A DNA stretch of 64,000 nt, taken from IMG/VR virus record IMGVR_UViG_3300042473_001368; one strand, 5' to 3'. The notes beneath the pieces were generated by a model, which searched no databases, was not told where the DNA came from, and worked only from the letters and a program-made list of their open reading frames with translations. Numbering within the stretch: the first letter of the stretch is position 1; the number at the start of each line of letters is the position of its first letter. Below are positions 1 through 64,000 of the stretch, piece by piece. A program made the translations under genes and the position numbers. The stretch is from a virus.

Positions 1-2
1 GT

Positions 3-2714
3 CAAAGCATTCATTTCGATCCCTCTACAACATCTACACCTTCGCATCTTAAATCTACCTCAGATGTAGAGCCTCTTCTTGTAGAGAGCGTCGAAGATGA
101 AACAGATGAAGTATTTCTTGAAGATAGGAAAGTTGCAATCTTAGAAGAAATTGAAAAGGCTAAAGTTGCTGCTGCTAAGTATATCTCTCAGATCGAAAAA
201 CAAAATAAGAGAGAACTGGTAAATTACCAAACAGAAAGAGAAGTAGCTCTCAAAGAAGACATCGACAAGCAAAAAAGAATTCTATTAGATGAATTTTACA
301 CCCTAGTAGAAGGGCTAAGAGTCAAGATTGCAGAAGAGAGTAATGATGCTACTTTAGAGTTGAAAGATCTTATCTCTGATCAACTTAAAAAAGTATCATC
401 AAATGTAGATGCGCAAATTGCTTCTGCTGAGCAAGCTATCGATACAAAGATCGAGGAACGTGCTAATGAGTTATTGAATAATGTTCTGCTCAGCGAAGTA
501 AAACGTTCAAGCAAAGATATTGCGGATAATCTTAACAGTCAAGTTAAGACAATAGCAGAAAATATTTCTAAGTCACTAACCTCTACTAAGAAACAGATAG
601 AGGTAGATATCACTGAGAAGCTCCAAGAGATCTCAACGGAGCTTAATGCCAAAGACAAAGCTATAGTCGAACTCAATGATACCGTAAACAAGCAGAGCAA
701 CAGGGCTCTCAGTAGGATCGGTACTGTTAAAACACAGTTAGAAGGTACAGTTAAAGATGTAGTTGATTCACTCGAAGCGCGTATCGACTCTGCGTCAGAT
801 AAGCTTACAAAATACTACAGTGAGAAACTACAACTTGTAGAAGCCTCATTGTCAAATGCCTCTGAGCATACAAAGAATCATATCATAGGTCTCATTAAGG
901 AATCATATCAAAGCTTACAGGATGATATAGCTAATATAAAAGTAACAGTACCTAATATTGTTATTGAGAAGTCAAACGGTAAGCAAGAGATTGACGTTAC
1001 AGCTCTTAGAACTGAACTTGAGAAGTCTGTAAGTGGTCGATTTGTAAATGAGATAGCTTCTCTTAAGCGTCTAATTGAACTTTCATCTGGTGGCGGTTCT
1101 GTCGCTATGCAATTTGCAGCTGGCGGCACAATGAATGGCAATCTGAATGTAACTGGTCAGTATTTGTCTGCAGGTGTAGATCTGCTGACGATATTTTCAG
1201 GCGGTGGTGGTGATGATACTTATGTTAATACTTTAGTAAGATCTAATAGTGCTAACTGGGACGGAGCTTACAACACAAGTGTTATATACCAATCAAATAG
1301 CGCCACCTACGCTACTATAGATTTTACAAATTCTAAGTTCTTTACTCTATCTGGCGGAACTGTAACAGGTCCTACGACGTTTAACAACAACGTTACGATT
1401 CAAGGTAATCTAACTGCTTTAGGAACAACTACTTTTAACAACACTATATTCTCTGTAACTAGCGCGTTGAGTGTTGTTCATGTAGGTGGTGGGCCAGCTA
1501 TGTGGGTTGGTAATAACGGAACAGGTGATATTGCATCCTTTTACGACATCGACCAAAACATAGAAGTGTTACATGTAGGTGGAGTTAATTCAACGTTTCC
1601 TAATGTTGGCGTTCATACATCTACCCCTAACGAAAGATTTACTGTATCAGGAAATATCAGTGCTAGTGGAAGTGTATTTGGAAACAATTTAGTGTACACA
1701 GCTGGAGATCAAACAATCGCCGGAGCAAAGACATTCTCTAATAATATTGTTGGCAATGGCACTGCTAATAGATTGCCAAATCAATTAGCAGTCGCTTCAT
1801 CTGATATAATTACAAAAGGATTAGCTGATTCGCGATATACTAGCAGAAATGAAAGAATAACAGACGACACTACATTTCTTCAAACCACATGGGAGCAATT
1901 TTTAGATTTTGATGATCAGTATAATGCTGATCTAACATTAGCTGCGGCTTCTGGCGGGACAACATTCGGCGCGTCTCCAGCAGTATTTGGCGATGTGTGG
2001 ACTACAAGTAATGCTGGTGTTACTGCTTTTAGTGGAAATGATGCACATACTCACCGTGGCATTTTTCTTGTCAGAGGGCCAACAGCAAGCAGCCAAGCTT
2101 TTTATATTGGTATAAACAGAACAACTATACCGTATAATTTAACAAATAGAATAGATGAATTCACTTGTCGTGTATTTGTAGGTAGTACTGATTTTAGGAC
2201 GCAAGGATACTTTAAGATTGGAATAATACCAAAAGGCGGAACAGGTGGCGCTGATCAATCTCTACGTGGAGGGTTAATTTTTAACCCGTACTTAAATTCA
2301 ACTAATTTAGTTCTTGGAGTTAATAAGGCCGCTACTGCATCACCATACACATTTACAACTACATCTGCAAATGTTGATTTTTTAGATACTGGTGTTAATT
2401 TTATTGACCTACTAGATAAATGGGTAAATATTACTTATAGAATTGATCGCAGTGTCGGGCCTACTATCACCATAATTATCACTAGAGAGAATGTAATTCT
2501 ATTTCAAGCTAGTTATAATACTGCCACCGATCCTGTTGTTAGTACATGGACTAGAAAAGCTGACTTATATCTTCTAGGAGCAAGTAATGAGATTGGCATA
2601 CAAAATGGAAAATTCACTTATACCACACGCTCTCAACTTCACATAGATTATCTATACTATAAAGTAACAGGAACTTCTGCCGCACCATCAAATTGGAACT
2701 CACTAAGATTTTAA
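3..2714 (+). CDS. Large virion/fibre-like protein, 5'-truncated (N-terminal coiled coil, Gly/Thr/Ser-rich fibre-like C-terminal half)
   Basis: Frame is open from position 3 (checked by hand), so the track start at 360 (TTG) is internal. Helical E/K/L-rich N-half, GGGSVAMQFAAGGTMNGNLNVTG linker, beta-rich fibre-like remainder. Confidence 0.6.
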   Translation, partial: QSIHFDPSTTSTPSHLKSTSDVEPLLVESVEDETDEVFLEDRKVAILEEIEKAKVAAAKYISQIEKQNKRELVNYQTEREVALKEDIDKQKRILLDEFYTLVEGLRVKIAEESNDATLELKDLISDQLKKVSSNVDAQIASAEQAIDTKIEERANELLNNVLLSEVKRSSKDIADNLNSQVKTIAENISKSLTSTKKQIEVDITEKLQEISTELNAKDKAIVELNDTVNKQSNRALSRIGTVKTQLEGTVKDVVDSLEARIDSASDKLTKYYSEKLQLVEASLSNASEHTKNHIIGLIKESYQSLQDDIANIKVTVPNIVIEKSNGKQEIDVTALRTELEKSVSGRFVNEIASLKRLIELSSGGGSVAMQFAAGGTMNGNLNVTGQYLSAGVDLLTIFSGGGGDDTYVNTLVRSNSANWDGAYNTSVIYQSNSATYATIDFTNSKFFTLSGGTVTGPTTFNNNVTIQGNLTALGTTTFNNTIFSVTSALSVVHVGGGPAMWVGNNGTGDIASFYDIDQNIEVLHVGGVNSTFPNVGVHTSTPNERFTVSGNISASGSVFGNNLVYTAGDQTIAGAKTFSNNIVGNGTANRLPNQLAVASSDIITKGLADSRYTSRNERITDDTTFLQTTWEQFLDFDDQYNADLTLAAASGGTTFGASPAVFGDVWTTSNAGVTAFSGNDAHTHRGIFLVRGPTASSQAFYIGINRTTIPYNLTNRIDEFTCRVFVGSTDFRTQGYFKIGIIPKGGTGGADQSLRGGLIFNPYLNSTNLVLGVNKAATASPYTFTTTSANVDFLDTGVNFIDLLDKWVNITYRIDRSVGPTITIIITRENVILFQASYNTATDPVVSTWTRKADLYLLGASNEIGIQNGKFTYTTRSQLHIDYLYYKVTGTSAAPSNWNSLRF

Positions 2715-2717
2715 GAT

Positions 2718-3065
2718 ATGAACTTAACAACAAAACAACAAATAGATATTGACATCGCCAGTATAGAAGCATCAGCAACCACATTCTTAAATGCTGTCAA
2801 TGCTGCTATACATTCTCTCAATGACTCTCACCAAGTTTTTTGGAGTCTACCTGACGATAGATTGACAGCAGTTCTACAAAAGCTATATGACAACAATCAA
2901 CTCTTGTCGTTATTTGCTAACCATGAATACAGTGCAACATCATTGAACGAAATTAAAAGCAGAGCAAATTCTAAAGGCTGCGAGGCAATCGCAGCTGCTG
3001 GTAGAGAGTTTCAGATTGTTAATGGTGTTGTGTCCTTGATTGTTAAACCGATCGCAGAAATATAA
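2718..3065 (+). CDS. Hypothetical protein, possible fibre assembly chaperone
   Basis: 115-aa ORF 3 nt downstream of the fibre-like gene; chaperone role is positional inference only. Confidence 0.4.
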   Translation: MNLTTKQQIDIDIASIEASATTFLNAVNAAIHSLNDSHQVFWSLPDDRLTAVLQKLYDNNQLLSLFANHEYSATSLNEIKSRANSKGCEAIAAAGREFQIVNGVVSLIVKPIAEI

Positions 3066-3084
3066 GGTACTCTATTATTAACTT

Positions 3085-3128
3085 AAAGACCCGCTACAAT
3101 CATAAAGATGTAGCGGGTCTTTTTTTTC
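3085..3128 (+). terminator. Rho-independent terminator
   Basis: AAAGACCCGCTACA / TGTAGCGGGTCTTT inverted repeat followed by a T run, between convergent genes. Confidence 0.9.
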
Positions 3129-3148
3129 TATGAAGAACGAATTAGATA

Positions 3149-3571
3149 TTATCTATAACCAAGTACGAATAGTCTTCTGATCTCTGGGTATGTGGTATCG
3201 AAGTTATTAGATGTAAGTGATTGAGCTGTTGTACCAGTTGTACATGTAAATAGTGTTGAAGAACCATCTGTATAAAGTACAGCGAATGTAGCTCCGTTGT
3301 GTGCGCGGTCTACTCTGAATGTTGTACCAGTTGCAGCAGAAAGAGCAGCTGTAAATGTACCTGTACCAGATGCTGGAGATGTCAGAGCGTCAAATGCAAT
3401 ACCACGTACTTGCTTAGCGCTGAGCGAGATATCATTGAATGGCCCTGTACCTACAGTAAGAAGCTCTACTGTTTTATAGCTAGTTGACCCGCCTGAGACA
3501 GACCATGCAAGGTTAGAAGGTGATTGGCCGTAAGCTGAAAGTGCTTGAGATGTAAAACTAATAATAGGCAT
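3149..3571 (-). CDS. Ser/Thr-rich late protein, candidate capsid decoration protein
   Basis: 140 aa, beta-rich, directly downstream of gp23, with its own late promoter. Confidence 0.5.
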   Translation of the reverse strand: MPIISFTSQALSAYGQSPSNLAWSVSGGSTSYKTVELLTVGTGPFNDISLSAKQVRGIAFDALTSPASGTGTFTAALSAATGTTFRVDRAHNGATFAVLYTDGSSTLFTCTTGTTAQSLTSNNFDTTYPEIRRLFVLGYR

Positions 3572-3576
3572 ATCAT

Positions 3577-3584
3577 TATTTATT
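3577..3584 (-). promoter_or_regulatory. T4-type late promoter (AATAAATA), 5 nt before ATG
   Basis: Minus strand reads GAATAAATA-ATGAT-ATG. Confidence 0.7.
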
Positions 3585-3605
3585 CATCGTAGCTGAAATA
3601 TATAC

Positions 3606-3643
3606 AAAAAAATTTGCCAGGGGCTCTTCGGCACCCCTGGCAA
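3606..3643 (-). terminator. Terminator downstream of the major capsid gene
   Basis: TTGCCAGGGG / CCCCTGGCAA stem with a T tract on the minus strand. Confidence 0.85.
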
Positions 3644-3668
3644 TAAAAGTTGTTTCTGAACAGTTCGT

Positions 3669-5129
3669 TTAGAAGTACACTGATTGTGAGCTTGGCGTAA
3701 ACGCTTGACCTAGACCCTGAACAATAACAACATGGTAATAGAGGTTGGAGCCGAAGATGTTATCTACAACACCGTAACGAGTAAGCAAGCCTACGCGTGG
3801 TGCGAAGTCGTTCGGACCAATTGTTCTTTGAACCATGATAGGAATGTAAGGGCAATAGATGATACCTGTGTCATAGAATTCGCTTCCCTTGAAACCAAGA
3901 AGAGCGTATTCGATGGATGTGCTCGGATCTCCGTACCCTACGCTGCCGTAGAGTGAGGAATTCTGAACTTCAGTACGAGTATCGCGATATACCGAGAAAC
4001 GACCACCAACGGAACCTACTTTAGCAACACCTGTTGGTTGTGTAGCAACATCACCTTGAACTGGCACCCACTGGAATTCTGGGAGCATCTCAAGGATAGC
4101 GCATACACGAGGTGTAGCAACAATGAAGTTAGCAGCGCCACGACGGTTACGTGCAGCAATTCTGTTTGCTTCAATGATAAGTTTTTGGTAGAAGTCTCTA
4201 TTTCTCTCAACGAGCCAGCGGCCATCAGCAGAAGCAGGAGACCAGAACGAAACACCAGCACCCACGCCACCATTGATAGCAGCTTGGATCATGCGGATGA
4301 TCATTTCACGGTCGATCTCAGCTTGGATCTCATACGACATAGCGTTAGTGATCTCAGCATCGATATCGATACCGTTCATGTTCTTAAGGTCTTGTTCAAG
4401 TTCAACAGACCAGCGAGCGCCGAGACGACGTGTGCCAGCTTCAACTGCTGATTTCTCAAACTTAACTTCTACTTGAGGAATGTTACCAGTAATTTCAAAC
4501 GCAGACAAGATCTGAGCAACGCCAGTATCTGCTGCATTGAAAGAGAATCCGTTACCACCAGAAAGTCTTGTAGAAGACGAACCTGTGAAACGAGTATCTA
4601 GGAATTGATAACCGAGTTCACGATTACCTACTGTACCATTATAACCACCGTTAACGCCAGGGCCTGATCCGCCACCAGTCGCGCCACCGTCAATTCCAGA
4701 GCCAAGGCCTGTAGAATTGTAGGTATAACGAAGTGCCATAGCAAGACCAACTGGACCAGACATAGGTTGAACACCTACGATCTCGTTGGAGATTAGCTCA
4801 GGAAATGTACGACGAATCATCGGAATGAGGATCTTAGGAAGACGTGAATCTCCTGGAGCGTAGTTATCGCCCGAGTTGATTGTACCCGCACCTGGATTAT
4901 AGATGCCGTAGTTTGATGCACCACCACCGAAAGCACCGCCGTTACCAGCTGTGTTCGATTCGCACCATTGTTCTTGGTTCTCAAGAAGAATAGCTGTGTT
5001 CAAACGGGTATTGTCATCGCTAATGCCTCTTACCGAATCAGACTTAAAATTAAGAACTGGAGCCCACTTCTCAAGAAGTTGCTCTGCTCTGTTTCCATCG
5101 ATGAATGATTGTGTCGGTTTAATTTTCAT
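3669..5129 (-). CDS. gp23: Major capsid protein
   Basis: T4 gp23 motifs: LLEKWAPVL, AILLENQE, GVQPMSGPVGL, RRLGARWSVELEQDLK, EIQAEIDREMI, YCPYIP. Confidence 0.98.
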   Translation of the reverse strand: MKIKPTQSFIDGNRAEQLLEKWAPVLNFKSDSVRGISDDNTRLNTAILLENQEQWCESNTAGNGGAFGGGASNYGIYNPGAGTINSGDNYAPGDSRLPKILIPMIRRTFPELISNEIVGVQPMSGPVGLAMALRYTYNSTGLGSGIDGGATGGGSGPGVNGGYNGTVGNRELGYQFLDTRFTGSSSTRLSGGNGFSFNAADTGVAQILSAFEITGNIPQVEVKFEKSAVEAGTRRLGARWSVELEQDLKNMNGIDIDAEITNAMSYEIQAEIDREMIIRMIQAAINGGVGAGVSFWSPASADGRWLVERNRDFYQKLIIEANRIAARNRRGAANFIVATPRVCAILEMLPEFQWVPVQGDVATQPTGVAKVGSVGGRFSVYRDTRTEVQNSSLYGSVGYGDPSTSIEYALLGFKGSEFYDTGIIYCPYIPIMVQRTIGPNDFAPRVGLLTRYGVVDNIFGSNLYYHVVIVQGLGQAFTPSSQSVYF

Positions 5130-5199
5130 TTGCTTTAATTTTTTCCTTCAAATAACTCAGGTCATAAAGACCTCAATGTTCAGGGTGAAATCCTATAAC

Positions 5200-6066
5200 T
5201 TATCTATGGCGATTGAGTCGCTCAAGTTCAGTAACATAAGGGTTAGAAACTTTCTTCACTGCTGAATCAGATACATTCTCATTAAGAACTGGTCTGTCAG
5301 CCTTCACCTTTCTTGTTTCAAAAGCTTGTTCACGGATAACATTAAGTTGTTCGTTTTCTTGCTTTTTGAAAAGTCTCAATGTGTAATCGAAGTTCTCTTC
5401 GATAAACTTAGGTGTCTTATCACCTAGTACACGTTTTGTATATTCTTTTTGCTTGTCAGAAAGACCAGCTACCTTTTCTTCAAGAATAAGAGCTGCTTTT
5501 GTCTTTGTATAATGTTCTTTGAGCAAAGAATTTTCTTTTTCGAGTTTGTTAACTTTTTCGCTAAGAGTGTCGATTTGCTGCTTGCCATCAACAACAGCGC
5601 TTTGTACTGACTCAGCCATAAGTGCTGTGTCAACAGCTAGTACCTTGCGAAGATTTTCAAGAACTTTGGTAGCTGTTTTATTTTTTGTAGCTTCCATAAT
5701 TGCGTTCTTAGGCACCGCTTCGTCGATAAACTCTTCTAGATAGTTGGAAATAGATTCAACAAGAGTTGCTTTGAACTTAGTTGCTTCTTTGTTAAGAACT
5801 CTTTCATAACGTCTTACAACAGTCTTAAGTTTGCCAAAGTTATTCTTATCAATAGCTTCTACAACACGGTGAAGCTTATTAGTATGATCTTTATCAAGAG
5901 CTTTGATAAGCGTTTGAAGTTTAGCTGCATACAGATCGTCTTGAGCTGCAAGTGCAGATTCAACAGTAAGATCTAGCTTTTCTCTAAAGGCTTGCTCGAT
6001 AACTTGAATAGACTCTTCTGATAGAGTCTGTACAGCATCTTCGTTAAGTAGTGATTTAACTTTCAT
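5200..6066 (-). CDS. gp22: Prohead core scaffolding protein
   Basis: Coiled-coil acidic protein between gp21 and gp23; LVESISNYLEEFIDE motif. Confidence 0.9.
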   Translation of the reverse strand: MKVKSLLNEDAVQTLSEESIQVIEQAFREKLDLTVESALAAQDDLYAAKLQTLIKALDKDHTNKLHRVVEAIDKNNFGKLKTVVRRYERVLNKEATKFKATLVESISNYLEEFIDEAVPKNAIMEATKNKTATKVLENLRKVLAVDTALMAESVQSAVVDGKQQIDTLSEKVNKLEKENSLLKEHYTKTKAALILEEKVAGLSDKQKEYTKRVLGDKTPKFIEENFDYTLRLFKKQENEQLNVIREQAFETRKVKADRPVLNENVSDSAVKKVSNPYVTELERLNRHR

Positions 6067-6074
6067 ATTGTGTA

Positions 6075-6326
6075 TTAAAATAAAGGTTCATCGAGCGATG
6101 CACTAATACGTGCGGAGATCTTACTCTCAATGACATTCACCAAATATTTATTAGCCTTGGCATATTTTCCTGAAGAAAGTGCATCAATAAACTCTTTAAT
6201 ATTACTCGCATCAACAGACTCCTTCACCATTTTTTTCTTTGGAGCTTTTTTAGCGTGCTTTTTCGCGACCTTCTTTGCTTTGAGGTCTTGCTTTTTAGCT
6301 TTTTGTTTCGCTGGAGCCTTACGCAT
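6075..6326 (-). CDS. Small prohead core-like protein with Lys/Ala-rich N-terminus
   Basis: Lies between gp21 and gp22; ATG at 6326 is 8 nt after TATAAATA; C-terminal FIDALSSGKYAKANKYLVNVIESKI helix. Confidence 0.6.
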   Translation of the reverse strand: MRKAPAKQKAKKQDLKAKKVAKKHAKKAPKKKMVKESVDASNIKEFIDALSSGKYAKANKYLVNVIESKISARISASLDEPLF

Positions 6327-6334
6327 ATACAAAT

Positions 6335-6342
6335 TATTTATA
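6335..6342 (-). promoter_or_regulatory. T4 late promoter TATAAATA
   Basis: Exact consensus 8 nt upstream of ATG 6326. Confidence 0.85.
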
Positions 6343-6371
6343 CTACTTGTAACAATTTCTTTAAAAATATA

Positions 6372-7037
6372 TTAAATCTTCTTTAAAAAATTTAAGATAC
6401 GGTCTCTTAAAAACGCATCTCTTTCTTTTCTAGGTAATTTACGTATAGCATTTTCGAAGTTTTCGTAAATTTCTTCGTATTTGCCATTCTCTGCTACCAC
6501 CCATTGCTTAGATTCAAGAATACCATTAACAAAAGCAGACGGCGCACTAGGGTCAGCTACACAGTCAACAGCTACAAGCTTAAGATTTCTTACAGTGTTA
6601 TGACCTTGACCTTCTTCAAGTGTTCCGAGAGCACGAGATGACATACCTACTTTAACACCGTCATTGATAAGTGACTTAATAATAAGTCCGCATGGTGTAG
6701 AAAGCACTTTAGACTTGCCGTAAAAGATATTATCTTGCTCATATAGCTCAGTAATCATATGGCAAGCACGGCCAAGATCAACATCAGCTGTAGCAGGGTG
6801 GTTAAGTTCACCCATGGCTCTACCTGGTTTAATCATCTCTTCTGTATAACGTTGAACTTCGCGTTGAAGCTCTTCTCTTGGATACATGCGACGATTTTTA
6901 TTGACAGCGTTCGCTACCATGTAAGGACCTTTAATGTATAATGTGGATGGAGCGTTTCTATTAGCTTCTTCGAATACATATTGATATTGGTCCTCTGATT
7001 GAGGTTTCTCTACTAGCAAATTAAGCGTTAGTGCCAT
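6372..7037 (-). CDS. gp21: Prohead maturation protease
   Basis: IKGPYMVANAVNKNRRMYP, GELNHP, GMSSRALG, DCVADPSAPSAFVNGILE motifs. Confidence 0.97.
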   Translation of the reverse strand: MALTLNLLVEKPQSEDQYQYVFEEANRNAPSTLYIKGPYMVANAVNKNRRMYPREELQREVQRYTEEMIKPGRAMGELNHPATADVDLGRACHMITELYEQDNIFYGKSKVLSTPCGLIIKSLINDGVKVGMSSRALGTLEEGQGHNTVRNLKLVAVDCVADPSAPSAFVNGILESKQWVVAENGKYEEIYENFENAIRKLPRKERDAFLRDRILNFLKKI

Positions 7038-7043
7038 ATAGTA

Positions 7044-7051
7044 TATTTATA
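7044..7051 (-). promoter_or_regulatory. T4 late promoter TATAAATA
   Basis: Exact consensus 6 nt upstream of the gp21 ATG. Confidence 0.85.
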
Positions 7052-7084
7052 CCCTACGAGTGTAAAAATGGTGCAAACTAATAA

Positions 7085-7516
7085 CTAACCTAAATCTTTT
7101 TCAGTTAATATAAGAAATTCCAAGCCTTTTTTAGCGCAAAACTCTCTCGCACTTGCCCATTTAGCTTGATTTACAGCATACATTTGCTGTTCATATATGA
7201 GATGTTCACGCTTTTTATACTTTGTAGTAGGTAACATTGTTTGCCTATAAGGCTTAATTTCGACAAGATACTTCTTTATCTCTGTACCTTCTTTTATAGC
7301 TACAAAATTATCTACAAAATATCTATGCACTCTTCCATCAGCTGGTGATATGTATGGTATAACAACATTCTCACTCGACCACTTGATAACATTAGGATTA
7401 TTATCACAGAATCTCATAAACTTTAGTTCGAGACCTGAACGATATACAGCTTTTGTACCGATAAATTTATCCGGATTCTTCGGTACAAAAATACCTTGTC
7501 TATATTTCTTATTCAT
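7085..7516 (-). CDS. gp4: Head completion nuclease
   Basis: QGIFVPKNPDKFIG, YRSGLELKFMRFCD, WSSENVVIPY, HRYFVD, LVEIKP. Start placed at ATG 7516, overlapping the gp13 stop (ATGA). Confidence 0.93.
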   Translation of the reverse strand: MNKKYRQGIFVPKNPDKFIGTKAVYRSGLELKFMRFCDNNPNVIKWSSENVVIPYISPADGRVHRYFVDNFVAIKEGTEIKKYLVEIKPYRQTMLPTTKYKKREHLIYEQQMYAVNQAKWASAREFCAKKGLEFLILTEKDLG

Positions 7517-8658
7517 CCAACAAAGAAGCATGGCGGAGAACCATCTCCAAATCCTGGATTTGCACCTTCCATAAGAGATTTTTCGAGTTCAGCTTTTTCT
7601 GATAAGCCTTCTTGAAGGATATCTAGATTCAAACTGCCGCCACCTAGAAGTGATACACCGCTAAATCTACCACGGATTCTACCAATAGTAATCTTAGTTA
7701 AAGCAAGTGCGTATGCATATACCCATTGCTCTTTAATAATATCACGAATAGGTCTTTCGATATAACAACCTAATACGCCATAGAACATCGAAGCTCCAGG
7801 TTGTGGGTACATTGTTAAATATTGAGTTCTCTCATCAAACTTAATGTCCTTACGGGTAGCAAGTACTTTTTCACGTGTATCTAACCATTCTTTAACAGTG
7901 TACCATGATACAAGGTCAAAGCCATAATTACCCATAGCATAACTAAAGTATGTCTGCTGTGCGAGTGTTTGTTCGATAGTAAAGAGCGTATTGATACTTT
8001 GACTTGAACCTTCTTCAAAGTTAATCACAGATATAACCTTTCTATAATCCATTAGATCGTAGTCATATACATTAGAGTAGTTAGTAGCTGTAGTATCTTG
8101 CGATTGAAGAGATAAACTTCTATTAACAGATGGTCTGAAGTATGCAGATAATGATGTGTTATATGCTGTTACAGAACTATACAGAGTCTGGTCAAGCAAT
8201 TCAAGCTCATAGATACCATCTGTAAATAGACTTGAGAGAGCAGATGAACCAGTGAACAGTGATGAATTTATCGCTGATGTAGCAACATACACTGTAGGAG
8301 GAAGTGTTACAGTGTAATCTGGATTATTATTAGCAGATGTCTTAGCAACCTTTTGTTCGTTTGTAAGTGTTGTTCTACCTAGAGTAAACAATACATCGAG
8401 TCTGATACCTTTGTTTCTCTCGTATAGATTCGAATCAAAAACAATAAACTCTTCTGTATAACCAGCGAACTTTGAAAAGAATTCAATAGCAATCTGAATA
8501 TTTTGAAACAATTGATCCTGGTGTACTTCTACAGAGATAACTGGCCACCCTAGAGACCTTTTAATTCTATCACCTAGATCATTAAACGTTTCAATCTTAT
8601 TGTTAAGATTAGTAGACTGAAACGCTGATATTGGCGTTATTTGGCATGCTGTTGACAT
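7513..8658 (-). CDS. gp13: Neck protein with Ser/Thr-rich insertion
   Basis: IKRSLGWPVISVEV, WVYAYALALTKITIGRIRGRFSGVSLLGGGSLN, C-terminal FFVG. Confidence 0.88.
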   Translation of the reverse strand: MSTACQITPISAFQSTNLNNKIETFNDLGDRIKRSLGWPVISVEVHQDQLFQNIQIAIEFFSKFAGYTEEFIVFDSNLYERNKGIRLDVLFTLGRTTLTNEQKVAKTSANNNPDYTVTLPPTVYVATSAINSSLFTGSSALSSLFTDGIYELELLDQTLYSSVTAYNTSLSAYFRPSVNRSLSLQSQDTTATNYSNVYDYDLMDYRKVISVINFEEGSSQSINTLFTIEQTLAQQTYFSYAMGNYGFDLVSWYTVKEWLDTREKVLATRKDIKFDERTQYLTMYPQPGASMFYGVLGCYIERPIRDIIKEQWVYAYALALTKITIGRIRGRFSGVSLLGGGSLNLDILQEGLSEKAELEKSLMEGANPGFGDGSPPCFFVG

Positions 8659-8668
8659 ATAATTTTAT

Positions 8669-10486
8669 TTAAGCAGGTGGTGGTTCAGCTGGTGCACCTT
8701 CTTCAGGTGGAGGAGCGCCTCCTTCAGGAGCTGCTGGACCGCCTGAGAAATCTGGAGGAGGTCCACCTGGGCCAGCTCCGCCGCCTGGCGGTGGAGCGCC
8801 TCCCATTTCATTGCCCATCTCTCCTCCTGCTTCACCGCCAGCAATTTCACCTGCCATGATAGCTTCTTTCCAACCTGGACCATTCTGACTAATTTGTCCA
8901 AGCTCCCATTGTAGCTCAGCATCTTTTCTAAGAAACTCTCTATTAGCAAGAATATCTTTATCTTTCCATCCAAGGTATTTCTTCTGAGCAAATGTCTTCG
9001 AAATAAACTCATTGCTTGCAACATTATTATACGCTGCTACCTTCATCTCCATGCGTTGATTATTTCTCAACTCATAGAAGTTTGTTGGTACATTAAATGC
9101 AATATCTAAGTTAGTCTCATTAAGATCGTGCTTATCCCATATACCTTTTAATTTAAGGTGGGTAATAAAGCCTTTCTTAATACCAGCTGCAAAGCGTTGC
9201 TGTTGACGGATAATAAAGCGAGCAAATTTTAGCTCTTCTCTTAAAATCTCTTGACCATCCTTGAACGAATCTTCAGGGTCGAGACGCGATGTTGGTACTT
9301 TAAGCGACCTATACAACTTCTTAATGAAGTACATTAAGTCTGATAGCTCACCTAAGTTCTGACCACCTGGTAGTGTTGTAACACTTGATCCTTCAGATCC
9401 TTGTCTCTTAGGAAACCAGAATGCATCTAGCATCGACTGTGGATTAAACTTCTTAACAATATCATTCTGATTGATATCGAATGTCTTAGAAGACCAATAG
9501 TTACTAATTAGTTTCTTAAGGTACGCTTCAGCTTTAGGCGCAGGCATGTTACCTACATCAACATTAAAGACGAGTCTTTCAGGTGCTCTTACGAGACGGT
9601 AGATAACGATCGCATCTTCAATAAGTGATAATTGTCTGTAAGCTCTTCTAGCGTTTTCAAGAAACGGAACTACGAATGTCATATTCTCATTCATGAGACC
9701 AGAGTTGATATAAACTATCTGGTTTTCATCTAATGGAATATATTCGTATTTTTCAATCTTATCAGGCTTGTTAGGGTCGAAAATAGGCTTACGATATATA
9801 AACCCCTTAACCATCATATTCTGAATGTTATTGTATACAGGATCAATCAGCTCTGATGGTAAGTTAAGTGTACCAAGTACACCTTCGTTTACGTAATCAG
9901 AATGTATGATCTGTTCGAAGAACAATTCACCTTCAATTAAAAACTGTCTAAAGTACTGCCAGCCTTTATTCTTAAAGTCGTAGTAGTTGGCATACTTGTT
10001 AAATTCTTCAACAATACCTTCTCTTTCTGCGCTAGCTAATTCTACATCACGGAACTTAATATTGAGCTCGTTACCATCTTCATCAGTGTTGATAGCTTCA
10101 TCGCAAATCTCATCTAAGGCATCGGATACGTCTGAATAAGCTGCCATGACTCTATAGTCACGAATTCTTGCACCTTTATTCTCCTGAATGTTAGCATACA
10201 TTACACTTCCAAATGAAGTGTCTTTACCCATTGCACCAATAGGTAAGTTGTTATACGGATTCGAAGCTGATACAGAGTTCTTCGCTAGAGCTTCACTTCG
10301 TCTCATTCCTACCTCTGCGAATGTACGATATTTTGGATTTAACTCGTTCTCTTCGGTATCAATAATATTCGCATACGGAATACGATTCTTAATGTATGTC
10401 ATTAAGTTACGCCCGAATGTAGCTGAGCGACCTGAATCTCCAGTATAATTTTGATTCTGATTTGGAGTTGTACTAGGACTAGGCAT
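8669..10486 (-). CDS. gp20: Portal protein
   Basis: EDAIVIYRLVRAPERLVFNVDVGNMP, FWFPKRQGSEGSSVTTLPGGQNL, LYRSLKVPTSRL, ELKFARFI. Confidence 0.97.
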   Translation of the reverse strand: MPSPSTTPNQNQNYTGDSGRSATFGRNLMTYIKNRIPYANIIDTEENELNPKYRTFAEVGMRRSEALAKNSVSASNPYNNLPIGAMGKDTSFGSVMYANIQENKGARIRDYRVMAAYSDVSDALDEICDEAINTDEDGNELNIKFRDVELASAEREGIVEEFNKYANYYDFKNKGWQYFRQFLIEGELFFEQIIHSDYVNEGVLGTLNLPSELIDPVYNNIQNMMVKGFIYRKPIFDPNKPDKIEKYEYIPLDENQIVYINSGLMNENMTFVVPFLENARRAYRQLSLIEDAIVIYRLVRAPERLVFNVDVGNMPAPKAEAYLKKLISNYWSSKTFDINQNDIVKKFNPQSMLDAFWFPKRQGSEGSSVTTLPGGQNLGELSDLMYFIKKLYRSLKVPTSRLDPEDSFKDGQEILREELKFARFIIRQQQRFAAGIKKGFITHLKLKGIWDKHDLNETNLDIAFNVPTNFYELRNNQRMEMKVAAYNNVASNEFISKTFAQKKYLGWKDKDILANREFLRKDAELQWELGQISQNGPGWKEAIMAGEIAGGEAGGEMGNEMGGAPPPGGGAGPGGPPPDFSGGPAAPEGGAPPPEEGAPAEPPPA

Positions 10487-10495
10487 TTGTTAAGA

Positions 10496-10503
10496 TATTT
10501 AGT
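10496..10503 (-). promoter_or_regulatory. Late promoter variant ACTAAATA overlapping the gp15 stop
   Basis: TAAATA core 9 nt upstream of the portal ATG. Confidence 0.65.
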
Positions 10504-11605
10504 CAACACTTATAACATATCCATTGCTAGTTGATGACCAACCTACAACATTTGATGCTATTATTGTAAAATTACCGTTTGCAGATAGCGTGCTTGTTGG
10601 TATATAGATCGTAGCTATGTTTGAATTTAACACGCTCGTGAATTGATCAACACCATACGCGCTAATAACCGGGTTATAGAAGGTACTTAACTGAGTATAA
10701 CCTGTGAAGAAATTAGGAGTGTTACTACTCAAGTAAAAGCTAGTGCTATACTCAAAGTTTTTGCCCCATACAATAAATTGATTATCTTTATTCTTCTTGA
10801 TATTGATTGGCGAAGTAACTGGTACTGTTGTACCTGATAATGTATAAAACAAATTTGTTATACTCGGTGAACCTGAGACAGTAACTACATCTGTTGTATC
10901 ATACGAACTTAGCGTCTGATAAGGGTTAATAAGTTTAAAGATTTGATCAGAACCTACAGTATGGAAGTTATTATTAACTCTATAAATTAAACCTTCTGGT
11001 TCTTGCTCTTGCTTGAACAACCATGTCTTGATTGTAAAGCTTGTGTCCGCTACACTTTGAAACTGATCTGAGTATGTTGTCTCGATAGGTGTTGATAGCG
11101 ATATATCTCCACTCCACAAGACTTCAGTTCTTATCTCTGTATTCGGCAAACCTAGCTCTGCAGGCACAAGCCACGATAAAATAATATACGGGTCTGCATA
11201 TGGTACAAAATTGCTCAAGATTTGATCCATATCGAGCATGTACTTTGCCAACACAGAGAAAGAAACATTGATATTGACTGGTACTGGTTGAAGCAGTTTA
11301 GATGATTTTAAGTTTCCGCCTTGTGTAGAGATAGGGAGATATGCAGGCTCTAGCTTATTAAATACTCGAGATTGATCTCGAGATATGCCTGTAATGTTAA
11401 TTGCAACAACAGGCAGAGTAATGTTTTGCGCTTTATTTACAATATCATACATTACGCGTTCTTTTGGTTTGAACACATAACGTACTTCTATTTTTTCTTG
11501 CTCAACACGACTCTTATTATATCTCGAAATAATACAATCGTCGAACGCAGCCACAAACTGCGTCATAATATCTTTTATCTCAAAAAAGAACGACTTGTTT
11601 TTCAC
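10499..11605 (-). CDS. gp15: Tail sheath stabiliser/terminator protein
   Basis: FVAAFDDCIISR, IEVRYVFKPKER, LPVVAINITGISRD, QILSNFVPY; GTG start 5 nt after ACTAAATA. Confidence 0.85.
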   Translation of the reverse strand: MKNKSFFFEIKDIMTQFVAAFDDCIISRYNKSRVEQEKIEVRYVFKPKERVMYDIVNKAQNITLPVVAINITGISRDQSRVFNKLEPAYLPISTQGGNLKSSKLLQPVPVNINVSFSVLAKYMLDMDQILSNFVPYADPYIILSWLVPAELGLPNTEIRTEVLWSGDISLSTPIETTYSDQFQSVADTSFTIKTWLFKQEQEPEGLIYRVNNNFHTVGSDQIFKLINPYQTLSSYDTTDVVTVSGSPSITNLFYTLSGTTVPVTSPINIKKNKDNQFIVWGKNFEYSTSFYLSSNTPNFFTGYTQLSTFYNPVISAYGVDQFTSVLNSNIATIYIPTSTLSANGNFTIIASNVVGWSSTSNGYVISVD

Positions 11606-11610
11606 AAGTC

Positions 11611-11618
11611 TATTTAGT
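11611..11618 (-). promoter_or_regulatory. Late promoter variant ACTAAATA
   Basis: 5 nt upstream of GTG 11605. Confidence 0.7.
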
Positions 11619-13256
11619 CTATTGGAAACGATCTAAAAAGTATTTCGGAATCTTATCTTTACTACGAATAATACTCTCAACAATAGCATAATCCATAACG
11701 TAAGTCACGCAGCTATCATCCTTAGATCTTACACCTCTACCACACGCTTGAATAAAAGAGCTCAACATCTTATTTTGATACCATTGAAAATCACCCTTCA
11801 TAAGCTTCTCAATACGTTTATCAGCAATAGGTAAGTAAGGCGCTTTAATAACGATCTGAAACTTAGCTAAGTCCCCTTTCAAGTCAACACCATGAGACAT
11901 ACTAGGAGATACAAGGATAGTTGGCTCATCAGTATTATAGTGAATGTCAAGAATCTCTTCATTACGTACACCTACTTCACGAAACAACAACCGTTTATTC
12001 TTCAGACGTCTCTTCAGCTCCATCGTAATAGCATTCGTCTGAGTATGAATGATACCCTTATCATCTGGATGCGCATCACAGATTGCTTGAATTTGCTTAA
12101 TGATACCTGGCAAGTTTGTTTGTAAGTTATTGTAGTTAAGTTTAACCTTAGTTGTCGCGTAGATTGGAGCTTTCTTAGAGTCGAACGTAGAATCTGCTTC
12201 AACGTACTTATACTCAGTTATCCCAAGAGCTTTACAGAAGCTAGCAGGGTCAATAATTGTTGCAGACATCAATACAACCTTATCTGCATAGTCAAAGATT
12301 TTACCTGCGAGCTTATCGACCTTCAAAGGTATAAACTTAATTCCTTTATCATACCTATCAATAACATACTCACTGTCATACCATGTATCGATCAGAGTTT
12401 TAAGCTTGTTATACACCCTTGTCAGCACATCGTATTCGACTCGAATTGCAGACTGCACTTGCGTTTTTTTAAGATCTCTTTTAGTAAGTTTCTCTTCGAT
12501 TTCTTCGAGCTGCGCTTTGACACGATTAGCTAACACGCCTACCCAGTTACTCATCTTATCGTATGCGACAGTAAGCGGCACTGCAGGCACATCTACCTTA
12601 GATTTCTTCAATACATCAAAGACAATATCACAAGTAAATTCCTTAACAAGCATGTCTTCAATTTCTGAAGCCTCGTCGCATACAATATATTCACGACGCT
12701 TAACATGAGATGGCATTGCAAGAAACATGTTATAGTTGAGAACAGAGAAGTTATTTACAATGACATTATTACGTGCTGCATAGTATGGACATGAATTTTG
12801 CTTCCAGCAGCTATCTTTAATCTCTTTTAGATGAACGCATGGAGCGTGTTCAACAGTAAAATCTGTATCATAAGTGCACTGGTAGTTTATCTTGCCTTTC
12901 AAAACGCCTGCTTCTTCAAAGAGATCTTTGTATTGATCTTGCAGAGCCTTTGTAAGAGTTAAAGCAAATGCACCGAATGGCTTTTCTTCATCAATAACAT
13001 CTTCGTGTGCATAGCCACCAGTCTGACTACGCTTAAAAATTTTATAGCTTGTTACAAGATCAACAAACTTTTCGCTTGGCTCATTTGCATAATTACCAAG
13101 CGTCTTAGAAATAAACGACTTACCTGAACCAGTAGGCGCACTACATACAACAAACTTAACTCCAGACTTAAATGCCTCGTCAATACTATTAAGAAGATTG
13201 ACTTGCGACTTGCTCGGATTAAACTTATCAGGAAAAGAATCTAATATACTACTCAT
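11619..13256 (-). CDS. DinG/XPD-family superfamily 2 helicase with putative Fe-S cluster
   Basis: APTGSGKS Walker A; four Cys (YQC, APC, DSC, SCPYY); DEASE; helicase_C_2-like IVKAPY and QACGRGVRSKDD motifs. Confidence 0.88.
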   Translation of the reverse strand: MSSILDSFPDKFNPSKSQVNLLNSIDEAFKSGVKFVVCSAPTGSGKSFISKTLGNYANEPSEKFVDLVTSYKIFKRSQTGGYAHEDVIDEEKPFGAFALTLTKALQDQYKDLFEEAGVLKGKINYQCTYDTDFTVEHAPCVHLKEIKDSCWKQNSCPYYAARNNVIVNNFSVLNYNMFLAMPSHVKRREYIVCDEASEIEDMLVKEFTCDIVFDVLKKSKVDVPAVPLTVAYDKMSNWVGVLANRVKAQLEEIEEKLTKRDLKKTQVQSAIRVEYDVLTRVYNKLKTLIDTWYDSEYVIDRYDKGIKFIPLKVDKLAGKIFDYADKVVLMSATIIDPASFCKALGITEYKYVEADSTFDSKKAPIYATTKVKLNYNNLQTNLPGIIKQIQAICDAHPDDKGIIHTQTNAITMELKRRLKNKRLLFREVGVRNEEILDIHYNTDEPTILVSPSMSHGVDLKGDLAKFQIVIKAPYLPIADKRIEKLMKGDFQWYQNKMLSSFIQACGRGVRSKDDSCVTYVMDYAIVESIIRSKDKIPKYFLDRFQ

Positions 13257-13281
13257 TCAATAATAGTATATCATAGTTCGT

Positions 13282-13623
13282 TTAGTTTACAGGAGTGATT
13301 GTGATAATATTATTATAAATTTTGTTAGCAGTATTTGAATTTACCGTCGCTAACAATTTATTAATTTCTCTGTGATTGTTCGACAGAGAAGAGAGATGGT
13401 AATTCAATGTTACACCATCTCCATTATCTTGAATAAGAAAGGGATACGGTAGCTCGAGTATCTTGTCTTCTTTCTTATCGGTCTGGATATACAGTTTGAT
13501 AAAGTATTGTTTAATGTTAAACAATTTAACAACACCACTCTTAAGAGTCTTTTTGTTGCACTTTATTACAACTCTTGACTGAAGGAGTTTTTGTAACTTA
13601 TCGCTATAATAATCAATACTCAT
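13282..13623 (-). CDS. Hypothetical protein
   Basis: 113-aa ORF in operon, overlapping the upstream stop. Confidence 0.6.
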   Translation of the reverse strand: MSIDYYSDKLQKLLQSRVVIKCNKKTLKSGVVKLFNIKQYFIKLYIQTDKKEDKILELPYPFLIQDNGDGVTLNYHLSSLSNNHREINKLLATVNSNTANKIYNNIITITPVN

Positions 13624-13991
13624 GAATCCATAAATGTTATCTTTTGCTCTGTATTCAGAACATAGATATTTTTGTTAAAATATTCCCAGAAGCTATCATC
13701 AGCAGGAATTTTGTTAATAACTTGTACATGCTCTGCAGAGACTACTCTATAATCTTGCATTAAAATATCCCACACAACAACAGCTCCTTCTGATCTTTCA
13801 CTAAACTGTTTACCTGTCTTAGGTGGTTTATAGTTAAGCACAACCTTACCATTTACTGTGTTGAGCAAATCATAGCTCTTTGTACACAGCATTCTACGCG
13901 TAGGAGCTTTTCCTGGTATAGGAATACGTCTAACAAAACGTACATCAAGTACGTTATTGAGCAACAAATTTTCTAGCGTAGCTACGTCCAT
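13620..13991 (-). CDS. WYL_2/DUF2693-like Sm-fold protein
   Basis: VLDVRFVRR...TRRMLCT and VVVWDILMQDYR pattern typical of this T4-like phage family. Confidence 0.6.
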   Translation of the reverse strand: MDVATLENLLLNNVLDVRFVRRIPIPGKAPTRRMLCTKSYDLLNTVNGKVVLNYKPPKTGKQFSERSEGAVVVWDILMQDYRVVSAEHVQVINKIPADDSFWEYFNKNIYVLNTEQKITFMDS

Positions 13992-13993
13992 AA

Positions 13994-14386
13994 TTAAGCT
14001 TTACGTTCGCAGATACCGAATACTCTTGATTCGTTTAAGAAGATACCATTTGAGATTTTACCATGACCTGCAACTTCCATGTTAGCAACTGTCACACCAA
14101 GGTTGTTCGGAAACACTACAATGTCACCTTTCTTCGCGTATTTAACATTAGGTCCAGCAAGAATAACGACTGCTTTTCTCCATGCTTTTGTGAGAGCGTT
14201 TGATGGAATATAAAGTCCTCCACGTAAGACTTCTCCTGTCTCCGTCATATCAATATATTCAACGAGAATAATATCATCAAAAAGAAACTTAAGTTTGAAA
14301 TCATCGAGACCAAAATCTCCTGATTGAGTAGAAGAGAGGTCAATAAGACTTCTCGTTGGCTTGATAACATCGATATCCGCTGGCAT
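13994..14386 (-). CDS. groES: GroES-like co-chaperonin (gp31 analogue)
   Basis: LFDDIILVE, RGGLYIP, AVVILAGP, KKGDIVVF, FLNESRVFG; TGTAAATA 8 nt upstream. Confidence 0.88.
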   Translation of the reverse strand: MPADIDVIKPTRSLIDLSSTQSGDFGLDDFKLKFLFDDIILVEYIDMTETGEVLRGGLYIPSNALTKAWRKAVVILAGPNVKYAKKGDIVVFPNNLGVTVANMEVAGHGKISNGIFLNESRVFGICERKA

Positions 14387-14393
14387 TGTAAAA

Positions 14394-14774
14394 CTATTTA
14401 CACAGAGTTTCAGATAATGCCATATACATTTTCAACTCTCTTGTAGAAAGACAGTTATTTTTTGCTTGAATGAAAATTAGTTCATCCTCATTCTTTTCTT
14501 CTTCATCCTTCTTTACTTTCTTAACATACTGAATGCGCTTGAATCTAGATTTAGGAATGAGATTGTCATACAACTTATACATCTCTACCTTGTCATCAAA
14601 CAACATAGAAAATTTGTTGAGTGTATGATTGACAAAAGTGGCTTTCGTCTTATCCGAAAACGAAAGCCATCTATTGATCATATAAGGAACAAACAGTTGA
14701 ATTTCTTCAACTGTTATCTCGTCCCTCTTAGTAGGTTTGAATAATAGGTTCTGTATTAGTGTAAAGAAGTTCAT
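14394..14774 (-). CDS. gp62: Clamp loader small subunit
   Basis: FVPYMINRWLSF and LYDNLIPKSRFKRIQYVKK motifs. Confidence 0.8.
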   Translation of the reverse strand: MNFFTLIQNLLFKPTKRDEITVEEIQLFVPYMINRWLSFSDKTKATFVNHTLNKFSMLFDDKVEMYKLYDNLIPKSRFKRIQYVKKVKKDEEEKNEDELIFIQAKNNCLSTRELKMYMALSETLCK

Positions 14775-15352
14775 ACAATAACTTTTGATGTAGCAACAAA
14801 GATATCAGCAACTTCTTTATTGAAATACTCAATAACAGCAAGCTGAAGTTCTTTAACTCCTTCATCAGTCAATTGTGAGCTATATGCAAAGCCAGGAGCT
14901 TTCTTGCCTGCATTCACATTGATACCTGTATGACCAATCGCCACTCCATCTTTCGAGTAAGTGATAGAAACGCTCACTTTACCAACTGAGCGCTCAGTCT
15001 TATCTGAGCCAAGGAAGGTATCATGAACCATTAAGTCATCACCTCTCATCTCAATCGGTTTACGAATAAGATCAGATAGAATATTTGCAATTCCAGTATT
15101 GAGCAGTCGTTGAAAAGCGACAGCACCAACAGGGCATAGGTTAGGAATTTCCCAGCAGAAGTTTACAGCATCATCGCTATAGATATAGTCTTTAGTCAGA
15201 GAGTCTTCAAGGTCAATAAGGTTATCGCTTACAAACATAGGCGCTCTAAACGATACAATATTACCAACAGGGGATACTTGCTTCTTAAAGTACTGATAAG
15301 CAAAGCGCCTATGAATCAAGTCACCATTGTAAATAGGTTGTTCAATAATCAT
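14771..15352 (-). CDS. DUF366-family protein (BPL/LplA-like fold)
   Basis: IVSFRAPM, IDLED, IYSDDAVNF, FQRLL, RGDDL, KVSVSI, HTGINV match the DUF366 pattern as recalled. Confidence 0.75.
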   Translation of the reverse strand: MIIEQPIYNGDLIHRRFAYQYFKKQVSPVGNIVSFRAPMFVSDNLIDLEDSLTKDYIYSDDAVNFCWEIPNLCPVGAVAFQRLLNTGIANILSDLIRKPIEMRGDDLMVHDTFLGSDKTERSVGKVSVSITYSKDGVAIGHTGINVNAGKKAPGFAYSSQLTDEGVKELQLAVIEYFNKEVADIFVATSKVIV

Positions 15353-15358
15353 ATAGCT

Positions 15359-15386
15359 ATTGTAATATATAATGGTTGTAATTCAA
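15359..15386 (-). promoter_or_regulatory. Early promoter TTGAAT-N16-TACAAT, 6 nt before ATG
   Basis: Read directly; same geometry as other early promoters in the window. Confidence 0.7.
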
Positions 15387-15410
15387 TATTTTTAATTATA
15401 AAATAATTTA

Positions 15411-15944
15411 TTACATTTTATATATCCAGCTCGTATCTGAAAAGATCTCAGTCGGTTCTCCTAAGCAATCCTTCACAGCTTGCAATACTTCTGGCATATA
15501 ACTATCATGACCTGCTATATAGCCTCCGGATTTAACTTTATGTTTCCATGCAGTAATATCTTGAACAACAGCTTCATATGTATGATCAGCATCTATATAG
15601 ACAAAATCGAGAGAATTATCTTCATATAGCTCAGATGCTTCTACACTTGGTAATTTTACTTTCTTAATATTTGTATATTCATGTAACATTGAATCAAACA
15701 TTTTTTCAGCTTGCTCAACAGCAGCCCAACTCCATGGATCAACACAATCTAGATGCTTACAGTGTAATGCAATTACCCTGCTACTCACACCAGAAAAACA
15801 ACCTACTTCCACTCCGGAATCTGCATACGTTATATACCTTTTACATAAATCAATAAGACCGTCTACACAGTTTTCTTTTTCCAATGGTGACCAGTATACT
15901 CTTGGTGTTTGTAATAATAAATTAATTTTCTCGTCGTATGTCAT
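15411..15944 (-). CDS. Class I SAM-dependent methyltransferase (Methyltransf_24-like)
   Basis: GVEVGCFSGVS motif I; FVYIDADHTYEAVVQDI; GGYIAGHD. Confidence 0.9.
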   Translation of the reverse strand: MTYDEKINLLLQTPRVYWSPLEKENCVDGLIDLCKRYITYADSGVEVGCFSGVSSRVIALHCKHLDCVDPWSWAAVEQAEKMFDSMLHEYTNIKKVKLPSVEASELYEDNSLDFVYIDADHTYEAVVQDITAWKHKVKSGGYIAGHDSYMPEVLQAVKDCLGEPTEIFSDTSWIYKM

Positions 15945-16480
15945 CTTAAGTAATTATAGAATGAAATGTATTTATCAATACTAAACTTGTTATTAGTTTT
16001 TTTATTTACTTCTTCTGCGAAAAGACCATCACTATGATAAGCATCAAGCTGCCATTGCAAATTGCCTATAACTTCTCGTTTAACCATAAATGACCCGCTA
16101 TCTATACTACCAACTGTAAATATGCCTGCATTAAGTCTATGCGAGCCGTCCTTATTAATTTGTTTCCAGCTAATTAGGTCATAATTACATTCTTTGACTT
16201 CCTGCCAGAATTCCGGGTGCATAACTGTGTCATCGTCAATCATTAAGACGTAACCCTCATCTATTAATAAATTTGCAAAATTACGCTGCGAGTGACCTGC
16301 TACACTCTTTTCATTTTTGTGCAAATAATACTCTGCATTACTTGGTAGTTGTATATTCGGAATTTCATCTGAATCAAAAACAACAATCCATCTATAGTTG
16401 CCGCGAGGTATATTAATGCTCTCCGCTATCCTTGTAAGGTTATCAGGTCTAGAACAAGGTGTTACAATATTAATTAACAT
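15941..16480 (-). CDS. Glycosyltransferase, GT-A/GT2-like
   Basis: INIVTPCSR, WIVVFD, MIDDD (DxD), IDSGSFMV. Confidence 0.82.
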   Translation of the reverse strand: MLINIVTPCSRPDNLTRIAESINIPRGNYRWIVVFDSDEIPNIQLPSNAEYYLHKNEKSVAGHSQRNFANLLIDEGYVLMIDDDTVMHPEFWQEVKECNYDLISWKQINKDGSHRLNAGIFTVGSIDSGSFMVKREVIGNLQWQLDAYHSDGLFAEEVNKKTNNKFSIDKYISFYNYLR

Positions 16481-16518
16481 ATTTTATATAATTTAAGATA
16501 CTATAAATAAAGACATAT

Positions 16519-17169
16519 TTAGTTGTGAATGTATAAAGTTTGTGGTACCTTAACAATTGTTTTACCCGTGGTTTTTAATACAGTAATCAAATCATTAACT
16601 AAATGCCAATCTGCTGCATATTCGTGTACTTTGATACCAGTCTGCTTTATAAGCAGTGTTTCTGCAGCAAAATTTCCGATGTCTATATAATTTACTTCTA
16701 ATTTTGAATCTACATACTTGTTATATTTTTTACCATCTCTTATATGATCTAAAACAAAATCACAGAAAACAAAACCCACATTATTTGTACTATTACATGC
16801 TTGTTCAAACCGCTCTACGAAAATAGGAACATAGTAATTATCAAACCCAGTCATAATTGTGAATTTACAATCCGAAGATAGCATTCCTAATTCTCTCGGC
16901 GTGTGTCCATAGTCATTATATCTTTTGTCTGTACTAAAATATGAAAAATTAGAAAGGTCAAAATATTTCTCTAACTGACTATATGTTGTTGATTCATAAC
17001 CGTCAGATATAACAGACATATGAAAGTTTTGACATGTTTGTGCAAGAAGACAATTAATTATTACTTCTAATTTGTACCCTCCACTATAAGTCGGTATAAC
17101 TATATGAAAGAGTTTATCGTTATCTGGTTTATACGAGCTATGAAGTGTAAGTTTTGATGTTATTTCCAT
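16519..17169 (-). CDS. Glycosyltransferase, GT2-like
   Basis: HIVIPTY, VISDG, YGHTPR, GFDNYY, IDIGNF, ADW. Confidence 0.85.
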   Translation of the reverse strand: MEITSKLTLHSSYKPDNDKLFHIVIPTYSGGYKLEVIINCLLAQTCQNFHMSVISDGYESTTYSQLEKYFDLSNFSYFSTDKRYNDYGHTPRELGMLSSDCKFTIMTGFDNYYVPIFVERFEQACNSTNNVGFVFCDFVLDHIRDGKKYNKYVDSKLEVNYIDIGNFAAETLLIKQTGIKVHEYAADWHLVNDLITVLKTTGKTIVKVPQTLYIHN

Positions 17170-17828
17170 TTTGATAAAAATTTATTTTGCTGACCATGTG
17201 TTAGATCATTATTACGTTCTTTAAGTAGATCGTGGGAACCACTCACGAAATGATGGACTCTCGAATCTTTAACTACGCAGTGCTTTATATTATTCTTCTG
17301 AAGAGTCATTGCGTAATCGTTGTCTTGATACCAAAACTCAAAAGTCTCGTCGAATAGATTACATGTATCTAGTACGCTTCTATGTAATAGAATACACCAC
17401 CCACAAATGTGTTTCGAGACAGTATACCCAACTTCATACTTGTCGAGCGATGCATGTAGATGCCATGTTGGACTGCATGGACTAAACGATCTTACACCTG
17501 GATTAGCTGTAATTGCTTCAGACATATGAGTCCACCAATCTTTAAAAAAGAACAGATCGTTATTACATAGTAATATCCATTCTGATACACATTCAGTAAT
17601 ACCAATATTTAAAAACTTATTATAGTTAAACGTACATTCAGGGTAGATTACATTGCAGCCGTTGTATAAGAAACCTTCTTCTTTAATCTTGTTACTACTT
17701 TCACTTTCAACAACTACGATTTTACCTTCGTAGTCATTACTAGCCTTCAAACTGTTAATCGTACGACATGTTAGGCCATAGTGAGAGAGATCTGATGTCT
17801 TGCTAAGTATTACTGTATCAACTCTCAT
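17160..17828 (-). CDS. Glycosyltransferase, GT2-like
   Basis: FNYNKFLNIG, LCNNDLFF, LFDETFEFWYQDNDY. Confidence 0.88.
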   Translation of the reverse strand: MRVDTVILSKTSDLSHYGLTCRTINSLKASNDYEGKIVVVESESSNKIKEEGFLYNGCNVIYPECTFNYNKFLNIGITECVSEWILLCNNDLFFFKDWWTHMSEAITANPGVRSFSPCSPTWHLHASLDKYEVGYTVSKHICGWCILLHRSVLDTCNLFDETFEFWYQDNDYAMTLQKNNIKHCVVKDSRVHHFVSGSHDLLKERNNDLTHGQQNKFLSKWK

Positions 17829-18654
17829 TTACTTTTAATTCTTTTAAAAATTTAACTACATCTGCTTGTGCACTATCAGAAACGCCGTCTCGGCCAAATG
17901 GATATACACCATATTTTGATTTAAAATAATCTACTGACGAACGGATATTATCATACCACTCTTTCTGCCTTTCTGTGGTTTTGATAGATGAGCTTTCTTC
18001 TGAGCATGCCTGCTCTTCGATGTAGTCAGTTGAGTTAGCGAGGTCCGCCCACCACCAATAAGGTGTAGAGTAACCTTTCAGAGCGAGTTCGTAGCTATGC
18101 GAGACATGGTCAAACGCATTACGAAACTCTTCGTCAATTAAACCTACATCATCTAGACAAGCTTTTGTATAATAACAAAACGCTCCAACACAGTGTTGAT
18201 TTAATGCGAGAGAGAAGTCGCCATAATCTACAACCAAGCGTGGATGTGGCTTACCTTTAGAGACACCATTCCTATTGGCTGGTCCGTGATAGCCGAACAT
18301 CATGTGCTGTACGCCGCTTTTCTTTGATGCATTAATATATGCTTCAAAGATATTCGGATCTTTAATAAGCATATCGTCTTCAATTAGAAAGATGTGATCG
18401 CACCCTTTATCTAAAAGATGTTGTAATGCTTGATTCTTTGAAATAGCAACGCCAGTATTTTTTGTATGTTGTATTAGATCTACAGTATTTGAATAAATCG
18501 TAGGCGTACCAGAATAAGGCTTGCCGTCATTAACGACCACATATTCATCAATATGGTCACAGCAGATCTCAAGAGACTTCCAACATTTCCAGAAAAACTC
18601 TTCTCTATCTTTGGTTATAATACCAATACCGATTCTTTCCTTTACTTCCGACAT
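17818..18654 (-). CDS. Glycosyltransferase, GT2-like
   Basis: IGIGIIT, VVVNDG, GVAISKN, FLIEDDM, VGLIDEEF; start placed at ATG 18654 just after the upstream stop. Confidence 0.88.
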   Translation of the reverse strand: MSEVKERIGIGIITKDREEFFWKCWKSLEICCDHIDEYVVVNDGKPYSGTPTIYSNTVDLIQHTKNTGVAISKNQALQHLLDKGCDHIFLIEDDMLIKDPNIFEAYINASKKSGVQHMMFGYHGPANRNGVSKGKPHPRLVVDYGDFSLALNQHCVGAFCYYTKACLDDVGLIDEEFRNAFDHVSHSYELALKGYSTPYWWWADLANSTDYIEEQACSEESSSIKTTERQKEWYDNIRSSVDYFKSKYGVYPFGRDGVSDSAQADVVKFLKELKVNES

Positions 18655-18655
18655 A

Positions 18656-19387
18656 TTATTTAATACCGAATTTTTTCCAAAGTTCTTTCTCAGCTTGCTC
18701 TTGTTTGAGAGCTTCATTCTGAGCTTTAATTAACTGTTCAAGCTCATCAAGCTTATCTGGTGCAAAGATAGAACTCTCTTCACCGTAAAAATCGCCTTCT
18801 GGTGTTACATACTCTGCAATCATATCTACTCTACCTTGAATACTTGTAGGTAATTCGATAACAGCAGGCGAATCATTTAACGGGTAAAATATATCAGCAT
18901 CATAATTTTGACGATACTGTTCATATAATGCTGCAAAGATATTGTCAATTTCGATAATGAATTCACGATTAGTTTCTCTTACACCATCCTCTTCAATAGT
19001 AATAGAAGGGTCATATCTCAACAAGAAGATAATATCTAGCTGTCTCATTGATTCCTTTGTAATGTTAATACACTTATCAACAAATTTCTTATCAAATCCC
19101 TCAATACCTTTACCATGAGCCCATAGTGTATATGCAAGGTTATCTAGAGGACATCTATCATAGATAACTTTAGAGTCTTTAGTATGCTTCTGCATTTCAT
19201 CAACCATGAAGTTGAGAATAGACCACTGAGTATCAGTAGTTGTTTCAGCAGAATGCGCGAGGCCACCTTCTGTTATGACCTCGCGATATGTTTTTTCAGG
19301 AGTTTTATACTTGTCCCATACAGCAAGAAAATTCTTTAGTAAGGTTGATTTTCCACTGTTGGCTGTGCCAGATATAGCAATTCTCAT
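18656..19387 (-). CDS. P-loop NTPase, AAA_28/nucleotide kinase-like
   Basis: IAISGTANSGKSTL Walker A; YDRCPLDNLAY; LDIIFLL. Confidence 0.8.
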   Translation of the reverse strand: MRIAISGTANSGKSTLLKNFLAVWDKYKTPEKTYREVITEGGLAHSAETTTDTQWSILNFMVDEMQKHTKDSKVIYDRCPLDNLAYTLWAHGKGIEGFDKKFVDKCINITKESMRQLDIIFLLRYDPSITIEEDGVRETNREFIIEIDNIFAALYEQYRQNYDADIFYPLNDSPAVIELPTSIQGRVDMIAEYVTPEGDFYGEESSIFAPDKLDELEQLIKAQNEALKQEQAEKELWKKFGIK

Positions 19388-19393
19388 ATACTA

Positions 19394-19421
19394 TATATAC
19401 ACTACATTATGTATTTTTCAA
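19394..19421 (-). promoter_or_regulatory. Early promoter TTGAAA-N16-TATATA, 6 nt before ATG
   Basis: Read directly upstream of ATG 19387. Confidence 0.6.
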
Positions 19422-20009
19422 GAAGGCAGACCACTCTTCTTTATAAACATCGTAAATCATACCGTTTTGCGGCTTGTACGGTTTATATCGAAGTTTGAGA
19501 CCTGCTTCTTCTGGCGACATACTACCCTTCATAGAGTTAAGACCACGGTCGCAACAAGCGAGATTCTCCCATGTATCCTTACCGCCTTTACTACGAGGTA
19601 CAACATGATCAATGCTTAGTTCGTGCTTAGCAAGCTTTTTGCCAGTGTAGATGCATGTAAAGTTATCACGCTTATAGATATTATGTTTGGTAGGAAACTG
19701 AATACGTGCATAGATAATTTTACTATAGTTAGCGCATACAACTACCTGAGGTACACGTACAGGTCCTCTTGCTGTCTGAAGGTATTCGTCATACGACCTG
19801 ATAGGTAGCTTGAGCCACTCATCAGGTCCATGAACTGCAGAAAAATATTCAATCGATTCGAAGTCAATATCTCCATCATCGTTTGTTTCATACGAAATAT
19901 CGAGAGGAGTTACTGAGCCAGAAAAGATATTACCGAAAGTTTTTTCTATACCTTCTACACCGATAGGGAAGTAGAATTTATTTAATACAAGAATTTTATG
20001 TGATTTCAC
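19407..20009 (-). CDS. HNH endonuclease (McrA-like)
   Basis: IYKRDNFTCIYTG, SIDHVVPRSKGG, WENLACC, LNSMKG. Confidence 0.92.
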   Translation of the reverse strand: MKSHKILVLNKFYFPIGVEGIEKTFGNIFSGSVTPLDISYETNDDGDIDFESIEYFSAVHGPDEWLKLPIRSYDEYLQTARGPVRVPQVVVCANYSKIIYARIQFPTKHNIYKRDNFTCIYTGKKLAKHELSIDHVVPRSKGGKDTWENLACCDRGLNSMKGSMSPEEAGLKLRYKPYKPQNGMIYDVYKEEWSAFLKNT

Positions 20010-20031
20010 AACATGATTGTATTAGGGTTCA

Positions 20032-20385
20032 TTATGTTTGTTGCAGTCTATAGAGTAGGTGATTGAATTCACCTTCAATTTCATCAACAATGTTTTTAAG
20101 ATCGCCATATTCACTGACAAGTTGACCTAGATATTCTAGAACACTATCTCTCATTGCAGTATAACGTGCAATTGTATCATTAGTGTATGAGTCTGACTTA
20201 ATAGTATATATTTTCTGTTCAGTGTCAATAGCAAATCTACCATAGTAGATTTCAACAAACTTATCAAACAACCCATCAAATGCTTCATATGCAGTACCTA
20301 GAGCTTTATGCTCTGCATATGATTTTGTCTGCCAATGATCAATTTTTAGTTGGTTAAGTACGGTAAAAACAACGCTTAGTTTCAT
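20032..20385 (-). CDS. Ferritin-like four-helix protein (DUF5856-like)
   Basis: HWQTKSYAEHKALG and DKFVEIYYG motifs. Confidence 0.75.
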   Translation of the reverse strand: MKLSVVFTVLNQLKIDHWQTKSYAEHKALGTAYEAFDGLFDKFVEIYYGRFAIDTEQKIYTIKSDSYTNDTIARYTAMRDSVLEYLGQLVSEYGDLKNIVDEIEGEFNHLLYRLQQT

Positions 20386-20403
20386 ATAATATAGTAGTTT
20401 GAA

Positions 20404-21162
20404 TTAGACTTTAAGTGCTTTATCCCACAGAAGTAGGTGCAATCTTGGAGAGAAGTTAACATTAAGAGCTTTTGCATATTCAGCAACTGCAGGAGCTTTT
20501 TCGATATGTTCAGTTCGCGAACCACAGCATGGCATAAACCAAATACGATTCAAAGGACAGTTAATACCATTCTTGTCATTGACATATTTACGCCAAATCT
20601 CATCAAGATCTTCAGAGGTATTGATTACGAATTTAAATCCTGAGAAGTGATCGACATGCCACTTAAGTACTTCAGGCTTGTATGTCTTATCTTCAGGGTC
20701 TCCATTAGAAGTAAGCTTAGGAGATGTAGTAAATGTTGCCTCCCAACGATTAACCCATTCTTCATCAGGCATAATAGTCGCATTCGTTTCAAAATCGATA
20801 CGCGGAACAAATTCGTATCTTTCAGAGAAAGCCTGAACAAACTTCAAGAGCTGCTTTTGCGAAATTAAAGGTTCGCCGCCAGTTAATTTAAGAATTGCAT
20901 TAGCCTTTAGCTTCTCGATAAGGTTTTGCTTCTCATAAAGTTCAAAGATTTCATTGAATGTCATCTTATTCTTTATAGACCAAGAGATAAACGAGTCGCA
21001 GCCATGAGGTGAGTCAGCGCTCGCAAAATTTTTGCATGTAAGATTACACATAGACATTCTCATGAATACCGAAGGTTGACCTACATATTCACCCTCTCCC
21101 TCAATCGTGAAAAATACTAAATCATCACTCAAAAATAAAGTTTCTTTATCGCAATTAATCAT
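20404..21162 (-). CDS. queE: 7-carboxy-7-deazaguanine synthase (radical SAM)
   Basis: TIEGEGEYVGQPSVFMR, CNLTC-x11-CDS, LTGGEPL, FETNAT, SPKL, FSPRLHLLLW; start placed at ATG 21162 under an early promoter. Confidence 0.93.
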   Translation of the reverse strand: MINCDKETLFLSDDLVFFTIEGEGEYVGQPSVFMRMSMCNLTCKNFASADSPHGCDSFISWSIKNKMTFNEIFELYEKQNLIEKLKANAILKLTGGEPLISQKQLLKFVQAFSERYEFVPRIDFETNATIMPDEEWVNRWEATFTTSPKLTSNGDPEDKTYKPEVLKWHVDHFSGFKFVINTSEDLDEIWRKYVNDKNGINCPLNRIWFMPCCGSRTEHIEKAPAVAEYAKALNVNFSPRLHLLLWDKALKV

Positions 21163-21169
21163 ATAATTA

Positions 21170-21197
21170 ATGTTATAATAACTTTTAAAGAAATCAA
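21170..21197 (-). promoter_or_regulatory. Early promoter TTGATT-N16-TAACAT, 7 nt before the queE ATG
   Basis: Read directly. Confidence 0.65.
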
Positions 21198-21225
21198 CAA
21201 AATTATATAAAACCATTACACGTTA

Positions 21226-21233
21226 CATAAATA
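21226..21233 (+). promoter_or_regulatory. Late promoter CATAAATA driving the endonuclease gene
   Basis: 5 nt upstream of ATG 21239. Confidence 0.75.
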
Positions 21234-21238
21234 TTAAT

Positions 21239-21892
21239 ATGACATCAGACGGATTTGTATATCTTTGGTATGATAGAGATAGTAAAATGTTCTATTTAGG
21301 GTCGCATAAGGGACGCGAAGACGATGGTTATGTCTGCTCGTCAAAGCATATGCTTAAGGAGTACAAGGCTAGGCCAGAGAGCTTTAAGCGTAGAATTTTA
21401 GAGCGATGTGATGAGGCAGATATATTAAAGACAGAACAAAAGTGGTTAGATTTAATAAAGTCTAATGAATTATATTATAAGAGAGGTGTTTATTATAATG
21501 TAAAAAAGCACGCAGCTGGTGGCGATACAACAAAATACCATAAAAATCGCGACGAAATTATACGTAAGAGGTATGGCAAAAAGCATAGTGAGTCTATTAA
21601 AGCTGCTATAAAGAAACGTACACCAGAAGCTACTTTACTTCATCAACAACGTAGGAGTAAGAGTTTAAGGACTACATACTTAAATGGATTTACGTTTTAT
21701 CAATCAAAACCTATTACTGTTTTCTGTAACGGTATTATTTTTAATACATACTCTTCAATACTTGAAGCAGCGAGAGAGATACAATGCGATTATTCAACCT
21801 TCTTGAAACGAGTTAATTTAGGTATATGGATAGTTAAGCAAAAGCGAAAGCATCCTTTTAACGTAGGTGACATCATTACCTTTATCAACTAG
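21239..21892 (+). mobile_element. Free-standing GIY-YIG homing endonuclease (Seg-like) with NUMOD1-like C-terminus
   Basis: FVYLWYD...FYLGSH, EQKWL, YYN; C-terminal SILEAARE helix-turn-helix; oriented opposite to its neighbours. Confidence 0.8.
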
Positions 21893-22139
21893 ACTTTTTC
21901 TTCCAGTTAACTCTTTTAGAGCTCTTCTTTTTATACATCTTACCTTTAATATTCTTACACTGCGCTTTTGTAGGTCTACAAGCAGGGTAAGAGCCTTTAG
22001 ATGTATTTTTTCTACCGCATGGACCACCTGTCTTGCAGTTAATCCAACCTTTGAATTTTTTACCTTTCTTATCTACATGTGGCTGAAACCAATCTCGTAG
22101 ATTCTCTAGTAATTGTCGTTGTGATACAGGTTCGTCCAT
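21885..22139 (-). CDS. Small basic Cys-containing late protein
   Basis: LRDWF, WINCKTGGPCGR, YPACRP; TAATG-coupled to the upstream gene. Confidence 0.7.
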   Translation of the reverse strand: MDEPVSQRQLLENLRDWFQPHVDKKGKKFKGWINCKTGGPCGRKNTSKGSYPACRPTKAQCKNIKGKMYKKKSSKRVNWKKKSS

Positions 22140-22441
22140 TACTTTATTTTACCTCCACGGTTGACACATTTCTGTACATAGCCTGACGCATACGCACTTG
22201 GCCATACATCGTACTTTGCCTTCGCTTTTGACTGACACTTAGAACGTAACTTACTCTTCTTCTTTGGTTTATTCTTTTCTAAGATGATCTCAACAGCTTC
22301 ATTAAAAGTCAATTCTTCATCTTCGACATTAGCATATAATGCTTTGAGATGTTTTTCTGCCTTCTCAACTGTATCTGAACAACCTACGTTCTTGCCAGTA
22401 TCTTTCTTGTAAACGCATTTCCCTTTTCTTTCGTAAGGCAT
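22139..22441 (-). CDS. Small basic Cys-containing late protein
   Basis: KCQSKAKAKYDVWPSAYASGYVQKC; start placed at ATG 22441, 5 nt after CATAAATA. Confidence 0.7.
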   Translation of the reverse strand: MPYERKGKCVYKKDTGKNVGCSDTVEKAEKHLKALYANVEDEELTFNEAVEIILEKNKPKKKSKLRSKCQSKAKAKYDVWPSAYASGYVQKCVNRGGKIK

Positions 22442-22446
22442 GTTAA

Positions 22447-22468
22447 TATTTATGATTCTGACTAAATA
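22447..22468. promoter_or_regulatory. Back-to-back late promoters (CATAAATA minus 22447-22454; ACTAAATA plus 22461-22468)
   Basis: Divergent TAAATA cores upstream of ATG 22441 and the phoH ATG. Confidence 0.65.
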
Positions 22469-22481
22469 ATAATACAACAAT

Positions 22482-23231
22482 ATGGCTACTAAAGTAACGC
22501 GTAAGCGTAAATCGATGGTGGTAGATACTGAGATTCAAGAATCTCTCCAAGCTAATTGGACTCTATCAAGCTTTAAGGTCAAAAAGCCGTTTCACTTCAA
22601 TGAGAAACACAAAGCAGTCTATGACTGCATTAAGCATGATGATACAAACATGGTAATTGTAGACGGTCCTGCTGGATCAGCAAAGAGTTACTTAGGTGTA
22701 TTAGCTGCTTTAGAATTGCTACAAGAACGAAAAGCAAAATCTATAACATATATACGTTCTGTAGTAGAGTCAGCATCAAGATCTATTGGTGCATTACCTG
22801 GTGAGTTGGACGATAAATTCATGCCTTACTCTATGCCTCTTATTGAGAAAGTAAAAGAGATTACAGATGATACAACATGTGCTTACCTACAATCACTCGG
22901 TGTGCTAAAAGCTATACCAGTTAACTTTGTTAGAGGTCTGACATTTAACGATTCTGTTGTTATTGTTGATGAAATTCAAAACTTAACAATGAGCGAGATG
23001 ACAACTATTCTTACGCGCTTTGGTAAGAATACAAAGTATATCTTATGCGGCGATTCGTTCCAAGCAGACATTGGCAAATCAACATGTATTACACGTATTC
23101 TAGATGCATTTGATACTCAACAATCTGCAGATATGAATATTCATTGCTTTAAGTTTGGTGAGTCTGAGATTGTACGTAGTAAGATCCTTAAGTATATTGT
23201 TAAGGTTCTTGAGCGTGTAAATCCTCATTAA
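22482..23231 (+). CDS. phoH: PhoH-family ATPase
   Basis: GPAGSAKS, RSVVES, GALPGELDDK, FVRGLTF, DEIQN, ILTRFG, GDSFQAD. Confidence 0.95.
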   Translation: MATKVTRKRKSMVVDTEIQESLQANWTLSSFKVKKPFHFNEKHKAVYDCIKHDDTNMVIVDGPAGSAKSYLGVLAALELLQERKAKSITYIRSVVESASRSIGALPGELDDKFMPYSMPLIEKVKEITDDTTCAYLQSLGVLKAIPVNFVRGLTFNDSVVIVDEIQNLTMSEMTTILTRFGKNTKYILCGDSFQADIGKSTCITRILDAFDTQQSADMNIHCFKFGESEIVRSKILKYIVKVLERVNPH

Positions 23232-23232
23232 T

Positions 23233-23270
23233 AAAAAAAGGCCGTGGATTTGATCCACGGCCTTTAATTT
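23233..23270. terminator. Bidirectional terminator between phoH and queD
   Basis: AAAGGCCGTGGAT-TTG-ATCCACGGCCTTT with an A run on the left and T-rich sequence on the right. Confidence 0.9.
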
Positions 23271-23281
23271 TATCAGTAATA

Positions 23282-23878
23282 TTACCCCCAGGTTGTACCT
23301 GAGAACCAGTTACCCTTTCCAGGTGTAACATTTGATCCAACATTAGCACCTAGTTTTGCTGGAGGTGATGGTGGAGAATAGTTGACTGTAATAGTCTCTT
23401 GTGGTGCTGCAGGCATCTCAAGTTCTGCACTTGCTTTGGAAGGTGTGTAAATCGCAGAATTATCTACGTGTTCGAAGCATTCTACCTTCTCTACCCAGCA
23501 GCGATCACCTGCAATTTCTTTGATATGCTCACTAGCAATTCGATATACTTCTTCAGCGACTCGTTCAATACCTACACCCTTTTCGAAAACTCTTAATTGA
23601 ATAATACCTTTACGATCTAACTCTATGAATGTCTCGAGCTCTGGATCATCAGCAGCAATACAAGTGGTATGATCAAAAACATATTGTAGCTTCGCTTTTA
23701 GCTCTTTCAGGCCTCCGAAGTCGATAATCCAATTTTTATCGTCGAGTTCAGATCCCCCAAACCAGAGTTTTGCAATAAGCTGATATCCATGGAGAAAATG
23801 GCAGTGACTATGATGTGCTCTCCATTGTCTAAACGCACAAGACCCTAATTCAATTACCTTTGTTGATTGGTAGTTCAT
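23282..23878 (-). CDS. queD: 6-carboxy-5,6,7,8-tetrahydropterin synthase with C-terminal extension
   Basis: HSHCHFLHGY, WIIDFGGLKELK, FDHT, VECFEH. Confidence 0.92.
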   Translation of the reverse strand: MNYQSTKVIELGSCAFRQWRAHHSHCHFLHGYQLIAKLWFGGSELDDKNWIIDFGGLKELKAKLQYVFDHTTCIAADDPELETFIELDRKGIIQLRVFEKGVGIERVAEEVYRIASEHIKEIAGDRCWVEKVECFEHVDNSAIYTPSKASAELEMPAAPQETITVNYSPPSPPAKLGANVGSNVTPGKGNWFSGTTWG

Positions 23879-24752
23879 ATCTAAGATTATATGAACTTTC
23901 TAGCAATTGCAACTGAGTAGGTTTATTACTTTTACTAGTATTTACCGCTGCTACGCTTTCTGCGAAGATTCTTTGTTTTATAAATATTTTTCTTATACTT
24001 TCCCTCTCTGGCTCTGTCACTTGAGTCGTTGGACTCCTCCTGAGGAATGCTTTTAGCATATCTTCTACACCTATATAATCAGTACCAGATGCGCTGGCAC
24101 CAAATTCTCTCGCTAAAGCGATACGACGTGGTTTTGTTAAAGCACTACCTGCTGCATCTTCAATCCATGCAGCTAGATCAGAAACAGATATATTGCTCGG
24201 ATTAGGCCAATCTGCATCTGCAAATTCTTCACCCCAGCTAACTTTTTCACGTTGTTTTTTATCTTTTGTACCTTTATTTATAATCCTATTCGAGCTATCT
24301 CTAATTTCGAGTGTATAATCACCACTAGATCCTTTTTTCGTGCGTGTAAGAATAGCTGTATATTGTTCAGCCTCTCCTTTTTTAGATGGGTCTGTACTAC
24401 CTTCGCCACCTTCTAATTCACCGGGAGCGTTTGGTACATTTACACCTCTTATACGTTTAGCGGTAAATTCTATAGCTACACGGCTATTACCAGCACTATC
24501 ACCTTGAAGTTTCTTTTCCTTACCAATCTTAACAGTATTTAAATTAAATGTATTATAATATTCTGTTTTAAGTGCATCTTTTAATACTTGTTTTGGCTGC
24601 TGCCCTCTAAATGCAGAAGCCATATCTGAAAAAGGCTGTAAGTCGCTCTTAATAGCTTGACCAAGCTTAGATGTCATAAAAGCTCTTGCAGCACCTCTTA
24701 CAATATCACCAAAACCTTCTTCTACTAACTGTCTTTGAGATTCTTTTCTCAT
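23850..24752 (-). CDS. Hypothetical late protein (candidate internal head protein)
   Basis: 300 aa; CATAAATA 5 nt upstream; N-terminal RQLVEE and C-terminal QLQLLES. Confidence 0.6.
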   Translation of the reverse strand: MRKESQRQLVEEGFGDIVRGAARAFMTSKLGQAIKSDLQPFSDMASAFRGQQPKQVLKDALKTEYYNTFNLNTVKIGKEKKLQGDSAGNSRVAIEFTAKRIRGVNVPNAPGELEGGEGSTDPSKKGEAEQYTAILTRTKKGSSGDYTLEIRDSSNRIINKGTKDKKQREKVSWGEEFADADWPNPSNISVSDLAAWIEDAAGSALTKPRRIALAREFGASASGTDYIGVEDMLKAFLRRSPTTQVTEPERESIRKIFIKQRIFAESVAAVNTSKSNKPTQLQLLESSYNLRYELPINKGN

Positions 24753-24757
24753 ACTGT

Positions 24758-24793
24758 TATTTATGTTGATTTATAGAAATAAAGCACTATAAT
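24758..24793. promoter_or_regulatory. Divergent late (CATAAATA, minus, 24758-24765) and early (TTGATT-N16-TATAAT, plus, 24766-24793) promoters
   Basis: Read directly; 5 nt to ATG 24752 and 8 nt to the folE ATG. Confidence 0.8.
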
Positions 24794-24801
24794 AAATTGA
24801 A

Positions 24802-25470
24802 ATGGAAGATCATGATCACGATGAAGCCGGCGAAATTGTTATGCTACCAAAAGCAAATGGTAACAAGCCGCGAACAGATAAAGAAAAGCAAACTATTATT
24901 AAACGTGCAGCAAAAGCATATGAAAAATATCTTGATGCATTAGGTTTTGATTGGCGGAATGATCCTAATTCCTCTAATACTCCTATGCGAGTTGCAAAGG
25001 CTTTTGTAAATGATATTGCAGTTGGTTGTTATACTGAACCTCCTACTGTTACTGCATTTCCATCTGATGGATATGATGGCATTATTGCTCAATGTAATAT
25101 TCCTGTTAAATCTCTTTGCTCTCACCATCACCTTGCTTTTACTGGTGTCGCTCATGTAGCTTACATTCCATCATCTGATGGTAAAGTTATTGGTCTAAGC
25201 AAGCTTAACCGTATTGTAGAGTTTTACGCTCGTCGACCTCAAATCCAAGAGTCGATGACAAGACAAATAGCGACAGCTATAGATACAGTATGTGAAGGTA
25301 ATCAAGGTGTAGCAGTAGTAATCAAAGCTCAGCATACTTGTGCCTGCTTGCGAGGCGTTAAGCATGAAGGATGTTATATGGTAACTAGCAAGCTGTCAGG
25401 AGATTTTATGGATGATGATAAAACTCGTAGCGAGTTCTACAAGTTTATCGATATGTCATCGCCCTCGTAA
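24802..25470 (+). CDS. folE: GTP cyclohydrolase I
   Basis: [58 protein letters not shown]. Confidence 0.97.
25417..25457 (+). repeat. Direct repeat copy 1 (folE 3' end)
   Basis: GATAAAACTCGTAGCGAGTTCTACAAGTTTATCGATATGTC; 39/41 identical to 26129-26169. Confidence 0.95.
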
Positions 25471-25484
25471 AATTAATATTAATA

Positions 25485-26084
25485 CTAGCCTGGATGGTCA
25501 GCTAGCAATCGTTTTAGAGTTGGTGCGCAAATCACGTACTTCTTTGAAACCTTGCTAGCTGACATCCCTGTTTTTATATCATGCAGAATCTCATCCCAAT
25601 TTTCAGGTCTAGGTACTGTATATCCCTGTCTTCTTAATTTGATACCTCTATCAAGCAAGTATTTACGTATAGTACATTCATGTACGTTATACATTACTCC
25701 AATTTCCTTTAAGGTGCGTCCGCTCTCGTAAGCTTTAATCATAGAGATTATATCTTTTTCGCGGTATTTTTGATAACTACCTGTTTCCGTGCCATTTTTT
25801 CTGAAGTTGAACAGAGTTCCTCCTTCTTCTAAAATCCCGTATTCCTTAATAAGCTTTGTCTCTAGTTCTAAGGCTTCGGATTCTGATAAATTGCTCGCAA
25901 CAATTTGAATTATATCAGTATTTAAATATCCTTGCTGTAATAATTTGTTTCTTTTATTCTCGCATCTACCTGCGTGATGTTTATTAAACGCTCTATTATA
26001 GCATTTTGCATATTTACCCTTGCCTACATAGAAAACTTCTTGCGTTTTTGGATTGACCCATTTATAGATATAGTACATCTTCAT
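25485..26084 (-). mobile_element. Free-standing GIY-YIG endonuclease with two C-terminal HTH repeats
   Basis: YYIYKW...FYVGKG...R...H, ESEALELETKLI, LFN; two HTH units; TATAAATA at 26090-26097; flanked by the duplicated folE end. Confidence 0.82.
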
Positions 26085-26089
26085 ACTAT

Positions 26090-26097
26090 TATTTATA
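26090..26097 (-). promoter_or_regulatory. T4 late promoter TATAAATA
   Basis: Exact consensus 5 nt upstream of ATG 26084. Confidence 0.85.
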
Positions 26098-26113
26098 AAG
26101 CCTTCTTGTTTTT

Positions 26114-26176
26114 TCAGGAAGTTTTAACGATAAGACTCGTAGCGAGTTCTACAAGTTTATTGATATGTCGAGTTAA
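26114..26176 (+). pseudogene. folE: Orphan second copy of the folE 3' end ([20 protein letters not shown]-stop)
   Basis: In-frame 20-codon relic matching the folE end [24 protein letters not shown]; includes repeat copy 2 (26129-26169). Confidence 0.85.
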
Positions 26177-26604
26177 TAATCAACCTCAATATTGTCAGTA
26201 CTAATATTCTTAGCATTGACATCAATCAGAGCATCAAGCTGTCTGATAAAGTCACGACCAATGAGTACTTTGTATTCATTGGTCTCTCTGTTTCCGACGC
26301 TAAAAGCTACATTGTCGAATTCCTGACCAGCAAATTTAACTCTGAAAGTAACAACATATCTTTCTTCGACATGTCCGCCACCGATATTAATATTAATAGT
26401 ATCTGCAATATCTTTAATAAGACGTTTGCCTCCTACTGTAGTAAATAGAATCTTGTCTCCTTGACGTGTGATATCAGTCCCATGAATTACAGGGTGAGCT
26501 GAATTACCGCTATCTACTTTTGCTGCAATTTTGCCAATACCTGCAATATCAATCTCTTCTATGAGACCAATTACGGTTGCTTCGTAAAACTTTTTGAATG
26601 ACAT
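26173..26604 (-). CDS. Retropepsin-like protease of the RimK-associated putative Zn-protease family
   Basis: IGLIEEI, AKVDSGN, EERYVV, NRETNEYKVLIGRDFI; start placed at ATG 26604. Confidence 0.8.
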   Translation of the reverse strand: MSFKKFYEATVIGLIEEIDIAGIGKIAAKVDSGNSAHPVIHGTDITRQGDKILFTTVGGKRLIKDIADTININIGGGHVEERYVVTFRVKFAGQEFDNVAFSVGNRETNEYKVLIGRDFIRQLDALIDVNAKNISTDNIEVDY

Positions 26605-26605
26605 C

Positions 26606-27004
26606 TTAGAGATTCTCATAACCGACTTGGAACATTATTGAATGATCATCATCTTGCTCAGCATCTTGGCAGCCGCAATCATCCTTGTATTTGTAGTAGT
26701 CATGAACACCACTGACATAGTCTGCAGCTTTGGCTAATTTAATTAAAGCCCATCCATCGAGATCAGATTTATGCTCGAGAATAGAAAGTAATTCAGGCGC
26801 TACTTCGCTAATTTTACGAAGCTGATTTAATGCCATTTCGATGTCAGAAGACTCGCATTCGCCAGTCTCATCTGTTTCATCTTCACTATAACCGCCTTCA
26901 AATTCTAAGTGATCAGCAGGGACATTAGTAGTAACCATGACCGGCATAGCGGCCTCGCGTATGGTACTATATGCCCTTGCTATATCATAAAGTGTATGCC
27001 TCAT
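26606..27004 (-). CDS. Acidic hypothetical late protein
   Basis: CATAAATA at 27010-27017, 5 nt upstream; MALNQL...WALIKLAKAADYV. Confidence 0.65.
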   Translation of the reverse strand: MRHTLYDIARAYSTIREAAMPVMVTTNVPADHLEFEGGYSEDETDETGECESSDIEMALNQLRKISEVAPELLSILEHKSDLDGWALIKLAKAADYVSGVHDYYKYKDDCGCQDAEQDDDHSIMFQVGYENL

Positions 27005-27031
27005 ACACTTATTTATGCTACACGGTCAGTG

Positions 27032-29539
27032 TTATTGTGCTGTTGCAGCTTTTAAGAATTTTGTTTTAAGCTCATCGATAAACTTAGGACTTAAAACAAA
27101 GCTTATTACTGACAAGTAAGGATTTTCATTATTATGTAATCTATTTTCTAGAGTCTTAATGAAACTGTCGATACGAGATTTCTCAGCGTTAATAGCGTTT
27201 TGTGTATCAGTTTTAGCTTTAGTATCTTGATCATCGATCTGAAATAGAGCTCTCTCAATATCTAACTTATATTCTTTAAGCGTAGACGTAAGAGCTGCTA
27301 CCATCTTCTTAGATTCTAAGAACTCAACTTCGCTAGCTGCATCACCGTAGAATACATCTAACATTTCGTCTAGAGTCTTAAACTTAGAGCCACGTGTTTC
27401 GATAGCATCAGTAAGCTTTTGCATTTGCTTATCAGTAAGAATAAAGATGTCAGCGTTTTTAAGAATATTATTCTTAAGCTCATTGTATAGACTCTTTCTA
27501 TATTCTTTCAATGCATCAACACCTGCCCATTGTTCAACTCTACGACGACCAAAGTCTTCGAGGTCTACTAATTTAGCAATAGCGCCTGTCTCCATATTTC
27601 TAATGATAGTACCTTCAATTTCTTTAGCACCTAAAGAAGATGGAATGCTTCTAATACTTGATAGTAAATTTCTCTTAACTAAGCTCTTAAGTCGCTCAAA
27701 CTCTTTTACAGCTTTAGCCTTTAGTATAGCTTCATCACCTGTTCTCTTTCTCGAAGCCATAGCAGCCATATTTTCTGTCGAACATACTCTAGTGATTTGC
27801 TTCTTAATAATATCCTTAATTTTAAGCTCTACAGGCTTCTTAGTATAAGCCTTCCAAGAACTCGTATCATTTATTGTTTCAGCAACTTGTGATAAGATAT
27901 CTTTACCTAGTTTTGAGGTAGTTATATCCTCACCTTTACTGGTTGTTTGTTTTACAGCACCAAAGAGAACTACAGCTCCATTACCAATAAGCTCCGGTGA
28001 GTATTCAATAACATTCATATGTGCTTTGCCGAACAACTCACCAAAAATTTGAATAGGTGCGTTTAGTCTTTCTTGTAGACTCATTAACACTTCCTTTATA
28101 TTGCTCTTATTAAGAGAATTTAAAAAGTTACCAAAACTCTCGAATACATCGTTTTCGAGATCCTTTGCTAATCGAAAGAATTCATTTGCATCTGTAATAG
28201 GGTTACCGCGTTTTGATTTAACATACAGATTATTGTTCTCATCTAAACCAAAAGATACATTTGAACCGTCGTACTTTTCAGATACCTCCCATGCATCGCT
28301 GCTAAACAGATTACAGAAATCTTTAGGTGTCATCTGATCGATGTGAGGGATAGCAACCATCTTTACAGCTTCACTTAAAATATCATCTGCTGTTTTAGTA
28401 AACAATCCGTCAATGTCCTTATTAGTTACATTGCCAAAGAATGGTAATAGGTAATTAAGAGCAGATTTCGCATCATCAAGAGACATCTGACCTACATTTC
28501 TACCTCTAGAAGGGTCAGGTATTTTTGTTTTAATATTCTTAATAAGGTTATCCCAGATCTCTTGTTTTCTTGTTTGATCGAATGTTGAAATTAGTTTAGC
28601 CATCTCAACAACATGCTTCATGTGTTCAGGTGTTTTAAATCCAAGGATGTTAGCAATAATTTGTAATTCGTTATAATCTACATTGATTGCTTCGCCGTCA
28701 GTAACAAATCTTTGAAGTTGATCGTATTGAACACCTCCGCTGCTATAACCTTTCTCCTTACCATCAACCATCCATGCAATTTTATATGCAAGACCGCTAC
28801 CACCTAATGTGTATCTTATCTTGAAAGTAACATCGCCTTTTTTACCATGTTTCTCAACAAACTTTTTGTATTGTTCGGTGTTTTGAATCAATGATCTAAG
28901 ATTCTCCATCTTCTTGTTATCAATCGGTGTTGATGAAGTTATACCTCTAATTAGAAGATCTCTAACTACACCTTTAACACCTGCAGCAATATCTGCAAAG
29001 CTAGAAAACTGTGTAAATTTAAGGAAATCTTCCTTCTCTGACATATCGACAATATCAATCTGAATGACCTGACTTGAATCACCAACAACTACAGCGACAT
29101 TAGCTTCTCCACCAGCTGCAGCAGCTGCATACTTACCTGTAAATTCGCTATTTAAGAATTTAGCTATATCAGATGCACTAACACCTTGCGTATAATGTAC
29201 ATCGAGATCGATGTCACCGAAATCCTTTTTATTTTGAAGTGCTTTGTCGATTATTTCTGGAGTTTCAATCTCATTAGGCTCGGGAGCCATAAGACCAGCC
29301 TTAATCGCAAACAATCTGCTACTGCCTAGAACATAAGACGGTTCTTTTGCATCAATAAATCTGTTTTTTCTTAAGATAGATAACAGACTTTGTACCTCGT
29401 CTAGCACTGTAGGTGACACTGTAGCGCGTGCATATTTTAGTTTCTGATTACCTGTTGCTGCAATTAAACCGTTAACTAAATTGTCAGCCGCTTGACCGCC
29501 CTCTAACAACATTCTAAAATATGTTTTAAAATTTATCAT
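27032..29539 (-). CDS. Nucleotidyltransferase (Pol beta fold) fused to an RNA/DNA ligase-like adenylation domain
   Basis: N-half LGSS, FGDIDLDV, IQIDIV. C-half SEKYDGSN (motif I), IFGELFG (III), EIEGTIIR (IV), AKLV (V). CATAAATA at 29549-29556. Confidence 0.7.
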   Translation of the reverse strand: MINFKTYFRMLLEGGQAADNLVNGLIAATGNQKLKYARATVSPTVLDEVQSLLSILRKNRFIDAKEPSYVLGSSRLFAIKAGLMAPEPNEIETPEIIDKALQNKKDFGDIDLDVHYTQGVSASDIAKFLNSEFTGKYAAAAAGGEANVAVVVGDSSQVIQIDIVDMSEKEDFLKFTQFSSFADIAAGVKGVVRDLLIRGITSSTPIDNKKMENLRSLIQNTEQYKKFVEKHGKKGDVTFKIRYTLGGSGLAYKIAWMVDGKEKGYSSGGVQYDQLQRFVTDGEAINVDYNELQIIANILGFKTPEHMKHVVEMAKLISTFDQTRKQEIWDNLIKNIKTKIPDPSRGRNVGQMSLDDAKSALNYLLPFFGNVTNKDIDGLFTKTADDILSEAVKMVAIPHIDQMTPKDFCNLFSSDAWEVSEKYDGSNVSFGLDENNNLYVKSKRGNPITDANEFFRLAKDLENDVFESFGNFLNSLNKSNIKEVLMSLQERLNAPIQIFGELFGKAHMNVIEYSPELIGNGAVVLFGAVKQTTSKGEDITTSKLGKDILSQVAETINDTSSWKAYTKKPVELKIKDIIKKQITRVCSTENMAAMASRKRTGDEAILKAKAVKEFERLKSLVKRNLLSSIRSIPSSLGAKEIEGTIIRNMETGAIAKLVDLEDFGRRRVEQWAGVDALKEYRKSLYNELKNNILKNADIFILTDKQMQKLTDAIETRGSKFKTLDEMLDVFYGDAASEVEFLESKKMVAALTSTLKEYKLDIERALFQIDDQDTKAKTDTQNAINAEKSRIDSFIKTLENRLHNNENPYLSVISFVLSPKFIDELKTKFLKAATAQ

Positions 29540-29557
29540 TATATTTGTTATTTATGT

Positions 29558-30760
29558 TTATACATCAGAAAGAAGCGAACCTACTTTTATATCTTTTGTA
29601 TCTACTTTACCCGCTGAAATACGCTGCTTTTTAAGATCTCTCTCAACATCCTGCGCTGACCTACGAACCATATTTGAATCTTTATCCACATTAGCTTGTA
29701 GTGAAAAGCCAAATCCATCAGTTCTTACTGCAGTTCGTATACTACTTGGAAGATTATTTATACGGTTCCACACATCTTCTATATTTGATAGATCTTTAAA
29801 ATTAATAAACTGCATCCAGATATTATTACCTCCTAGTTTATCATTAAATGCAATCATCGAATCAAATTTTTGCGCTTCTTTATACGCTAACAGTTGAACC
29901 ACGCCTGCTATTTTTACAATAATACTAAGTGATGGGAATTTACCCTTTCGTTTAAAGTAAATGTAATTTTCTACAACTTCGTTTTTTATATCTTCTGTAC
30001 TTATAAGAGCTTGGACCTCACTATTGTACTTGTCCGTGCCTGACAGCTTACCTACTGTATCAGCTACACCACCCAATAACTCCACGTCATTTTTGAAGTC
30101 ACCATCAGCCAGTTCGTTTAATGCTTCCACAGGATCAATCTTTCCACTCTTATACAGTCTTCCATTATAGCCCTTTAATTCTATATCTTCGCTACCTACT
30201 CGTAAGTCTCCTTTTTGCGGCTTGACACCGTTGCAGAAAAACGCTAAAAACAATTCGCCTGAACCAGCTCTACCCATTACAGCAGCAGCAGGACTAGTAG
30301 CCCACGCTTCTTTAAAATACTTATTATTTACATTTACATTATCGCCATAGATTTCTTCAATAAAACTATCAAGCATAATGCCTTCGTTATTTTCAATACA
30401 CTTGAGAATGAATTCTTCTCCTTTTTTTAGCGTATCTTCGTCTATAAGAAACCCACCGTCTTCTACATAGCTTTGAAACGTATTTAAATTATCAGAAGTA
30501 GCTCCATTATTTTTCTTAAGAACTGTTTGAATGATCTTTCTTGTTCCAATTGAATTAGTAGAACCGAGTTTGATATATTTTTTAAGTGTATCATTATAAA
30601 ACTCATCGTCAATATCACCTACTAATTCATAGTCATCACCTTTCTTCTGATATAATGAAACACTTTCATTATATCCTTTTACAAGGTGTCTGCTTTCTGC
30701 GAGGTGCCCGATAGGCGCTACAGTTTCTTTGTATAATTTGCTTAGTTCTCTATTAGACAT
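29558..30760 (-). CDS. Putative PD-(D/E)xK nuclease-fold protein
   Basis: GSGELFL...KGDL...IELKG spacing matches the E...D...ExK catalytic pattern. Confidence 0.5.
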   Translation of the reverse strand: MSNRELSKLYKETVAPIGHLAESRHLVKGYNESVSLYQKKGDDYELVGDIDDEFYNDTLKKYIKLGSTNSIGTRKIIQTVLKKNNGATSDNLNTFQSYVEDGGFLIDEDTLKKGEEFILKCIENNEGIMLDSFIEEIYGDNVNVNNKYFKEAWATSPAAAVMGRAGSGELFLAFFCNGVKPQKGDLRVGSEDIELKGYNGRLYKSGKIDPVEALNELADGDFKNDVELLGGVADTVGKLSGTDKYNSEVQALISTEDIKNEVVENYIYFKRKGKFPSLSIIVKIAGVVQLLAYKEAQKFDSMIAFNDKLGGNNIWMQFINFKDLSNIEDVWNRINNLPSSIRTAVRTDGFGFSLQANVDKDSNMVRRSAQDVERDLKKQRISAGKVDTKDIKVGSLLSDV

Positions 30761-31490
30761 CTTTTAAATCAATTTCTGGTTCTTCTGTTGGGGAGTCGAG
30801 TTCTTCCAGATTATCCTCAAGTTCGCTATCTTCAAGAGATTGATTTAGTGTTTTTGCAATAAAGTTCTCAATCTTTGTAGGCTCAACTTCGGTAAACTCA
30901 TCAACTACAGGTTTGAGCATCATAAGCTCTTCGTCAGTTGGTTTATGCGCTAATGCTTTAAGTATAAGTTCTTTATAAAGCGGGAAGATTTCTTCTAGAG
31001 ACAATTCTGATTTTTTTGCAGGAACTGGAGCTTCACCTTCTACCGGAGCAGTAGGTTGCTCTTGCGTATCTTGTTGAGGTTCTGTAGCATCTGCTGGTTG
31101 CTCAAGTAATACCATCAACTTATTAATAAACTTAATCGTCTTTGATTCTGTCTTAAGAGATGGTTGATTATTTTTAAGCTCTCTGCATAAGCTGTTATCA
31201 ATACATATAATATTAGTAATATCAGCAACTATTTTAGAGATAGGCACATTAACAGACTTTGATAGACGTTGTATATCGTTAGCAATAGTTTGCTGAGTCT
31301 CGCGACTGAACAGCGTTGGATTAAAAATAAAAGCATGAGTCAATATTTTGATCATATACTTTTGATTTTCAGGCATTACAGGTGCAGCAGCTGGTGGCTC
31401 AGCCATTGCAGCTGCGTTAGGATCTTCACCTGGCTCCTGTTCGTTTAACAGCTTAAAATATTGTTCGAAAATTTTATTTGTCTTTTTCAT
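30753..31490 (-). CDS. Acidic hypothetical protein with two-fold internal repeat
   Basis: LLNEQ-(P/A linker)-KYMIKILTHAFIFNPT and LLEQ-(P/Q linker)-LYKELILKALAHKPT. Confidence 0.65.
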   Translation of the reverse strand: MKKTNKIFEQYFKLLNEQEPGEDPNAAAMAEPPAAAPVMPENQKYMIKILTHAFIFNPTLFSRETQQTIANDIQRLSKSVNVPISKIVADITNIICIDNSLCRELKNNQPSLKTESKTIKFINKLMVLLEQPADATEPQQDTQEQPTAPVEGEAPVPAKKSELSLEEIFPLYKELILKALAHKPTDEELMMLKPVVDEFTEVEPTKIENFIAKTLNQSLEDSELEDNLEELDSPTEEPEIDLKDV

Positions 31491-31492
31491 AA

Positions 31493-31921
31493 TTATCGGG
31501 TTACATTGTAATTCATTGATCCTGAATCAAACTTACTAATAGCATTAGCTAAATTAAGTGTCATAGCGTTATACTTATCAATAGCTTTTGAAGCTACATC
31601 CTCTCTTTTTTTGACCGCTGCTTTAGCTTTACCTGCACTGCTGAACGAGTTAAATCTACCACCGAAATTTGGCTTTGAAGCAAGTCCTTCAACTCCTTTA
31701 TCAATTGAATATGAAATATCCTCAGCTTCTTCTTCATCTGTGTCATCGATAATAGCAAGCTTGATAGGTGTATTGTCTACAGTGATAGTAATCATATCAC
31801 CATCTGTACTTACATCAACGCTGTTAATTAAGTTTAAAAGCTCCGCAAGTTTATGTACCATCTCCTGTCTATCTGAATTTTGTGGATCTACTTGCTCTAG
31901 AATCTTGAGAAATTTACTCAT
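31493..31921 (-). CDS. Hypothetical late protein
   Basis: AATAAATA at 31927-31934, 5 nt upstream; begins MSKFLKILEQ. Confidence 0.7.
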   Translation of the reverse strand: MSKFLKILEQVDPQNSDRQEMVHKLAELLNLINSVDVSTDGDMITITVDNTPIKLAIIDDTDEEEAEDISYSIDKGVEGLASKPNFGGRFNSFSSAGKAKAAVKKREDVASKAIDKYNAMTLNLANAISKFDSGSMNYNVTR

Positions 31922-31929
31922 ATGTGTAT

Positions 31930-32376
31930 TTATTTCAACAGTGCAAGTTTATTCATACAATCAGTCAAAACATGTTCATCGACATACTTTAGATTATAGC
32001 TCTTAGCAAAGTCTTTTAGCTTTTTTATAAAATTTTTAGGTTTTAATACCTTACTAATACATAAAATTTTAAAAACTTTCTGAATATAAGGTAAAATATC
32101 CTTACTAACCAGTCTTTTTTTAAAAATATACTCTATTTGACAGTGAATATTTAACTTTTTTTGTTCTATATAATGAACTATAACGTTATGATAGAACAGA
32201 CTCTCAACATCTTTCACTGTTAGATCATAAGGTACACCTATTAAATCACACTGATAATACGTTTGTGTAATAGAATCATCAATTATTTTATTGAGATCAA
32301 TAGGTCTACAGTGTCGAAGGTCTGTGTTTTGGTCTTGAGACCCTAATGTTGATAATGCCATTGTAGTATTGTTCAT
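31930..32376 (-). CDS. Hypothetical protein (start uncertain)
   Basis: Fills the gap between genes; candidate starts overlap the upstream gene. Confidence 0.5.
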   Translation of the reverse strand: MNNTTMALSTLGSQDQNTDLRHCRPIDLNKIIDDSITQTYYQCDLIGVPYDLTVKDVESLFYHNVIVHYIEQKKLNIHCQIEYIFKKRLVSKDILPYIQKVFKILCISKVLKPKNFIKKLKDFAKSYNLKYVDEHVLTDCMNKLALLK

Positions 32377-32731
32377 TAAACAGAACCTCTCTTTCAATTT
32401 GCATTTTAATCTCACTGTAAGCTAAATCAAATTTTGATTCACACCACTTCAATATTTCAAATGTAAAGTTAGCTTTACCATGAGTAACAATATCTTCATT
32501 TAACTCTCTGCAAGATGATGTATAATCCTTCCAATCTGTCTCTTTTTCTTCGTGTCTTTTGTTCTTTTTACCTTTTAATGGCTTACGTTTAAGGATTGTT
32601 AGACATTGCTTTTTACCAATATACTTTTTACCTGTTAAATTATTTGTTATAAGGTAGATAAATCCATAAGGCTTATCAAGATTTTGATGTGACTCAAGTG
32701 AAAGTGACCAATGACCGAAATTTTTTTCCAT
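32306..32731 (-). CDS. GIY-YIG endonuclease, endonuclease II (DenA)-like
   Basis: YGFIYLITNNLTGKKYIGKKQ, WKDYTSS, FEIL, YYNGII; single short domain. Confidence 0.8.
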   Translation of the reverse strand: MEKNFGHWSLSLESHQNLDKPYGFIYLITNNLTGKKYIGKKQCLTILKRKPLKGKKNKRHEEKETDWKDYTSSCRELNEDIVTHGKANFTFEILKWCESKFDLAYSEIKMQIEREVLFNEQYYNGIINIRVSRPKHRPSTL

Positions 32732-32802
32732 ATACAGTTGACTTTTGAAACAATAGAGTAAATAAATCTGAGGATTAAGAGATAAAGAAAGACGACATAA
32801 TA

Positions 32803-33012
32803 TTATTTCGTTTTATTTTTATGTTTTCTTTTAGATTTACGTCCGACCTTACCTCTACGCGATGTTACACCTAATAATTTTGGTACGCGTGAATCGCCTG
32901 GTGCATAAAAATCTGATCCAGATATACTATCAGTTGATCCTGGTGATCCTCCAAGTGCATCAGATACAGTTATATCTTCGTAAAATTGCTTAAATGTTCT
33001 GTGCTTACTCAT
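32803..33012 (-). CDS. 69-aa late protein with capsid-like YAPGDSR motif and basic tail
   Basis: Start placed at ATG 33012, 8 nt after CATAAATA (33021-33028); MSKHRTFKQFYED...DFYAPGDSRVPKLLG...RKSKRKHKNKTK. Confidence 0.75.
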   Translation of the reverse strand: MSKHRTFKQFYEDITVSDALGGSPGSTDSISGSDFYAPGDSRVPKLLGVTSRRGKVGRKSKRKHKNKTK

Positions 33013-33056
33013 TATAATTTTATTTATGCAACAAATTATAGTATACAACACTACAG

Positions 33057-33084
33057 TTGATTAATGTGAAACAATAGTTATAAT
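33057..33084 (+). promoter_or_regulatory. Early promoter TTGATT-N16-TATAAT, 6 nt before the uvsY GTG
   Basis: Read directly. Confidence 0.85.
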
Positions 33085-33090
33085 TACATC

Positions 33091-33486
33091 GTGGATTTGA
33101 TTAAAAAATATAAAGAGGAGATTGGTAATGACCTCGTTATTAATGATTTTAACATTAAAGAAGTACAATTACGTTTACCGGCTCGTAAACATTTCTGGGC
33201 TGCTCGTCTAATTGATGCAAAAATTGAACTACATTCATTACAAAAACAGAAAAAAGCGCTTAAAAAACAAATAGTTAAACGTCTTCAACAGGAAGCACCT
33301 ATTAAATTAACGCAACAATCTGCAGAAATAGCTGCTGAATCATCAAATGAGATTGGTTCATTGAACGATCAGATCAAAGAATATGAGTTCATTATTGAGT
33401 ATCTTGATAAAGCTACATCAGTACTAAACCAAGTGGGTTGGGATATTAAAAATATCATTGAAATTCAAAAACTTGAACAGCTTTGA
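33091..33486 (+). CDS. uvsY: Recombination mediator
   Basis: Helical 131 aa upstream of uvsW; IEYLDK...GWDIKNIIE terminus. Confidence 0.82.
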   Translation: MDLIKKYKEEIGNDLVINDFNIKEVQLRLPARKHFWAARLIDAKIELHSLQKQKKALKKQIVKRLQQEAPIKLTQQSAEIAAESSNEIGSLNDQIKEYEFIIEYLDKATSVLNQVGWDIKNIIEIQKLEQL

Positions 33487-34913
33487 TAGAATTAGACTAC
33501 AATAAGAGTACACAGAAGCTTCTCATCAAAGGAGATAGTGATGTATTTTCGCAGATTCGTGAGTATTTTTCAGTACCAAACGAGGTACCAGCCTTTGTAA
33601 GACGTAGATATCGTCATATTGCTAGTAGAAAGTACATCATTACACCTACTGGACAGTGTGATCTAGGGTTATATTGGCAGATTAGACAGTTTCTTATTGC
33701 AAAATCTATCAATATACCTGTGATTTTGAGTGAAACACTACAAAAAGCCCTTGAAACACCTGGTATTGGTGAGGTTTTTACTGGTTTGACGTACGAATTA
33801 CGTGATTATCAGTATGAAACAGTGAAAAACTCACTAAAAGTAGGTAGAGGCCTGTGTATTCTTGGTACAGGTGCAGGAAAAACACTAACAACTGCGTCTT
33901 TAATTGAGAATTTCTACAGAAACTGTGCAAATCCAGTGACTTTTAAGTGTTTATTGGTAGTTCCCGACTTAGGACTGGTAAAACAGACGTATGATGAGTT
34001 AAATTTGTATGGAATCACCTATTCTACGACGAAATGGACAGGATCTGACACTCCAGACATGAATTCTAATGTAATTATATGTAATACTGGTGTATTATGT
34101 AGTAGATTCGACACAGAAGAGTGGGTAAAGTATGTAGATCTACTGGTTGTTGATGAAGTACACAAGGCTAAACACGGAAATGAGCTTAGTAAAATTGTTT
34201 CTAAGGTTAAAACACACAGAAAATTCGGTTTTACAGGTACACTACCACAAGATAAGCTCGAAGTTTGGTCATTATATGGTAAATTTGGACCTGTATTGTA
34301 TGAAAAACCGAGTGTAGAGCTTCGTGAAGAGAAGTTCTTAACAAATGTAGAGATAAATATACTAGGATTGCATTACAATGCACATGTTCCTAAGTTAACA
34401 GATAGTAAGTATAGAGATGAACTGGAATTTATTACTAATAACGAGCAAAGAAACACTTTATTATACAAGTTGTGTAATAAACTCACTAACAACACTCTTA
34501 TTCTTGTCAATCAGATTGTACACGGCGAGGTTTTATATGAGACCTTAAGTAAAGATACAACAAAAGCTGTCTTTTTTATATCTGGCTCAATGGAAGTAGC
34601 AGATAGAGATAAGATTAAACAGATAATGGAGACATCAGACAATGTTGTATGTATAGCTATCAGTGCTATCTTCTCGACAGGTGTCAATATTAAGAACATC
34701 CACAATATTATTTTTGCCAGTGGTGGTAAATCCTTTATTAGAACTGTACAATCTATAGGTCGTGGACTGAGATTACACGAAAGTAAGTCATTACTCAACA
34801 TATACGACATTCGAGATGAGTTGGAGTATGGTAGATCACATAGCGATAAGCGAAAAGATATATACAAGAAAGAACATATCAAGTTTATTGAAAAGAGTAT
34901 AAAATTAACTTGA
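33483..34913 (+). CDS. uvsW: SF2 DNA/RNA helicase
   Basis: LRDYQ, GTGAGKT, VDEVH, FGFTGT, FSTGVNIKNIHNIIF, QSIGRGLRLH. Confidence 0.95.
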   Translation: MIELDYNKSTQKLLIKGDSDVFSQIREYFSVPNEVPAFVRRRYRHIASRKYIITPTGQCDLGLYWQIRQFLIAKSINIPVILSETLQKALETPGIGEVFTGLTYELRDYQYETVKNSLKVGRGLCILGTGAGKTLTTASLIENFYRNCANPVTFKCLLVVPDLGLVKQTYDELNLYGITYSTTKWTGSDTPDMNSNVIICNTGVLCSRFDTEEWVKYVDLLVVDEVHKAKHGNELSKIVSKVKTHRKFGFTGTLPQDKLEVWSLYGKFGPVLYEKPSVELREEKFLTNVEINILGLHYNAHVPKLTDSKYRDELEFITNNEQRNTLLYKLCNKLTNNTLILVNQIVHGEVLYETLSKDTTKAVFFISGSMEVADRDKIKQIMETSDNVVCIAISAIFSTGVNIKNIHNIIFASGGKSFIRTVQSIGRGLRLHESKSLLNIYDIRDELEYGRSHSDKRKDIYKKEHIKFIEKSIKLT

Positions 34914-34937
34914 TTAAGCTATACACTAAAATATAAT
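34910..34937 (+). promoter_or_regulatory. Early promoter TTGATT-N16-TATAAT, 6 nt before the gp55 ATG
   Basis: Read directly. Confidence 0.85.
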
Positions 34938-34943
34938 AGGCGT

Positions 34944-35417
34944 ATGGCTAAAAATAAAGATAAGGAGAAGTACTATGTTGACCCAAAGGTGTTTAGTAGA
35001 TCTCTTAGAACATTTTACGAATCCGACAATCTTACTGATGATCTAGCTGAAAACATTAATAAGATCGCTTATGGTCTGAGTTATAGTAGCTCTTTTATCA
35101 ACTATACATACAAAGAAGAGATGATAGGCGATGCTCTTATTAAAATGTACTCAGCTCTTAAGCGAAAAAAGTATAGCTTTGATAAGCGAACTGAAAGAGG
35201 TGGTGAAGATGAGTGCAATCCATTCTCATATTTTACTACTATTGCATATAACGCATTTGTTAACCGTATTAAAAAAGAAAAACGTCATCATGAAGCGGAA
35301 AAGAATTACCGTGAACGAGTTTATGCTGAAATTATGAGTGATCCTAAGACATGTAACAACCTTGTTTATGTATCACCTACAAAAAGCGACGATGACGACT
35401 ACTACAATGAAGATTAA
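34944..35417 (+). CDS. gp55: Late-transcription sigma factor
   Basis: YYVD, IAYGLSY..SFINYTYKEEMIGDA, NPFSYFTTIAYNAFVNRIKKEK. Confidence 0.93.
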   Translation: MAKNKDKEKYYVDPKVFSRSLRTFYESDNLTDDLAENINKIAYGLSYSSSFINYTYKEEMIGDALIKMYSALKRKKYSFDKRTERGGEDECNPFSYFTTIAYNAFVNRIKKEKRHHEAEKNYRERVYAEIMSDPKTCNNLVYVSPTKSDDDDYYNED

Positions 35418-36450
35418 TCAGAGTAAAGTAGCAGTTATATCAGATCTGCATTTAGGTGTACACACAAATAGTCCAAGATGGCATGAAATATCTGTCGAAT
35501 GGGCTAATTGGCTTACAAAAGAATTAAAAGCAAAGGGTATAACTGATATTATTTTTTGCGGTGACTGGCATCACAATCGAAGTGAGATATCTGTCAATAC
35601 ACTGCAGGTATCTGCTGATATATTAGACATATTATCAGACTTTAGTATTGTTATACTGATTGGTAACCATGATATCTACTATAAACATAGGACAGACGTT
35701 CATTCTCTGTCTATTTTTAAGGGAAGAAGTAATATTACAGTTATAGACACTGTCAAAGTTGTAGAACAGTTCGGTCGCAAGCTGACTTTCTGTCCGTGGA
35801 ACACTTCTATATCTGATATACCTGAGTGCGATACAATTTTCGGTCATTTTGAGATCGAAAGCTTTAGTATGAACGGTTCTAAGGTGTGCGAAGACGGTTT
35901 AAAGATTAAAGATCTTATATCAAGAGCACCTTTAACTATATCAGGTCACTTTCATACACGTCACGAGAAAAAATATAAAAAGGGCACCATTTTATACTGC
36001 GGTAATCCATTCCAGATGGATTTTAGTGATGCTAATAATTCAAAAGGTTATTATGTACTTGATCTAAAGACAAATAATTATGAGTTTATTGAAAATACTA
36101 TTTCTCCTCGCTATGTTAAACTAACTCTTGGTGAAATAGCGTATAATAACTATACTGCTGATGATTTGAGGTCGCTTTTCAAGGGAAACTTTGTTAAAGT
36201 AAAAGTTGATAAGAGTATCACAGTAGATGACATGACGCTCTTAACACGTAAGCTATCATTATTGCAGCCTGAGCATCTTGCTACTGAGTATGATGTAATT
36301 ATGAGTGACGAGCCATCGTTTACTAATAAAGACTTATCAGGTATCAATATTGAAGAAGCTATCGAAGAGTTTATTAATATACTTGATGTAGAGAATAAAA
36401 AGGATATACTACAATATACAGTAGAGCTGTATAAACGTTGCTTAATATGA
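35407..36450 (+). CDS. gp47: Mre11-like recombination nuclease
   Basis: ISDLHLG, FCGDWHHNR, IGNHD, GHFE, SGHFH, YCGNP; start placed at ATG 35407. Confidence 0.93.
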   Translation: MKINQSKVAVISDLHLGVHTNSPRWHEISVEWANWLTKELKAKGITDIIFCGDWHHNRSEISVNTLQVSADILDILSDFSIVILIGNHDIYYKHRTDVHSLSIFKGRSNITVIDTVKVVEQFGRKLTFCPWNTSISDIPECDTIFGHFEIESFSMNGSKVCEDGLKIKDLISRAPLTISGHFHTRHEKKYKKGTILYCGNPFQMDFSDANNSKGYYVLDLKTNNYEFIENTISPRYVKLTLGEIAYNNYTADDLRSLFKGNFVKVKVDKSITVDDMTLLTRKLSLLQPEHLATEYDVIMSDEPSFTNKDLSGINIEEAIEEFINILDVENKKDILQYTVELYKRCLI

Positions 36451-38252
36451 AGAGAGTAATCTTTGAAAAAATAACCCTTCAGAACTTCTTGTCTGTAGGT
36501 GAAGAACCTGTCTCTATCGAGTTCAGATCTGGTATTAATATTATCACAGGTAATAACCTTGATAAGCCTGATAGACAGAATGGAATCGGTAAGAGTACTC
36601 TTGCGGATGGCATTAACTTTGCTATCTTCGGTGAAACTCTTCGCCCACTTCCTAAGAAAGATCTTATTGTTAATAATATCGTAGGTGGTACTGCAGCAGC
36701 ACAGTTGAGTTTTAAGGTCGAAACTACAACGGGTTCGAATACATACAAAATTGTAAGAACGCTTAACCCTAACAAGGTGCAGTTTTACGAGAATGATGTA
36801 GACATAACACGCGACAGTATAGGTAATACAACGAAGCATATATGTAGTGTATTAGGTGCTTCACCTTCACTCTTTCAGAACTGTGTTATCATGTCAGTCA
36901 ATAACGCAACTTCTTTCATGTCAAAAAATAAAGTCGAAAAACGAAAGTTTATCGAAGATATTTTTGGTATGGAAATCTTCAGTAAGATGACTGCTGTAAT
37001 TAGGCAGGAATACCTAGAGACAAAAAAAGAATTTGATATCGGTAGTGCAAGACTTGAGGAGCTGAGTAATACATATGATTCATATGTGCAGCAACAGTCT
37101 AAACTAGAAGAAAAAAAGAAAGAGAAGCGTGAATTGTATATTTCTCGTAAGACTACTAATGAAAATGAAATTGCGGAGATCGAAGGTCTTATATCTAATA
37201 TAAGCATTGTCGATGTATCTGCTGCTGATAGTACAATTGACAAGCTCAAGTTGCTTGATCAAAGGACAGAAGTAGAGATAACTACTAAAGTAGAATCTAT
37301 TGCTGATGTAAAGAGTGCCGTAGCTCACCTTAGAGAAAAGTGTAAAGAGATTGGTACAAAAGATTCAACATGCCCTGTGTGTCTACGACCTATCGAAGAA
37401 CACGATAAAGAGGTAATCGAAGCAGAAAAGCAATCTCTAAAACAGCAGATAATTGAGAAGGCAGATGAACTTAAAAGTAGTACAGATGAAGTACTAGAAT
37501 TAAGAAAGAAGAGAGACAAGATTAGAGGTGCAATTGAGAAAACGCAACAGCAAGTCATATCTAACAATCTTAACCAATACCGTATCTCTACTTTTAACGA
37601 TAGAATTTTTCAACTCAAAAAATGGTTAGAGGAGCTAGATGAAGATCTCAGTCACCTTGATGACAATAGCGACGAGTTTGCTTTGTTAATTGAATCATCT
37701 AAACAACAGAGAGATACTGTTGCTGAAAGTGTCGGTAAGCAAAGCAAAAAACTTTCTAAACTAGATGTTGTTAAGTTTATTGTAAGTGAAGAAGGTGTAA
37801 AGTCTTATATTGTTAATAAGCTTCTCGAACTGCTCAATAGTAAGCTTCATTTTTATCTTAAAAAGCTTGATTCAAACTCTCAGTGTATTTTTAACGAATA
37901 CTTCGAAGAGGAGATTGTAAACGAGCAAGGTAAAAACTGTTCATACTTTAACTTTTCGGGTGCTGAGAGAAAGGCTATTGACTTGGCGTGTTTGTTTGCA
38001 TTCTCAGATATCAGACGTCTTCAAGGCGGAGTGAGTTACAACATTGCGATATACGACGAACTGTTTGATTCATCTTTCGATAGTAAAGGTATCGAGATTG
38101 TAACAGACATTCTTCAAGAAAGAGCTGATGAGCTTAGTGAGTGTATCTATGTTATTTCGCATAGAAAAGAATCGCTTAAAGCTGTAACAGGTGATATTAT
38201 CTTTCTCGAGAAATCAGGAGGTATTACGCGCAGAGTAAATTACACAGAGTAG
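36447..38252 (+). CDS. gp46: Rad50-like recombination ATPase
   Basis: QNFLSVG, NGIGKST, CPVC zinc hook, FSGAE signature, IYDELFD, SHR; ATGA overlap with gp47. Confidence 0.95.
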   Translation: MKRVIFEKITLQNFLSVGEEPVSIEFRSGINIITGNNLDKPDRQNGIGKSTLADGINFAIFGETLRPLPKKDLIVNNIVGGTAAAQLSFKVETTTGSNTYKIVRTLNPNKVQFYENDVDITRDSIGNTTKHICSVLGASPSLFQNCVIMSVNNATSFMSKNKVEKRKFIEDIFGMEIFSKMTAVIRQEYLETKKEFDIGSARLEELSNTYDSYVQQQSKLEEKKKEKRELYISRKTTNENEIAEIEGLISNISIVDVSAADSTIDKLKLLDQRTEVEITTKVESIADVKSAVAHLREKCKEIGTKDSTCPVCLRPIEEHDKEVIEAEKQSLKQQIIEKADELKSSTDEVLELRKKRDKIRGAIEKTQQQVISNNLNQYRISTFNDRIFQLKKWLEELDEDLSHLDDNSDEFALLIESSKQQRDTVAESVGKQSKKLSKLDVVKFIVSEEGVKSYIVNKLLELLNSKLHFYLKKLDSNSQCIFNEYFEEEIVNEQGKNCSYFNFSGAERKAIDLACLFAFSDIRRLQGGVSYNIAIYDELFDSSFDSKGIEIVTDILQERADELSECIYVISHRKESLKAVTGDIIFLEKSGGITRRVNYTE

Positions 38253-38285
38253 TGGATAACGGAGGAAGGATGATTACATATTATT

Positions 38286-39497
38286 ATGTATATTCCTACA
38301 CTGTTTTCTCAGCCTATTGTTAGTCCACAAGGCGCTTTTCTCCAACAAGCAGTTCAACAACAACCAGCAAAGCCTGTACAACAAGAAGCAGGCCTACCTC
38401 GGTTTTTGAACTACGCAGGCGACTATTCAGGCTGTGGAGCATATCGTCTCCTATGGCCTGAATATCTCATTAACATGATAGGTGCAGGTATGTCAAGTAC
38501 TATTACATCGATGATTGTAGATCCAAGATGGTACAGTGGTGTAAGTGCTGTAAAGTTTCAACGCCAAGCATCTCCTGAACAGAAAGAGTTCATGAAGTAT
38601 GTAAGACAGATTAGTAAAGAGCATAACTTCAAAATGATCTATGAGGTTGATGATGTTGTCTTTAGGGAAGATATACCTGACTACAATCGCTTTAAGTTTG
38701 CGTTCGATAGTGACGAGATCAGAAATAACTGTATTGATATGATCAATATATGTGACGAGGTAACTCTAACATGTGATTATATTCGCAATCTCTATAAAGA
38801 GAAAACAGGTAAGAAGGAAATAACAGTTATACCAAACTTTGTTCCGTATTTCTGGATGGGTCATTTATACAATCCAAACAAGGTAAAGGATCAGTATCTA
38901 AAAAATAAACGTAAGCCTCGCGTCCTCTACACAGGGTCAGGCGCGCACTATGATGTAGATAATAAGAATGGTGGTATAGACGACTTCTCTCATGTTATTG
39001 ATATGGTGAGAAGAACTGTTGATAAGTATCAGTGGATATTTGTTGGCTCTTATCCTCCAAAGCTTGCTGATCTTGTATTGAGAGGTAAAGTAGAATACCA
39101 TCCATGGAAATCGCTTCAAGAGTATCCATCATTTATTAACGATCTAAATGCTCAAGCTATGATCGCTCCACTCTTTGATAATAGCTTTAACAGATCAAAA
39201 TCTGATATCAAATATATCGAAGCGTGTACACTTGGATTGCCGTGTCTGTTGCAAGATATGGAAACATATAAAGATGCTCCAGAGTTTCTTAAGTTCAAAA
39301 CTGGCGACGATCTTGAAGCAAAACTTGATAGTGTTCTTGGAGACCGAAAGGCATACAACAACAATATTGCTATGCTTCGCGAGATTGGAGAGTCGCGCTT
39401 TCTTGAGCGACCAGAAAATATCGGATGTCATATTGAAGCGTTAACTACACCATATGGTTCGTCGGACCGTAAATATCTTAAAAAGTGGAATCCATAA
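38286..39497 (+). CDS. GT-B fold glycosyltransferase-like protein
   Basis: SGCGAYRL, YEVDD, VIPN, LYTGSGAH, APL...FNRSKSDIKYIEAC.LGLP. Confidence 0.75.
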   Translation: MYIPTLFSQPIVSPQGAFLQQAVQQQPAKPVQQEAGLPRFLNYAGDYSGCGAYRLLWPEYLINMIGAGMSSTITSMIVDPRWYSGVSAVKFQRQASPEQKEFMKYVRQISKEHNFKMIYEVDDVVFREDIPDYNRFKFAFDSDEIRNNCIDMINICDEVTLTCDYIRNLYKEKTGKKEITVIPNFVPYFWMGHLYNPNKVKDQYLKNKRKPRVLYTGSGAHYDVDNKNGGIDDFSHVIDMVRRTVDKYQWIFVGSYPPKLADLVLRGKVEYHPWKSLQEYPSFINDLNAQAMIAPLFDNSFNRSKSDIKYIEACTLGLPCLLQDMETYKDAPEFLKFKTGDDLEAKLDSVLGDRKAYNNNIAMLREIGESRFLERPENIGCHIEALTTPYGSSDRKYLKKWNP

Positions 39498-39513
39498 CGA
39501 ACGCCCGTATACT
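39486..39513 (+). promoter_or_regulatory. Early promoter TGGAAT-N16-TATACT, 7 nt before the gp43 ATG
   Basis: Read directly; same spacing as other early promoters. Confidence 0.6.
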
Positions 39514-39520
39514 TGGGTGA

Positions 39521-42118
39521 ATGTATAGGAATGCAGTATATGATAGCCGATCTAAGGCTATAAAACTTTTTACATGGGACGAAGATGGTAACAGAGTAAG
39601 TTACGATACATCTTTTAGTCCCTATCTTTATGTTGAGGATACAAAGGGCGAGAAGAAGTCTATCTATCAAACAAGAGTTACTAAGAAAGTGTTTAACACT
39701 TCTTATGATAGGAACAAGTTCGTAAATACATCTGGTATTCGTAAATTATACGAGAATATCTCTACAGTGCAGCAGTACTTGTTAGATACTTTTTGGAAGG
39801 TTAATGAAACACCAGAATTTACGAAGAATGATCTCAAGGTAGTATTTCTCGATATTGAGACGTACAGTCCGTCTAGTGAAGGTTTTCCGGATACTAATAA
39901 CCCATCCCACCCTATCAATGTTATTACATGTTATGATACCTTGAGTAAGACATATTTTACCTTCGGTACTGGCGCATTTAAGACTGATAGAAAGGATATT
40001 ATTTACACTCATTGTAAGAGTGAAAGAGAACTGTTCACTAAGTTTGTAGAATATCTTGAAGATGATTATCCTGATGTGTTGTCGGGTTGGTCATCAGAGT
40101 TTTTCGACATACCATATATTGTCAATCGATGTGAGCGTGTGATGGGTGAAGACTTTGTAAAACGTCTTTCACCGACTGGTAGAGTTTACTTTAGAGAGAT
40201 TATTGGTAAGTATGGCAAGCAACAAAAACGATACTACATCGAAGGTATTTCGTGTATTGACTACATGGATATCTATAGACGTTTTTGTCTTAAGCTGCGA
40301 GAGTCATATAAGCTTAATGCAATCGGTGAGCTAGAACTTGGAATGAACAAGATTGATTATGGTGATATTGACCTTGCAACTCTTGCAGATACTGATTGGA
40401 ATAAGTTCATTGAGTACAACATTATGGACGTTAACATTATTGTTGAGCTTGAGGAAAAGCTGCAATATGTAAGCTTGTTGAAGATGTTAGCGTATGTAGG
40501 TTTAACTACTTTAGAAGGTGCTATGGGTACTCTATCAGTTATTACTGGTGCGTTAACTATTCGAGCACGTAATAGAGGAGAGATTATATCTACCTTCATA
40601 CGTAAACAAGACGGTGGTAAGAATCCTGGCGCGTATGTATCAGAACCAAAGAGAGGATTTCAATCGAATGTTGTTTCGTTTGATGCCAACTCGCTATATC
40701 CGAATGTGATGATCTCGCTCAATCTTTCACCTGAAACAAAGATTGGAAGAGTAGAAAAAGTGGATGCTAACAATGTAAACATTTATCATGTATCAGGAAA
40801 GACGCTGAAGCTTACGAATGAAAAGTTTGCACAGTTTATCAAGCATGAAGAGTGTGCATTATCAAAAGCAGGGTTCTTATTTACCCAAAAGCGTAAAGGT
40901 ATTATTCCTGAGTTTCTTGATTACTATTATGATCAGAGAAAGATTGTAAAGAAGAAGCTTGGCGAGTTGAAGCAGAATCAATATGAGCTTAAGCAGAAGC
41001 AAAAAGAAGGTGATAGCGAATCGATAAGAAATCAGCTAGCTCAAGCTAGTGTTGATATCGCTCGAGCAAATACACTGCAAATGGTGCAGAAAGTTTTGTT
41101 GAACTCGTGTTATGGATTCATGGGCAATAAGCAAGCTTCTATTGGTGATGATGATATTGCATCTTCTGTAACTCTTACAGGTCAGGCAGTAATTAAGCAA
41201 GCAGGTAAACTCTTGCAACAATATCTATCTGATAACTTTGGCGTAACAGACCCTGAAATGTTGGATAGCTCATGGATTTATTCTGATACAGATAGTTGCT
41301 ACTTCTCTTTGAAGTGTATTGAAGATCAGGTGAAGCTAAAAGATGGCAATAATGTGTCAGATCACTTTTACGAGACTGTTCAAAATATTGAAGACTTCTT
41401 GAATGGTAATATTAACAAGTGGGCTGTGGCAGCTCTCCGATCTAAGGATCCTCGATTTGTCTTTAAGCGTGAAACAATAGCAGATACTGCACTTATGCTG
41501 CAGAAGAAACGCTATGTAATTCATGTTCTTGATGAAGAAGGTATCAAAGCTGAGAAGTTCAAGTATACAGGTGTCGAGGTAGTTCGTACCTCTATGCCTA
41601 ATGCTGTTAAACCCTACGCTAAGAACATTATCGAGACGATGTTAACAACACGTTCACTTTTGGAAACAAATAGGGCTCTGAAAGAGACATACGATATCTT
41701 CAAGACTCTTCCTGAAGAGGCAATTGCTTCAGTCATGGGTATTAAGGGATATGAAAAGTATAGCGCGATGTGTAAGGACTTATCGGTAGGTAAGGGTACA
41801 CCTATCCATGTCAAAGCTGCATATTTGCATAATACTATTACACGTAAACTTGGAATTGAAAACAAATATGAAGATATCAACTCTGGTGATAAGGTGAGGT
41901 ATTTGTATGTCGAGCAGCCAAACATGTATAAGGTGGATGTGATAGGGTTTAAGTATCAATACCCTGCAGAGTTTGCTGAACTGTTTAAGATTGACTATGA
42001 GAAGATGTTTGAGAAGATTCTCTTTAACTCTATCGAAAGATTTTACGAGTGTGTCGATTGGCAGATTCGTAAACCTAGTATGAGTGTAAGAACTGAACTT
42101 GCAGATCTCTTTAGTTGA
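39521..42118 (+). CDS. gp43: Family B DNA polymerase
   Basis: Exo I DIET; motif A FDANSLYP; motif B KVLLNSCYG; motif C YSDTDS; KKRY; uninterrupted. Confidence 0.98.
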   Translation: MYRNAVYDSRSKAIKLFTWDEDGNRVSYDTSFSPYLYVEDTKGEKKSIYQTRVTKKVFNTSYDRNKFVNTSGIRKLYENISTVQQYLLDTFWKVNETPEFTKNDLKVVFLDIETYSPSSEGFPDTNNPSHPINVITCYDTLSKTYFTFGTGAFKTDRKDIIYTHCKSERELFTKFVEYLEDDYPDVLSGWSSEFFDIPYIVNRCERVMGEDFVKRLSPTGRVYFREIIGKYGKQQKRYYIEGISCIDYMDIYRRFCLKLRESYKLNAIGELELGMNKIDYGDIDLATLADTDWNKFIEYNIMDVNIIVELEEKLQYVSLLKMLAYVGLTTLEGAMGTLSVITGALTIRARNRGEIISTFIRKQDGGKNPGAYVSEPKRGFQSNVVSFDANSLYPNVMISLNLSPETKIGRVEKVDANNVNIYHVSGKTLKLTNEKFAQFIKHEECALSKAGFLFTQKRKGIIPEFLDYYYDQRKIVKKKLGELKQNQYELKQKQKEGDSESIRNQLAQASVDIARANTLQMVQKVLLNSCYGFMGNKQASIGDDDIASSVTLTGQAVIKQAGKLLQQYLSDNFGVTDPEMLDSSWIYSDTDSCYFSLKCIEDQVKLKDGNNVSDHFYETVQNIEDFLNGNINKWAVAALRSKDPRFVFKRETIADTALMLQKKRYVIHVLDEEGIKAEKFKYTGVEVVRTSMPNAVKPYAKNIIETMLTTRSLLETNRALKETYDIFKTLPEEAIASVMGIKGYEKYSAMCKDLSVGKGTPIHVKAAYLHNTITRKLGIENKYEDINSGDKVRYLYVEQPNMYKVDVIGFKYQYPAEFAELFKIDYEKMFEKILFNSIERFYECVDWQIRKPSMSVRTELADLFS

Positions 42119-42147
42119 TTTAATCGTGATAGGTAGTAAGTATTGGT

Positions 42148-42411
42148 ATGGAATATTTAGATAACCCAGTTTTTGACGAGACACCGAGAGCTCATCCAGC
42201 ATTTTGGAGAGGCAAATCTACAGGTATTAACGCGGTTCTTAAAATCGTAGCAGATGTTATGAACGGTGTTGATGATGGTTCGGGAACCAATAACCACGAG
42301 CAAATTGAAAGAATGAGAAGAGCTCTTTTCTCTTGGAAAGAGCGTGTTGATATTTCTTTTAAGGAAACAAAAGGCGGAAAAACTGGTTCTAAAGTTGAAA
42401 AAGAAGATTAA
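42148..42411 (+). CDS. Hypothetical protein
   Basis: 87 aa; TTGATT-N16-TAAGTA (42115-42142) 5 nt upstream. Confidence 0.65.
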   Translation: MEYLDNPVFDETPRAHPAFWRGKSTGINAVLKIVADVMNGVDDGSGTNNHEQIERMRRALFSWKERVDISFKETKGGKTGSKVEKED

Positions 42412-42431
42412 TAGTTTATCATTGATTTGTA

Positions 42432-42770
42432 ATGAGTGAGAAAATTAAAGTAATTATTGATCATATTGGTCGTACAGTTGTAGGTAAGCAAGTCGATGAG
42501 ACTGATACTACCCTAACACTTCGTAACCCTATCATCCTCCATGTTCAACCTAATCAGAGTCAACTGCAGGTACAATCCTTTCCATATATCTTTATGGAAT
42601 TGCTTAGCCCAGACTTTAAGACTTCTAATGACTGGACGTTTCAACGAGGTTCAATCGTAGAGTCTTCTGTTCAACTAGCTGAAGGTATTATCAAGCAGTA
42701 TGAGGCATTTAATTCGCCTCAACCAGTACAAGAGAGTGATGCTCCTGTGATTAAACTATTTGAAGATTGA
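42432..42770 (+). CDS. Hypothetical protein, possibly Sm-like fold
   Basis: IGRTVVGK...LTLRNPIIL beta pattern; followed by a terminator. Confidence 0.55.
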   Translation: MSEKIKVIIDHIGRTVVGKQVDETDTTLTLRNPIILHVQPNQSQLQVQSFPYIFMELLSPDFKTSNDWTFQRGSIVESSVQLAEGIIKQYEAFNSPQPVQESDAPVIKLFED

Positions 42771-42793
42771 TAACTCACATCAATCTATAACCC

Positions 42794-42827
42794 AAAATCC
42801 TGCTAGTTTCTGCTAGCAGGATTTTTT
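42794..42827 (+). terminator. Rho-independent terminator (possibly bidirectional)
   Basis: AAAATCCTGCTAG-TTTCTG-CTAGCAGGATTTT then TT. Confidence 0.9.
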
Positions 42828-42828
42828 G

Positions 42829-42836
42829 TATAAATA
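42829..42836 (+). promoter_or_regulatory. T4 late promoter TATAAATA
   Basis: Exact consensus 5 nt upstream of ATG 42842. Confidence 0.85.
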
Positions 42837-42841
42837 TCTAT

Positions 42842-43054
42842 ATGGACTTCGACGAAGCTGTACAAGAGATATTGAAAGAGAATTATGCAGATGGTAAAAA
42901 ACCAGGTCGTAAAGGTCTCGCAAAACGTAAAGGCGTTAACTGTAAGAAAAGTGTTACAGAGCTGAGACGTGTAGCTAAAAATAGTAGCGGAGAAAAGCAA
43001 CGAATGGCTCACTGGTGTGCTAACATGAAGAGCGGTCGTAAAAAGAAGAAATAA
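42842..43054 (+). CDS. Small basic late protein
   Basis: ILKENYADGKKPGRKG...C...AHWCANMKSGR. Confidence 0.75.
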   Translation: MDFDEAVQEILKENYADGKKPGRKGLAKRKGVNCKKSVTELRRVAKNSSGEKQRMAHWCANMKSGRKKKK

Positions 43055-43057
43055 CAC

Positions 43058-43085
43058 TAGATTCCTCCATGTAGTATAATATAAT
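43058..43085 (+). promoter_or_regulatory. Early promoter TAGATT-N16-TATAAT, 7 nt before the uvsX ATG
   Basis: Read directly. Confidence 0.75.
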
Positions 43086-43092
43086 CTACTAT

Positions 43093-44229
43093 ATGGCTAA
43101 AAGCGCAATTGAAAAAGAAGTAGAGTCAGCTTTGGACCTACTAGATGAAGCGAATCCTTATGCTACATGGCTTAATGAAAGCACACTGAGTAGAGTTGAT
43201 GATTGGATTGATACAGGTTCGTATGCATTAAATGCAATTATTTCTGGTTCGTGCTTTAAAGGTATACCAGCAGGACGTGTAACTGTACTAGCAGGTGAAT
43301 CACAAACCTTTAAGACAGGATTCTTAATGAGAATTCTTGCTAATGCACAACGGATGGGTAAACACATTGTTATCTTTGATAGTGAGAATGCTATTGACCC
43401 TGAGAGTGCAGAAGCTGCTGGTCTTGATGTATCTAAAGTAAAGTATGTACCGTGTAAGACTATTGAACAGACACGTAACTCGGTCTTTAATTTCTTAAAT
43501 CGAGTAGAAGAAAAGAAACTTGAAGGGCAGTTTGTTATTGCTGTTGACTCGCTTAGTAATTTACAGTCTGAAATGGACTTTAAACGAATGGATAAAGACA
43601 ATACTAGTCAAGATACTGGTACAAAAGCAAGAGCGATGAAGACGCTTATGCAGACATTAACAAATATGGGTGGCTTAACACGTACTACTGTTATTTGTAC
43701 TTCGCATGTTTATGACAATCCAATGGAGTTATTTCCATCGCTTGAGAAAAATATGCCAGGTGGTAAGTCAGTAATTTATCTACCATCTGTCACTGTTCAG
43801 ATTGCTCGTAAGCCAATGAAGGATGATGGCGGTAAGACAATTGATAAAACTATTGCTGTTGGTCAAAAGAGTTATAGTGGTATTTTGCTACGAGCTCTTA
43901 CTCGTAAGAATCGTTTCATTAAACAGTATCTTGAAGTTGAGATGTATCTTTCTTTCGCGAATGGTCTCAACAAATACTATGGATTGCTTGACTTGTTAGT
44001 TGGTTTTGGTATTGTTGTTCAGACAGGATCTACATATCAACTACCTGATGGCACAAAGCTTGGTTACTATAAGAACTTCAGAAAGAATACCGAACTTTGG
44101 GAAAATACATTTATACCAGAACTAGAAAAGAAGATCGCTATTGAGTGGAAGTATTCTTCGTCATCATCACAAGAGGAAGAAGATGAACTTGATGAGGTTC
44201 TGGAAGATATTGAAGATACAGAAGTATGA
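43093..44229 (+). CDS. uvsX: RecA-like recombinase
   Basis: IDTGSYALN, LAGESQTFKT, FDSENA, AVDSL, GGKSVIY. Confidence 0.93.
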   Translation: MAKSAIEKEVESALDLLDEANPYATWLNESTLSRVDDWIDTGSYALNAIISGSCFKGIPAGRVTVLAGESQTFKTGFLMRILANAQRMGKHIVIFDSENAIDPESAEAAGLDVSKVKYVPCKTIEQTRNSVFNFLNRVEEKKLEGQFVIAVDSLSNLQSEMDFKRMDKDNTSQDTGTKARAMKTLMQTLTNMGGLTRTTVICTSHVYDNPMELFPSLEKNMPGGKSVIYLPSVTVQIARKPMKDDGGKTIDKTIAVGQKSYSGILLRALTRKNRFIKQYLEVEMYLSFANGLNKYYGLLDLLVGFGIVVQTGSTYQLPDGTKLGYYKNFRKNTELWENTFIPELEKKIAIEWKYSSSSSQEEEDELDEVLEDIEDTEV

Positions 44230-44990
44230 AATCTAGAAAATTAATTTTATTATTAAGTGGAGGCATGGATTCGTCCGTGCTTCTGTTTATGGCTGGTAGA
44301 CAGGACTTTGCTGAAGTTCATACACTAACTCTCGATTATGGTCAACGCCATAATCGAGAGATTGAGTGTGTTAGTAAGCAGCTTAACGATGCTAAGTTGA
44401 AATACCCTAACACGATTTTTACAAATAAAGTGTTAGATGTAAAATACCTAAAAGATATTTCACCTACATCATCTTTAACTAATCTTGAGATTGATAACCC
44501 AGATATTAGTAAGATTGCAGGTGATGCTCAACCAGCTTCATATGTACCATTTAGAAATCAAATGTTTCTATCTATCTGTTGTGCGTATGCAGAAAGTATG
44601 CAAGCAGATACGATTTGGTATGGTGCAGCTCAAGTAGATTCACTTGCTGGTTACTGGGATACTACAGATTATTTCATTAGCTCGTTTAACAAGCTAATTT
44701 CGCAGAATAGAAAGCATCAAATTACAATCGAAGCTCCTTTACTTGAAATGAGTAAAGCTGATATTGTTAATGAAGGTATTGAATGTAATATCAACTTTGC
44801 TGATACATGGACATGCTATAGTAATAGAGAAGACGGATTGGCAGATGCTACCACTCCGTCTTCTAGTCTAAGGATTCGAGGCTTTATTGAAGCAGGTTAT
44901 CGAGATCCTATACAGTATGTTCAGCAAGATTCGTTAGACGAACTGTACCAAGCTAATAACTGTAGGGAATTACATCCCATAGTTTCTTAG
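44226..44990 (+). CDS. queC: 7-cyano-7-deazaguanine synthase, lacking three of four Zn-binding Cys
   Basis: LSGGMDS, DYGQRH, YVPFRN, IEAPLLEMSKADIV, TWTCY followed by DATTPSS in place of CGxCxSC. Confidence 0.88.
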   Translation: MKSRKLILLLSGGMDSSVLLFMAGRQDFAEVHTLTLDYGQRHNREIECVSKQLNDAKLKYPNTIFTNKVLDVKYLKDISPTSSLTNLEIDNPDISKIAGDAQPASYVPFRNQMFLSICCAYAESMQADTIWYGAAQVDSLAGYWDTTDYFISSFNKLISQNRKHQITIEAPLLEMSKADIVNEGIECNINFADTWTCYSNREDGLADATTPSSSLRIRGFIEAGYRDPIQYVQQDSLDELYQANNCRELHPIVS

Positions 44991-46379
44991 CTCAGCTAAT
45001 TGCTTCCATGTCTTAGGTTTCATCCGCTCTTTGAATGTCATAGTTTGAGGAGCGGCTTCCTGTTTATGTGATCTACGAGTCATGCCTTCAAGATATATGG
45101 ATGTATAACTTTCTGTAACACGCTTTTGTTTGAGAGCTCTCTTCATAGGCTCTTTTTCATTACCGTCTTTATCAAAGTCTAAATAGTCTGGTTTTGATTC
45201 TTCGTCTTCGTCTTCATCTTCATCTTCGCGGTCATAAGGTTCGTCACTGATACCCATCTCTCTACTTATACGTCTATCGCGTCTTCTTTTATTTAGCTCT
45301 CTTTCTCTCGCAATATCAGGACCATAGTCGTCATCACGATCGAACGGCCCGTCTTCCTCTTCAGCCTCCTCTTCTTCTCCTTCACGTTTACCGAAAGTAT
45401 CATGCACCATACTATCTAGTTTTTTATGAAACTTAGTCTCTTCACCTCTACTAGCGCCATATTCTTCGTCTTCAGAAACAGCTTTATCAGAGTGAAGATC
45501 AACAACGATTTGAGCCTCATCGATATCAGGTCTTGCTCTCATAACAAGACTCAAGATCATGTCTTCCGCGTCTTGCACTGATGTACCAAAAGAACCAGCA
45601 GGTCCTTCAACATTAACACCGCGACGTGTCTTCTCTGCTGTGTAATTAGGTTGTTTATTAAAGAACTTAACAAGTTTATCAACAAGGGTATCACGATCTT
45701 TGATCACACCGATATTAATATCGATATCATCGAAATTTAACTTTACGTCTTCTGCTCCTTTGAAGCCAATACCAGCAGCAACATCAGCTCTATCTACAAC
45801 TTCACGGTCAGCATCATCAAGAGTGTTTACAAGTATATCAACAGCAGATTGAACATCTGCTTCTTCGCCTTGAGCTGCAGCTTTAAGCGCAAGAGTCTGC
45901 TGCTTAGCTTCACCTGCAGCTTTTCTTTTTGCAGCAAGCTCAGCAGCTTGTGCAGCATATTTATCACGTCTACCACCGCTACCACCCTCGACTTTAGCAT
46001 TAGGCATCATATCTCTACCACGGTTAAGAGTAGAACGGTTAATATAATTTTCAAGCTCTGCAGGCATTTCCTCTTCAATACGGGCACTATTAGCTACAAT
46101 CTCACTGCTCTTAGCTTTAATAATTTCAAGAAGAGCGAGTTGCTTACCTTTAAATCCCTGTGCTTTAAGAACAGATCGTTCTTCATCATCACTAATAATA
46201 CCTAGCCCACTAAGAAATGTTGCAATAAACTTGACAGTGTCATATGGAGCAGAGCTCATACCACGAGTTGCCATAGACTTAGTAATACCTCCAAAAGATG
46301 GATGCGTACCTGCAAACGGAGATGTTTTAGCTTCGGTAATAAATCCATACCGTGTTAGTAGATTATCGAAAGATCTCAT
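44970..46379 (-). CDS. Acidic late protein with DxDxDG motif, candidate internal head protein
   Basis: TATAAATA at 46388-46395; KPDYLDFDKDGNEKEPMKRA; D/E-rich tract. Confidence 0.65.
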   Translation of the reverse strand: MRSFDNLLTRYGFITEAKTSPFAGTHPSFGGITKSMATRGMSSAPYDTVKFIATFLSGLGIISDDEERSVLKAQGFKGKQLALLEIIKAKSSEIVANSARIEEEMPAELENYINRSTLNRGRDMMPNAKVEGGSGGRRDKYAAQAAELAAKRKAAGEAKQQTLALKAAAQGEEADVQSAVDILVNTLDDADREVVDRADVAAGIGFKGAEDVKLNFDDIDINIGVIKDRDTLVDKLVKFFNKQPNYTAEKTRRGVNVEGPAGSFGTSVQDAEDMILSLVMRARPDIDEAQIVVDLHSDKAVSEDEEYGASRGEETKFHKKLDSMVHDTFGKREGEEEEAEEEDGPFDRDDDYGPDIARERELNKRRRDRRISREMGISDEPYDREDEDEDEDEESKPDYLDFDKDGNEKEPMKRALKQKRVTESYTSIYLEGMTRRSHKQEAAPQTMTFKERMKPKTWKQLAELRNYGM

Positions 46380-46387
46380 ATATCATA

Positions 46388-46395
46388 TATTTATA
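46388..46395 (-). promoter_or_regulatory. T4 late promoter TATAAATA
   Basis: Exact consensus 8 nt upstream of ATG 46379. Confidence 0.85.
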
Positions 46396-46418
46396 CAAGT
46401 GTAACAAAATTATTGAAT

Positions 46419-47051
46419 ATGTGTGCAATAGTATCTTCGAGTAACAAAGAAACATTTAAAGAGTTGTTAAAACACAACAATCATAGAGGTACATTCGCTT
46501 CTAGTTTAATTAAGATCGATCAAAAGAGCATAGATGTACATAAGTCGCAAGGTCTATTTGATGAAAACTTACTAGATTCTGAAGGCAACAAGCTATTTGT
46601 TGGTCATGTTCAAGCACCTACATCTGATGTACGTGAATGGAGTAAAGACACATCACATCCTTTTGAATCAGAAGAGTGGCTAGTAATACACAATGGTGTG
46701 TTAACGAACCATAAGGAACTAGACCTTAGCGTTAAAGTAGACACGCAGTGCGTAGTTGATATGTTACAACATGCATCAGAGCAAACGAAAGATTCTGAAG
46801 GTAACTGTATTAAATCTGTATGTGATAGATTGAAAGGTACATTTGCTTTGTTTATAGTAAACAAGAAAACGCGCGGAATGTATATATTACGTCAGGGTTC
46901 ATTATTACACTATAATGATAGCGGTGATGTATCATCACTCAGATATGATGGTATGAAGCTTCTTCAAGAAGGAACCATATTAAAATATCACCAAGGTAGA
47001 TGGTCGAATCATCTGACATTTACTTCTAGTTCTCCATTTTTATTTTTATGA
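46419..47051 (+). CDS. Class II (Ntn) glutamine amidotransferase, stand-alone
   Basis: MCAI start (Cys nucleophile after Met removal), HRG, GHVQAPT, HPF, HNGVLTN. Confidence 0.87.
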   Translation: MCAIVSSSNKETFKELLKHNNHRGTFASSLIKIDQKSIDVHKSQGLFDENLLDSEGNKLFVGHVQAPTSDVREWSKDTSHPFESEEWLVIHNGVLTNHKELDLSVKVDTQCVVDMLQHASEQTKDSEGNCIKSVCDRLKGTFALFIVNKKTRGMYILRQGSLLHYNDSGDVSSLRYDGMKLLQEGTILKYHQGRWSNHLTFTSSSPFLFL

Positions 47052-47707
47052 GTACATTTTTCTTCTCAGTAACAAAAGGTAAGAAAGAAGATACACTTCT
47101 TTTCAAGCACAACAGGCACGATTATGATATTTTCTTTGTAGAAGATAACACAAAACCTCTCGCAAAAGTATACAACAAAGCAATCGATTTCGCTATTAAA
47201 GAAGAAATCGATACACTTGTGTTGATGCATGACGACATTATTATCGAGTCTGATCTATTCAAGAAAATACCTGAATTGCAGACACAGTTCGATGTTATTG
47301 GCGTTGCAGGCACAACAGAGTGTAAGTTAGAACAACCAGCTTTATGGCATATAATGGGTGGAGGATTCCAAGGAGGCAAGCTTCATGGAGCTGTTGCTCA
47401 TATCAATGATGATAAAAAATATATGACAGCGTTCGGAGCATATCCGCATCGAGCTGTTCTTATAGATGGTGTTTTTATGGTTATCAAAAAGGAAGTGTTT
47501 ACATCTGTAAGATTTGATGAAGAGAATCCAGCAGGGTTTCACTTTTATGATCTTTCATATAGTCTTGAAGCACACAAACAAGGTTTTAAAGTCGGTGTTG
47601 GTGATATTACAATAACACACGCTTCACCGGGATTGAGAGAGTTTACAGAAGAGTTTAATAAAGGACAAGAGTACTTTCTGAATAAGTGGAAAAATGATAA
47701 TCGTTAA
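47048..47707 (+). CDS. Glycosyltransferase, GT2-like
   Basis: YNKAI, MHDD, IGVAG, IDGVFM, FDE...FHFYD; ATGA-coupled to the amidotransferase. Confidence 0.82.
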   Translation: MSTFFFSVTKGKKEDTLLFKHNRHDYDIFFVEDNTKPLAKVYNKAIDFAIKEEIDTLVLMHDDIIIESDLFKKIPELQTQFDVIGVAGTTECKLEQPALWHIMGGGFQGGKLHGAVAHINDDKKYMTAFGAYPHRAVLIDGVFMVIKKEVFTSVRFDEENPAGFHFYDLSYSLEAHKQGFKVGVGDITITHASPGLREFTEEFNKGQEYFLNKWKNDNR

Positions 47708-48146
47708 TAGCAGATTAAATTACGGCTCAAACTGGGAGTCGCCAGATGTTTATCTTTTTACAGGCAATAGTTATATTACTAAAAATAAAAAGCTTGTAAT
47801 GGGCCGTGGAGCTGCATTAGCGTGTAGAGATTTATTTAAGGATTGTGATAAGCAATTCGCATTTAAGATTCTTACAAGCAAGCATACTCCGAATTATTAT
47901 GTAGAGTTTGTTGAACTTGCTCCTAATAAACTATTAGGCGTGTTTCAGGTCAAATACAATTTTGCAGATAGTGCTGATATTGAGTTGATTAAAAAGAGCA
48001 CAGATAAGCTCACTCATATTGCTGTACAAAAACCAAATGTAACATTTCATATGAATTTTCCAGGTATTGGTTATGGAGGGTTACCACTTAATAGTGTATT
48101 ACCTATAGTTGATAAACTCCCAAACAACGTTATTCTATACAAGTGA
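47694..48146 (+). CDS. Macro-domain-like (ADP-ribose-processing) protein
   Basis: FTGNS...LVMGRGAA, FQVK, FPGIGYGGL. Confidence 0.7.
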   Translation: MIIVNSRLNYGSNWESPDVYLFTGNSYITKNKKLVMGRGAALACRDLFKDCDKQFAFKILTSKHTPNYYVEFVELAPNKLLGVFQVKYNFADSADIELIKKSTDKLTHIAVQKPNVTFHMNFPGIGYGGLPLNSVLPIVDKLPNNVILYK

Positions 48147-49471
48147 GTAAATTAGATAATGACTTCTTTGAAAAGGTTTTATGTTATAAAGCACTTTCTG
48201 ATTCTACATATCTGGCATCAATTGCAGATTATGTAAAGCCAACATATTTTAAGGATAGTAACATTGGTGTTATCTTTAAAATAATTACAGCGTTCTATGA
48301 AAAGCGAAATAAGCTGCCAACGAATACTGAACTCAAGTCTTATTTAACAACTGATGAGCTTAAAGCTTCGTATCGTTCTGTGATCGAGTCATTGAGAGAT
48401 ATCGATAAGAATCTCGACAAAGATGAGTTGTATGATAACACAGAAAGATTCTTAAAGGAGAAAGCTGTATATAGCACCATGCTCGAAGTAGCAGGAGATA
48501 TGGCTTCTGGTGAAATAGATACATCTTCTATCTTACAAAAGATAGAAAAGTCGTGTAGTATAAATCTTGTAACTGATAAAGGTTTAGATCTCTACGGTGA
48601 TATAGATAGAATTATTGACGACTTACAAAATGTACAGCAAACTATTCCATCAAAATGGCCATGGTTAGATGATGCACTCAATGGTGGTTTTCTAAAAGAT
48701 GGAAGAGCATTATATATCTTTGCAGGTGAATCAAACATCGGTAAATCAATCTTCTTAGGTAACATTGCAGCTAATATCGCTAATCAAGGTAAGACTGTTC
48801 TTCTTGTAACCTTAGAGATGTCTGAGCTATTATACGCAAGACGTATATGTTCAAATATCACAAAAATTTCGATGAATGAACTTTCATCGAGTACAGCAAC
48901 GCTCAAAGCAATGCTGAGTGAGAATCATGATGATACAAAAGGTAGAATACTTATCAAAGAGTTTCCACCTTCGACTATCACACCGAATTATCTCAAAGGC
49001 TATATTAAGAAGATTACAGATACAGGTATTCGAATAGATGCAATTGTTCTTGACTATATTAACTTGATGCATTCTACAGTTGGTAATAACTCGTATGAAC
49101 GTATCAAATATATTGCTGAGCAAATACGCGCAATGTCATATACCTTTAACTGTCCGGTTATCTCAGCTACGCAGATTAATAGATCTGGCTTCAATACTGA
49201 GAATCCAGATATGACAACAATCTCTGAAAGTATTGGCTTGTGTGCTACTGCTGACTGTATTACATCTATCTTTCAAAATGAAGAAGATAGAGAACTAGGT
49301 GTAATCAGACTTGGTATGATGAAAAATCGTTATGGTGCTAGAGGTACAACTCAAGCAATGCGGATCGATTACTCGACTCTGTCTATATCACAGTCAGATG
49401 AAGACCCTGTCCTGCAGGAAGAATATAGTGATTCTACATTTAGAATCCTAGAAGCTCTAAGTGAAAAGTAG
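48143..49471 (+). CDS. gp41: Replicative DnaB-like helicase
   Basis: AGESNIGKS, TLEMSE, IKEFP, VLDYINLM, SATQINRSG, SESIG, KNRYG. Confidence 0.95.
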   Translation: MSKLDNDFFEKVLCYKALSDSTYLASIADYVKPTYFKDSNIGVIFKIITAFYEKRNKLPTNTELKSYLTTDELKASYRSVIESLRDIDKNLDKDELYDNTERFLKEKAVYSTMLEVAGDMASGEIDTSSILQKIEKSCSINLVTDKGLDLYGDIDRIIDDLQNVQQTIPSKWPWLDDALNGGFLKDGRALYIFAGESNIGKSIFLGNIAANIANQGKTVLLVTLEMSELLYARRICSNITKISMNELSSSTATLKAMLSENHDDTKGRILIKEFPPSTITPNYLKGYIKKITDTGIRIDAIVLDYINLMHSTVGNNSYERIKYIAEQIRAMSYTFNCPVISATQINRSGFNTENPDMTTISESIGLCATADCITSIFQNEEDRELGVIRLGMMKNRYGARGTTQAMRIDYSTLSISQSDEDPVLQEEYSDSTFRILEALSEK

Positions 49472-49488
49472 CAATTGATTGAACTCGG

Positions 49489-49496
49489 TGTAAATA
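49489..49496 (+). promoter_or_regulatory. Late promoter variant TGTAAATA
   Basis: 5 nt upstream of ATG 49502. Confidence 0.6.
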
Positions 49497-49501
49497 AATT
49501 A

Positions 49502-50389
49502 ATGAACGTAGCAATATGGACAGATAATGATCTTGATGGTGCTGGGTCTGCATTAGCAATAAAACTAATGTATGGCTCATCTCCTGTTAACTTTACTATA
49601 CAAGATGTAAATGATAGTACATTTGCTGGTATGTATAGAAGCTGGTCAGATGCTAACTATGAATCTTTTGATAAAATATACATTCTCGATGTATGGGTTC
49701 CTGATGAAATCGTGAGTCTTGTTGATAGAGAAAAAGTCATTATTATTGACCATCACAAATCCCATGTTGATGTAAAGGACAGGTATAAAGTAGCAAAAGC
49801 TATCATTGAAGATTGTTCATCTTGCTGTAAACTTATTGTCGAAAAGTTTGATAGAATCTTTTCTAAGATTCTTACAGATAAACAAAGAGAGTTATTTAAG
49901 CTAGTTGATGACTATGATAGCTATACTCTCAAGTTTCCTGATACACTTAAGCTTAACTCTATCTATCATAGCTATAACGCACCAAAAGGAACCAAGTTCA
50001 TTGAGCGGTTCGCGAACGGATTAGGAGAATATACAGCATTTGAACAAAATGCATACAAGCTATTTTGCAACAAGCTAAAAGACGCTATTGAAAATGCAAC
50101 TTTCTTTAAAGGTACACTTAAAGGATACAATGTTATTAGTTGTGTGGCAAATAGCTGTATCAACGAGCTAGCACATTACTCTCTCAAGAAGTACAACGCA
50201 GATATTGCTATAGTCGTCAATACAACATCGTGTAAAGTTTCATTCCGTAAGAAGAAAAATAGCTGCACTATTCAGTTGAACAAGTTAGCTGAAATTTTAT
50301 GTAATGGTGGCGGTCACGAATATGCTGCTGGTGGAGAAATCACTGATAATTTCCTCAACTTTACTAAAACACTTTCGCCATGCATGTAA
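49502..50389 (+). CDS. DHH/DHHA1 phosphoesterase
   Basis: TDNDLDG, ILD, IDHHKS, GGGHEYAAGG; start placed at ATG 49502. Confidence 0.9.
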   Translation: MNVAIWTDNDLDGAGSALAIKLMYGSSPVNFTIQDVNDSTFAGMYRSWSDANYESFDKIYILDVWVPDEIVSLVDREKVIIIDHHKSHVDVKDRYKVAKAIIEDCSSCCKLIVEKFDRIFSKILTDKQRELFKLVDDYDSYTLKFPDTLKLNSIYHSYNAPKGTKFIERFANGLGEYTAFEQNAYKLFCNKLKDAIENATFFKGTLKGYNVISCVANSCINELAHYSLKKYNADIAIVVNTTSCKVSFRKKKNSCTIQLNKLAEILCNGGGHEYAAGGEITDNFLNFTKTLSPCM

Positions 50390-50673
50390 CAACAATAGCA
50401 AATCCATCGCAGAGTATTATAGATAGAGAAACTGAGCATATGTTGCTCAGTTATTGCTCTTATTGTACCCTTCTCAAAGGCAAAAAGCTTAGTTTTCAGA
50501 ATGTCTTTGTTTTAACTCTACAAGATGAACAATTACGAAATGTATTTAAAGAGTTAATAGGAGTTGATTCTAACATAGAAGTGTTTAAAATCTTTTTAGA
50601 GTACGATCCGACGATTACAAAGAGTAAGTATATCACGAAGTACCTAAACTCTAAAAAGAAACTATGTCCGTAA
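50380..50673 (+). CDS. Hypothetical protein
   Basis: 97-aa ORF overlapping both neighbours. Confidence 0.6.
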   Translation: MHVTTIANPSQSIIDRETEHMLLSYCSYCTLLKGKKLSFQNVFVLTLQDEQLRNVFKELIGVDSNIEVFKIFLEYDPTITKSKYITKYLNSKKKLCP

Positions 50674-51314
50674 GTGAGAAAGAAAAGAGAATATACAATT
50701 CATACAATATTTCCTTTAGAAAGGCGAATAACAAGCCATTCAAAATAAGAAAAGACTTCACGGGTCTCGATCCTACAACTACCTTAGTGCTTCATAAACT
50801 TTCCTCTCTGTTTGAGAGGAATCCTACTATCGATATCGATGACTTTTTTATTGCACCATATAAGGTTTATGATTCACAAACGTATAACCCAATTGATTTT
50901 TATCTAACTCGAAAAGCACTAAAATGCTATTCTGTCTATAAGACAGAAAAAGAGAAAGAAAGTCCAGATAGCGAAGAAGTTATAGAGAGATGTAAAGCTG
51001 CGTGTTCCTTTCTATATCGCTTCTGTAGAATAAATAATATTACACTTGATCAATATAAGTCGATGGTGGTTGGCACTATGCCAATTGTCATTCAACACTT
51101 AAAGGATCATAGTGTAAACTTTTATGTGATTCACGCGTTGGATTGCAATAAAGTTTTAAGGTCGGTAGGTCAAGAATTACTTGATTTTTTAATACCTGAC
51201 TTTAATATGATAAACAATGAAACGAGAATTAATTACAGTAAGTCAACTAAACTAAAACATACTTTAAGTAAGGCTCTTGACATTATTAAACAACAACTAG
51301 AAAACAAACAATAA
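50664..51314 (+). CDS. Putative helicase loader (gp59-like)
   Basis: About 216 aa, helical and basic, immediately upstream of gp32 as in T4; assignment mostly from size and position. Confidence 0.45.
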   Translation: MSVSEKEKRIYNSYNISFRKANNKPFKIRKDFTGLDPTTTLVLHKLSSLFERNPTIDIDDFFIAPYKVYDSQTYNPIDFYLTRKALKCYSVYKTEKEKESPDSEEVIERCKAACSFLYRFCRINNITLDQYKSMVVGTMPIVIQHLKDHSVNFYVIHALDCNKVLRSVGQELLDFLIPDFNMINNETRINYSKSTKLKHTLSKALDIIKQQLENKQ

Positions 51315-51337
51315 AATAACAAAAAGAAACAGAAAAT

Positions 51338-52189
51338 ATGAGTAAGGCATTTAATACATCAATGTTCCAGTCAATTAAGGCAGCTCTTGCTAAGAGCAAT
51401 AACGAAGGCGGTAACGCTACCTATACAGAGATCATGAAAACGTCTCCAGGTAACACATACACAGTCCGCCTTCTTCCATATTCACCAGATCCGAAGAATA
51501 CATTCTTCCATTACTTCAACCATGGTTGGGTATCGTTTGCGACTGGTCAATACGTCCAAGCACTTTCACCTATGACATTTGGTGAACGTGATCCAATCGC
51601 AGAAGAACGTTATCGTGCTCTGCGTATGGGTAGCGAAGATGAAAAGGAGAAAGCAAAAGCTATCAAGAGAGCTGAAAAGTATCTTGTTAATGTGTATGTA
51701 GTCGAAGATCAATCGAATCCAGATAACAATGGCAAGGTTAAACTTCTTCGTTATGGCAAACAGCTTCATAAAATTATTATGGATGCTATCGAAGGTGAAG
51801 ATTCTGAAGAATTCGGTCATCGTATCTTCGATCTAAGTAAGGAAGGTGTCAACTTTAAGATTAAGTGTGAAAACCAAGGAGAATATCCTACATATGTGTC
51901 TTCGCGCTTTACTGCTACTGGTAAGCTTAATCTTTCAGAAGATGAACAGAAGAAAATCTATGATAGTGTATTTGACTTGACTAAAGTTTTCCCGCTTAAG
52001 TCAGCTGATGAACTCAAGCAAATGCTTGATGAACATTATCATTGCAAGGCTACAGAAGAAGCTCCAGCTAGAGAAATTCAACGCGAAGCTGTTAAGACTC
52101 CGCAAGCTCCAGCTCCTGCTGAACCTGTAGGTGTATCCGCTGAAGAGGATGCATATGACGATATCGACGACCTTCTTAAAGACCTATAA
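51338..52189 (+). CDS. gp32: Single-stranded DNA-binding protein
   Basis: TVRLLP, DPIAE, YLVNVYVVEDQSNPDNNGKVKLLRYGKQL, FDLSKEGVNFKIK, acidic tail DDIDDLLKDL. Confidence 0.93.
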   Translation: MSKAFNTSMFQSIKAALAKSNNEGGNATYTEIMKTSPGNTYTVRLLPYSPDPKNTFFHYFNHGWVSFATGQYVQALSPMTFGERDPIAEERYRALRMGSEDEKEKAKAIKRAEKYLVNVYVVEDQSNPDNNGKVKLLRYGKQLHKIIMDAIEGEDSEEFGHRIFDLSKEGVNFKIKCENQGEYPTYVSSRFTATGKLNLSEDEQKKIYDSVFDLTKVFPLKSADELKQMLDEHYHCKATEEAPAREIQREAVKTPQAPAPAEPVGVSAEEDAYDDIDDLLKDL

Positions 52190-52192
52190 TAT

Positions 52193-52666
52193 ATGACCCC
52201 TGAGGAACAACAAGCGCTAGTACAGTTTTTCGGAACTGTGCACGCGCAAGCTAAAAGCGCAGATCAGATGATCGTTCATGGAGCAAAAGATCTGCGACCA
52301 GTAAGTACTGAGATACAAAATCAACTTCAACAGTTTCTTGTAAGTCAGAGTCAACCTCAATATCAGCAACCGGTTCAAAGCGAGCCGGTTGCTTTTATGG
52401 CTCCACCTCAGCAATACGAACCACAGAATCATTTTGCGCCTACGCCACAGCCTGCTGAGCAGCAACTCGACTTCTTTACTTACAACGCGAATAACGGTAG
52501 CCAGGATATGGATAAAATTATTAAGCGTGTAACAGAAGCTGCAAATTACCTACATGATATAAAGGTAAGTCTTAAAACAATAGTAGAGATTTTAGAGAAG
52601 AATAGTATACAATCAGATACAGATCATAATGTTAAAGCATCAAGTAAAAATCGAGTCAAAGAATGA
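52193..52666 (+). CDS. Hypothetical Gln/Pro-rich protein
   Basis: 157-aa ORF downstream of gp32. Confidence 0.6.
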   Translation: MTPEEQQALVQFFGTVHAQAKSADQMIVHGAKDLRPVSTEIQNQLQQFLVSQSQPQYQQPVQSEPVAFMAPPQQYEPQNHFAPTPQPAEQQLDFFTYNANNGSQDMDKIIKRVTEAANYLHDIKVSLKTIVEILEKNSIQSDTDHNVKASSKNRVKE

Positions 52667-53351
52667 ATTTCTAAAGTTCTTAGACGCTGTTTCGATCATC
52701 AATGAAGCTTGCATACTGAGCATACAATCAAATGTATGCTCAGTTTTGTCTATAGTTCCTGACGAAACGCTCTATATTTTAGGAGAGTATAAAGGAGTTA
52801 CTTCTGAACAGAATTGTAACTTGAATATACCAAACCTTAAAAAACTTTCACGTGTCTTAGAAGATGTAAGTGAGCAAGAAATTGAGTTCGAAGTAGATGG
52901 CAATAGTATTAGTTATTGCGATAATAGTGTTAAGTTTAGATATCATTTATATGACGATAACTTCCTAGCTAAACCAAAAGTTAAGGCTGAGAAGATAAAA
53001 GCATTTAAGTATGATACTGAATTTACTCTGCCAAAGACTGCATTGCCTGCAATCGTTAAAGGTAGCTCTTTCGCGCAAGGCTGTAGGAAGGTATACCTGT
53101 ATACTGAGGGCAATCTTTTAAAGGCAGAGATGACAGATAAGGAAAAACGTAATACAGATTCATTAGCTTTAACATTAGGTGAAGTTGATTTTGAGTTATC
53201 ACCTATTATTCTTAATCTCGATAACCTTAAACTGATATACTCAATAGGCGGAGAGTTAAATGTAAAAATTAACTCAGATCTAGGAGTAACAGCAATAGAT
53301 TCGACTAGTAATTCAACATATTTAAGATACATATTAACATCACTCGTATGA
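52629..53351 (+). CDS. gp45: Sliding clamp
   Basis: 240 aa with two alpha/beta clamp-like halves (FLKFLDAVS; LKKLSRVL; VKFRYHL; LRYILTSL) in the replication cluster. Confidence 0.7.
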   Translation: MLKHQVKIESKNEFLKFLDAVSIINEACILSIQSNVCSVLSIVPDETLYILGEYKGVTSEQNCNLNIPNLKKLSRVLEDVSEQEIEFEVDGNSISYCDNSVKFRYHLYDDNFLAKPKVKAEKIKAFKYDTEFTLPKTALPAIVKGSSFAQGCRKVYLYTEGNLLKAEMTDKEKRNTDSLALTLGEVDFELSPIILNLDNLKLIYSIGGELNVKINSDLGVTAIDSTSNSTYLRYILTSLV

Positions 53352-53686
53352 CAACAACAGCAAACTATCCTCAGAAGAATAAAATCACAACTCTTTCATA
53401 TTTTGTAAAGCGTCTTAAAGACTCTGGATTCAATACATGGAAACTTGTTGATAATTATTCACAAGCTGACCCTCGTAAATGGACAATCATAATAGATCCA
53501 GGTAATACATCTGTGTTTGTTACATGTTATGAAAATAAAGATTTCAAATCAGATAAGATGTTTGAGATTAACGATGGTGACAGGTACTTTCCTCGTAACT
53601 TTTCCGTAAAGACAAGCTCGATGGAAGTTATTATTGCGCTACTAATTGAAAAGGGTATACCTCAAGTAAGTCAACAAGAGCAGTAA
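53348..53686 (+). CDS. Hypothetical protein
   Basis: 112-aa ORF with ATGA overlap. Confidence 0.6.
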   Translation: MTTTANYPQKNKITTLSYFVKRLKDSGFNTWKLVDNYSQADPRKWTIIIDPGNTSVFVTCYENKDFKSDKMFEINDGDRYFPRNFSVKTSSMEVIIALLIEKGIPQVSQQEQ

Positions 53687-53952
53687 TGGACGACATCTCA
53701 CTAGGAGATACATATGCAGTTCATACCGGCGCATACGCTGGTGAACTGCTTATTTGTGTAGGTAAGGAAGGTAAAAATTACAACTTCCTTGCAACACCAA
53801 CAATGGAAAATAGAATTATACCTCGTGTTATTGTTGAACACGGAAGGAACAAGGGTATAATTAAATTCGTAGAAGTGGTACCAGATTATGTACTGCAAAT
53901 ATCAAAAGAACAATTTAAAGTAAATGAAAACTCTAATAATAGACGGGAATAA
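53686..53952 (+). CDS. Hypothetical protein
   Basis: 88-aa ORF with TAATG overlap. Confidence 0.55.
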   Translation: MDDISLGDTYAVHTGAYAGELLICVGKEGKNYNFLATPTMENRIIPRVIVEHGRNKGIIKFVEVVPDYVLQISKEQFKVNENSNNRRE

Positions 53953-54796
53953 TACAATACATCGAACATACTGGACTGCTAAAAATCAAGTTCAGCGTAT
54001 GAAGAGCGATGATCCTGATCTACTTAGAAACTTTCATATTCACTTTACTCTCAATGCGATATTTTCGTATGTATGCAAATACAAGCCAACGCGCACAATT
54101 TGCGTATGGGATGAAAAACCTGACTACATGCAGAACGACCGTAAAGCGCAGTTCGGTGAGTACAAAGGCAATAGAAGTTCTGATTCCTCTCCACATGAAA
54201 ATAACGAGACGATTAAACGCTTCTTATCTAACTTAAGCGTGTTGTCAATGTTTCCTCGTCAACTTGAAGCGGATGATATTGTCGCATTTTTGTGCCACGA
54301 ACTTGAAGGTAAAAAAGTTATTGTATCTGTCGATAAGGACTTTCTTCAACTAGTTAATAAAGATGTTACACTGTTTAACCCTATCAAGAAAGAGGAATAT
54401 GACTACACAAACTTTGCTGAAGTAACTGGTTTGCCTGATACAAAGACATGGTTAGATGTAAAATGCTTAACAGGTGATAAATCAGACAATGTTCCAGGTA
54501 TCGCGAAGTTTGGGAAGGTCAAAGTTCAGAAATGGCTTAAAGGCGAAATTACTCTCAATGAAGAGGAGCAAGAAATTGCAAACCGTAATAGGTCTTTATT
54601 TTCTTTAGATCTTTATAAGTCATACGACGATGAGAAATCGTACTATGAGACTCAGTTACAAAAAGAGCAGGTGTCTTCATGGAAAGAATTTCTTAAAGAT
54701 TGTAACGAATTACAACTAAACCAAATTTTAAGTAAAAAAGATAGTTGGCATTCTGCTTTCTTCCTCCAAAATAAGTTACAGTCACTGTTTGCATGA
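53924..54796 (+). CDS. rnh: 5'-3' exonuclease / T4 RNase H (FEN family)
   Basis: LIIDGNN, YKGNR, EADDIVA, SVDKDFLQL, GDKSDNVPGI. Confidence 0.93.
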   Translation: MKTLIIDGNNTIHRTYWTAKNQVQRMKSDDPDLLRNFHIHFTLNAIFSYVCKYKPTRTICVWDEKPDYMQNDRKAQFGEYKGNRSSDSSPHENNETIKRFLSNLSVLSMFPRQLEADDIVAFLCHELEGKKVIVSVDKDFLQLVNKDVTLFNPIKKEEYDYTNFAEVTGLPDTKTWLDVKCLTGDKSDNVPGIAKFGKVKVQKWLKGEITLNEEEQEIANRNRSLFSLDLYKSYDDEKSYYETQLQKEQVSSWKEFLKDCNELQLNQILSKKDSWHSAFFLQNKLQSLFA

Positions 54797-55854
54797 TTAC
54801 ACTACCGGAAGAATATGTTGTCTCGAAATTTTATCAGTATACATATCAACCGAAGTACAATCGATATAATCAAACTTATCAGGGTGGGTGTCCGATTTGT
54901 AGAGAGGGTGATTCACTAGGTAGGAAACAGAGATGTTATTACATCTGCAAGACAGATGTAATCTTTTGTCATAACTGTGGCTGGTCGAGTAGAACATTCA
55001 AATGGATTAAAGAAGTTTCACGTAAAACTGATTCTGAGATCCTAGAGGATGTTAAACGATTTAGGCCTGATATAACTTCGCTTGACGAAGAGGTAAATGT
55101 TGTTGTAAAAAAAGTAGAGGCAACGCTTCCTGAAGACAGTATCAATCTATTTGATGAAAGTCAGTTAGCATACTATAAAAACAATCCAATAGTATCTGCG
55201 TGTCTGCAAACGATAAAGAAAAGACGGTTGGATACAGCGGTTAACAAGCCATTTGCATTATACGTTTCATTAACAGACCCTGTTCATAAGAATAGACTCA
55301 TAATTCCGTTTGTAAATGAAAGAGAAAAGATCGAATTTTATCAGTCACGTACAATTATACCTACAGACAATAAGACCAAGCCAAAGTATATCTCGAAGAT
55401 TGGTGGAGAAAAGACACTCTTTAACATAGACAAGGTAGATAGTGATTACCCATTTGTTTTTGTCTTTGAAGGGCCACTGAATGCTTTCTTTGTAAAAAAT
55501 AGTGTAGCAGTTGCAGGTATTACAGAAAAAAGTATCAAGTCATTGACGCAAAGACAGCAAAAGCAAATGGATTCAACTCTCAAATGGTTTGATCGTGTGT
55601 GGGTGCTCGACAGTCAATGGGTTGATAAAGCAGCACTATCTAAGAGTGAAATTCTTCTTAAGGAAGGCGAGACTGTCTTTATTTGGCCTGAGCAAATCGG
55701 TAAGAAGTTTAAAGACTTTAATGATATATGTATTACAGGTAAGCGAGATGAAATCTCAGATGATTTTATACAAAAAAATTCCTTCAAAGGACTTGAAGGA
55801 ATTTTTAAACTCTCTGCAATTAAAGCTCAGCAGCAATTATACACCGCGAAGTGA
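54793..55854 (+). CDS. gp61: DNA primase
   Basis: CPICREGDS...CHNC zinc finger, RLIIPF, FVFEGPLNA (TOPRIM), FKDFND. Confidence 0.92.
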   Translation: MITLPEEYVVSKFYQYTYQPKYNRYNQTYQGGCPICREGDSLGRKQRCYYICKTDVIFCHNCGWSSRTFKWIKEVSRKTDSEILEDVKRFRPDITSLDEEVNVVVKKVEATLPEDSINLFDESQLAYYKNNPIVSACLQTIKKRRLDTAVNKPFALYVSLTDPVHKNRLIIPFVNEREKIEFYQSRTIIPTDNKTKPKYISKIGGEKTLFNIDKVDSDYPFVFVFEGPLNAFFVKNSVAVAGITEKSIKSLTQRQQKQMDSTLKWFDRVWVLDSQWVDKAALSKSEILLKEGETVFIWPEQIGKKFKDFNDICITGKRDEISDDFIQKNSFKGLEGIFKLSAIKAQQQLYTAK

Positions 55855-56253
55855 TGCATTTGAAGATGTTGCAAGGAATCCTTTGAATGATTCATTAAGA
55901 GCTGCAAGCTCTGTTGCAACACGAGCAATTTTACGTTGTTCAGACTGTTTCATCTTATCAAAGAGTGTATCAGGAGCTGATTGAGCTAATACTGTTTGAA
56001 TAGAGTTTTCTGTTCCATTGAGCTTTTCAAGAAAGGACTCAAGAGAATCAATCCAACCCTTTAATTCACTTACCATAGCAGCATTTTGCTCTGCCATAGC
56101 AGTAGCAACAGCTGTCGAATCACCACTTGATACTGGTGAGGTATCAAAAGCAGCTGGATCTGTTCCTTGATCAAGCGACGCTTCCATAGCTTCGCGATCC
56201 ATATCATCTTGTTCTCTTAAAACCTTAAAAAAGCGTTTACCGAAGTCATTCAT
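55837..56253 (-). CDS. Hypothetical late protein
   Basis: ACTAAATA 5 nt upstream; MNDFGKRFFKVLREQ. Confidence 0.7.
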   Translation of the reverse strand: MNDFGKRFFKVLREQDDMDREAMEASLDQGTDPAAFDTSPVSSGDSTAVATAMAEQNAAMVSELKGWIDSLESFLEKLNGTENSIQTVLAQSAPDTLFDKMKQSEQRKIARVATELAALNESFKGFLATSSNASLRGV

Positions 56254-56258
56254 ATAGT

Positions 56259-56281
56259 TATTTAGTCGAGTTGTATAAATA
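56259..56281. promoter_or_regulatory. Back-to-back late promoters (ACTAAATA minus 56259-56266; TATAAATA plus 56274-56281)
   Basis: 5 nt and 6 nt from divergent ATGs at 56253 and 56288. Confidence 0.82.
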
Positions 56282-56287
56282 TTTACA

Positions 56288-56611
56288 ATGCCTAATACTA
56301 CTTATCCTAACTACGAAACAAAGTTTTCTACATCACCGGTCGAAAACAAGTTAAATACAGATGCGCAGATGGATTTGTATAAAAGAGACGAAGAAACTCA
56401 AAAGGCTCCGAAAGTTCTACCATTCGAATTAGAACAAAATGCAAAACAAATGCTAGGAGACCTAACAATAAAGTTAATAGACTTTAGAAATATGATTCAT
56501 CGCTCTGACATATCAGAAACAGATAAAAGAGCGCTTGATGAAATTATAGATAATGTAGCTACTTCTTTTACAATGACTATACCGAAACAGATTGATAATT
56601 TGTATCTGTAA
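56288..56611 (+). CDS. Hypothetical late protein
   Basis: 107 aa under TATAAATA; APKVLPFEL motif. Confidence 0.7.
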   Translation: MPNTTYPNYETKFSTSPVENKLNTDAQMDLYKRDEETQKAPKVLPFELEQNAKQMLGDLTIKLIDFRNMIHRSDISETDKRALDEIIDNVATSFTMTIPKQIDNLYL

Positions 56612-56619
56612 GCTATAAT
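56592..56619 (+). promoter_or_regulatory. Early promoter TTGATA-N16-TATAAT, 9 nt before ATG 56629
   Basis: Read directly. Confidence 0.75.
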
Positions 56620-56628
56620 TAAGTTGTT

Positions 56629-57057
56629 ATGTACAAACAAGCAATTTTTGCAATCTTAATTACCCTTTTATTAGCTCTTGGATTCGGATATGTAGTTCAA
56701 GACTTCGTAGATGGTCTAGGTAAAGGCTTTGTTGCAGGTTTGATTATACAATTCGTTATATTCATGTTGTATAGACCTGCAAAAACAGAAGATACAAACG
56801 ATGAAGCTGATGAAGCATTAAATCGTGTTATTGACTTACAAACTACTCTTGTAGAATGCCCATGCGGTAAAAGTAAGATGTATGAAGCTATCTTTCTTAA
56901 CAAAGATAATAATTTTACATGCACTGCATGTGGCAGTAAGTTTAGAGTAGAGATTGCTTATGAAAGTATCTTACTAACAGAGCCTGTATCACTTGTAAAT
57001 GTCTTTGACAATCTCAAAGAGAAAGAAAAAGAGTTTGATCGTCAGAACGAACTGTAA
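56629..57057 (+). CDS. Membrane protein with C-terminal zinc ribbon
   Basis: Two hydrophobic N-terminal segments; CPC and CTAC Cys pairs. Confidence 0.65.
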   Translation: MYKQAIFAILITLLLALGFGYVVQDFVDGLGKGFVAGLIIQFVIFMLYRPAKTEDTNDEADEALNRVIDLQTTLVECPCGKSKMYEAIFLNKDNNFTCTACGSKFRVEIAYESILLTEPVSLVNVFDNLKEKEKEFDRQNEL

Positions 57058-57071
57058 TATTATATAGTATA

Positions 57072-57314
57072 ATGGATACTATAAAATTTAAACTCAAAAA
57101 TAAAACAACTCATGAAATGTCTGTACCTGAACTTGCGAGGTGGGCATGTTTGCTAGAAGGCATTGAGTTTATTACAAAGCGCAGCGAAGAACTAGGTATT
57201 GAAGATACAAATGTAGATTGGATTAAGCCTCTCGCGCTTCAGAAATATATTGATGAACGTTTTGAGGCTATGAAGCATGATCTAACAGTAGAGAAGATGA
57301 TGGGTAGACTGTAA
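57072..57314 (+). CDS. Hypothetical protein
   Basis: 80-aa ORF. Confidence 0.6.
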   Translation: MDTIKFKLKNKTTHEMSVPELARWACLLEGIEFITKRSEELGIEDTNVDWIKPLALQKYIDERFEAMKHDLTVEKMMGRL

Positions 57315-58289
57315 TTACTTACCACAGCTGCAATTACTTTTTGGTGCAACTACTTCCATAGAACTTAAAGGATAGTATAAATCGGTCCCCTTTATATGTA
57401 TAAATTGAGGTACACTGCTAGTTACTATTGTTTGTTTCGGAAACGGATTTTGTTCGAATATAAAGAGTTTCGCAACTTCTTTTTTGATCTCTGTTCTGGT
57501 ATGCTCCGGTAAATGCTTTTCAAACTCTGCATCAACGTCTTCATAATCTAAGCCTAGCTCGAGTCTGCCTATGATATAGTTTCTATATCTATCAACCCAC
57601 TTGTTTGGATATGGCACTCCATTGACGCGTGTAAATCTATGAACCCATCTTGCAAAAGGTAAGCAGATAGTTTTTTTGTCAGCCATACGATATTTGGTGT
57701 GGATATAAACTTCCTCGCCGCCAAAGCCTCTAAAGTTTTCGTTGTACTTTAACCACGAATCCTTACGACACGAGAACATACCAAGGCCTTGTGCAAAGAT
57801 TTCAAAAGGCTCAGAATCTGGTGTAGCATATCTAGCGTCCTTTTCCCATTGACCTTGCATACCAGATCCCCATTTGTCGTTAAAATTAGTTGATACAGTG
57901 TTAATGTCATCGTGTAGTAGTGGCCCTTGTAGTAAGTTACCTTGGTCTTTACCGCTATCATAAAACTCAATGAGTTTTTTAATACTTCCAGCTTCTAATA
58001 GAACATGACAATCAATAACTAGTACATATGGTGTATTTGCATGTTCAAAAATTAAATTACGTACTGCAGTAGAATTATAATCAGTAAACTGAACATACTT
58101 GATAGGCTGCTTTACATGCTTTGATAATCCCTCAAGTGCTTTATGATACTTCTCATCTGGACTGTTATTAATGATAACAAACTCTACATCATCCATAACT
58201 TCTGAGTGATACATTCTCAACGACTGGATTGTAAAGTATACTCCATCATAGTCGTTGTATGTAGCCATTCCTATTGTAAGCTTGCGCAT
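57315..58289 (-). CDS. Glycosyltransferase, GT2-like, late-expressed
   Basis: LTIGMATYND, VIINN, VIDCHV, FRGFGGEE; start placed at ATG 58289, 5 nt after TGTAAATA (58295-58302). Confidence 0.85.
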   Translation of the reverse strand: MRKLTIGMATYNDYDGVYFTIQSLRMYHSEVMDDVEFVIINNSPDEKYHKALEGLSKHVKQPIKYVQFTDYNSTAVRNLIFEHANTPYVLVIDCHVLLEAGSIKKLIEFYDSGKDQGNLLQGPLLHDDINTVSTNFNDKWGSGMQGQWEKDARYATPDSEPFEIFAQGLGMFSCRKDSWLKYNENFRGFGGEEVYIHTKYRMADKKTICLPFARWVHRFTRVNGVPYPNKWVDRYRNYIIGRLELGLDYEDVDAEFEKHLPEHTRTEIKKEVAKLFIFEQNPFPKQTIVTSSVPQFIHIKGTDLYYPLSSMEVVAPKSNCSCGK

Positions 58290-58318
58290 ACAACTATTTA
58301 CAGGCTCATTTTTAAATA

Positions 58319-59050
58319 TCAAGCTAAAGGAGCCGATGTTAAAACCTCGACTAGCGTATTACCTCTGACCCCTTCGATATGCATGTTGTTCACCAACATC
58401 TTACATGAACTAAGACTGCTTGATGAAATAGGAGAGCAATAGGATATCCCACAGGAAACACTATCTACGTTACCTGAGTTAATAAAGCGATACGGAAGAG
58501 ATACAGTAGCTAGAGTTGTATATGTCGTTGTACTAGAATCTCTGTATGCAATTTCAAGAGTTTGCGCGCCATTACTATAAATGCAACGTATTGTCTGTGT
58601 AGCAGTTGGTGCAATTGTAAAAGATGTGCTTGATAAAGGAAGAACATGTAGCAATTGACTGTTAAAACCTCTTACAATGAGAGCATTAGGTTGTACACTT
58701 GTTAATCCTGGTCTTGTTGTTGAGGATAATGCGAACAAGCCTGTTGTATCAAATGCTACTGTAACAAGATTGAATGGATTAGCAGTACTTACAGTTGTAC
58801 CACTCAAGACAGTGATAGAATTAGTAGCTTCAGATTGCTTTGTACACAGATACTGCCCAGCAGATATATTTGATGTAGTAGAAGAAAGGGTTGTTAGGAA
58901 TGTTGTATACCCTAACTGACTAGTACCTTGATTGAATCCTGATACTGAGTATTGAAACGACCATATAATATCATAGTTAGAGTTATAACTATAATTTTTA
59001 TCGACGATATAATAATATCTAGCAGAAGCTGGTAGAAGAATTTCAGACAT
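58319..59050 (-). CDS. Ser/Thr-rich virion-like protein, possible lectin/beta-sandwich fold
   Basis: 243 aa, beta-rich, in the tail-fibre operon. Confidence 0.5.
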   Translation of the reverse strand: MSEILLPASARYYYIVDKNYSYNSNYDIIWSFQYSVSGFNQGTSQLGYTTFLTTLSSTTSNISAGQYLCTKQSEATNSITVLSGTTVSTANPFNLVTVAFDTTGLFALSSTTRPGLTSVQPNALIVRGFNSQLLHVLPLSSTSFTIAPTATQTIRCIYSNGAQTLEIAYRDSSTTTYTTLATVSLPYRFINSGNVDSVSCGISYCSPISSSSLSSCKMLVNNMHIEGVRGNTLVEVLTSAPLA

Positions 59051-59261
59051 GTTGTTTTTGTTTAAAGGTACAGGTGATAGTATTTAGGTCGTCGAGAGTT
59101 TTAGAAAAAACCATCTCGTAATTCAGTCGTTGCAATTCCTTATAAACTACCTTAAAGTAGTCCTTCTTGATATTTACAATAATACTGTGTCGAGTTTTAT
59201 CAACAAGTACATAATCTGTAAATTCTTCGCAAAACCACTCAGCTCTATCATGCAAGTTCAT
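59043..59261 (-). CDS. Small hypothetical protein
   Basis: Start placed at ATG 59261, 7 nt after AGTAAATA (59269-59276). Confidence 0.55.
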   Translation of the reverse strand: MNLHDRAEWFCEEFTDYVLVDKTRHSIIVNIKKDYFKVVYKELQRLNYEMVFSKTLDDLNTITCTFKQKQHV

Positions 59262-59271
59262 GCATGTATAT

Positions 59272-59436
59272 TTACTCCTCGAAAGCCTGTACAATAGCAT
59301 TTACCTTATGTAGTATCTCTGTCAAATGAGTATACTTCTGTAAATCTCCGATAGGTAACTCGGTATTTCTTAATGTCTCTTGAATAAGAATGAAATCTTC
59401 AAGAATTAAACCATCTACAATAATTTCTTTATGCAT
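59272..59436 (-). CDS. Small hypothetical protein
   Basis: MHKEIIVDGL; start overlaps the upstream stop. Confidence 0.45.
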   Translation of the reverse strand: MHKEIIVDGLILEDFILIQETLRNTELPIGDLQKYTHLTEILHKVNAIVQAFEE

Positions 59437-60670
59437 AAACTGTAACGCTAAATCGTGTATTTGGGTCAGCAAACCCAGGAGTTAAAATTGGCGGTGCCCA
59501 TGAAAAATCACGACCTTCATCTGTAATAGAAACTGTTGATACATATGTATAAACATAGAGGTTTCCATCATCATAATATACATATCTCGAATTTAAATCA
59601 GGGTTAATTAAGTTCTTTCTAACATCATTAGGATACTTTTTAGTAGCATTTTTAATTCCGACTTCGACAACTGATGTCAGAGCATCGAAATTTGTTATAC
59701 CGGTAATTTTCCATGCACCAGAAGCTAATGCATCGTATCCAACATTTTTACGAAGACGGCTATCAGTTTTACCATCTGTTAATCCTGTTGTACTAACGTT
59801 CGGTATTGAATTTAAAAGAGCGTAATCGATACTGCTTACACCAATACCACCAGTGCTACGTAAAATCGTACCGCTCTGATTAAACTCTACGAAATGTGAA
59901 GGTGAGAACACAGAATTAATTGTAATATTCCCACTTGTGAGTAATTTAGCCTCAGTTGTCTGCGTGCCACCTACTGTAAGGGTAATACCTTTACCGGCAA
60001 CAAGAGTTGCAGATGCCGCAGTTAATAGTGTAGCTGCGCTTGACCATGTAAGATTACCGCTTCCATCGTTTTTAAGGAACGAATCTGCTGGCTGACTACC
60101 TGTAATAGGAAAGTTATAGGTAGATAGACCAATTTTGAGAGAACTTGGAAGAGCAACAAAAGTATTATTAAGAGGCTTGACTGAATCAAGTGCTATATTT
60201 GCAGATAGAGCGATTCGACCGCTATCTATAACAATATTACGACCAACTGCATCATTAGAGAAGTTGTTTGCAGAAAGGGTACCTACTTTTACTTGGTTAC
60301 CACTACCAGTAAAGACAATTGTTGTGTTTTCAGGTGAATAAATTCTGCCAACAGGGGACCAGCTTGTAGATAAAGTTGAGGCTCCGCTAATATATCTATA
60401 GAGCGTTGAACTACCTGTAACATATACTAAATCTCCGATAGCAGGAGGAGTAACGGCTATAGTGCCAAAATCAGCTGTTTCGCCAATAACAACATTACCA
60501 GCTAAGACACCGCCTAATGTTACGCCGTCGCCTACATAAAGCCGCTTTGTATCTGTGGTGTATCCAATTTCGCCGACATCTAAAACTATAGCCTTTCGAT
60601 CGGAATCTTGTCCGCTACGAACAACAAGTTTTAGGAGTGTGTTTTGAAAGATTTGTACTGAATTAGACAT
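59429..60670 (-). CDS. Tail-fibre-like protein with Mtd_N-type N-terminal domain
   Basis: KLVVRSG...LDVGEIGYTTDTKRLYVGDG; CATAAATA at 60678-60685. Confidence 0.7.
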   Translation of the reverse strand: MSNSVQIFQNTLLKLVVRSGQDSDRKAIVLDVGEIGYTTDTKRLYVGDGVTLGGVLAGNVVIGETADFGTIAVTPPAIGDLVYVTGSSTLYRYISGASTLSTSWSPVGRIYSPENTTIVFTGSGNQVKVGTLSANNFSNDAVGRNIVIDSGRIALSANIALDSVKPLNNTFVALPSSLKIGLSTYNFPITGSQPADSFLKNDGSGNLTWSSAATLLTAASATLVAGKGITLTVGGTQTTEAKLLTSGNITINSVFSPSHFVEFNQSGTILRSTGGIGVSSIDYALLNSIPNVSTTGLTDGKTDSRLRKNVGYDALASGAWKITGITNFDALTSVVEVGIKNATKKYPNDVRKNLINPDLNSRYVYYDDGNLYVYTYVSTVSITDEGRDFSWAPPILTPGFADPNTRFSVTVYA

Positions 60671-60680
60671 ATGTGTTTAT

Positions 60681-61808
60681 TTATGGTATATCAAAAGGAA
60701 GTGAGAATACAGGGATTGCAAACGAGTTTGTTGTTATTGTTCCATCACGACGTACTGCTTCCTGGCCACGAAACACAATAAAACCTGCTGAAGAAAGAGA
60801 AATAGAGCCACCTGCTGAAATAGCTGTAATAACAGTTTGTGGATTAGATCCAAACCAACCGGTGTTCCGTTGATTGACAGCGCCGTTGTAGGCTGACATC
60901 TGAGGGTTGCTACTATCAACTGATAAAATATCGTAAATTGATGATGCAATTTTAGCAATATAACCTTTATCAGATACAATATAAGGTAGTTCAAATGTAC
61001 CTGTTGCGGTTAATGGCGGAGATTTAAGAGCTAAGATATTATTAGCGCAAATACTGAATGAAGTTGTATCAACGCCTGCTATAACTGTCTGAATTTTAAT
61101 ACCCGAAGTCGTATAATACGTATTAAACCCTAAATCGAGGTTTTCAACACGTAAAGCTGTAACTGGTGAAGAAATTAACTGTAGTTTGTTACCAGTGAAA
61201 CCGATAGTAGTTCCATCAACATCAACCCTTATTGGTGTACCGTTACCACCTGTAAGGCCTAGTCCGAGAGTACTCGGAGAAATGTGAGTAGAATTAATAC
61301 CACCAGTAAGAATTGTTAATTGTGTTGTAGCTCCAAAAACAGATGTATCATAATTTACATTAATTTTACTAGAATTAAAATTTATTGTAGTAGAAGATAA
61401 TGTTGTAGTGCTCAGTACAGACGAATCAATAGAAGCTGGAGTAAGAGTCAATACACCTGTTTGATCGTTAGAGTATTTTAGGTATGTTGTATTTAACCGT
61501 GGTGAAAATAGAGACCAGTTAGAAAGCTGCGTGTAATCAGTTCCTATTAACTGATATGAGACACCGCTTAAAGGTTGAATATCACCAACTTCAGCATTAA
61601 TTGTTGATAAGTGATTGTATGTATTATTAACAGGTGCATACACCTTATTACCAACTACTACTCCACCAGAATCTACGCCATTACCAACAAATACTCTTTG
61701 TGTATCTACGGTAAACCCTAATTCGCCTTGATCGAGCTTAATAAGTTTGCGATCCGCATCTGTTCCGCGTCGAATTTTTAGTTTAATTACTTTTATGTCA
61801 GGAGGCAT
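60681..61808 (-). CDS. Tail-fibre-like protein with Mtd_N-type N-terminal domain
   Basis: KLKIRRG...LDQGELGFTVDTQRVFVGNG; VDGTTIGF fibre repeats. Confidence 0.7.
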   Translation of the reverse strand: MPPDIKVIKLKIRRGTDADRKLIKLDQGELGFTVDTQRVFVGNGVDSGGVVVGNKVYAPVNNTYNHLSTINAEVGDIQPLSGVSYQLIGTDYTQLSNWSLFSPRLNTTYLKYSNDQTGVLTLTPASIDSSVLSTTTLSSTTINFNSSKINVNYDTSVFGATTQLTILTGGINSTHISPSTLGLGLTGGNGTPIRVDVDGTTIGFTGNKLQLISSPVTALRVENLDLGFNTYYTTSGIKIQTVIAGVDTTSFSICANNILALKSPPLTATGTFELPYIVSDKGYIAKIASSIYDILSVDSSNPQMSAYNGAVNQRNTGWFGSNPQTVITAISAGGSISLSSAGFIVFRGQEAVRRDGTITTNSFAIPVFSLPFDIP

Positions 61809-61811
61809 ATA

Positions 61812-62393
61812 TTAAAATGTTTGTTGAAGTGTCCAGCCTAGTGAAGTGCTGTATACGAAATTAAAGACAGTTATGTCTGTCATTGTTGATCCTGACATAA
61901 CTTTTTGAAAAATAAAGGCAATATCACCATTCGAAGGCGTATTCCATGTAATATTTGTAATAAGAGTTTCAATACTAGGTCCAGGAGTGTTTACAGCACG
62001 ACTCGCTATAAAAAATGTCTTTGTTGTACCAGTATTCGTAATAGCACTGATCAATCCATTTGCATATGTAATAGTCGCAGAGCTATATGTGCCATCTGCA
62101 ACAGGAATTGTCTGTCCGCTTGTTAAAATGAAGTTAAGTGTTCTATACTCAAGGTTATTCGTACTTGTCATTACAGGTACACTAAAGATAGGTCCTGTTG
62201 TTAGAGGAAAAACTACATTATTAAGAACAAAGCTTCCAGTTACAACAGCACTAGATGTTGAAAGTGAAAGAGATGTTTTTGTACCAACGCCATTGTACAC
62301 AGGCAAAGGGCCTGATGACAAAATTGTTGTGTCTGTATGAAGAAGCGTGCTATAAACTTCAGATAGCGATTGGCCTGTTAGATCTTGTGCCAT
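61812..62393 (-). CDS. Ser/Thr-rich virion-like protein
   Basis: ADGTYSSATITYANGLISAI fibre-like repeat; CATAAATA at 62406-62413. Confidence 0.55.
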   Translation of the reverse strand: MAQDLTGQSLSEVYSTLLHTDTTILSSGPLPVYNGVGTKTSLSLSTSSAVVTGSFVLNNVVFPLTTGPIFSVPVMTSTNNLEYRTLNFILTSGQTIPVADGTYSSATITYANGLISAITNTGTTKTFFIASRAVNTPGPSIETLITNITWNTPSNGDIAFIFQKVMSGSTMTDITVFNFVYSTSLGWTLQQTF

Positions 62394-62437
62394 ATATTCA
62401 TCAGATATTTATGTAGTAAGCGAGATATTCCACTAAC

Positions 62438-64000
62438 TTAATACTTTACTCCTAATTCAGATGCAATAGCAGTTTGAATATCAATTATAGAGTTAATTAG
62501 CCTATTAATAGTACCGATGTTAACGCTTTCATTACTGTATAACAATAGATTATCAAGATTAAACGACTGTAAGAAGGTTGCAATAGTATATGTCGGTAAG
62601 AACGGCGAGTTGTCTCTATCAAATTTAATTTGTTGACAGAAGTTGTAGTATACAAGAAGTGTATCTTGTATAATTTTATGCAATGCACCGTTTAGTGTTA
62701 AGCCAATACTACTATTACGAGTTAAATCTAGTTCATCTGTATAGTTTTGCTTTAAATCTTTTGGTAACAAGTAGGTATAAGTAGTTTTTGTATCAACCGT
62801 AAATGAACTATCAGTTACTATAGCAGTATTGATTACATTACTTGTACTATGACACAAGTCAATAAAATATGAATCGTAATTATTATAAAATGTTCCTACA
62901 ACTGTATTATCAGCAGACAAATCTACGCTCATCGTACTCACTATATCGTTTACACGCAAACCAATATCAAATGTAGGTGTATATTGTGCAAGTGGTGTAG
63001 ATGGAGCAGAGATAGATCTGTATTCTACTGCTTCTAGAAAATCTAGAGCACTGTACTTCTTAAAGACAATTATATCTGAATCAAAATCAGTACATTCTGC
63101 AAAGGTAGCATTGATTGGTGTTGTGTCTAAAAAATAAGAGAGTGGTACAATGTTACCATTTGCAATTTCTTCGATATCAAAAGTAGCAAACGTTGGTAGG
63201 TCGTTAGAATCTGTACCTACAACAACAAGCAAATCATCTTCAAACCGTTGACAGATGTTTGTAATTGTCTTGAATCCAAGAGCTGTACGAGATTGAATTG
63301 TAATTAGCTCAGTATCGTTAAGTCTATAAAACTCTATAGCTATATCTGTACCTGTTTCAACAAGAGAGCATCTAAAGTTTCTGCCGTATGTTACATTATA
63401 TACAGATGTATAGTTATTCAAGGCTGATATATTAATTTTATCCTGTAAAAATACATGAGGTATAGGAGCTGAATAATCTATACTGAATATACTAAAGTCT
63501 TGATCGTTTGTTTGATAAAGTAACCCTGTATGTCTGTTGTAATGCAAGTAATCATGTGTAAACTCTGCATCAACAGTATAGCCTGTACCAAACATTAGCG
63601 CTGATATACTGTTTGATAAGCCAGTTACCATACCACTATCTAGATTTACACTATTAAAGTACTTAAATCCTGACAATCCGTCTGTAAGTAGTATAGAACT
63701 CTTTCTAGATGTTGGAGCAAATACACCACTAAATCCATCAATGTTCGACTGCTCAGAAAAACCTACAGGTAGCTTGCTTAAAGGTAACTTAATAGGTCTA
63801 AGATTTGTATCTGTAAAAGACGTAATGCAGTTTGTAAAAGATTGACTAGCAGCAGACCTATACAGCGGGTTAAGAAACTTATTATCGAATCGTACACCTG
63901 CAGCAAATATTATAGCATTGTTCTTCGATAATACATCAAGCGTTTCTTTAAGAGTATCAAGAGTTAGTATAGTACGAGGGTATATACTAACTCGCTGTAT
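62438..64000 (-). CDS. Large virion-like protein, 5'-truncated by the window edge
   Basis: Frame has no stop from 63677 to 64000 (checked by hand), so the track start at 63676 (TTG) is internal. Confidence 0.6.
   Translation of the reverse strand: MQRVSIYPRTILTLDTLKETLDVLSKNNAIIFAAGVRFDNKFLNPLYRSAASQSFTNCITSFTDTNLRPIKLPLSKLPVGFSEQSNIDGFSGVFAPTSRKSSILLTDGLSGFKYFNSVNLDSGMVTGLSNSISALMFGTGYTVDAEFTHDYLHYNRHTGLLYQTNDQDFSIFSIDYSAPIPHVFLQDKINISALNNYTSVYNVTYGRNFRCSLVETGTDIAIEFYRLNDTELITIQSRTALGFKTITNICQRFEDDLLVVVGTDSNDLPTFATFDIEEIANGNIVPLSYFLDTTPINATFAECTDFDSDIIVFKKYSALDFLEAVEYRSISAPSTPLAQYTPTFDIGLRVNDIVSTMSVDLSADNTVVGTFYNNYDSYFIDLCHSTSNVINTAIVTDSSFTVDTKTTYTYLLPKDLKQNYTDELDLTRNSSIGLTLNGALHKIIQDTLLVYYNFCQQIKFDRDNSPFLPTYTIATFLQSFNLDNLLLYSNESVNIGTINRLINSIIDIQTAIASELGVKY

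What the first reader, a model, noticed from the sequence alone, without database searches (positions are those of the whole stretch)
14771..15352. DUF366 protein in a phage carrying a full preQ0 pathway
Seen: DUF366-like motifs and an early promoter shared in style with queE and folE. From memory and unverified: DUF366 has a biotin/lipoate-ligase-like fold and often clusters with queCDE in archaea and some bacteria. Inference: it may be an uncharacterised deazapurine-pathway enzyme that activates or transfers the base, possibly standing in for DpdA.
Basis: partly seen in the sequence, partly recalled or inferred. Interest (0 to 1): 0.7.

Follow-up and report, generated by a model that had tools for sequence, protein, structure and literature searches.

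The report
Phage DUF366, a QueC-linked ligase-fold protein
This phage gene belongs to the unstudied DUF366 family, has a biotin/lipoate-ligase-like fold, and most likely helps the enzyme QueC make the modified-guanine precursor preQ0; it does not replace the DNA-inserting enzyme DpdA, because close relatives of the phage carry their own DpdA-like gene.

Summary
ORF 14771-15352 (-) is a full-length DUF366 (PF04017) protein in an uncultured T4-like phage that also encodes queE, queD, folE and queC. Its model (pLDDT 96) matches PH0223/2DDZ, then biotin and lipoate ligases.

The link to deazaguanine synthesis holds. In three cellular lineages queC abuts or overlaps DUF366. In a sister phage lineage the genes run queC-Gat-x-x-GT-DUF366.

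The "stand-in for DpdA" idea fails. Relatives carry a TGT-fold DpdA-like gene in a row with a DpdN-like formyltransferase, a kinase-like gene and QueF, just upstream of the homologue of the window's first gene.

New here:
- In the T4-like lineages examined, all but one have a gp62-like clamp-loader gene directly after DUF366.
- About 40% of the family representatives form one clade, phage-borne wherever checked, that has lost every conserved active-site residue. A complete 248-kb phage of that clade has no que genes.

The window's copy keeps all 14 key residues. The reaction it catalyses is unknown, and CDG activation is only an inference. The scan has noted the DUF366-queC link before on other DNA. 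No paper in the searched library mentions DUF366.

The parts
14771..15352 (-). DUF366 protein, 193 aa, biotin/lipoate-ligase-like fold, all 14 family-conserved residues present (D47 E49 D50 E68 Q81 R82 R103 D105 D106 K125 S127 S129 H141 N145)
   Evidence: Pfam PF04017 at 68.9 bits. A profile of homologues hits PDB 2DDZ at E 2.9e-36. AF2 model pLDDT 96.4. VIA Z 22.4 to 2DDZ and Z 11-13 to BPL, LipB and LplA. Motif table.
14394..14774 (-). gp62-like small subunit of the clamp loader, 126 aa; its start overlaps the DUF366 stop by 4 nt
   Evidence: phrog_225 'clamp loader of DNA polymerase' matched by 6 of 8 family members, best E 7.5e-9, window copy E 0.0027. The gene follows DUF366 in nearly all T4-like loci examined.
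15411..18717 (-). Variable island of one methyltransferase and four glycosyltransferase-like genes directly upstream of DUF366
   Evidence: Methyltransf_24 and Glycos_transf_2 hits. In relatives the same slot holds 10 or more different GT and MT genes. Window island genes are found in only 0-30 of 85 related loci, against 85 of 85 for DUF366.
20404..21216 (-). QueE-like radical SAM enzyme (CDG synthase)
   Evidence: phrog_2076 at 2.3e-40; Fer4_12.
23282..23878 (-). QueD / 6-pyruvoyl-tetrahydropterin synthase family
   Evidence: PF01242 at 5.6e-14.
24802..25470 (+). FolE, GTP cyclohydrolase I
   Evidence: PF01227 at 7.4e-50.
44226..44990 (+). QueC; keeps the PP-loop but lacks the CGxCxxC part of the zinc site
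   Evidence: PF06508 at 5.9e-51. In the alignment the window reads DATTPSSS where sister phages and bacteria read ACGECVSC.
46413..47051 (+). Free-standing class II glutamine amidotransferase, similar to the N-domain of phage 9g Gat-QueC
   Evidence: GATase_6 at 6.4e-8. BLASTP to 9g Gat-QueC residues 79-180, E 3e-9. It is adjacent to queC in sister lineage L196-L200.
47048..47707 (+). Glycosyltransferase (Glyco_tranf_2_5) coupled to Gat; its homologue sits directly upstream of DUF366 in sister lineage L196
   Evidence: PF13712 at 6.8e-16. 40% identity to L196:2213-2896.

Best explanation
The gene encodes an intact member of the DUF366 family. This is a small stand-alone protein with the catalytic-module fold of biotin and lipoate protein ligases, and it works as an accessory of QueC in making the 7-deazaguanine base preQ0. 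In this phage it belongs to an extended deazaguanine DNA-modification system. FolE, QueD and QueE make CDG. QueC, with the free Gat and DUF366, converts CDG to preQ0. In close relatives QueF, a DpdN-like formyltransferase and a TGT-fold DpdA-like enzyme then process the base and insert it into DNA. Shown: family membership, fold, conservation, and the gene linkages. Inferred: DUF366 binds a nucleotide and/or the carboxylate CDG through its conserved R-x-G-D-D ... G-K-x-S-x-S strand pair, which resembles G-R-N-D ... R-K-V-S-G-S around K133 of LplA. On that view it activates or hands over CDG or ADG for QueC. This may matter more here because this phage's QueC has lost three of its four zinc ligands.
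For: Family and fold. Selection: DUF366 is present in 85 of 85 related loci at a median 72% identity, as high as the portal and capsid proteins and above its neighbours. QueC coupling in cells: queC lies directly upstream on the same strand, abutting or overlapping DUF366, in 49 of 75 Melainabacteria loci. The same holds in two unrelated contexts, L222 and L223/L224, with a 4-nt overlap. In phages, sister lineage L196-L200 has one co-directional block, queC-Gat-x-x-GT-DUF366-gp62. All five relatives of about 100 kb carry QueC. Lineages with an intact motif carry que genes: G008 has QueC and QueD, G011 has QueD and FolE, G010 has QueF. A complete 248-kb phage whose DUF366 has lost the motif has no QueC, QueD, FolE or QueF. 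The top hhalign alignment places K125 on LplA K133.
Against: DUF366 is not needed by the pathway in general. QueC matches 13-14 of 14 control genomes, while DUF366 matches only 2. From my own knowledge, E. coli and B. subtilis QueC work alone in vitro. In this window DUF366 lies 29 kb from queC, and its constant phage neighbour is gp62-like, not a que gene. Vampirovibrionales and locus L225 have DUF366 without an adjacent queC. Phage lineage L097 has a motif-degenerate DUF366 beside folE. The LplA motif alignment is not significant by sequence (E 0.35). No substrate, activity or binding was tested.
Confidence: 0.6

Rival explanations
1. DUF366 is mainly a replisome-linked protein. It partners the gp62-like clamp-loader subunit, for example as an adaptor that brings base-modification enzymes or other factors to the clamp loader, and its ligase-like site is secondary or lost.
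For: The gp62-like gene directly follows DUF366, often with overlapping stop and start, in all but one of the T4-like lineages examined, even where DUF366 identity falls to 23-30%. A large clade of 39 of 97 representatives has lost all conserved residues yet keeps the gene and the gp62 pairing. One complete genome of that clade has no que genes. In phages 9g, MS1 and VpKK5 dpdA sits next to the sliding-clamp gene, so links between deazaguanine and clamp genes recur.
Against: The pairing may simply be inherited synteny within one phage clade, since the tree places all phage copies together. Cellular DUF366 has no clamp-loader neighbour and is instead coupled to queC. The window's copy keeps all 14 conserved residues, as expected of an active enzyme.
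Confidence: 0.15
2. DUF366 is a tailoring ligase of a further hypermodification. It would activate a carboxylate and join it to a deazaguanine derivative or to a glycan built by the neighbouring glycosyltransferases.
For: A PF13712-type glycosyltransferase lies just upstream of DUF366 in L196 and one gene away in L097. In this lineage a hypervariable GT and MT island abuts DUF366. Relatives of the ligase fold make acyl-adenylates.
Against: The island varies from phage to phage while DUF366 does not. The cellular queC-DUF366 pairs have no glycosyltransferase partner. Another note on this genome reads nearby glycosyltransferases as virion glycosylation enzymes (e1-5806741, unchecked).
Confidence: 0.12
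3. One reading: DUF366 replaces DpdA and transfers the deazaguanine base into DNA.
For: No TGT or DpdA match in the window itself. DUF366 sits beside a replication gene, as dpdA does in some phages.
Against: Relatives G001 and G003 encode a 267-aa protein whose model (pLDDT 89.9) has only tRNA-guanine transglycosylases among its top 50 PDB matches. It aligns to a phage DpdA profile with the four DpdA motifs matched, and it lies in a row with a formyltransferase and QueF directly upstream of the homologue of window ORF 360-2714. An unchecked note places the same row in this genome (e1-5806793). DUF366 has a ligase fold, not a TIM barrel, and occurs with queC in bacteria.
Confidence: 0.03

Closest known systems
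PH0223 of Pyrococcus horikoshii (PDB 2DDZ); Pfam DUF366 / PF04017
   Same: Same family and fold: profile E 2.9e-36, Z 22.4, rmsd 2.2 A over 177 residues. Same conserved residues. PH0223 is listed among self-interacting proteins (PMC1414084).
   Different: 24-25% identity. The window's copy is phage-borne and translationally coupled to a clamp-loader gene. Neither protein has a known function.
Biotin protein ligase, LplA and LipB (Pfam BPL_LplA_LipB, class II aaRS-like cofactor ligases)
   Same: Same catalytic-module fold: Z 11-13 with about 155-165 aligned residues. A similar strand pair, R-x-G-D-D ... K-x-S-x-S, against G-R-N-D ... K133-V-S-G-S in LplA.
   Different: No Pfam PF03099 match. 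About 190 aa with no C-terminal or DNA-binding domain. No lipoyl or biotinyl acceptor protein nearby. Sequence similarity is not significant.
[quoted passage not shown]
   Same: Relatives carry a distant TGT-fold DpdA-like gene, a PurN-like formyltransferase and QueF in one row, plus FolE, QueD, QueE and QueC. That paper treats DpdA as the signature of DNA deazaguanine systems.
   Different: This lineage adds DUF366, a free Gat and a kinase-like gene, and its genes are scattered over the genome. Membership of the DpdA3 subfamily was not tested, because no DpdA3 sequence was in hand.
dG+ system of Enterobacteria phage 9g (FolE, QueD, QueE, Gat-QueC, DpdA; PMC6884629)
   Same: The window's Gat and QueC match the two halves of 9g Gat-QueC. 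Both phages have a full CDG pathway.
   Different: Gat and QueC are separate genes here. The 9g gene cluster read here lists no DUF366 gene. In 9g dpdA is next to the clamp gene and is readily recognised.

Membership tests
DUF366 (Pfam PF04017) | Match to the family HMM above the gathering score over the full length | tested here: met
   68.9 bits against a 29.9 cut-off, profile positions 9-183 of 184.
DUF366 (Pfam PF04017) | Fold of the only solved member, 2DDZ | tested here: met
   Foldseek TM 0.78, E 2.8e-12. VIA Z 22.4, 177 residues aligned.
DUF366 (Pfam PF04017) | Family-conserved polar residues (VDxED, E, QR, RxGDD, GKxSxS, HxGxN) | tested here: met
   14 of 14 residues are identical to cellular members such as the Vampirovibrio-type copy.
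BPL_LplA_LipB cofactor ligases (PF03099) | Sequence membership (family HMM) | tested here: not met
   No PF03099 hit at E <= 0.01. hhalign against E. coli LplA gives E 0.35.
BPL_LplA_LipB cofactor ligases (PF03099) | Catalytic-module fold | tested here: met
   BirA and BPL Z 12-13.4, LipB Z 12, LplA Z 11.3-11.7.
BPL_LplA_LipB cofactor ligases (PF03099) | Invariant lysine on the K-x-(S/A)-G strand that contacts the acyl-adenylate | tested here: inconclusive
   The top hhalign alignment puts K125 on LplA K133, but the score is not significant and no residue-level structural superposition was available.
BPL_LplA_LipB cofactor ligases (PF03099) | Adenylate formation and transfer to a lysine of an acceptor domain | not testable with these tools
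   Needs biochemistry. No lipoyl or biotinyl-domain gene was seen nearby.
DpdA / TGT transglycosylases | TIM-barrel TGT fold with the DSGAF, LDxIG, HGFG and DSSSW motifs | tested here: not met
   DUF366 has a ligase fold. A different protein of the lineage, L234:5831-6634, has the TGT fold and the motifs.
Phage 7-deazaguanine DNA-modification system (PMC6884629, PMC10516641) | FolE, QueD, QueE and QueC present | tested here: met
Phage 7-deazaguanine DNA-modification system (PMC6884629, PMC10516641) | A DpdA-family transglycosylase in the same genome | tested here: inconclusive
   Found in relatives G001 and G003 beside the homologue of the window's first gene. The window's own genome outside the window could not be read. 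Only an unchecked note (e1-5806793) places it there.
Phage 7-deazaguanine DNA-modification system (PMC6884629, PMC10516641) | Deazaguanine actually present in virion DNA | not testable with these tools
   Needs nucleoside LC-MS on an uncultured phage.

The most novel reading that the evidence does not exclude
DUF366 is an unrecognised fifth enzyme of preQ0 synthesis. It would be a ligase-fold protein that adenylates or amidates 7-carboxy-7-deazaguanine, or channels it to QueC. In T4-like phages it would also be physically tied to the clamp loader, so that base supply is coupled to replication. Where phages lost the que genes it survived as a pseudoenzyme that partners gp62.
Probability: 0.2. 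Interest if true: 0.75.

Novelty: new variant of a known kind. Interest (0 to 1): 0.55.

Why it matters
The preQ0 pathway (FolE, QueD, QueE, QueC) is regarded as fully known, yet a conserved, structurally solved protein of unknown function is repeatedly coupled to queC in bacteria and phages. If DUF366 takes part in the CDG-to-preQ0 step, it adds a component to a textbook tRNA and DNA modification pathway and gives PH0223 a function. For phage biology, the lineage here is abundant in aquatic metagenomes: about 2000 close homologues and 405 IMG/VR loci. It appears to combine a deazaguanine DNA modification of the fdPreQ1 type with extra parts. The motif-dead DUF366 clade that stays glued to the clamp-loader gene is a clean natural experiment on the birth of a pseudoenzyme.

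Tried and rejected
- Complex prediction (DUF366 with QueC) was closed, so no binding test was run.
- The search for related loci with the broad alignment A1 failed for lack of a conserved stretch; the narrower A4 worked.
- The only deposited 'phage' with a DUF366 hit, Microcystis phage MaAM05, looks like bacterial (Vampirovibrio-like) DNA and was not counted as a phage case.
- ORFs 23850-24752 and 44970-46379 were considered as hidden DpdA genes and rejected. They are charged, low-complexity proteins behind TATAAATA-like late promoters, with no Pfam or PDB match.
- E. coli Tgt used as a tblastn query finds no true phage DpdA.
- PF01702, PF20314 and a 7-sequence DpdA1/2 profile found nothing in the window or in 11-12 relatives. 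These searches were too insensitive: the DpdA-like gene in G001 and G003 was missed by all three and was found only through its QueF neighbour, hhalign and fold search.
- A hunt for DpdA3 in the CP220 region around QueE gave nothing, and the paper's supplements are not held.
- The window's own upstream DNA could not be fetched, and the first 500 bases of the window show no remnant of the QueF row.
- An IMG/VR scan with P0240 found no relatives.
- Archaeal gene contexts could not be reached with the caps left.
- The shared promoter claim is not above chance.

Full report
**The gene and its setting.** ORF 14771-15352 on the minus strand encodes 193 residues. It matches Pfam DUF366 (PF04017) over nearly the whole profile, at 68.9 bits against a cut-off of 29.9. 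The window is part of a distant T4-like myovirus. It has a gp23 capsid gene, prohead protease, portal, gp13, gp15, PolB, UvsX-like RecA, a DnaB-like helicase, gp32 and a primase. It has no near DNA match among deposited phages, and its capsid protein is only 33% identical to cyanomyovirus capsids. The preQ0 genes are real but scattered: queE-like at 20404-21216, queD at 23282-23878, folE at 24802-25470 and queC at 44226-44990. A free class II glutamine amidotransferase (46413-47051) and a glycosyltransferase (47048-47707) lie just beyond queC. Promoter-like hexamers are as frequent here as in shuffled sequence, 51 against 52.8 +/- 7.7, and none was listed before queE.

**Fold.** A profile built from 64 homologues finds PDB 2DDZ (PH0223 of Pyrococcus horikoshii) at E 2.9e-36. 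The AlphaFold model is very confident (pLDDT 96.4). It superposes on 2DDZ with Z 22.4. The next matches are biotin protein ligases (Z 12-13.4), LipB (Z 12) and LplA (Z 11-12), over about 155-165 residues. There is no Pfam BPL_LplA_LipB match. The family does keep a strand pair, R103-G-D105-D106 ... G-K125-V-S-V-S, which the top hhalign alignment lays on the G-R-N-D ... R-K133-V-S-G-S of E. coli LplA. That alignment is not significant (E 0.35), so the equivalence of K125 with the catalytic lysine is an inference and not a result.

**Link to QueC in cellular genomes.** A scan of species genomes found 583 DUF366 loci, and the best 80 are all Melainabacteria. In 49 of 75 analysable loci, mostly labelled Gastranaerophilales, the gene directly upstream on the same strand is QueC (PF06508, 1e-57). 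Its stop usually overlaps or abuts the DUF366 start. Two further, unrelated contexts (L222; L223/L224) show the same queC-DUF366 pair with a 4-nt overlap, while all other neighbours differ. Vampirovibrionales and locus L225 lack the pairing. Among 14 control genomes DUF366 matches only two methanogens, while QueC matches 13-14. DUF366 is therefore an optional partner of QueC and not a core step. Archaeal gene contexts could not be reached with the tools left. No paper in the searchable library mentions DUF366. PH0223 appears once, in a list of self-interacting proteins.

**Link to que genes in phages.**
- The protein has about 2000 close homologues in metagenomes and 405 IMG/VR loci.
- It is found in 85 of 85 related loci at a median 72% identity. 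That is as conserved as the portal and capsid proteins and more conserved than its neighbours.
- All five relatives of about 100 kb carry QueC.
- In a sister lineage (L196-L200, DUF366 62% identical) the two separate blocks of this window are contiguous and co-directional: queC-Gat-128 aa-87 aa-GT-DUF366-gp62-like.
- Other lineages with an intact DUF366 also carry que genes. G008 has QueC and QueD, G011 has QueD and FolE, and G010 has QueF.

**A constant phage neighbour and a dead-motif clade.** The gene right after DUF366 (14394-14774, 4-nt overlap) belongs to phrog_225, the small gp62-type clamp-loader subunit. Six of 8 members match, with best E 7.5e-9. In all but one of the T4-like lineages examined this pair is kept, even where DUF366 identity drops to 23-30%. 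The 14 conserved residues were scored on 97 representatives and locus-derived copies:
- 55 are intact. These include all cellular-type copies and the window's copy at 14 of 14.
- 39 are degenerate and 3 are partial.
- The degenerate ones form one clade nested inside the phage group, and every one whose contig was examined lies in a T4-like context.

A complete 248-kb phage of that clade (G006, CheckV 100%) has no QueC, QueD, FolE or QueF. It suggests that the intact enzyme goes with que genes, and that the fold has a second, non-catalytic use next to gp62. One degenerate lineage (L097) still sits beside folE, so the correlation is not perfect.

**DpdA.** Nothing in the window matches TGT or DpdA, and profile searches of 11-12 relatives were negative. 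A note from this scan on the same genome (e1-5806793, unchecked) reported a dpdA-dpdN-kinase-queF row far beyond the window's end. I tested this in relatives.
- QueF (QueF_N at 115 bits) is present in G001, G003, G026 and G010.
- In G001 and G003 the row reads: 267-aa protein, Formyl_trans_N protein (31.8 bits, above the cut-off), AAA_28 kinase-like protein, QueF, a 107-aa ORF, then the homologue of window ORF 360-2714. The row therefore lies directly upstream of the window's first gene.
- The 267-aa family has 3955 homologues. Several sit on contigs whose lengths match those carrying DUF366 homologues.
- It aligns to a profile of known phage DpdAs over 152 columns (hhalign E 0.0038), matching LLDNSIF to DSGAF, VPDVL to LDVIG, PHHLLG to HGFG and DTSNPV to DSSSWV.
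- Its model (pLDDT 89.9) has only tRNA-guanine transglycosylases among its top 50 PDB matches, at E 3e-8 to 1e-6.

The lineage therefore has its own DpdA-like enzyme, and DUF366 does not replace it. This fits the published statement that every phage with deazaguanine genes encodes a DpdA subgroup (PMC10516641). With QueF and a DpdN-like formyltransferase, the predicted product resembles fdPreQ1 of Flavobacterium phage immuto_2-6A. The window's own genome outside the window could not be read.

**Most likely mechanism.** DUF366 acts at the QueC step. The family's relatives by fold all bind a carboxylic acid and ATP, and QueC's substrate CDG is a carboxylic acid that must be adenylated and amidated. 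I therefore think CDG or ADG activation or hand-over is the likeliest role. This is inference only. It may matter more in this phage because its QueC keeps the PP-loop but reads DATTPSSS where sister phages and bacteria have the CGxCxxC zinc ligands. The free Gat and QueC match the two halves of phage 9g Gat-QueC, so a glutamine-fed variant of the step is plausible. The rival readings are a gp62 or replisome partner, a tailoring ligase tied to the adjacent glycosyltransferases, and a DpdA substitute. I give them about 0.15, 0.12 and 0.03.

**Verdict.** The pathway link is supported and the DpdA idea is not. The scan has noted the DUF366-queC link many times on other DNA. What this window adds is the DpdA-like row in the same lineage, the gp62 coupling, and the motif-dead phage clade.

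Noticed in passing
window 44226-44990: QueC keeps the first cysteine (TCY) but lacks the CGxCxxC zinc ligands: it reads DATTPSSS where sister phages L196, L198 and L199 and bacterial QueCs read ACGECVSC.
   Followed up: partly
window 15411-18717; L002, L003, L005 upstream of DUF366: A hypervariable island of glycosyltransferase and methyltransferase genes fills the slot upstream of DUF366. This phage has 5 genes there, while relatives have 10-13 genes of quite different GT families (GT2, GT10, GT11, GT25, GT47-like, nucleotide-sugar transferase). The target (virion, DNA or host surface) is unknown.
   Followed up: partly
L233:5881-8782 (G001) and L234:5831-8769 (G003): A row of a TGT-fold DpdA-like gene, a DpdN-like formyltransferase, an AAA_28 kinase-like gene and type II QueF lies directly upstream of the homologue of window ORF 360-2714. 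It predicts a formylated preQ1-type DNA base.
   Followed up: yes
window 52629-53351: A 240-aa ORF with no Pfam or PHROG match is a gp45/PCNA-like sliding clamp by the Atlas structure search (TM 0.78-0.83). The gp44 clamp-loader ATPase was not found in the window, so gp62-like is separated from the rest of the clamp system.
   Followed up: partly
L093/L182 (G006), L091, L095, L087, L097: A large clade of T4-like phages carries DUF366 copies that have lost all conserved polar residues but keep the fold-length protein, and all but L095 also keep the gp62-like neighbour. The upstream neighbours differ: dCMP deaminase, an IMPDH/NMO-like gene, or a glycosyltransferase.
   Followed up: partly
L001 (MW495066.1, 'Microcystis phage MaAM05'): The region around the only DUF366 hit in deposited phage records encodes secDF, glyS, a PBP, fliM, pomA and fabI. 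It looks like bacterial (Vampirovibrio-like) DNA, not phage DNA.
   Followed up: partly
window 23850-24752 and 44970-46379: Two charged, low-complexity proteins of 300 and 469 aa lie among the que genes. They have TATAAATA-like late-promoter motifs just upstream and no family match. They are probably virion or internal proteins, not enzymes.
   Followed up: partly
window 19407-20009, 21239-21892, 25485-26084: Three homing-endonuclease-type genes (HNH, a phrog_314 type, GIY-YIG) are interspersed among queE, queD and folE.
   Followed up: no
L215 (phage 9g), L216 (MS1), L220 (VpKK5), L226 (CP220): In phages 9g, MS1 and VpKK5 dpdA lies directly beside the sliding-clamp gene. In Campylobacter phage CP220 a gp62-like clamp-loader gene is preceded by a radical SAM gene, a few kb from queE and upstream of the portal. 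That layout parallels the one seen here.
   Followed up: no
window 57315-58322: A 335-aa GT2 glycosyltransferase ends a block of tail-fibre-like genes on the minus strand. Another note on this genome reads it as a virion glycosylation enzyme (e1-5806741).
   Followed up: no

Follow-up and report, generated by a model that had tools for sequence, protein, structure and literature searches.

N-terminal peptides resembling the T4 capsid-targeting sequence on eleven late proteins of an uncultured T4-like phage

In bacteriophage T4, the internal proteins IPI, IPII and IPIII carry a capsid-targeting sequence (CTS) and Alt a short propeptide, which are removed by gp21 (Mullaney and Black 1996, reviewed in PMC9026906, PMC3012670, PMC5694885). 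In the CTS of IPIII, targeting is governed by residues 4 and 7 and processing by residues 8 and 10 (PMC9026906). In the giant phages phiKZ, 201phi2-1 and SPN3US, a gp21-related protease processes many head proteins including enzymes behind the Glu of a small-x-Glu motif (S/A/G-x-E), and the propeptides, which are often longer than 100 residues, are thought to target proteins into the prohead (PMC5694885, PMC7411985). The T4 sequences used here for reference were taken from the T4 record NC_000866. They are the tags MKTYQEFIAE/A of IPII/IPIII, MKTFKEFIKE/D of gp61.1 and MLKEQLIAE/A of gp22, and the cut sites LLIE/T of gp21, LLRE/S of gp24, LIE/A of gp67 (MEGLIE/A) and LTE/A of gp23 (a slash follows the P1 Glu of each site, actual or proposed).

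The phage, its head genes and its late promoters

The window, that is, the whole stretch of 64,000 nucleotides analysed, belongs to an uncultured T4-like myophage of approximately 200 kb. The capsid protein shares only ~33% identity with that of any cultured phage and, judged from such comparisons, the phage is a very distant relative of T4. Three head-assembly genes form the background of this analysis:

3669..5129, minus strand, gp23-type major capsid protein (PF07068, 289 bits), the reference substrate of the protease
5200..6066, minus strand, gp22-type scaffold, N-terminus MKVKSLLNE/D
6372..7037, minus strand, gp21-type (S77) prohead protease, N-terminus MALTLNLLVE/K

The protease was recognized by PF03420 (111.9 bits, cut-off 27) and phrog_207 (6e-57). 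Its GELNHP and G-M-S-S-R segments align with the His and Ser motifs of T4 gp21, which contain the catalytic residues, and its LLVE aligns with LLIE-9 of T4 gp21; the phage encodes the S77 protease (MEROPS) with catalytic His and Ser on which a T4-type CTS system depends. The scaffold, the N-terminus of which had served an earlier sequence-only reading as the comparator for the tags and was found as quoted, matched PF25623 (T4_CASP, 30 bits, cut-off 27) and contains 15 internal [LIV]xE sites, that is, 5.6 per 100 aa, where the median for the window is 1.7. The density is 6.3 per 100 aa in the 83-aa ORF at 6075-6326. The cut of T4 gp23, LTE65/AEIGG, aligns with WCE/S in this capsid protein, CFE/A in the related genome G005 and LTE/A in the related genome G006.

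Of the 25 ATAAATA copies in the window, 16 end 3–14 nt ahead of a called start in the same orientation, while 0.19 was expected, so the late-promoter element is real and strongly tied to start codons. The sequence-only reading had assigned 12 tags to late-promoter genes (named below by the position of their starts). This was right for about eight or nine of them, whereas genes 26604, 31490 and 30760 have no element of their own and lie inside late operons. Among the 11 tagged genes supported below, eight have their own (T/C)ATAAATA-like copy 5–9 nt before the ATG and the other three are in late operons; one of these, gene 22139, is translationally coupled to a late-promoter gene, the stop of which its start overlaps (TAATG). 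From promoter elements and operons, the tagged genes are predicted to be expressed late, together with the head genes.

Tagged proteins and their relatives

All 12 N-termini quoted in that reading were found as written at the starts of their genes:

21885..22139, minus strand, 84-aa very basic protein (mature pI 10.5), tag MDEPVSQRQLLE/N, type C
23850..24752, minus strand, 300-aa basic protein, tag MRKESQRQLVEE/GF, type C, late promoter
26173..26604, minus strand, 143-aa predicted retropepsin-like protein, tag MSFKKFYE/A
26606..27004, minus strand, 132-aa acidic protein, tag MRHTLYDIARAYSTIRE/A, late promoter
27032..29539, minus strand, 835-aa tagged enzyme, tag MINFKTYFRMLLE/GG (codons 29501-29539), own late promoter
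29558..30760, minus strand, 400-aa protein, claimed tag MSNRELSKLYKE/T unsupported, no own late promoter
30753..31490, minus strand, 245-aa acidic protein (pI 4.4), tag MKKTNKIFE/QYFKLLNE/Q with two possible sites, type B
31493..31921, minus strand, 142-aa acidic protein, tag MSKFLKILE/Q, late promoter
32803..33012, minus strand, 69-aa basic protein, T4 gp61.1 homologue, tag MSKHRTFKQFYE/D, late promoter
42842..43054, plus strand, 70-aa very basic protein (mature pI 11), tag MDFDEAVQEILKE/N, TATAAATA promoter and a hairpin upstream
44970..46379, minus strand, 469-aa acidic protein, tag MRSFDNLLTRYGFITE/AK, TATAAATA promoter
55837..56253, minus strand, 138-aa acidic protein, tag MNDFGKRFFKVLRE/Q, CTAAATA late promoter

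At the sequence level the proposal of a T4-like tag held for all of the 12 proteins but one. Gene 30760 was dropped, as P3 of its claimed tag (LYKE) is Tyr and the Glu is lost in the 42%-identical L004 orthologue, which reads MHSWNLEKIYSKQVK; this 400-aa protein had no family match. The remaining cargo consists of three small basic, IP-like proteins, five acidic proteins (pI 4.1–4.9, one with an acidic Pro/Ala-rich stretch directly after the tag), the basic 300-aa protein, the retropepsin-like protein and the 835-aa protein with its probable nucleotidyltransferase half and RNA-ligase domain. When the tags were stripped, no pair of these proteins was related (best E 0.096), which agrees with the claim that the carriers are unrelated.

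The 11 tags are N-terminal, 8–17 residues long and end in hydrophobic-x-Glu. Phe stands at position 3–4 in six and at 7–8 in two more, with a hydrophobic residue 3–4 positions later, while the two type-C tags are without this position-4-like Phe. The helical hydrophobic moment of tagged N-termini was 0.72 versus 0.50 for other N-termini (p=7e-6). P3 is L/I/V in nine tags and Phe in two (FYE), one of which reads IAE in its orthologues. Since the FYE tags fall outside the L/I rule of T4 and the probable capsid-protein cut is WCE, the specificity of the protease is assumed to be looser than in T4. Compared with the IPII/IPIII and gp61.1 tags of the T4 record, the resemblance claimed for them was borne out; by sequence, they form at least three types rather than one shared sequence.

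Homologues were followed down to 29–43% identity, where tag sequence and length vary and the L/I/V at P3, the Glu at P1 and the residues after it are kept. The clearest cases are the two largest proteins. In 18 homologues of the 835-aa protein (43–87% identity), E13-G14-G15-Q16-A17-A18 (E/GGQAA) is invariant behind a tag of variable length and sequence, in which P3 is always L/I/V and P2 is free. The 469-aa protein and its homologues, the most distant at 29% identity, have M-x-S-F-x-[ND]-L...[ILV]-x-E/[AG][KR]-x-S-P in common, where F4 is invariant and P2 is unconstrained (T, A, S, I, N and K all occur); a second conserved site near the C-terminus, RVTE(423)/SYTS, is kept as [VLIMG]-x-E/SYT in all homologues listed.

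Nine further tags keep the cut-site pattern in orthologues with bodies 34–70% identical. Orthologues of the 143-aa protein, whose start adjoins the stop of gene 27004, begin NTFKKFYE/A and, in L001, MKTFKTFYE/S. Those of the 69-aa protein have FKQFYE/N, FKDFFYE/D, FKQFFYE/S and FLKLIAE/D, and those of the 132-aa protein DIARAYTTIRE/A and, at 36% identity, GLARAYSLIAE/M. For the 245-aa protein (body 38–70% identical) LFERYFQLLNE/Q, LLQKLMKLHVE/Q, ILDKYLKIYLE/Q and LIDNYLRILE/Q were found, and for the 142-aa protein MSKFLKLLE/Q, MSKFLQIIE/E, MSKFLEIVE/S and MSKFLKLVAE/S, with synonymous codon changes inside the tag and a body only 40% identical in L002. The 138-aa protein has homologues with MNKFEKSFFKLLSE/Q (L012), MLFKSRFDFVLE/A (G005) and MANLKQIFLNTLLE/Q (G006), and the 300-aa protein has orthologues (34–42% identity) with SQRQLVNE/AF and SQNELLDE/GF. 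SQRQL[LV]E is common to the latter and the unrelated 84-aa protein, whose orthologue starts MEQMSQRLLLE/N and whose G006 homologue starts MATKLTEFLRLIE/A, followed by a basic body. The tags at 42842, 22139 and 31921 rest on few or close orthologues; the sole one at 42842, MSFDELVNMLLTE/NYADGKKPG, has a changed tag and keeps L-x-E and the mature N-terminus, and this tag is regarded as moderately supported by its one close orthologue. Conserved N-termini of early proteins, such as that of UvsY (15/15), also do well in a simple test of retention, thus conservation alone is no proof of a cut site.

In the relatives, these tag types are found again on further late proteins that are unrelated. G005 has at least eight type-A tags and nine of type B, the latter on unrelated proteins among which no similarity was found after tag removal; two type-B tags were found in G006, and the tag types are also on 26 further ORFs in divergent loci.

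Enzymes had been expected among the tagged proteins, and two domains indeed scored above their Pfam cut-offs. The 143-aa protein matched PF05618 (29.3 bits, cut-off 27) over residues 64–136 and has a D-S-G motif (VDSGNS at residues 30–35), so that it is predicted from family profile and motif to be a retropepsin-like protease. The middle of the 835-aa protein matched the RNA-ligase domain PF09414 (31.1 bits, cut-off 27), and NgrRnl, T4 Rnl2 and Rnl1 were its top Foldseek matches (probability 1.00). The motif I (KxDG) lysine K422 is invariant in the family, as is all of E421-K422-Y423-D424-G425 bar Y423 (in ≥90% of sequences), and on profile and structural model this part is assigned as an RNA ligase/covalent nucleotidyltransferase domain. 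The N-terminal half, for which there was no Pfam match, is probably a Pol-beta-type nucleotidyltransferase: GSSRLF and FGDIDLDV (a G-S ... D-x-D motif) are invariant, and its top Foldseek matches were all terminal uridylyltransferases, Pol beta/lambda/X and CD-NTases, although these were weak (best E 1.6e-3, TM ~0.2). The linker joining the two enzyme halves contains another conserved site, ILSE(390)/AV, which falls in a stretch with pLDDT <50 and is kept as [LIM]-x-E/AV in 17 of 18 homologues when read from the alignment (13 in the automatic tally). The enzyme is probably also cut there, which would separate the halves. In L001 it is better conserved than the DNA polymerase (86% vs 62%).

Proposed head loading and alternative explanations

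We consider, with a probability of roughly three in four, that the 11 late proteins carry N-terminal amphipathic propeptides of the T4 CTS kind, by which they would be loaded into the head, cut after the Glu and retained. Through its helix, which has an aromatic residue near position 4 and a hydrophobic one 3–4 later, the protein would dock on the gp22-type scaffolding core during prohead assembly, the gp21-type serine protease would cut after the Glu of hydrophobic-x-Glu and the freed protein would remain in the head with the DNA. While the late-gene link and the conserved cut-site pattern are observed, docking, cleavage, packaging or retention, and injection of the tagged proteins are what we infer. 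Those most likely to be delivered into the host along with the DNA would be the enzymes (835-aa and retropepsin-like) and the three small basic proteins. For the five acidic proteins, the role may rather be that of core parts or of cargo staying in the head.

It is possible, if on the unlikely side, that the tagged proteins, and the five acidic ones in particular, are prohead core parts functionally equivalent to gp67/gp68, which are cut and then lost in maturation. T4 gp67 has the N-terminal MEGLIE/A and a strongly acidic tail, the five proteins share its acidity, and the region from portal to protease in this phage yielded no homologue of gp67/gp68. On the other side, the internal [LIV]xE density of the acidic proteins does not exceed the expectation from composition, unlike that of the scaffold and the 6075-6326 ORF, and the poverty of the tagged proteins in internal sites fits proteins losing the tag alone. 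This explanation has tagging and cleavage in common with the preferred one and differs in the fate of the protein alone.

The helix could also be an unremoved docking peptide for another late machine, such as a chaperone, a membrane or a tail part. Short amphipathic helices have many docking roles, and T4 RNA ligase 1 (gp63) has a second role in tail-fibre attachment. This is improbable, however, considering that the helix always ends in the motif cut by the T4-type protease family, that the same motif begins the phage's own protease and scaffold, and that the body has its conserved start directly behind the Glu.

Very unlikely, too, is a chance collection of common hydrophobic-x-Glu N-termini from which fitting cases were picked. 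The bare motif, defined as [LI]xE with the Glu at residues 5–20, does carry little information: hydrophobic-x-Glu motifs occur in 18–29% of internal windows, the broad motif was only marginally enriched in two whole related genomes (automatic gene calls), all-against-all comparison of N-termini within the window gave scores not above controls, and the claimed tag at 30760 failed. The expected enrichment at late N-termini was weak for [LI]xE, which 10 of 22 late-promoter genes (45%) and 10 of the 59 others have (Fisher p=0.011), and which occurs in 17.7% of internal windows (binomial p=0.002). It was clear for the specific pattern F-[KEDNQ]-x-[FYLI]-[FYLIH] within the first 12 residues, which three of the 22 late genes in the window have where 0.29 would be expected; the late genes of G005 gave 5/69 against an expected 0.59 (p=3e-4) and those of G006 3/35 against an expected 0.41 (p=0.008). 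With specific patterns 8–10 times over expectation at late N-termini of three genomes, the specific tag is not due to chance. The invariant E/GGQAA behind a variable-length tag, the same tags on unrelated proteins across relatives and the greater amphipathicity of tagged N-termini speak against chance as well, which is largely refuted for 11 of the 12.

It is likewise scarcely credible that the shared N-termini reflect translation-start needs of near-leaderless late mRNAs with A+T-rich first codons (giving K, N, F, I), even though K, F and N abound in the tags and late genes, with the promoter 5–9 nt ahead of the ATG, show no Shine-Dalgarno sequence. Many late genes, namely portal, tail and fibre genes, share this promoter layout without a tag, synonymous codon changes inside tags suggest that the peptide and not the RNA is under selection, and an RNA effect does not explain a conserved Glu and residue two before it at 8–17 codons from the start.

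If the tagged proteins are loaded and processed in the head as preferred here, a further and doubtful step is that the 835-aa protein enters as a nucleotidyltransferase and RNA-ligase precursor, from which the head protease would remove the tag and split the linker, and that both enzymes would reach the host with the DNA to counter RNA- or tRNA-cutting defences. Were this true, the phage head would carry a two-enzyme precursor for RNA repair or RNA modification as a first-response counter to host defences.

Comparison with known systems

As in the giant phages, cutting of head proteins including enzymes at Glu sites by a gp21-related protease is proposed here, but the motif is hydrophobic-x-Glu and the tags are 8–17 residues long, as in T4. 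The acidic tagged proteins resemble T4 gp67 and gp68, which are likewise small, acidic and late and have an L/I-x-E site at the N-terminus (MEGLIE/A in gp67), but no sequence similarity to these was found and they are not rich in internal cut sites.

The 69-aa protein (mature pI 10.5) has its counterpart in T4 gp61.1, a 54-aa hypothetical protein (MKTFKEFIKE/DM..., pairwise E=2e-4). Both are built of a tag ending in E/D, a Gly/Ser-rich copy of the N-arm of the phage's own capsid protein and a basic tail; against capsid-protein residues 78–107 the 69-aa protein has 16/31 residues in common (E=5e-7), and its DFYAPGD motif is kept in orthologues. The copied segment is YAPGDSR[VL]PK here, from this phage's capsid protein, instead of the TSGAV of T4, and the gene lies beside uvsY, whereas that of gp61.1 lies beside the primase gene.

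The likeness to the T4 CTS itself lies in a short N-terminal peptide of late proteins that has an aromatic or hydrophobic residue near position 4 and another near position 7, closes with hydrophobic-x-Glu and is present in the same kind on unrelated proteins, which include small basic and enzyme cargo, in a phage encoding the gp21 protease and gp22 scaffold. The L001 orthologue tag MKTFKTFYE is close to both MKTYQEFIAE and the gp61.1 tag of T4. Unlike T4, this phage, known from sequence alone, has at least 11 clients in the window alone (~17 or more in relatives), three tag types versus one, a P3 that may be Phe or Val, and cargo without homology to IPI–III or Alt. The principle of a head-loading tag is already known from T4; the cargo list of this phage is new.

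Head genes and relatives of the phage

The 64-kb window is part of an uncultured T4-like myophage. The head genes lie on its minus strand, as do gp4-like and portal genes, and more, and the plus strand encodes UvsY, UvsW, gp55, gp47/46, DNA polymerase and UvsX. In the sequences below a slash marks the predicted cut, P1 is the Glu before it, and P2 and P3 are the residues before P1; tags are short N-terminal peptides ending in hydrophobic-x-Glu.

Head genes, a candidate core-protein ORF and tagged proteins of the window (coordinates, strand, product)
3669-5129, minus: gp23-type capsid protein (PF07068, 289 bits)
5200-6066, minus: gp22-type scaffold (PF25623; N-terminus MKVKSLLNE/D)
6075-6326, minus: 83-aa ORF between protease and scaffold
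6372-7037, minus: gp21-type protease (PF03420, 111.9 bits; N-terminus MALTLNLLVE/K)
27032-29539, minus: tagged 835-aa protein
32803-33012, minus: tagged 69-aa protein
44970-46379, minus: tagged 469-aa protein

Among cultured phages, neither a DNA-level megablast search with the window nor tblastn with the 835-aa protein gave a match. The capsid protein was at most ~33% identical to cyanophage gp23, and the protease was ~41-48% identical to gp21 of cyanophages and a pelagiphage. The IMG/VR relatives include G006 (complete, 195,888 bp, with terminal repeats) and G005 (198,847 bp). Loci L034 and L035 are not part of alignment A2, since a stop codon falls within the ranges taken from them. Alignment placed LLVE at the N-terminus of the window protease opposite LLIE of T4 gp21, and the T4 capsid cut site was aligned with WCE/S in the window, CFE/A in G005 and LTE/A in G006. 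Judging from the capsid alignment, the protease of this phage seems less strict at P3 than that of T4, in agreement with the tags that have Phe at P3 (FYE tags). The 83-aa ORF begins with a lysine-rich stretch, carries four [LIV]xE sites within 63 residues, where 0.8 would be expected, and has a G005 homologue of 221 aa; its product may be a small protein of the core that stands in for T4 gp67/gp68.

Late promoters and the nature of the tags

All 12 N-termini for which the sequence-only reading had claimed capsid-targeting tags read as quoted. Its further claim, that the tagged genes have late promoters, held for nine of them, each of which has a (T/C)ATAAATA-like element of its own at 5-9 nt ahead of the ATG; the other three lie inside late operons or are coupled to one. 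The element itself is real: for 16 of the 25 ATAAATA copies in the window, a start codon follows 3-14 nt after the end of the copy, where 0.19 would be expected. Throughout the window, only 5-9 nt separate the late-promoter elements from the ATG (e.g., 29540-29560, 46380-46395 and 42829-42841) and no Shine-Dalgarno sequence is visible, which suggests that the late mRNAs would be near-leaderless. The tag at 30760 (400-aa protein) was rejected, having Tyr at P3 and lacking the Glu in the orthologue of the related locus L004, and so this member of the claimed list was dropped.

We consider it probable, at roughly three chances in four, that the tags belong to a T4-type system, in which the tag would dock the protein onto the core, the protease would cut after the Glu, and the protein would then stay in the head; it may also be injected. 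The main rival, which differs in the fate of the proteins only, regards the acidic ones (five tagged proteins of pI 4.1-4.9) as core parts that are lost; we find it possible but doubtful. Internal [LIV]xE sites per 100 aa numbered 5.6 in the scaffold and 6.3 in the 83-aa ORF, against a window median of 1.7, and their density in the tagged proteins was at or under the level expected from composition. These densities agree with a scaffold degraded into pieces and with cargo from which nothing but the tag is removed.

The case for the tags is built on five results: bodies without similarity, the way the tags vary among homologues, recurrence in related genomes, physical character and synonymous codon variation. 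Among 18 homologues of the 835-aa protein, at 43-87% identity, the tags differ in sequence and length, e.g., MINFKTYFRMLLE, MINYKVYYKHFIRCNGQILTE, MSSFKSLIQSILNE and MITLKEYINNKSVFYNTKKTILLE, and yet P3 never departs from L/I/V and E13-G-G-Q-A-A is invariant, P2 being free; that such tags are docking peptides left uncut is unlikely. The 469-aa family, with identity down to 29%, keeps the N-terminus M-x-S-F-x-[ND]-L-...-[ILV]-x-E/[AG][KR]-x-S-P, and nine other tags vary likewise in orthologues with bodies 34-70% identical. The chance motifs of early genes differ from the tags, as in the gp46 gene, where VIFE becomes VIFD or VIFK. An automatic test of motif retention in orthologues also passed conserved early N-termini such as that of UvsY; because it could not separate the tags from these, the analysis relied instead on how the sequences vary, looking for a free tag, fixed P3 and P1, and a conserved body. 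The helical hydrophobic moment was 0.72 for tagged N-termini vs 0.50 for the rest (p=7e-6), and in the AlphaFold2 model of the 835-aa protein residues 2-8 are helical and followed by a low-confidence stretch. On near-leaderless late mRNAs the tag might instead be a translation-start effect, which is unlikely; codons vary synonymously inside the tags, suggesting that selection would act at the peptide level.

Chance is likewise an unlikely origin of the list. Once the tags were removed, no two of the tagged proteins were similar (best E 0.096), in line with the claim that they are unrelated. A pattern defined on the window, F-[KEDNQ]-x-[FYLI]-[FYLIH], occurs at 8-10 times expectation at late N-termini of G005 and G006; the tag patterns were composed after the sequences had been seen, R1 being derived from the window, with G005 and G006 as test sets, and R2 from G005, with the window and G006 as test sets. 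Nine late proteins of G005 start with MN-x-D-x-x-L-[IV]-F-E-A-Y and have unrelated bodies past the tag, several of them in tandem at 9.6-15 kb, and divergent loci contain 26 further ORFs of the MxKFDxLLxE kind. On the other side stand the weaker tests. As to enrichment in late versus early genes, an [LI]xE whose Glu falls at residues 5-20 is commoner in the late-promoter genes of the window (10/22) than in its other genes (10/59) or in internal windows (17.7%; p=0.011 and 0.002), but the bare motif is weak, and since late and other genes differed only marginally in a broad motif scan run on automatic gene calls of two related whole genomes, the case was not rested on it. In an all-against-all ungapped N-terminal comparison, which in G006 is confounded by paralogue families, the window did no better than controls.

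Cargo proteins and their neighbours

The 835-aa protein carries an RNA-ligase domain (PF09414, 31.1 bits vs cut-off 27) with an invariant K422 in KxDG; its top Foldseek matches were NgrRnl, T4 Rnl2 and Rnl1, the whole model showing the ligase domain only. In its N-terminal half the GSS and FGDIDLDV motifs are invariant, and this half, folded alone, had Pol-beta-type nucleotidyltransferases as its sole fold matches, all weak. The linker between the halves (residue 390), which lies in a low-confidence stretch, keeps [LIM]-x-E/A[VTL] in 17 of the 18 homologues by hand count (13 in the automatic tally) and is likely a second cut site. Among relatives the protein is more conserved than DNA polymerase (86% vs 62% in L001). 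A 143-aa protein matches the retropepsin-like PF05618 (29.3 bits vs cut-off 27) and has a D-S-G motif; with these two predicted domains, the claim that the tagged set includes enzymes is borne out.

Most cargo proteins had no match in PHROGs or Pfam. Three are small and very basic (69, 70 and 84 aa; mature pI 10.5-11), and the 84-aa protein shares SQRQL[LV]E with a 300-aa basic protein. In the 69-aa protein the tag is followed by a copy of the capsid protein's N-arm (16/31 residues, E=5e-7; SDFYAPGDSRVPKLL vs GDNYAPGDSRLPKIL) and, at the end, by a basic tail. The 469-aa protein has a long, acidic middle, variable in length, and a second site [VLIM]-x-E/SYTS in all homologues examined (VTE423 here, 46 residues from the C-terminus), which may be a C-terminal cut.

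Other genes among the tagged late genes (coordinates, strand, product)
23282-23878, minus: conserved 198-aa protein, which may belong with the 7-deazaguanine-type pathway
24802-25470, plus: GTP cyclohydrolase I (7-deazaguanine-type pathway)
25485-26084, minus: GIY-YIG gene
32306-32731, minus: GIY-YIG gene, SegE-like (PF19835, 105.7 bits)
44226-44990, plus: QueC (7-deazaguanine-type pathway)

The pathway genes are interleaved with the tagged late genes, and both GIY-YIG genes are part of the tagged-gene operon. The SegE-like one is kept in L001-L004; the other has no counterpart in any related locus, which suggests that it is probably a recent homing-endonuclease insertion.

Comparison with T4 and other known systems

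The capsid targeting sequence (CTS) is established, as are its occurrence on various internal proteins of T-even phages, cargo that includes an enzyme (Alt) and, in giant phages, the widespread use of Glu-specific head proteases; reviews already propose CTS loading of varied proteins by T4-like phages (PMC3012670, PMC9026906, PMC5694885); no published listing of such tags in distant T4-like lineages was found in the literature searched. No T4 protein reaches the host earlier than the tagged head proteins, some of which counter host defences: IPI is directed against GmrSD, and on strain ECOR17 the phage requires IPIII (PMC3012670; bioRxiv 10.1101/2022.04.14.488369). Even in this lineage, with just a third of the capsid-protein residues identical, the T4 tag remains readable; therefore, candidates for injected cargo in uncultured phages can be listed from sequence alone. 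The finding also suggests a very ancient tag-scaffold contact, a point that bears on the use of T4-type heads as protein delivery vehicles. Candidates for testing are the three small basic proteins, the small aspartic-protease-like protein and the ligase/nucleotidyltransferase precursor, the last being the cargo most worth bench work.

In the T4 record, IPII and IPIII start with MKTYQEFIAE/A and gp61.1 with MKTFKEFIKE/D, tags nearly repeated by MKTFKTFYE/S of an orthologue in L001; gp22 starts with MLKEQLIAE/A, gp21 with MNEPQLLIE/T, gp24 with MAKINELLRE/S and gp67 with MEGLIE/A, and gp23 is cut at FLTE/AEIGG. In the IPIII CTS, residues 4 and 7 serve targeting and residues 8 and 10 processing, and T4 gp21 has LIE-9 (PMC9026906). 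In their size and charge, the three small basic proteins are similar to the internal proteins of T4. The second site of the 469-aa protein is reminiscent of T4 Alt, which is processed at both ends (PMC5694885). In G005 (locus L046, ~9600-15100) at least six late genes in a tandem run each join a type-A or type-B tag (classes of tag sequence) to an unrelated body, resembling the variable internal-protein loci of T-even phages. Finally, the match between the 69-aa protein and T4 gp61.1 starts at the tag (E=2e-4), and gp61.1 likewise copies T4's own gp23.

What the first reader, a model, noticed from the sequence alone, without database searches (positions are those of the whole stretch)
32803..33028. 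69-aa late micro-protein that copies a major-capsid motif
Seen: SGSDFYAPGDSRVPKLLGVTSRR versus gp23 SGDNYAPGDSRLPKILIPMIRR. Codons differ at many synonymous positions (GAT TTT TAT GCA CCA GGC GAT TCA CGC GTA CCA AAA TTA TTA vs GAT AAC TAC GCT CCA GGA GAT TCA CGT CTT CCT AAG ATC CTC), so the similarity is kept at protein level. The protein also has a capsid-targeting-like start (TFKQFYE/D) and a basic tail. Inference: a molecular mimic of the MCP N-arm that fills arm-binding sites (for example at vertices or the portal) and tethers DNA, or a decoy for host sensors that detect capsid protein.
Basis: partly seen in the sequence, partly recalled or inferred. Interest (0 to 1): 0.8.

Follow-up and report, generated by a model that had tools for sequence, protein, structure and literature searches.

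The report
Small protein copying the capsid arm
A conserved 69-residue late protein of an uncultured freshwater T4-like phage carries a copy of the N-terminal arm of its own major capsid protein followed by a DNA-binding-type basic tail, and most likely uses that copy to enter or dock in the phage head.

Summary
Window 32803-33012 (- strand) encodes a 69-aa protein. Its residues 23-53 match residues 78-107 of the window's major capsid protein (MCP, 3669-5129, -): 16/31 identical, E 5e-7, mostly different codons.

It is a real gene:
- 189 clusters of homologues, nearly all 50-120 aa
- dN/dS 0.04-0.28
- fixed synteny next to uvsY
- a T4-type late-promoter box upstream

The family has three parts: a short helix ending in Glu (prohead-protease-site-like), a copy of the whole mature MCP N-arm, and a polybasic run.

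In several related genomes, MCP and micro-protein share lineage-specific residues outside the invariant core, again with different codons. This indicates protein-level concerted evolution.

The module is also found fused to a GNAT acetyltransferase, DUF5661 and ART- or ParB-like domains.

Cultured cyanophages carry non-homologous proteins of the same architecture that copy their own, different MCP arm. One of these (S-SM1 T4-GC426) was detected in purified virions.

Best reading (about 0.5): a prohead-incorporated, protease-processed internal head protein, addressed or anchored by MCP-arm mimicry, with the tail on DNA. A role as an arm surrogate at the portal is not excluded. The decoy idea is poorly supported. 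No experiment exists for this clade.

The parts
32803..33012 (-). Micro-protein gene, 69 codons plus stop (P0001)
   Evidence: 43 close homologues of 55-80 aa. 189 clusters at 50% identity. dN/dS 0.04-0.28.
33021..33028 (-). T4-type late-promoter-like box (CATAAATA), 8 nt before the ATG, no Shine-Dalgarno
   Evidence: The same kind of box sits 5-9 nt before the start codons of the protease, portal and gp13-like genes. TATAAATA-like boxes lie upstream of the micro-ORF in most relatives.
32977..33012 (-). Residues 1-12: short amphipathic N-terminal peptide ending in Phe-Tyr-Glu. Putative targeting peptide or propeptide, with predicted cleavage after Glu12.
   Evidence: Conserved across the family. 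The same hydrophobic-x-Glu followed by x-N-x-A-G..GG.FG occurs in MCPs of the clade at the position aligned with the T4 gp23 maturation site. Cleavage itself is inferred.
32854..32976 (-). Residues 13-53: copy of the mature MCP N-terminal arm (N-fist plus N-arm equivalent)
   Evidence: The corresponding MCP residues align with T4 gp23 residues in the 66-105 region.
32872..32922 (-). Residues 31-47: nearly invariant core of the family (S-G-S-D-F-Y-A-P-G-D-S-R-V-P-K-L-L)
   Evidence: Invariant or >=90% conserved columns in A1 and A2. The same positions are invariant in 30 MCPs of the clade.
32806..32859 (-). Residues 52-69: polybasic tail
   Evidence: Residues 54-69 hold 9 K/R and no D/E, pI 12. 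A K/R run is present in virtually all family members.
3669..5129 (-). Major capsid protein gene (gp23-like, P0002)
   Evidence: phrog_138 E 5e-81. T4 gp23 structures E 1e-30.
4809..4955 (-). MCP residues 59-107: the mature N-terminal arm that the micro-protein copies
6372..7037 (-). Prohead protease (gp21-like), the presumed processing enzyme
   Evidence: phrog_207 E 6e-57. A TATAAATA box lies upstream.
5200..6066 (-). Scaffold (gp22-like), candidate docking partner inside the prohead
   Evidence: phrog_237 E 1.4e-5. pI 8.7, so not acidic.
27032..31921 (-). Downstream same-strand genes, three of which have N-termini resembling the family's N-terminal peptide: o835 at 27032-29539, o245 at 30753-31490, o142 at 31493-31921. 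They are possible further head-addressed proteins.
   Evidence: This is circumstantial: the regex is not significantly enriched, but the N-termini are conserved in relatives.

Best explanation
The gene encodes a late, head-associated micro-protein built from three parts. (1) A 12-residue N-terminal helix ends in hydrophobic-x-Glu. (2) A stand-alone copy of the mature N-terminal arm of the phage's own MCP follows. This is the segment that in T4 lies inside the unexpanded prohead next to the scaffolding core and later becomes the N-arm and N-fist. (3) A polycationic tail ends the protein. Proposed mechanism: the arm copy makes the same contacts as the MCP arm, so the peptide is co-assembled into the prohead. 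The gp21-type protease cuts after Glu12, as it cuts the MCP a few residues before its own arm. The roughly 57-residue mature peptide stays in the head with its basic tail on the packaged DNA, giving charge neutralisation, tethering and possibly co-ejection. The same module serves as an address label for larger cargo such as GNAT, ART-like and ParB-like domains and DUF5661. Shown: gene reality, homology to the arm, covariation with the MCP, late-promoter box, fusions, and virion presence of an architectural analogue in a cyanophage. Inferred: head location in this clade, cleavage, DNA binding, and the identity of the docking partner (scaffold or shell).
For: The gene is real and under purifying selection. 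It sits in fixed synteny: gp47, gp55, uvsW and uvsY on one strand, then divergently the micro-ORF and a SegE-like gene, in 19-20 of 20 IMG/VR relatives. The late-promoter box is like those of the head genes and is conserved in relatives. Homology to the MCP arm shows in both search directions. In some members the basic run is an insert and the MCP-like sequence resumes after it. Lineage-specific residues outside the core are shared by the MCP and micro-protein of the same record: GNQFPSQND in G006 and G025, FNPPG in G010, QGGAL in G012. Of 21-23 identical residues in those pairs, only 6-9 use the same codon. Among all 40320 permutations of the 8 pairs, using upstream residues only, 0.15% reach the observed sum. 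In T4, gp23 residues 66-105 are inside the unexpanded head, probably on the scaffold, and later form the N-arm and N-fist (PMC9546572 and PMC9958956). The review states that how proteins are localised in the core is unknown. Fusions exist to GNAT (Pfam 5e-15), to DUF5661 (reaching 7e-16), and, as weaker leads, to ART-like and ParB_N-like domains. This recalls packaged T4 Alt. Independent analogues exist in cultured Kyanoviridae. Small or 180-aa proteins copy their own, different MCP arm and then carry a basic run (E 6e-8, 4e-5, 0.015). The S-SM1 member (SSM1_197, T4-GC426) was detected in purified virions with 17 peptide counts (PMC3037559 Table S8; GC number).
Against: There are no proteomic, structural or genetic data for this clade. 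The cyanophage analogues are not detectably homologous to this family: hhalign probability is 2% and the A2 profile finds nothing in 5 cultured T4-likes. The virion evidence is therefore by analogy only. The window's own pair shows the weakest similarity outside the core, ranking 8 of 8. The covariation test does not remove phylogenetic relatedness, since G006 and G025 are close kin. If targeting were the only role, one would expect the address to be cleaved off as the T4 CTS is. Here the arm copy stays joined to the tail. The scaffold is not acidic (pI 8.7), so a simple electrostatic tail-scaffold contact is not supported.
Confidence: 0.5

Rival explanations
1. Lattice surrogate. A low-copy, stand-alone N-arm/N-fist inserts into the mature shell where an MCP arm is missing. 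The obvious place is around the portal vertex, since no gp24-like vertex paralogue is found. Its basic tail points inward and couples shell or portal to DNA.
For: The copy covers the mature arm, not the cleaved delta region, and stays attached to the tail. This suggests a role after maturation. Covariation includes the part equivalent to the T4 N-fist, which contacts four neighbouring subunits. T4 Met98, in the arm, helps to anchor the portal. No second MCP paralogue is found in two 99-100% complete genomes.
Against: In T4 the N-fist ends up on the outer surface and its docking site is partly made by subunits of its own capsomer. Those subunits would also be missing at the portal. Enzyme fusions are easier to explain as cargo loading. 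The spectral count of the S-SM1 analogue (17) equals that of the 12-copy, three-times-larger portal (18), which hints at more than about 5 copies. Nothing was tested directly.
Confidence: 0.2
2. Assembly regulator. The peptide transiently competes with MCP arms for their docking sites on the scaffold or on neighbouring capsomers. It thereby times assembly or expansion or prevents aberrant polyheads, and it is not kept in the virion.
For: Arm mimicry and covariation fit a competitor. T4 N-terminal gp23-scaffold contacts influence head geometry.
Against: This does not explain the polybasic tail or the fusions to enzymes. The cyanophage analogue is found in virions.
Confidence: 0.1
3. Decoy for host immune sensors that recognise newly made MCP (Lit/Gol-type or CapRel-type). 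The peptide titrates the sensor.
For: A decoy would have to track the MCP sequence and be made late, as observed. The arm's C-terminal end abuts the region known from T4 as the Gol peptide (own knowledge, not tested).
Against: The copy stops before most of the Gol-equivalent segment. Nothing links the clade's unknown hosts to such sensors. The protease-site-like N-terminus, the basic tail, the enzyme fusions and the virion presence of the analogue all go unexplained.
Confidence: 0.07
4. Functionless remnant of a partial MCP duplication, kept similar by gene conversion.
For: It is a partial paralogue of the MCP 5' region.
Against: dN/dS is 0.04-0.28. There are 189 clusters of stable length and architecture. 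The core is more conserved than in some MCPs. Synonymous sites between the MCP and the copy are saturated, so there has been no recent conversion.
Confidence: 0.02

Closest known systems
T4 internal proteins IPI, IPII and IPIII and Alt, with the ~10-aa capsid targeting sequence (CTS), processed by gp21
   Same: These are late, small, basic (or enzyme) proteins addressed to the prohead core by a short N-terminal peptide. They are cut by the prohead protease, kept with the DNA and injected (PMC9958956). The window protein has a comparable N-terminal helix ending in Glu, a basic body and enzyme-fused relatives.
   Different: There is no sequence similarity and no Pfam or PHROG hit. T4 IPs carry no copy of the gp23 arm. 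Here the presumed address remains in the mature product. Resemblance to the T4 CTS sequence itself rests on my memory and was not tested.
Cyanophage proteins phrog_3286 (e.g. SynMITS9220M01_161, SSM2_167) and phrog_696 / T4-GC426 (S-SM1 SSM1_197, S-RIM8 YP_007518268)
   Same: The architecture is the same: a short N-terminal peptide, a copy of the phage's own MCP mature arm, then a basic run. T4-GC426 is a virion protein by mass spectrometry.
   Different: They are not detectably homologous to the window family. They copy a different arm sequence. They lie next to the primase gene rather than uvsY. phrog_696 has an extra C-terminal domain of about 130 aa.
The N-arm and N-fist of T4-type MCP gp23
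   Same: The micro-protein's central 40 residues are homologous to this segment of its own MCP.
   Different: It lacks the whole HK97-fold body, so it is not an MCP. RefSeq's label 'major head protein' for the cyanophage analogues appears to be an artefact of this partial similarity.
Phage P1 DarA-Hdf
   Same: These are protease-processed proteins anchored on the inner capsid surface, with a positively charged face on the DNA, released with the DNA (PMC12810830).
   Different: They are large folded proteins, with no mimicry of the MCP arm and no sequence relation.
gp24 vertex protein of T4
   Same: It is an MCP paralogue with a specialised lattice role.
   Different: gp24 is a full-length paralogue. 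None is detectable in complete genomes of this clade. The micro-protein copies only the arm.

Membership tests
T4-type major capsid protein (gp23; phrog_138 / Pfam Gp23) | HK97-fold body with profile match over the whole protein | tested here: not met
   P0001 has no Pfam or PHROG hit. Similarity is limited to MCP residues ~53-110.
T4 CTS-bearing internal head proteins (IPs, Alt) | Short N-terminal targeting peptide ending in a gp21 site (hydrophobic-x-Glu) | tested here: inconclusive
   Phe-Tyr-Glu at residues 10-12. [LIVFY]-x-E is conserved in the family and matches the MCP context. There is no cleavage data.
T4 CTS-bearing internal head proteins (IPs, Alt) | Sequence homology to IPI, IPII or IPIII | tested here: not met
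   No PHROG or Pfam family and no tblastn match in 50,697 phage records.
T4 CTS-bearing internal head proteins (IPs, Alt) | Presence inside the mature head and processing by the prohead protease | not testable with these tools
   The only evidence is indirect: the architectural analogue T4-GC426 is in S-SM1 virions.
Cyanophage arm-copy proteins (phrog_3286 / phrog_696) | Profile match to the family | tested here: not met
   0 PHROG families for P0001 and P0133. hhalign probability 2%.
Cyanophage arm-copy proteins (phrog_3286 / phrog_696) | Architecture: N-terminal peptide, copy of own MCP arm, basic run | tested here: met
New family defined here (A1/A2) | Core [ST]-D-aromatic-Y-A-P-G-D-x-R-x-P preceded by a Gly-rich stretch and followed by a K/R run, length 50-120 aa | tested here: met
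Gol-type peptide of gp23 (Lit activator) | Covers the MCP segment that follows the Arg-Arg and runs through G-V-Q-P-M | tested here: not met
   The copy ends at the Arg-Arg, and a few residues later in some relatives. The Gol limits are from my own knowledge.

The most novel reading that the evidence does not exclude
Copying the MCP's own mature N-terminal arm is a general, co-evolving 'address code' of aquatic T4-like phages. Any protein carrying the arm copy plus a basic run is loaded into the head. The stand-alone micro-protein, or enzymes such as GNAT or ADP-ribosyltransferase-like domains, then travels with the DNA into the host. This would answer the open question of how proteins are localised in the T4-type prohead core, and it would give a portable packaging tag.
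Probability: 0.35. Interest if true: 0.85.

Novelty: new variant of a known kind. Interest (0 to 1): 0.7.

Why it matters
The recent T4 head review states that how proteins are recruited into the scaffolding core of T4-type proheads is still unknown. This family suggests a concrete and testable rule: mimic the MCP arm that lines the prohead interior. The rule appears in at least two deeply diverged lineages. One of them contains cultured cyanophages with published virion proteomes, so experiments are possible now. The family is large (189 clusters), abundant in lake metagenomes from 17 listed studies, unnamed in Pfam and PHROGs, and sometimes mislabelled 'major head protein'. If the module is an address tag, it predicts which unknown phage proteins are injected effectors. 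It could also serve for cargo loading into T4-like capsids.

Tried and rejected
- Complex prediction of MCP(108-486) with micro(13-69), using my own alignments, gave no verdict (score 0.00). It is not evidence either way.
- Sequencing runs: no RNA holder is listed. One run guessed to be RNA holds low-depth contigs of a relative across the locus. It is not usable as expression evidence.
- tblastn of P0001 and P0161 against 50,697 phage records found no match. P0185 matched only through its DUF5661 part.
- DNA search of 32000-34000 against phages found no match.
- The A2 profile in five cultured T4-like genomes gave no hit at E<=1.
- The PDB profile search gave no hit.
I replaced it with a degenerate DNA pattern.
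- The idea that the basic tail binds an acidic scaffold was dropped, because the scaffold pI is 8.7.
- A search for a gp24-like second MCP paralogue in complete relatives found none.
- Homology between the window family and the cyanophage arm-copy proteins was not detectable.
- A shared N-terminal peptide in other window ORFs gave 2 regex hits in 137 N-termini against 3 in 646 internal windows. This is suggestive only.
- No whole genome is held for the window, and there are no earlier findings of this scan.
I redid it with regex extraction.

Full report
**1. What is in the window**

The window is part of a T4-like phage genome at 36% G+C. It holds these head and replication genes:
- portal, 8669-10486
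- gp13/gp14-like genes
- prohead protease, 6372-7037
- scaffold, 5200-6066
- MCP, 3669-5129
- uvsY, uvsW, gp55 and gp47/46-like genes

The MCP is only about 32% identical to the nearest cultured phages, which are T4-like cyanophages. The DNA has no match among 50,697 phage records. The same sequence occurs in lake-water metagenomes from 17 listed studies.

The finding is an ORF on the minus strand. Its ATG is at 33012, its stop at 32803-32805, and it encodes 69 aa.

**2.

BLASTP of the 69-aa protein against the MCP gives 16/31 identities at E 5e-7, covering micro residues 23-53 and MCP residues 78-107.

The similarity is reproduced in other genomes:
- The window MCP used as query picks out the micro-ORFs of relatives, at E down to 8e-12.
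- A profile of 90 micro-proteins finds the MCP N-region in 7 of 7 records of the clade, at E from 5e-9 to 1e-13.

**3. It is a real, conserved gene**
- 43 close homologues of 55-80 aa exist.
- A profile search of 1.84 billion representatives gives 189 clusters at E<=1e-3, nearly all 50-120 aa.
- Pairwise dN/dS is 0.04-0.28.
- In 20 IMG/VR relatives the gene always sits divergently next to uvsY. In 19 of them a 141-aa SegE-like GIY-YIG gene follows it, even where the neighbouring proteins are only 35-45% identical.
- Eight nucleotides before the ATG lies CATAAATA. Boxes of the type xTAAATA sit 5-9 nt before the start codons of the protease, portal and gp13-like genes of the window. TATAAATA-like boxes precede the micro-ORF in most relatives.

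The gene is therefore very probably late. This rests on sequence only.

**4. Anatomy of the family**
- (a) 12-20 N-terminal residues form an amphipathic helix that ends in [LIVFY]-x-Glu.
- (b) A Gly-rich stretch follows, then a nearly invariant core of the type [ST]-D-aromatic-Y-A-P-G-D-x-R-x-P-K.
- (c) A short stretch ends in Arg or Arg-Arg.
- (d) A K/R run closes the protein.

In a subset the K/R run is an insertion. After it the sequence resumes with the residues that follow the arm in the MCP.

In 30 MCPs of the clade the same core positions are invariant. HMMER aligns this part of the MCP with T4 gp23 residues lying between the maturation site (after residue 65) and residue about 105.

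The micro-protein is thus a copy of the whole mature N-terminal arm. It is preceded by a short peptide whose end resembles the MCP's own predicted maturation site.

**5. What this MCP segment does in T4**

In T4 this segment is disordered and lies inside the unexpanded prohead, probably in contact with the scaffolding core. On expansion it is externalised and becomes the extended N-arm and the 25-residue N-fist, which touches four neighbouring subunits (PMC9546572; PMC9958956). Met98 in the arm helps to anchor the portal (PMC7136217).

**6. Covariation**

I obtained eight same-record MCP/micro pairs. Outside the invariant core, MCP and micro-protein of the same genome share lineage-specific residues:
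- GNQFPSQND in two related records
- an S-I-G..F-N-P-P-G stretch in another
- S-P-P in another
- Q-G-G-A-L in a 99% complete genome, where the module is fused to another domain

In these pairs 21-23 of 34 residues are identical, but only 6-9 of the identical residues use the same codon. Recent gene conversion is therefore excluded, and the likeness is maintained at protein level.

I scored only the 32 residues upstream of the core. Own-genome pairs sum to 496, against 322 +/- 57 over all 40320 permutations, and 0.15% of permutations reach the observed value.

Two caveats apply. Two of the records are close kin, so the test does not remove phylogeny. The window's own pair is the least similar outside the core.

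**7. Fusions**

The module also occurs inside larger proteins:
- At the C-terminus of a GNAT acetyltransferase (Pfam E 5e-15), where the junction has the same Glu-then-Met-Thr pattern.
- After or before DUF5661.
- In front of domains that the language-model atlas places near ADP-ribosyltransferases (score 0.87-0.89, a lead only) and near ParB_N (0.93, a lead only).
- One member has a sub-threshold ART-PolyVal hit.

These domain types fit proteins delivered with the DNA, as with T4 Alt. That interpretation is my own inference.

**8. An independent parallel in cultured phages**

Cyanophage MCP arms lack the Y-A-P-G-D core, and the family profile finds nothing in five cultured T4-like genomes. 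Searching cyanophage genomes with a cyanophage MCP arm nevertheless revealed a 65-aa ORF in SynMITS9220M01. It has a short N-terminal helix ending in Glu-Glu, then a copy of that phage's own arm, then a basic run.

| Phage | Arm-copy protein | Match to own MCP |
|---|---|---|
| SynMITS9220M01 | SynMITS9220M01_161, 65 aa | 20/35 identities, E 6e-8 |
| S-SM2 | SSM2_167, 62 aa | E 0.015 |
| S-SM1 | SSM1_197, 182 aa | E 4e-5 |
| S-RIM8 | YP_007518268, 177 aa | shared stretch seen by eye |

These proteins belong to phrog_3286 (unknown function) and phrog_696 (labelled 'major head protein'). SSM1_197 is T4-GC426. That cluster was detected in purified S-SM1 virions with 17 peptide counts (Sullivan et al. 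2010, PMC3037559, Table S8).

The cyanophage proteins are not detectably homologous to the window family: hhalign probability is 2%. The parallel is one of architecture. It could reflect very old common descent blurred by tracking of the MCP, or it could be convergence.

**9. Interpretation**

The best-supported reading is a late protein that is built into the head because it carries the MCP's own arm. It would be trimmed by the prohead protease after Glu12, and its polycationic tail would sit on the packaged DNA. Stand-alone, it would act like a small internal protein. Fused, the module would load cargo. I put this at about 0.5.

Within this reading the docking partner remains open. It could be the scaffold or core inside the prohead, as for the MCP arm before expansion. 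It could also be the shell itself.

It gains from two points: the copy is of the mature arm and stays joined to the tail, and no gp24-like paralogue exists in complete relatives.

The remaining rivals are:
- A transient assembly regulator (0.1).
- A decoy for capsid sensors (0.07).
- A functionless remnant (0.02). The conservation data argue strongly against this one.

**10. Limits**

Nothing here shows expression, cleavage, location or DNA binding for this clade. The complex prediction gave no verdict and no reliable RNA data exist. The resemblance of the N-terminal peptide to the T4 CTS sequence rests on my memory of that sequence. The existence and role of the CTS are from the review.

**11. 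Novelty**

Internal head proteins with targeting peptides are known (T4 IPs and Alt, P1 Dar proteins). I found no description of an address or anchor that is a co-evolving copy of the MCP's own arm. The family has no Pfam or PHROG entry. I rate it a new variant of a known kind, with interest 0.7.

Noticed in passing
window 32306-32731 (-): A 141-aa SegE-type GIY-YIG domain protein (Pfam PF19835, E 2.5e-30) lies directly downstream of the micro-ORF in 19 of 20 relatives. It is 48-86% identical, more conserved than uvsY (34-84%). That is odd for a homing endonuclease. It has no DNA-binding domain and looks like a fixed partner gene.
   Followed up: partly
window 6335-7044, 8659-8680, 10487-10510, 29540-29560, 33013-33028: Late-type boxes (xTAAATA) lie only 5-9 nt before the start codons of several head genes, with no Shine-Dalgarno sequence. 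This suggests leaderless or near-leaderless late mRNAs in this phage.
   Followed up: partly
window 27032-29539 (-), 30753-31490 (-), 31493-31921 (-): Three proteins have N-termini resembling the micro-protein family's N-terminal peptide, and these N-termini are conserved in relatives. They are an 835-aa protein with an RNA-ligase domain and two acidic proteins (pI 4.5 and 4.8) of unknown function. They may be further head-addressed proteins.
   Followed up: partly
G021 (record of L079) 70002-70130 (-): A 90-aa open frame in a complete 207-kb relative weakly matches MCP residues 12-55, the part removed at maturation (E 0.017). It may be chance or another partial MCP copy.
   Followed up: no
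Supplement of PMC3037559 (Aeromonas phage Aeh1, Aeh1p187): A 140-aa hypothetical protein of Aeh1 contains a stretch closely resembling the gp23 segment that follows the arm (through G-V-Q-P-M, the Gol region of T4). Partial MCP N-region copies may be more widespread among T4-like phages.
   Followed up: no
L169 1525-2058 (S-RIM8 YP_007518268) and the S-SM1 homologue: RefSeq labels these 177-182-aa proteins 'major head protein' (phrog_696). They share only the arm with the true MCP, so the label is probably an annotation artefact.
   Followed up: yes
L149/L152 (G012): The MCP of a 99% complete 208-kb relative is 649 aa, about 160 aa longer than the others. The module of that genome is fused to a GNAT acetyltransferase instead of standing alone.
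   Followed up: partly
window 20404-21216 (-): A QueE-like radical-SAM protein (phrog_2076, E 2e-40) hints at 7-deazaguanine modification of the phage DNA.
   Followed up: no
window 31500-35500: Near-identical DNA is present in lake-water, freshwater, aquatic and one wastewater metagenome from 17 listed studies. The phage is a widespread freshwater type with no cultured relative.
   Followed up: partly
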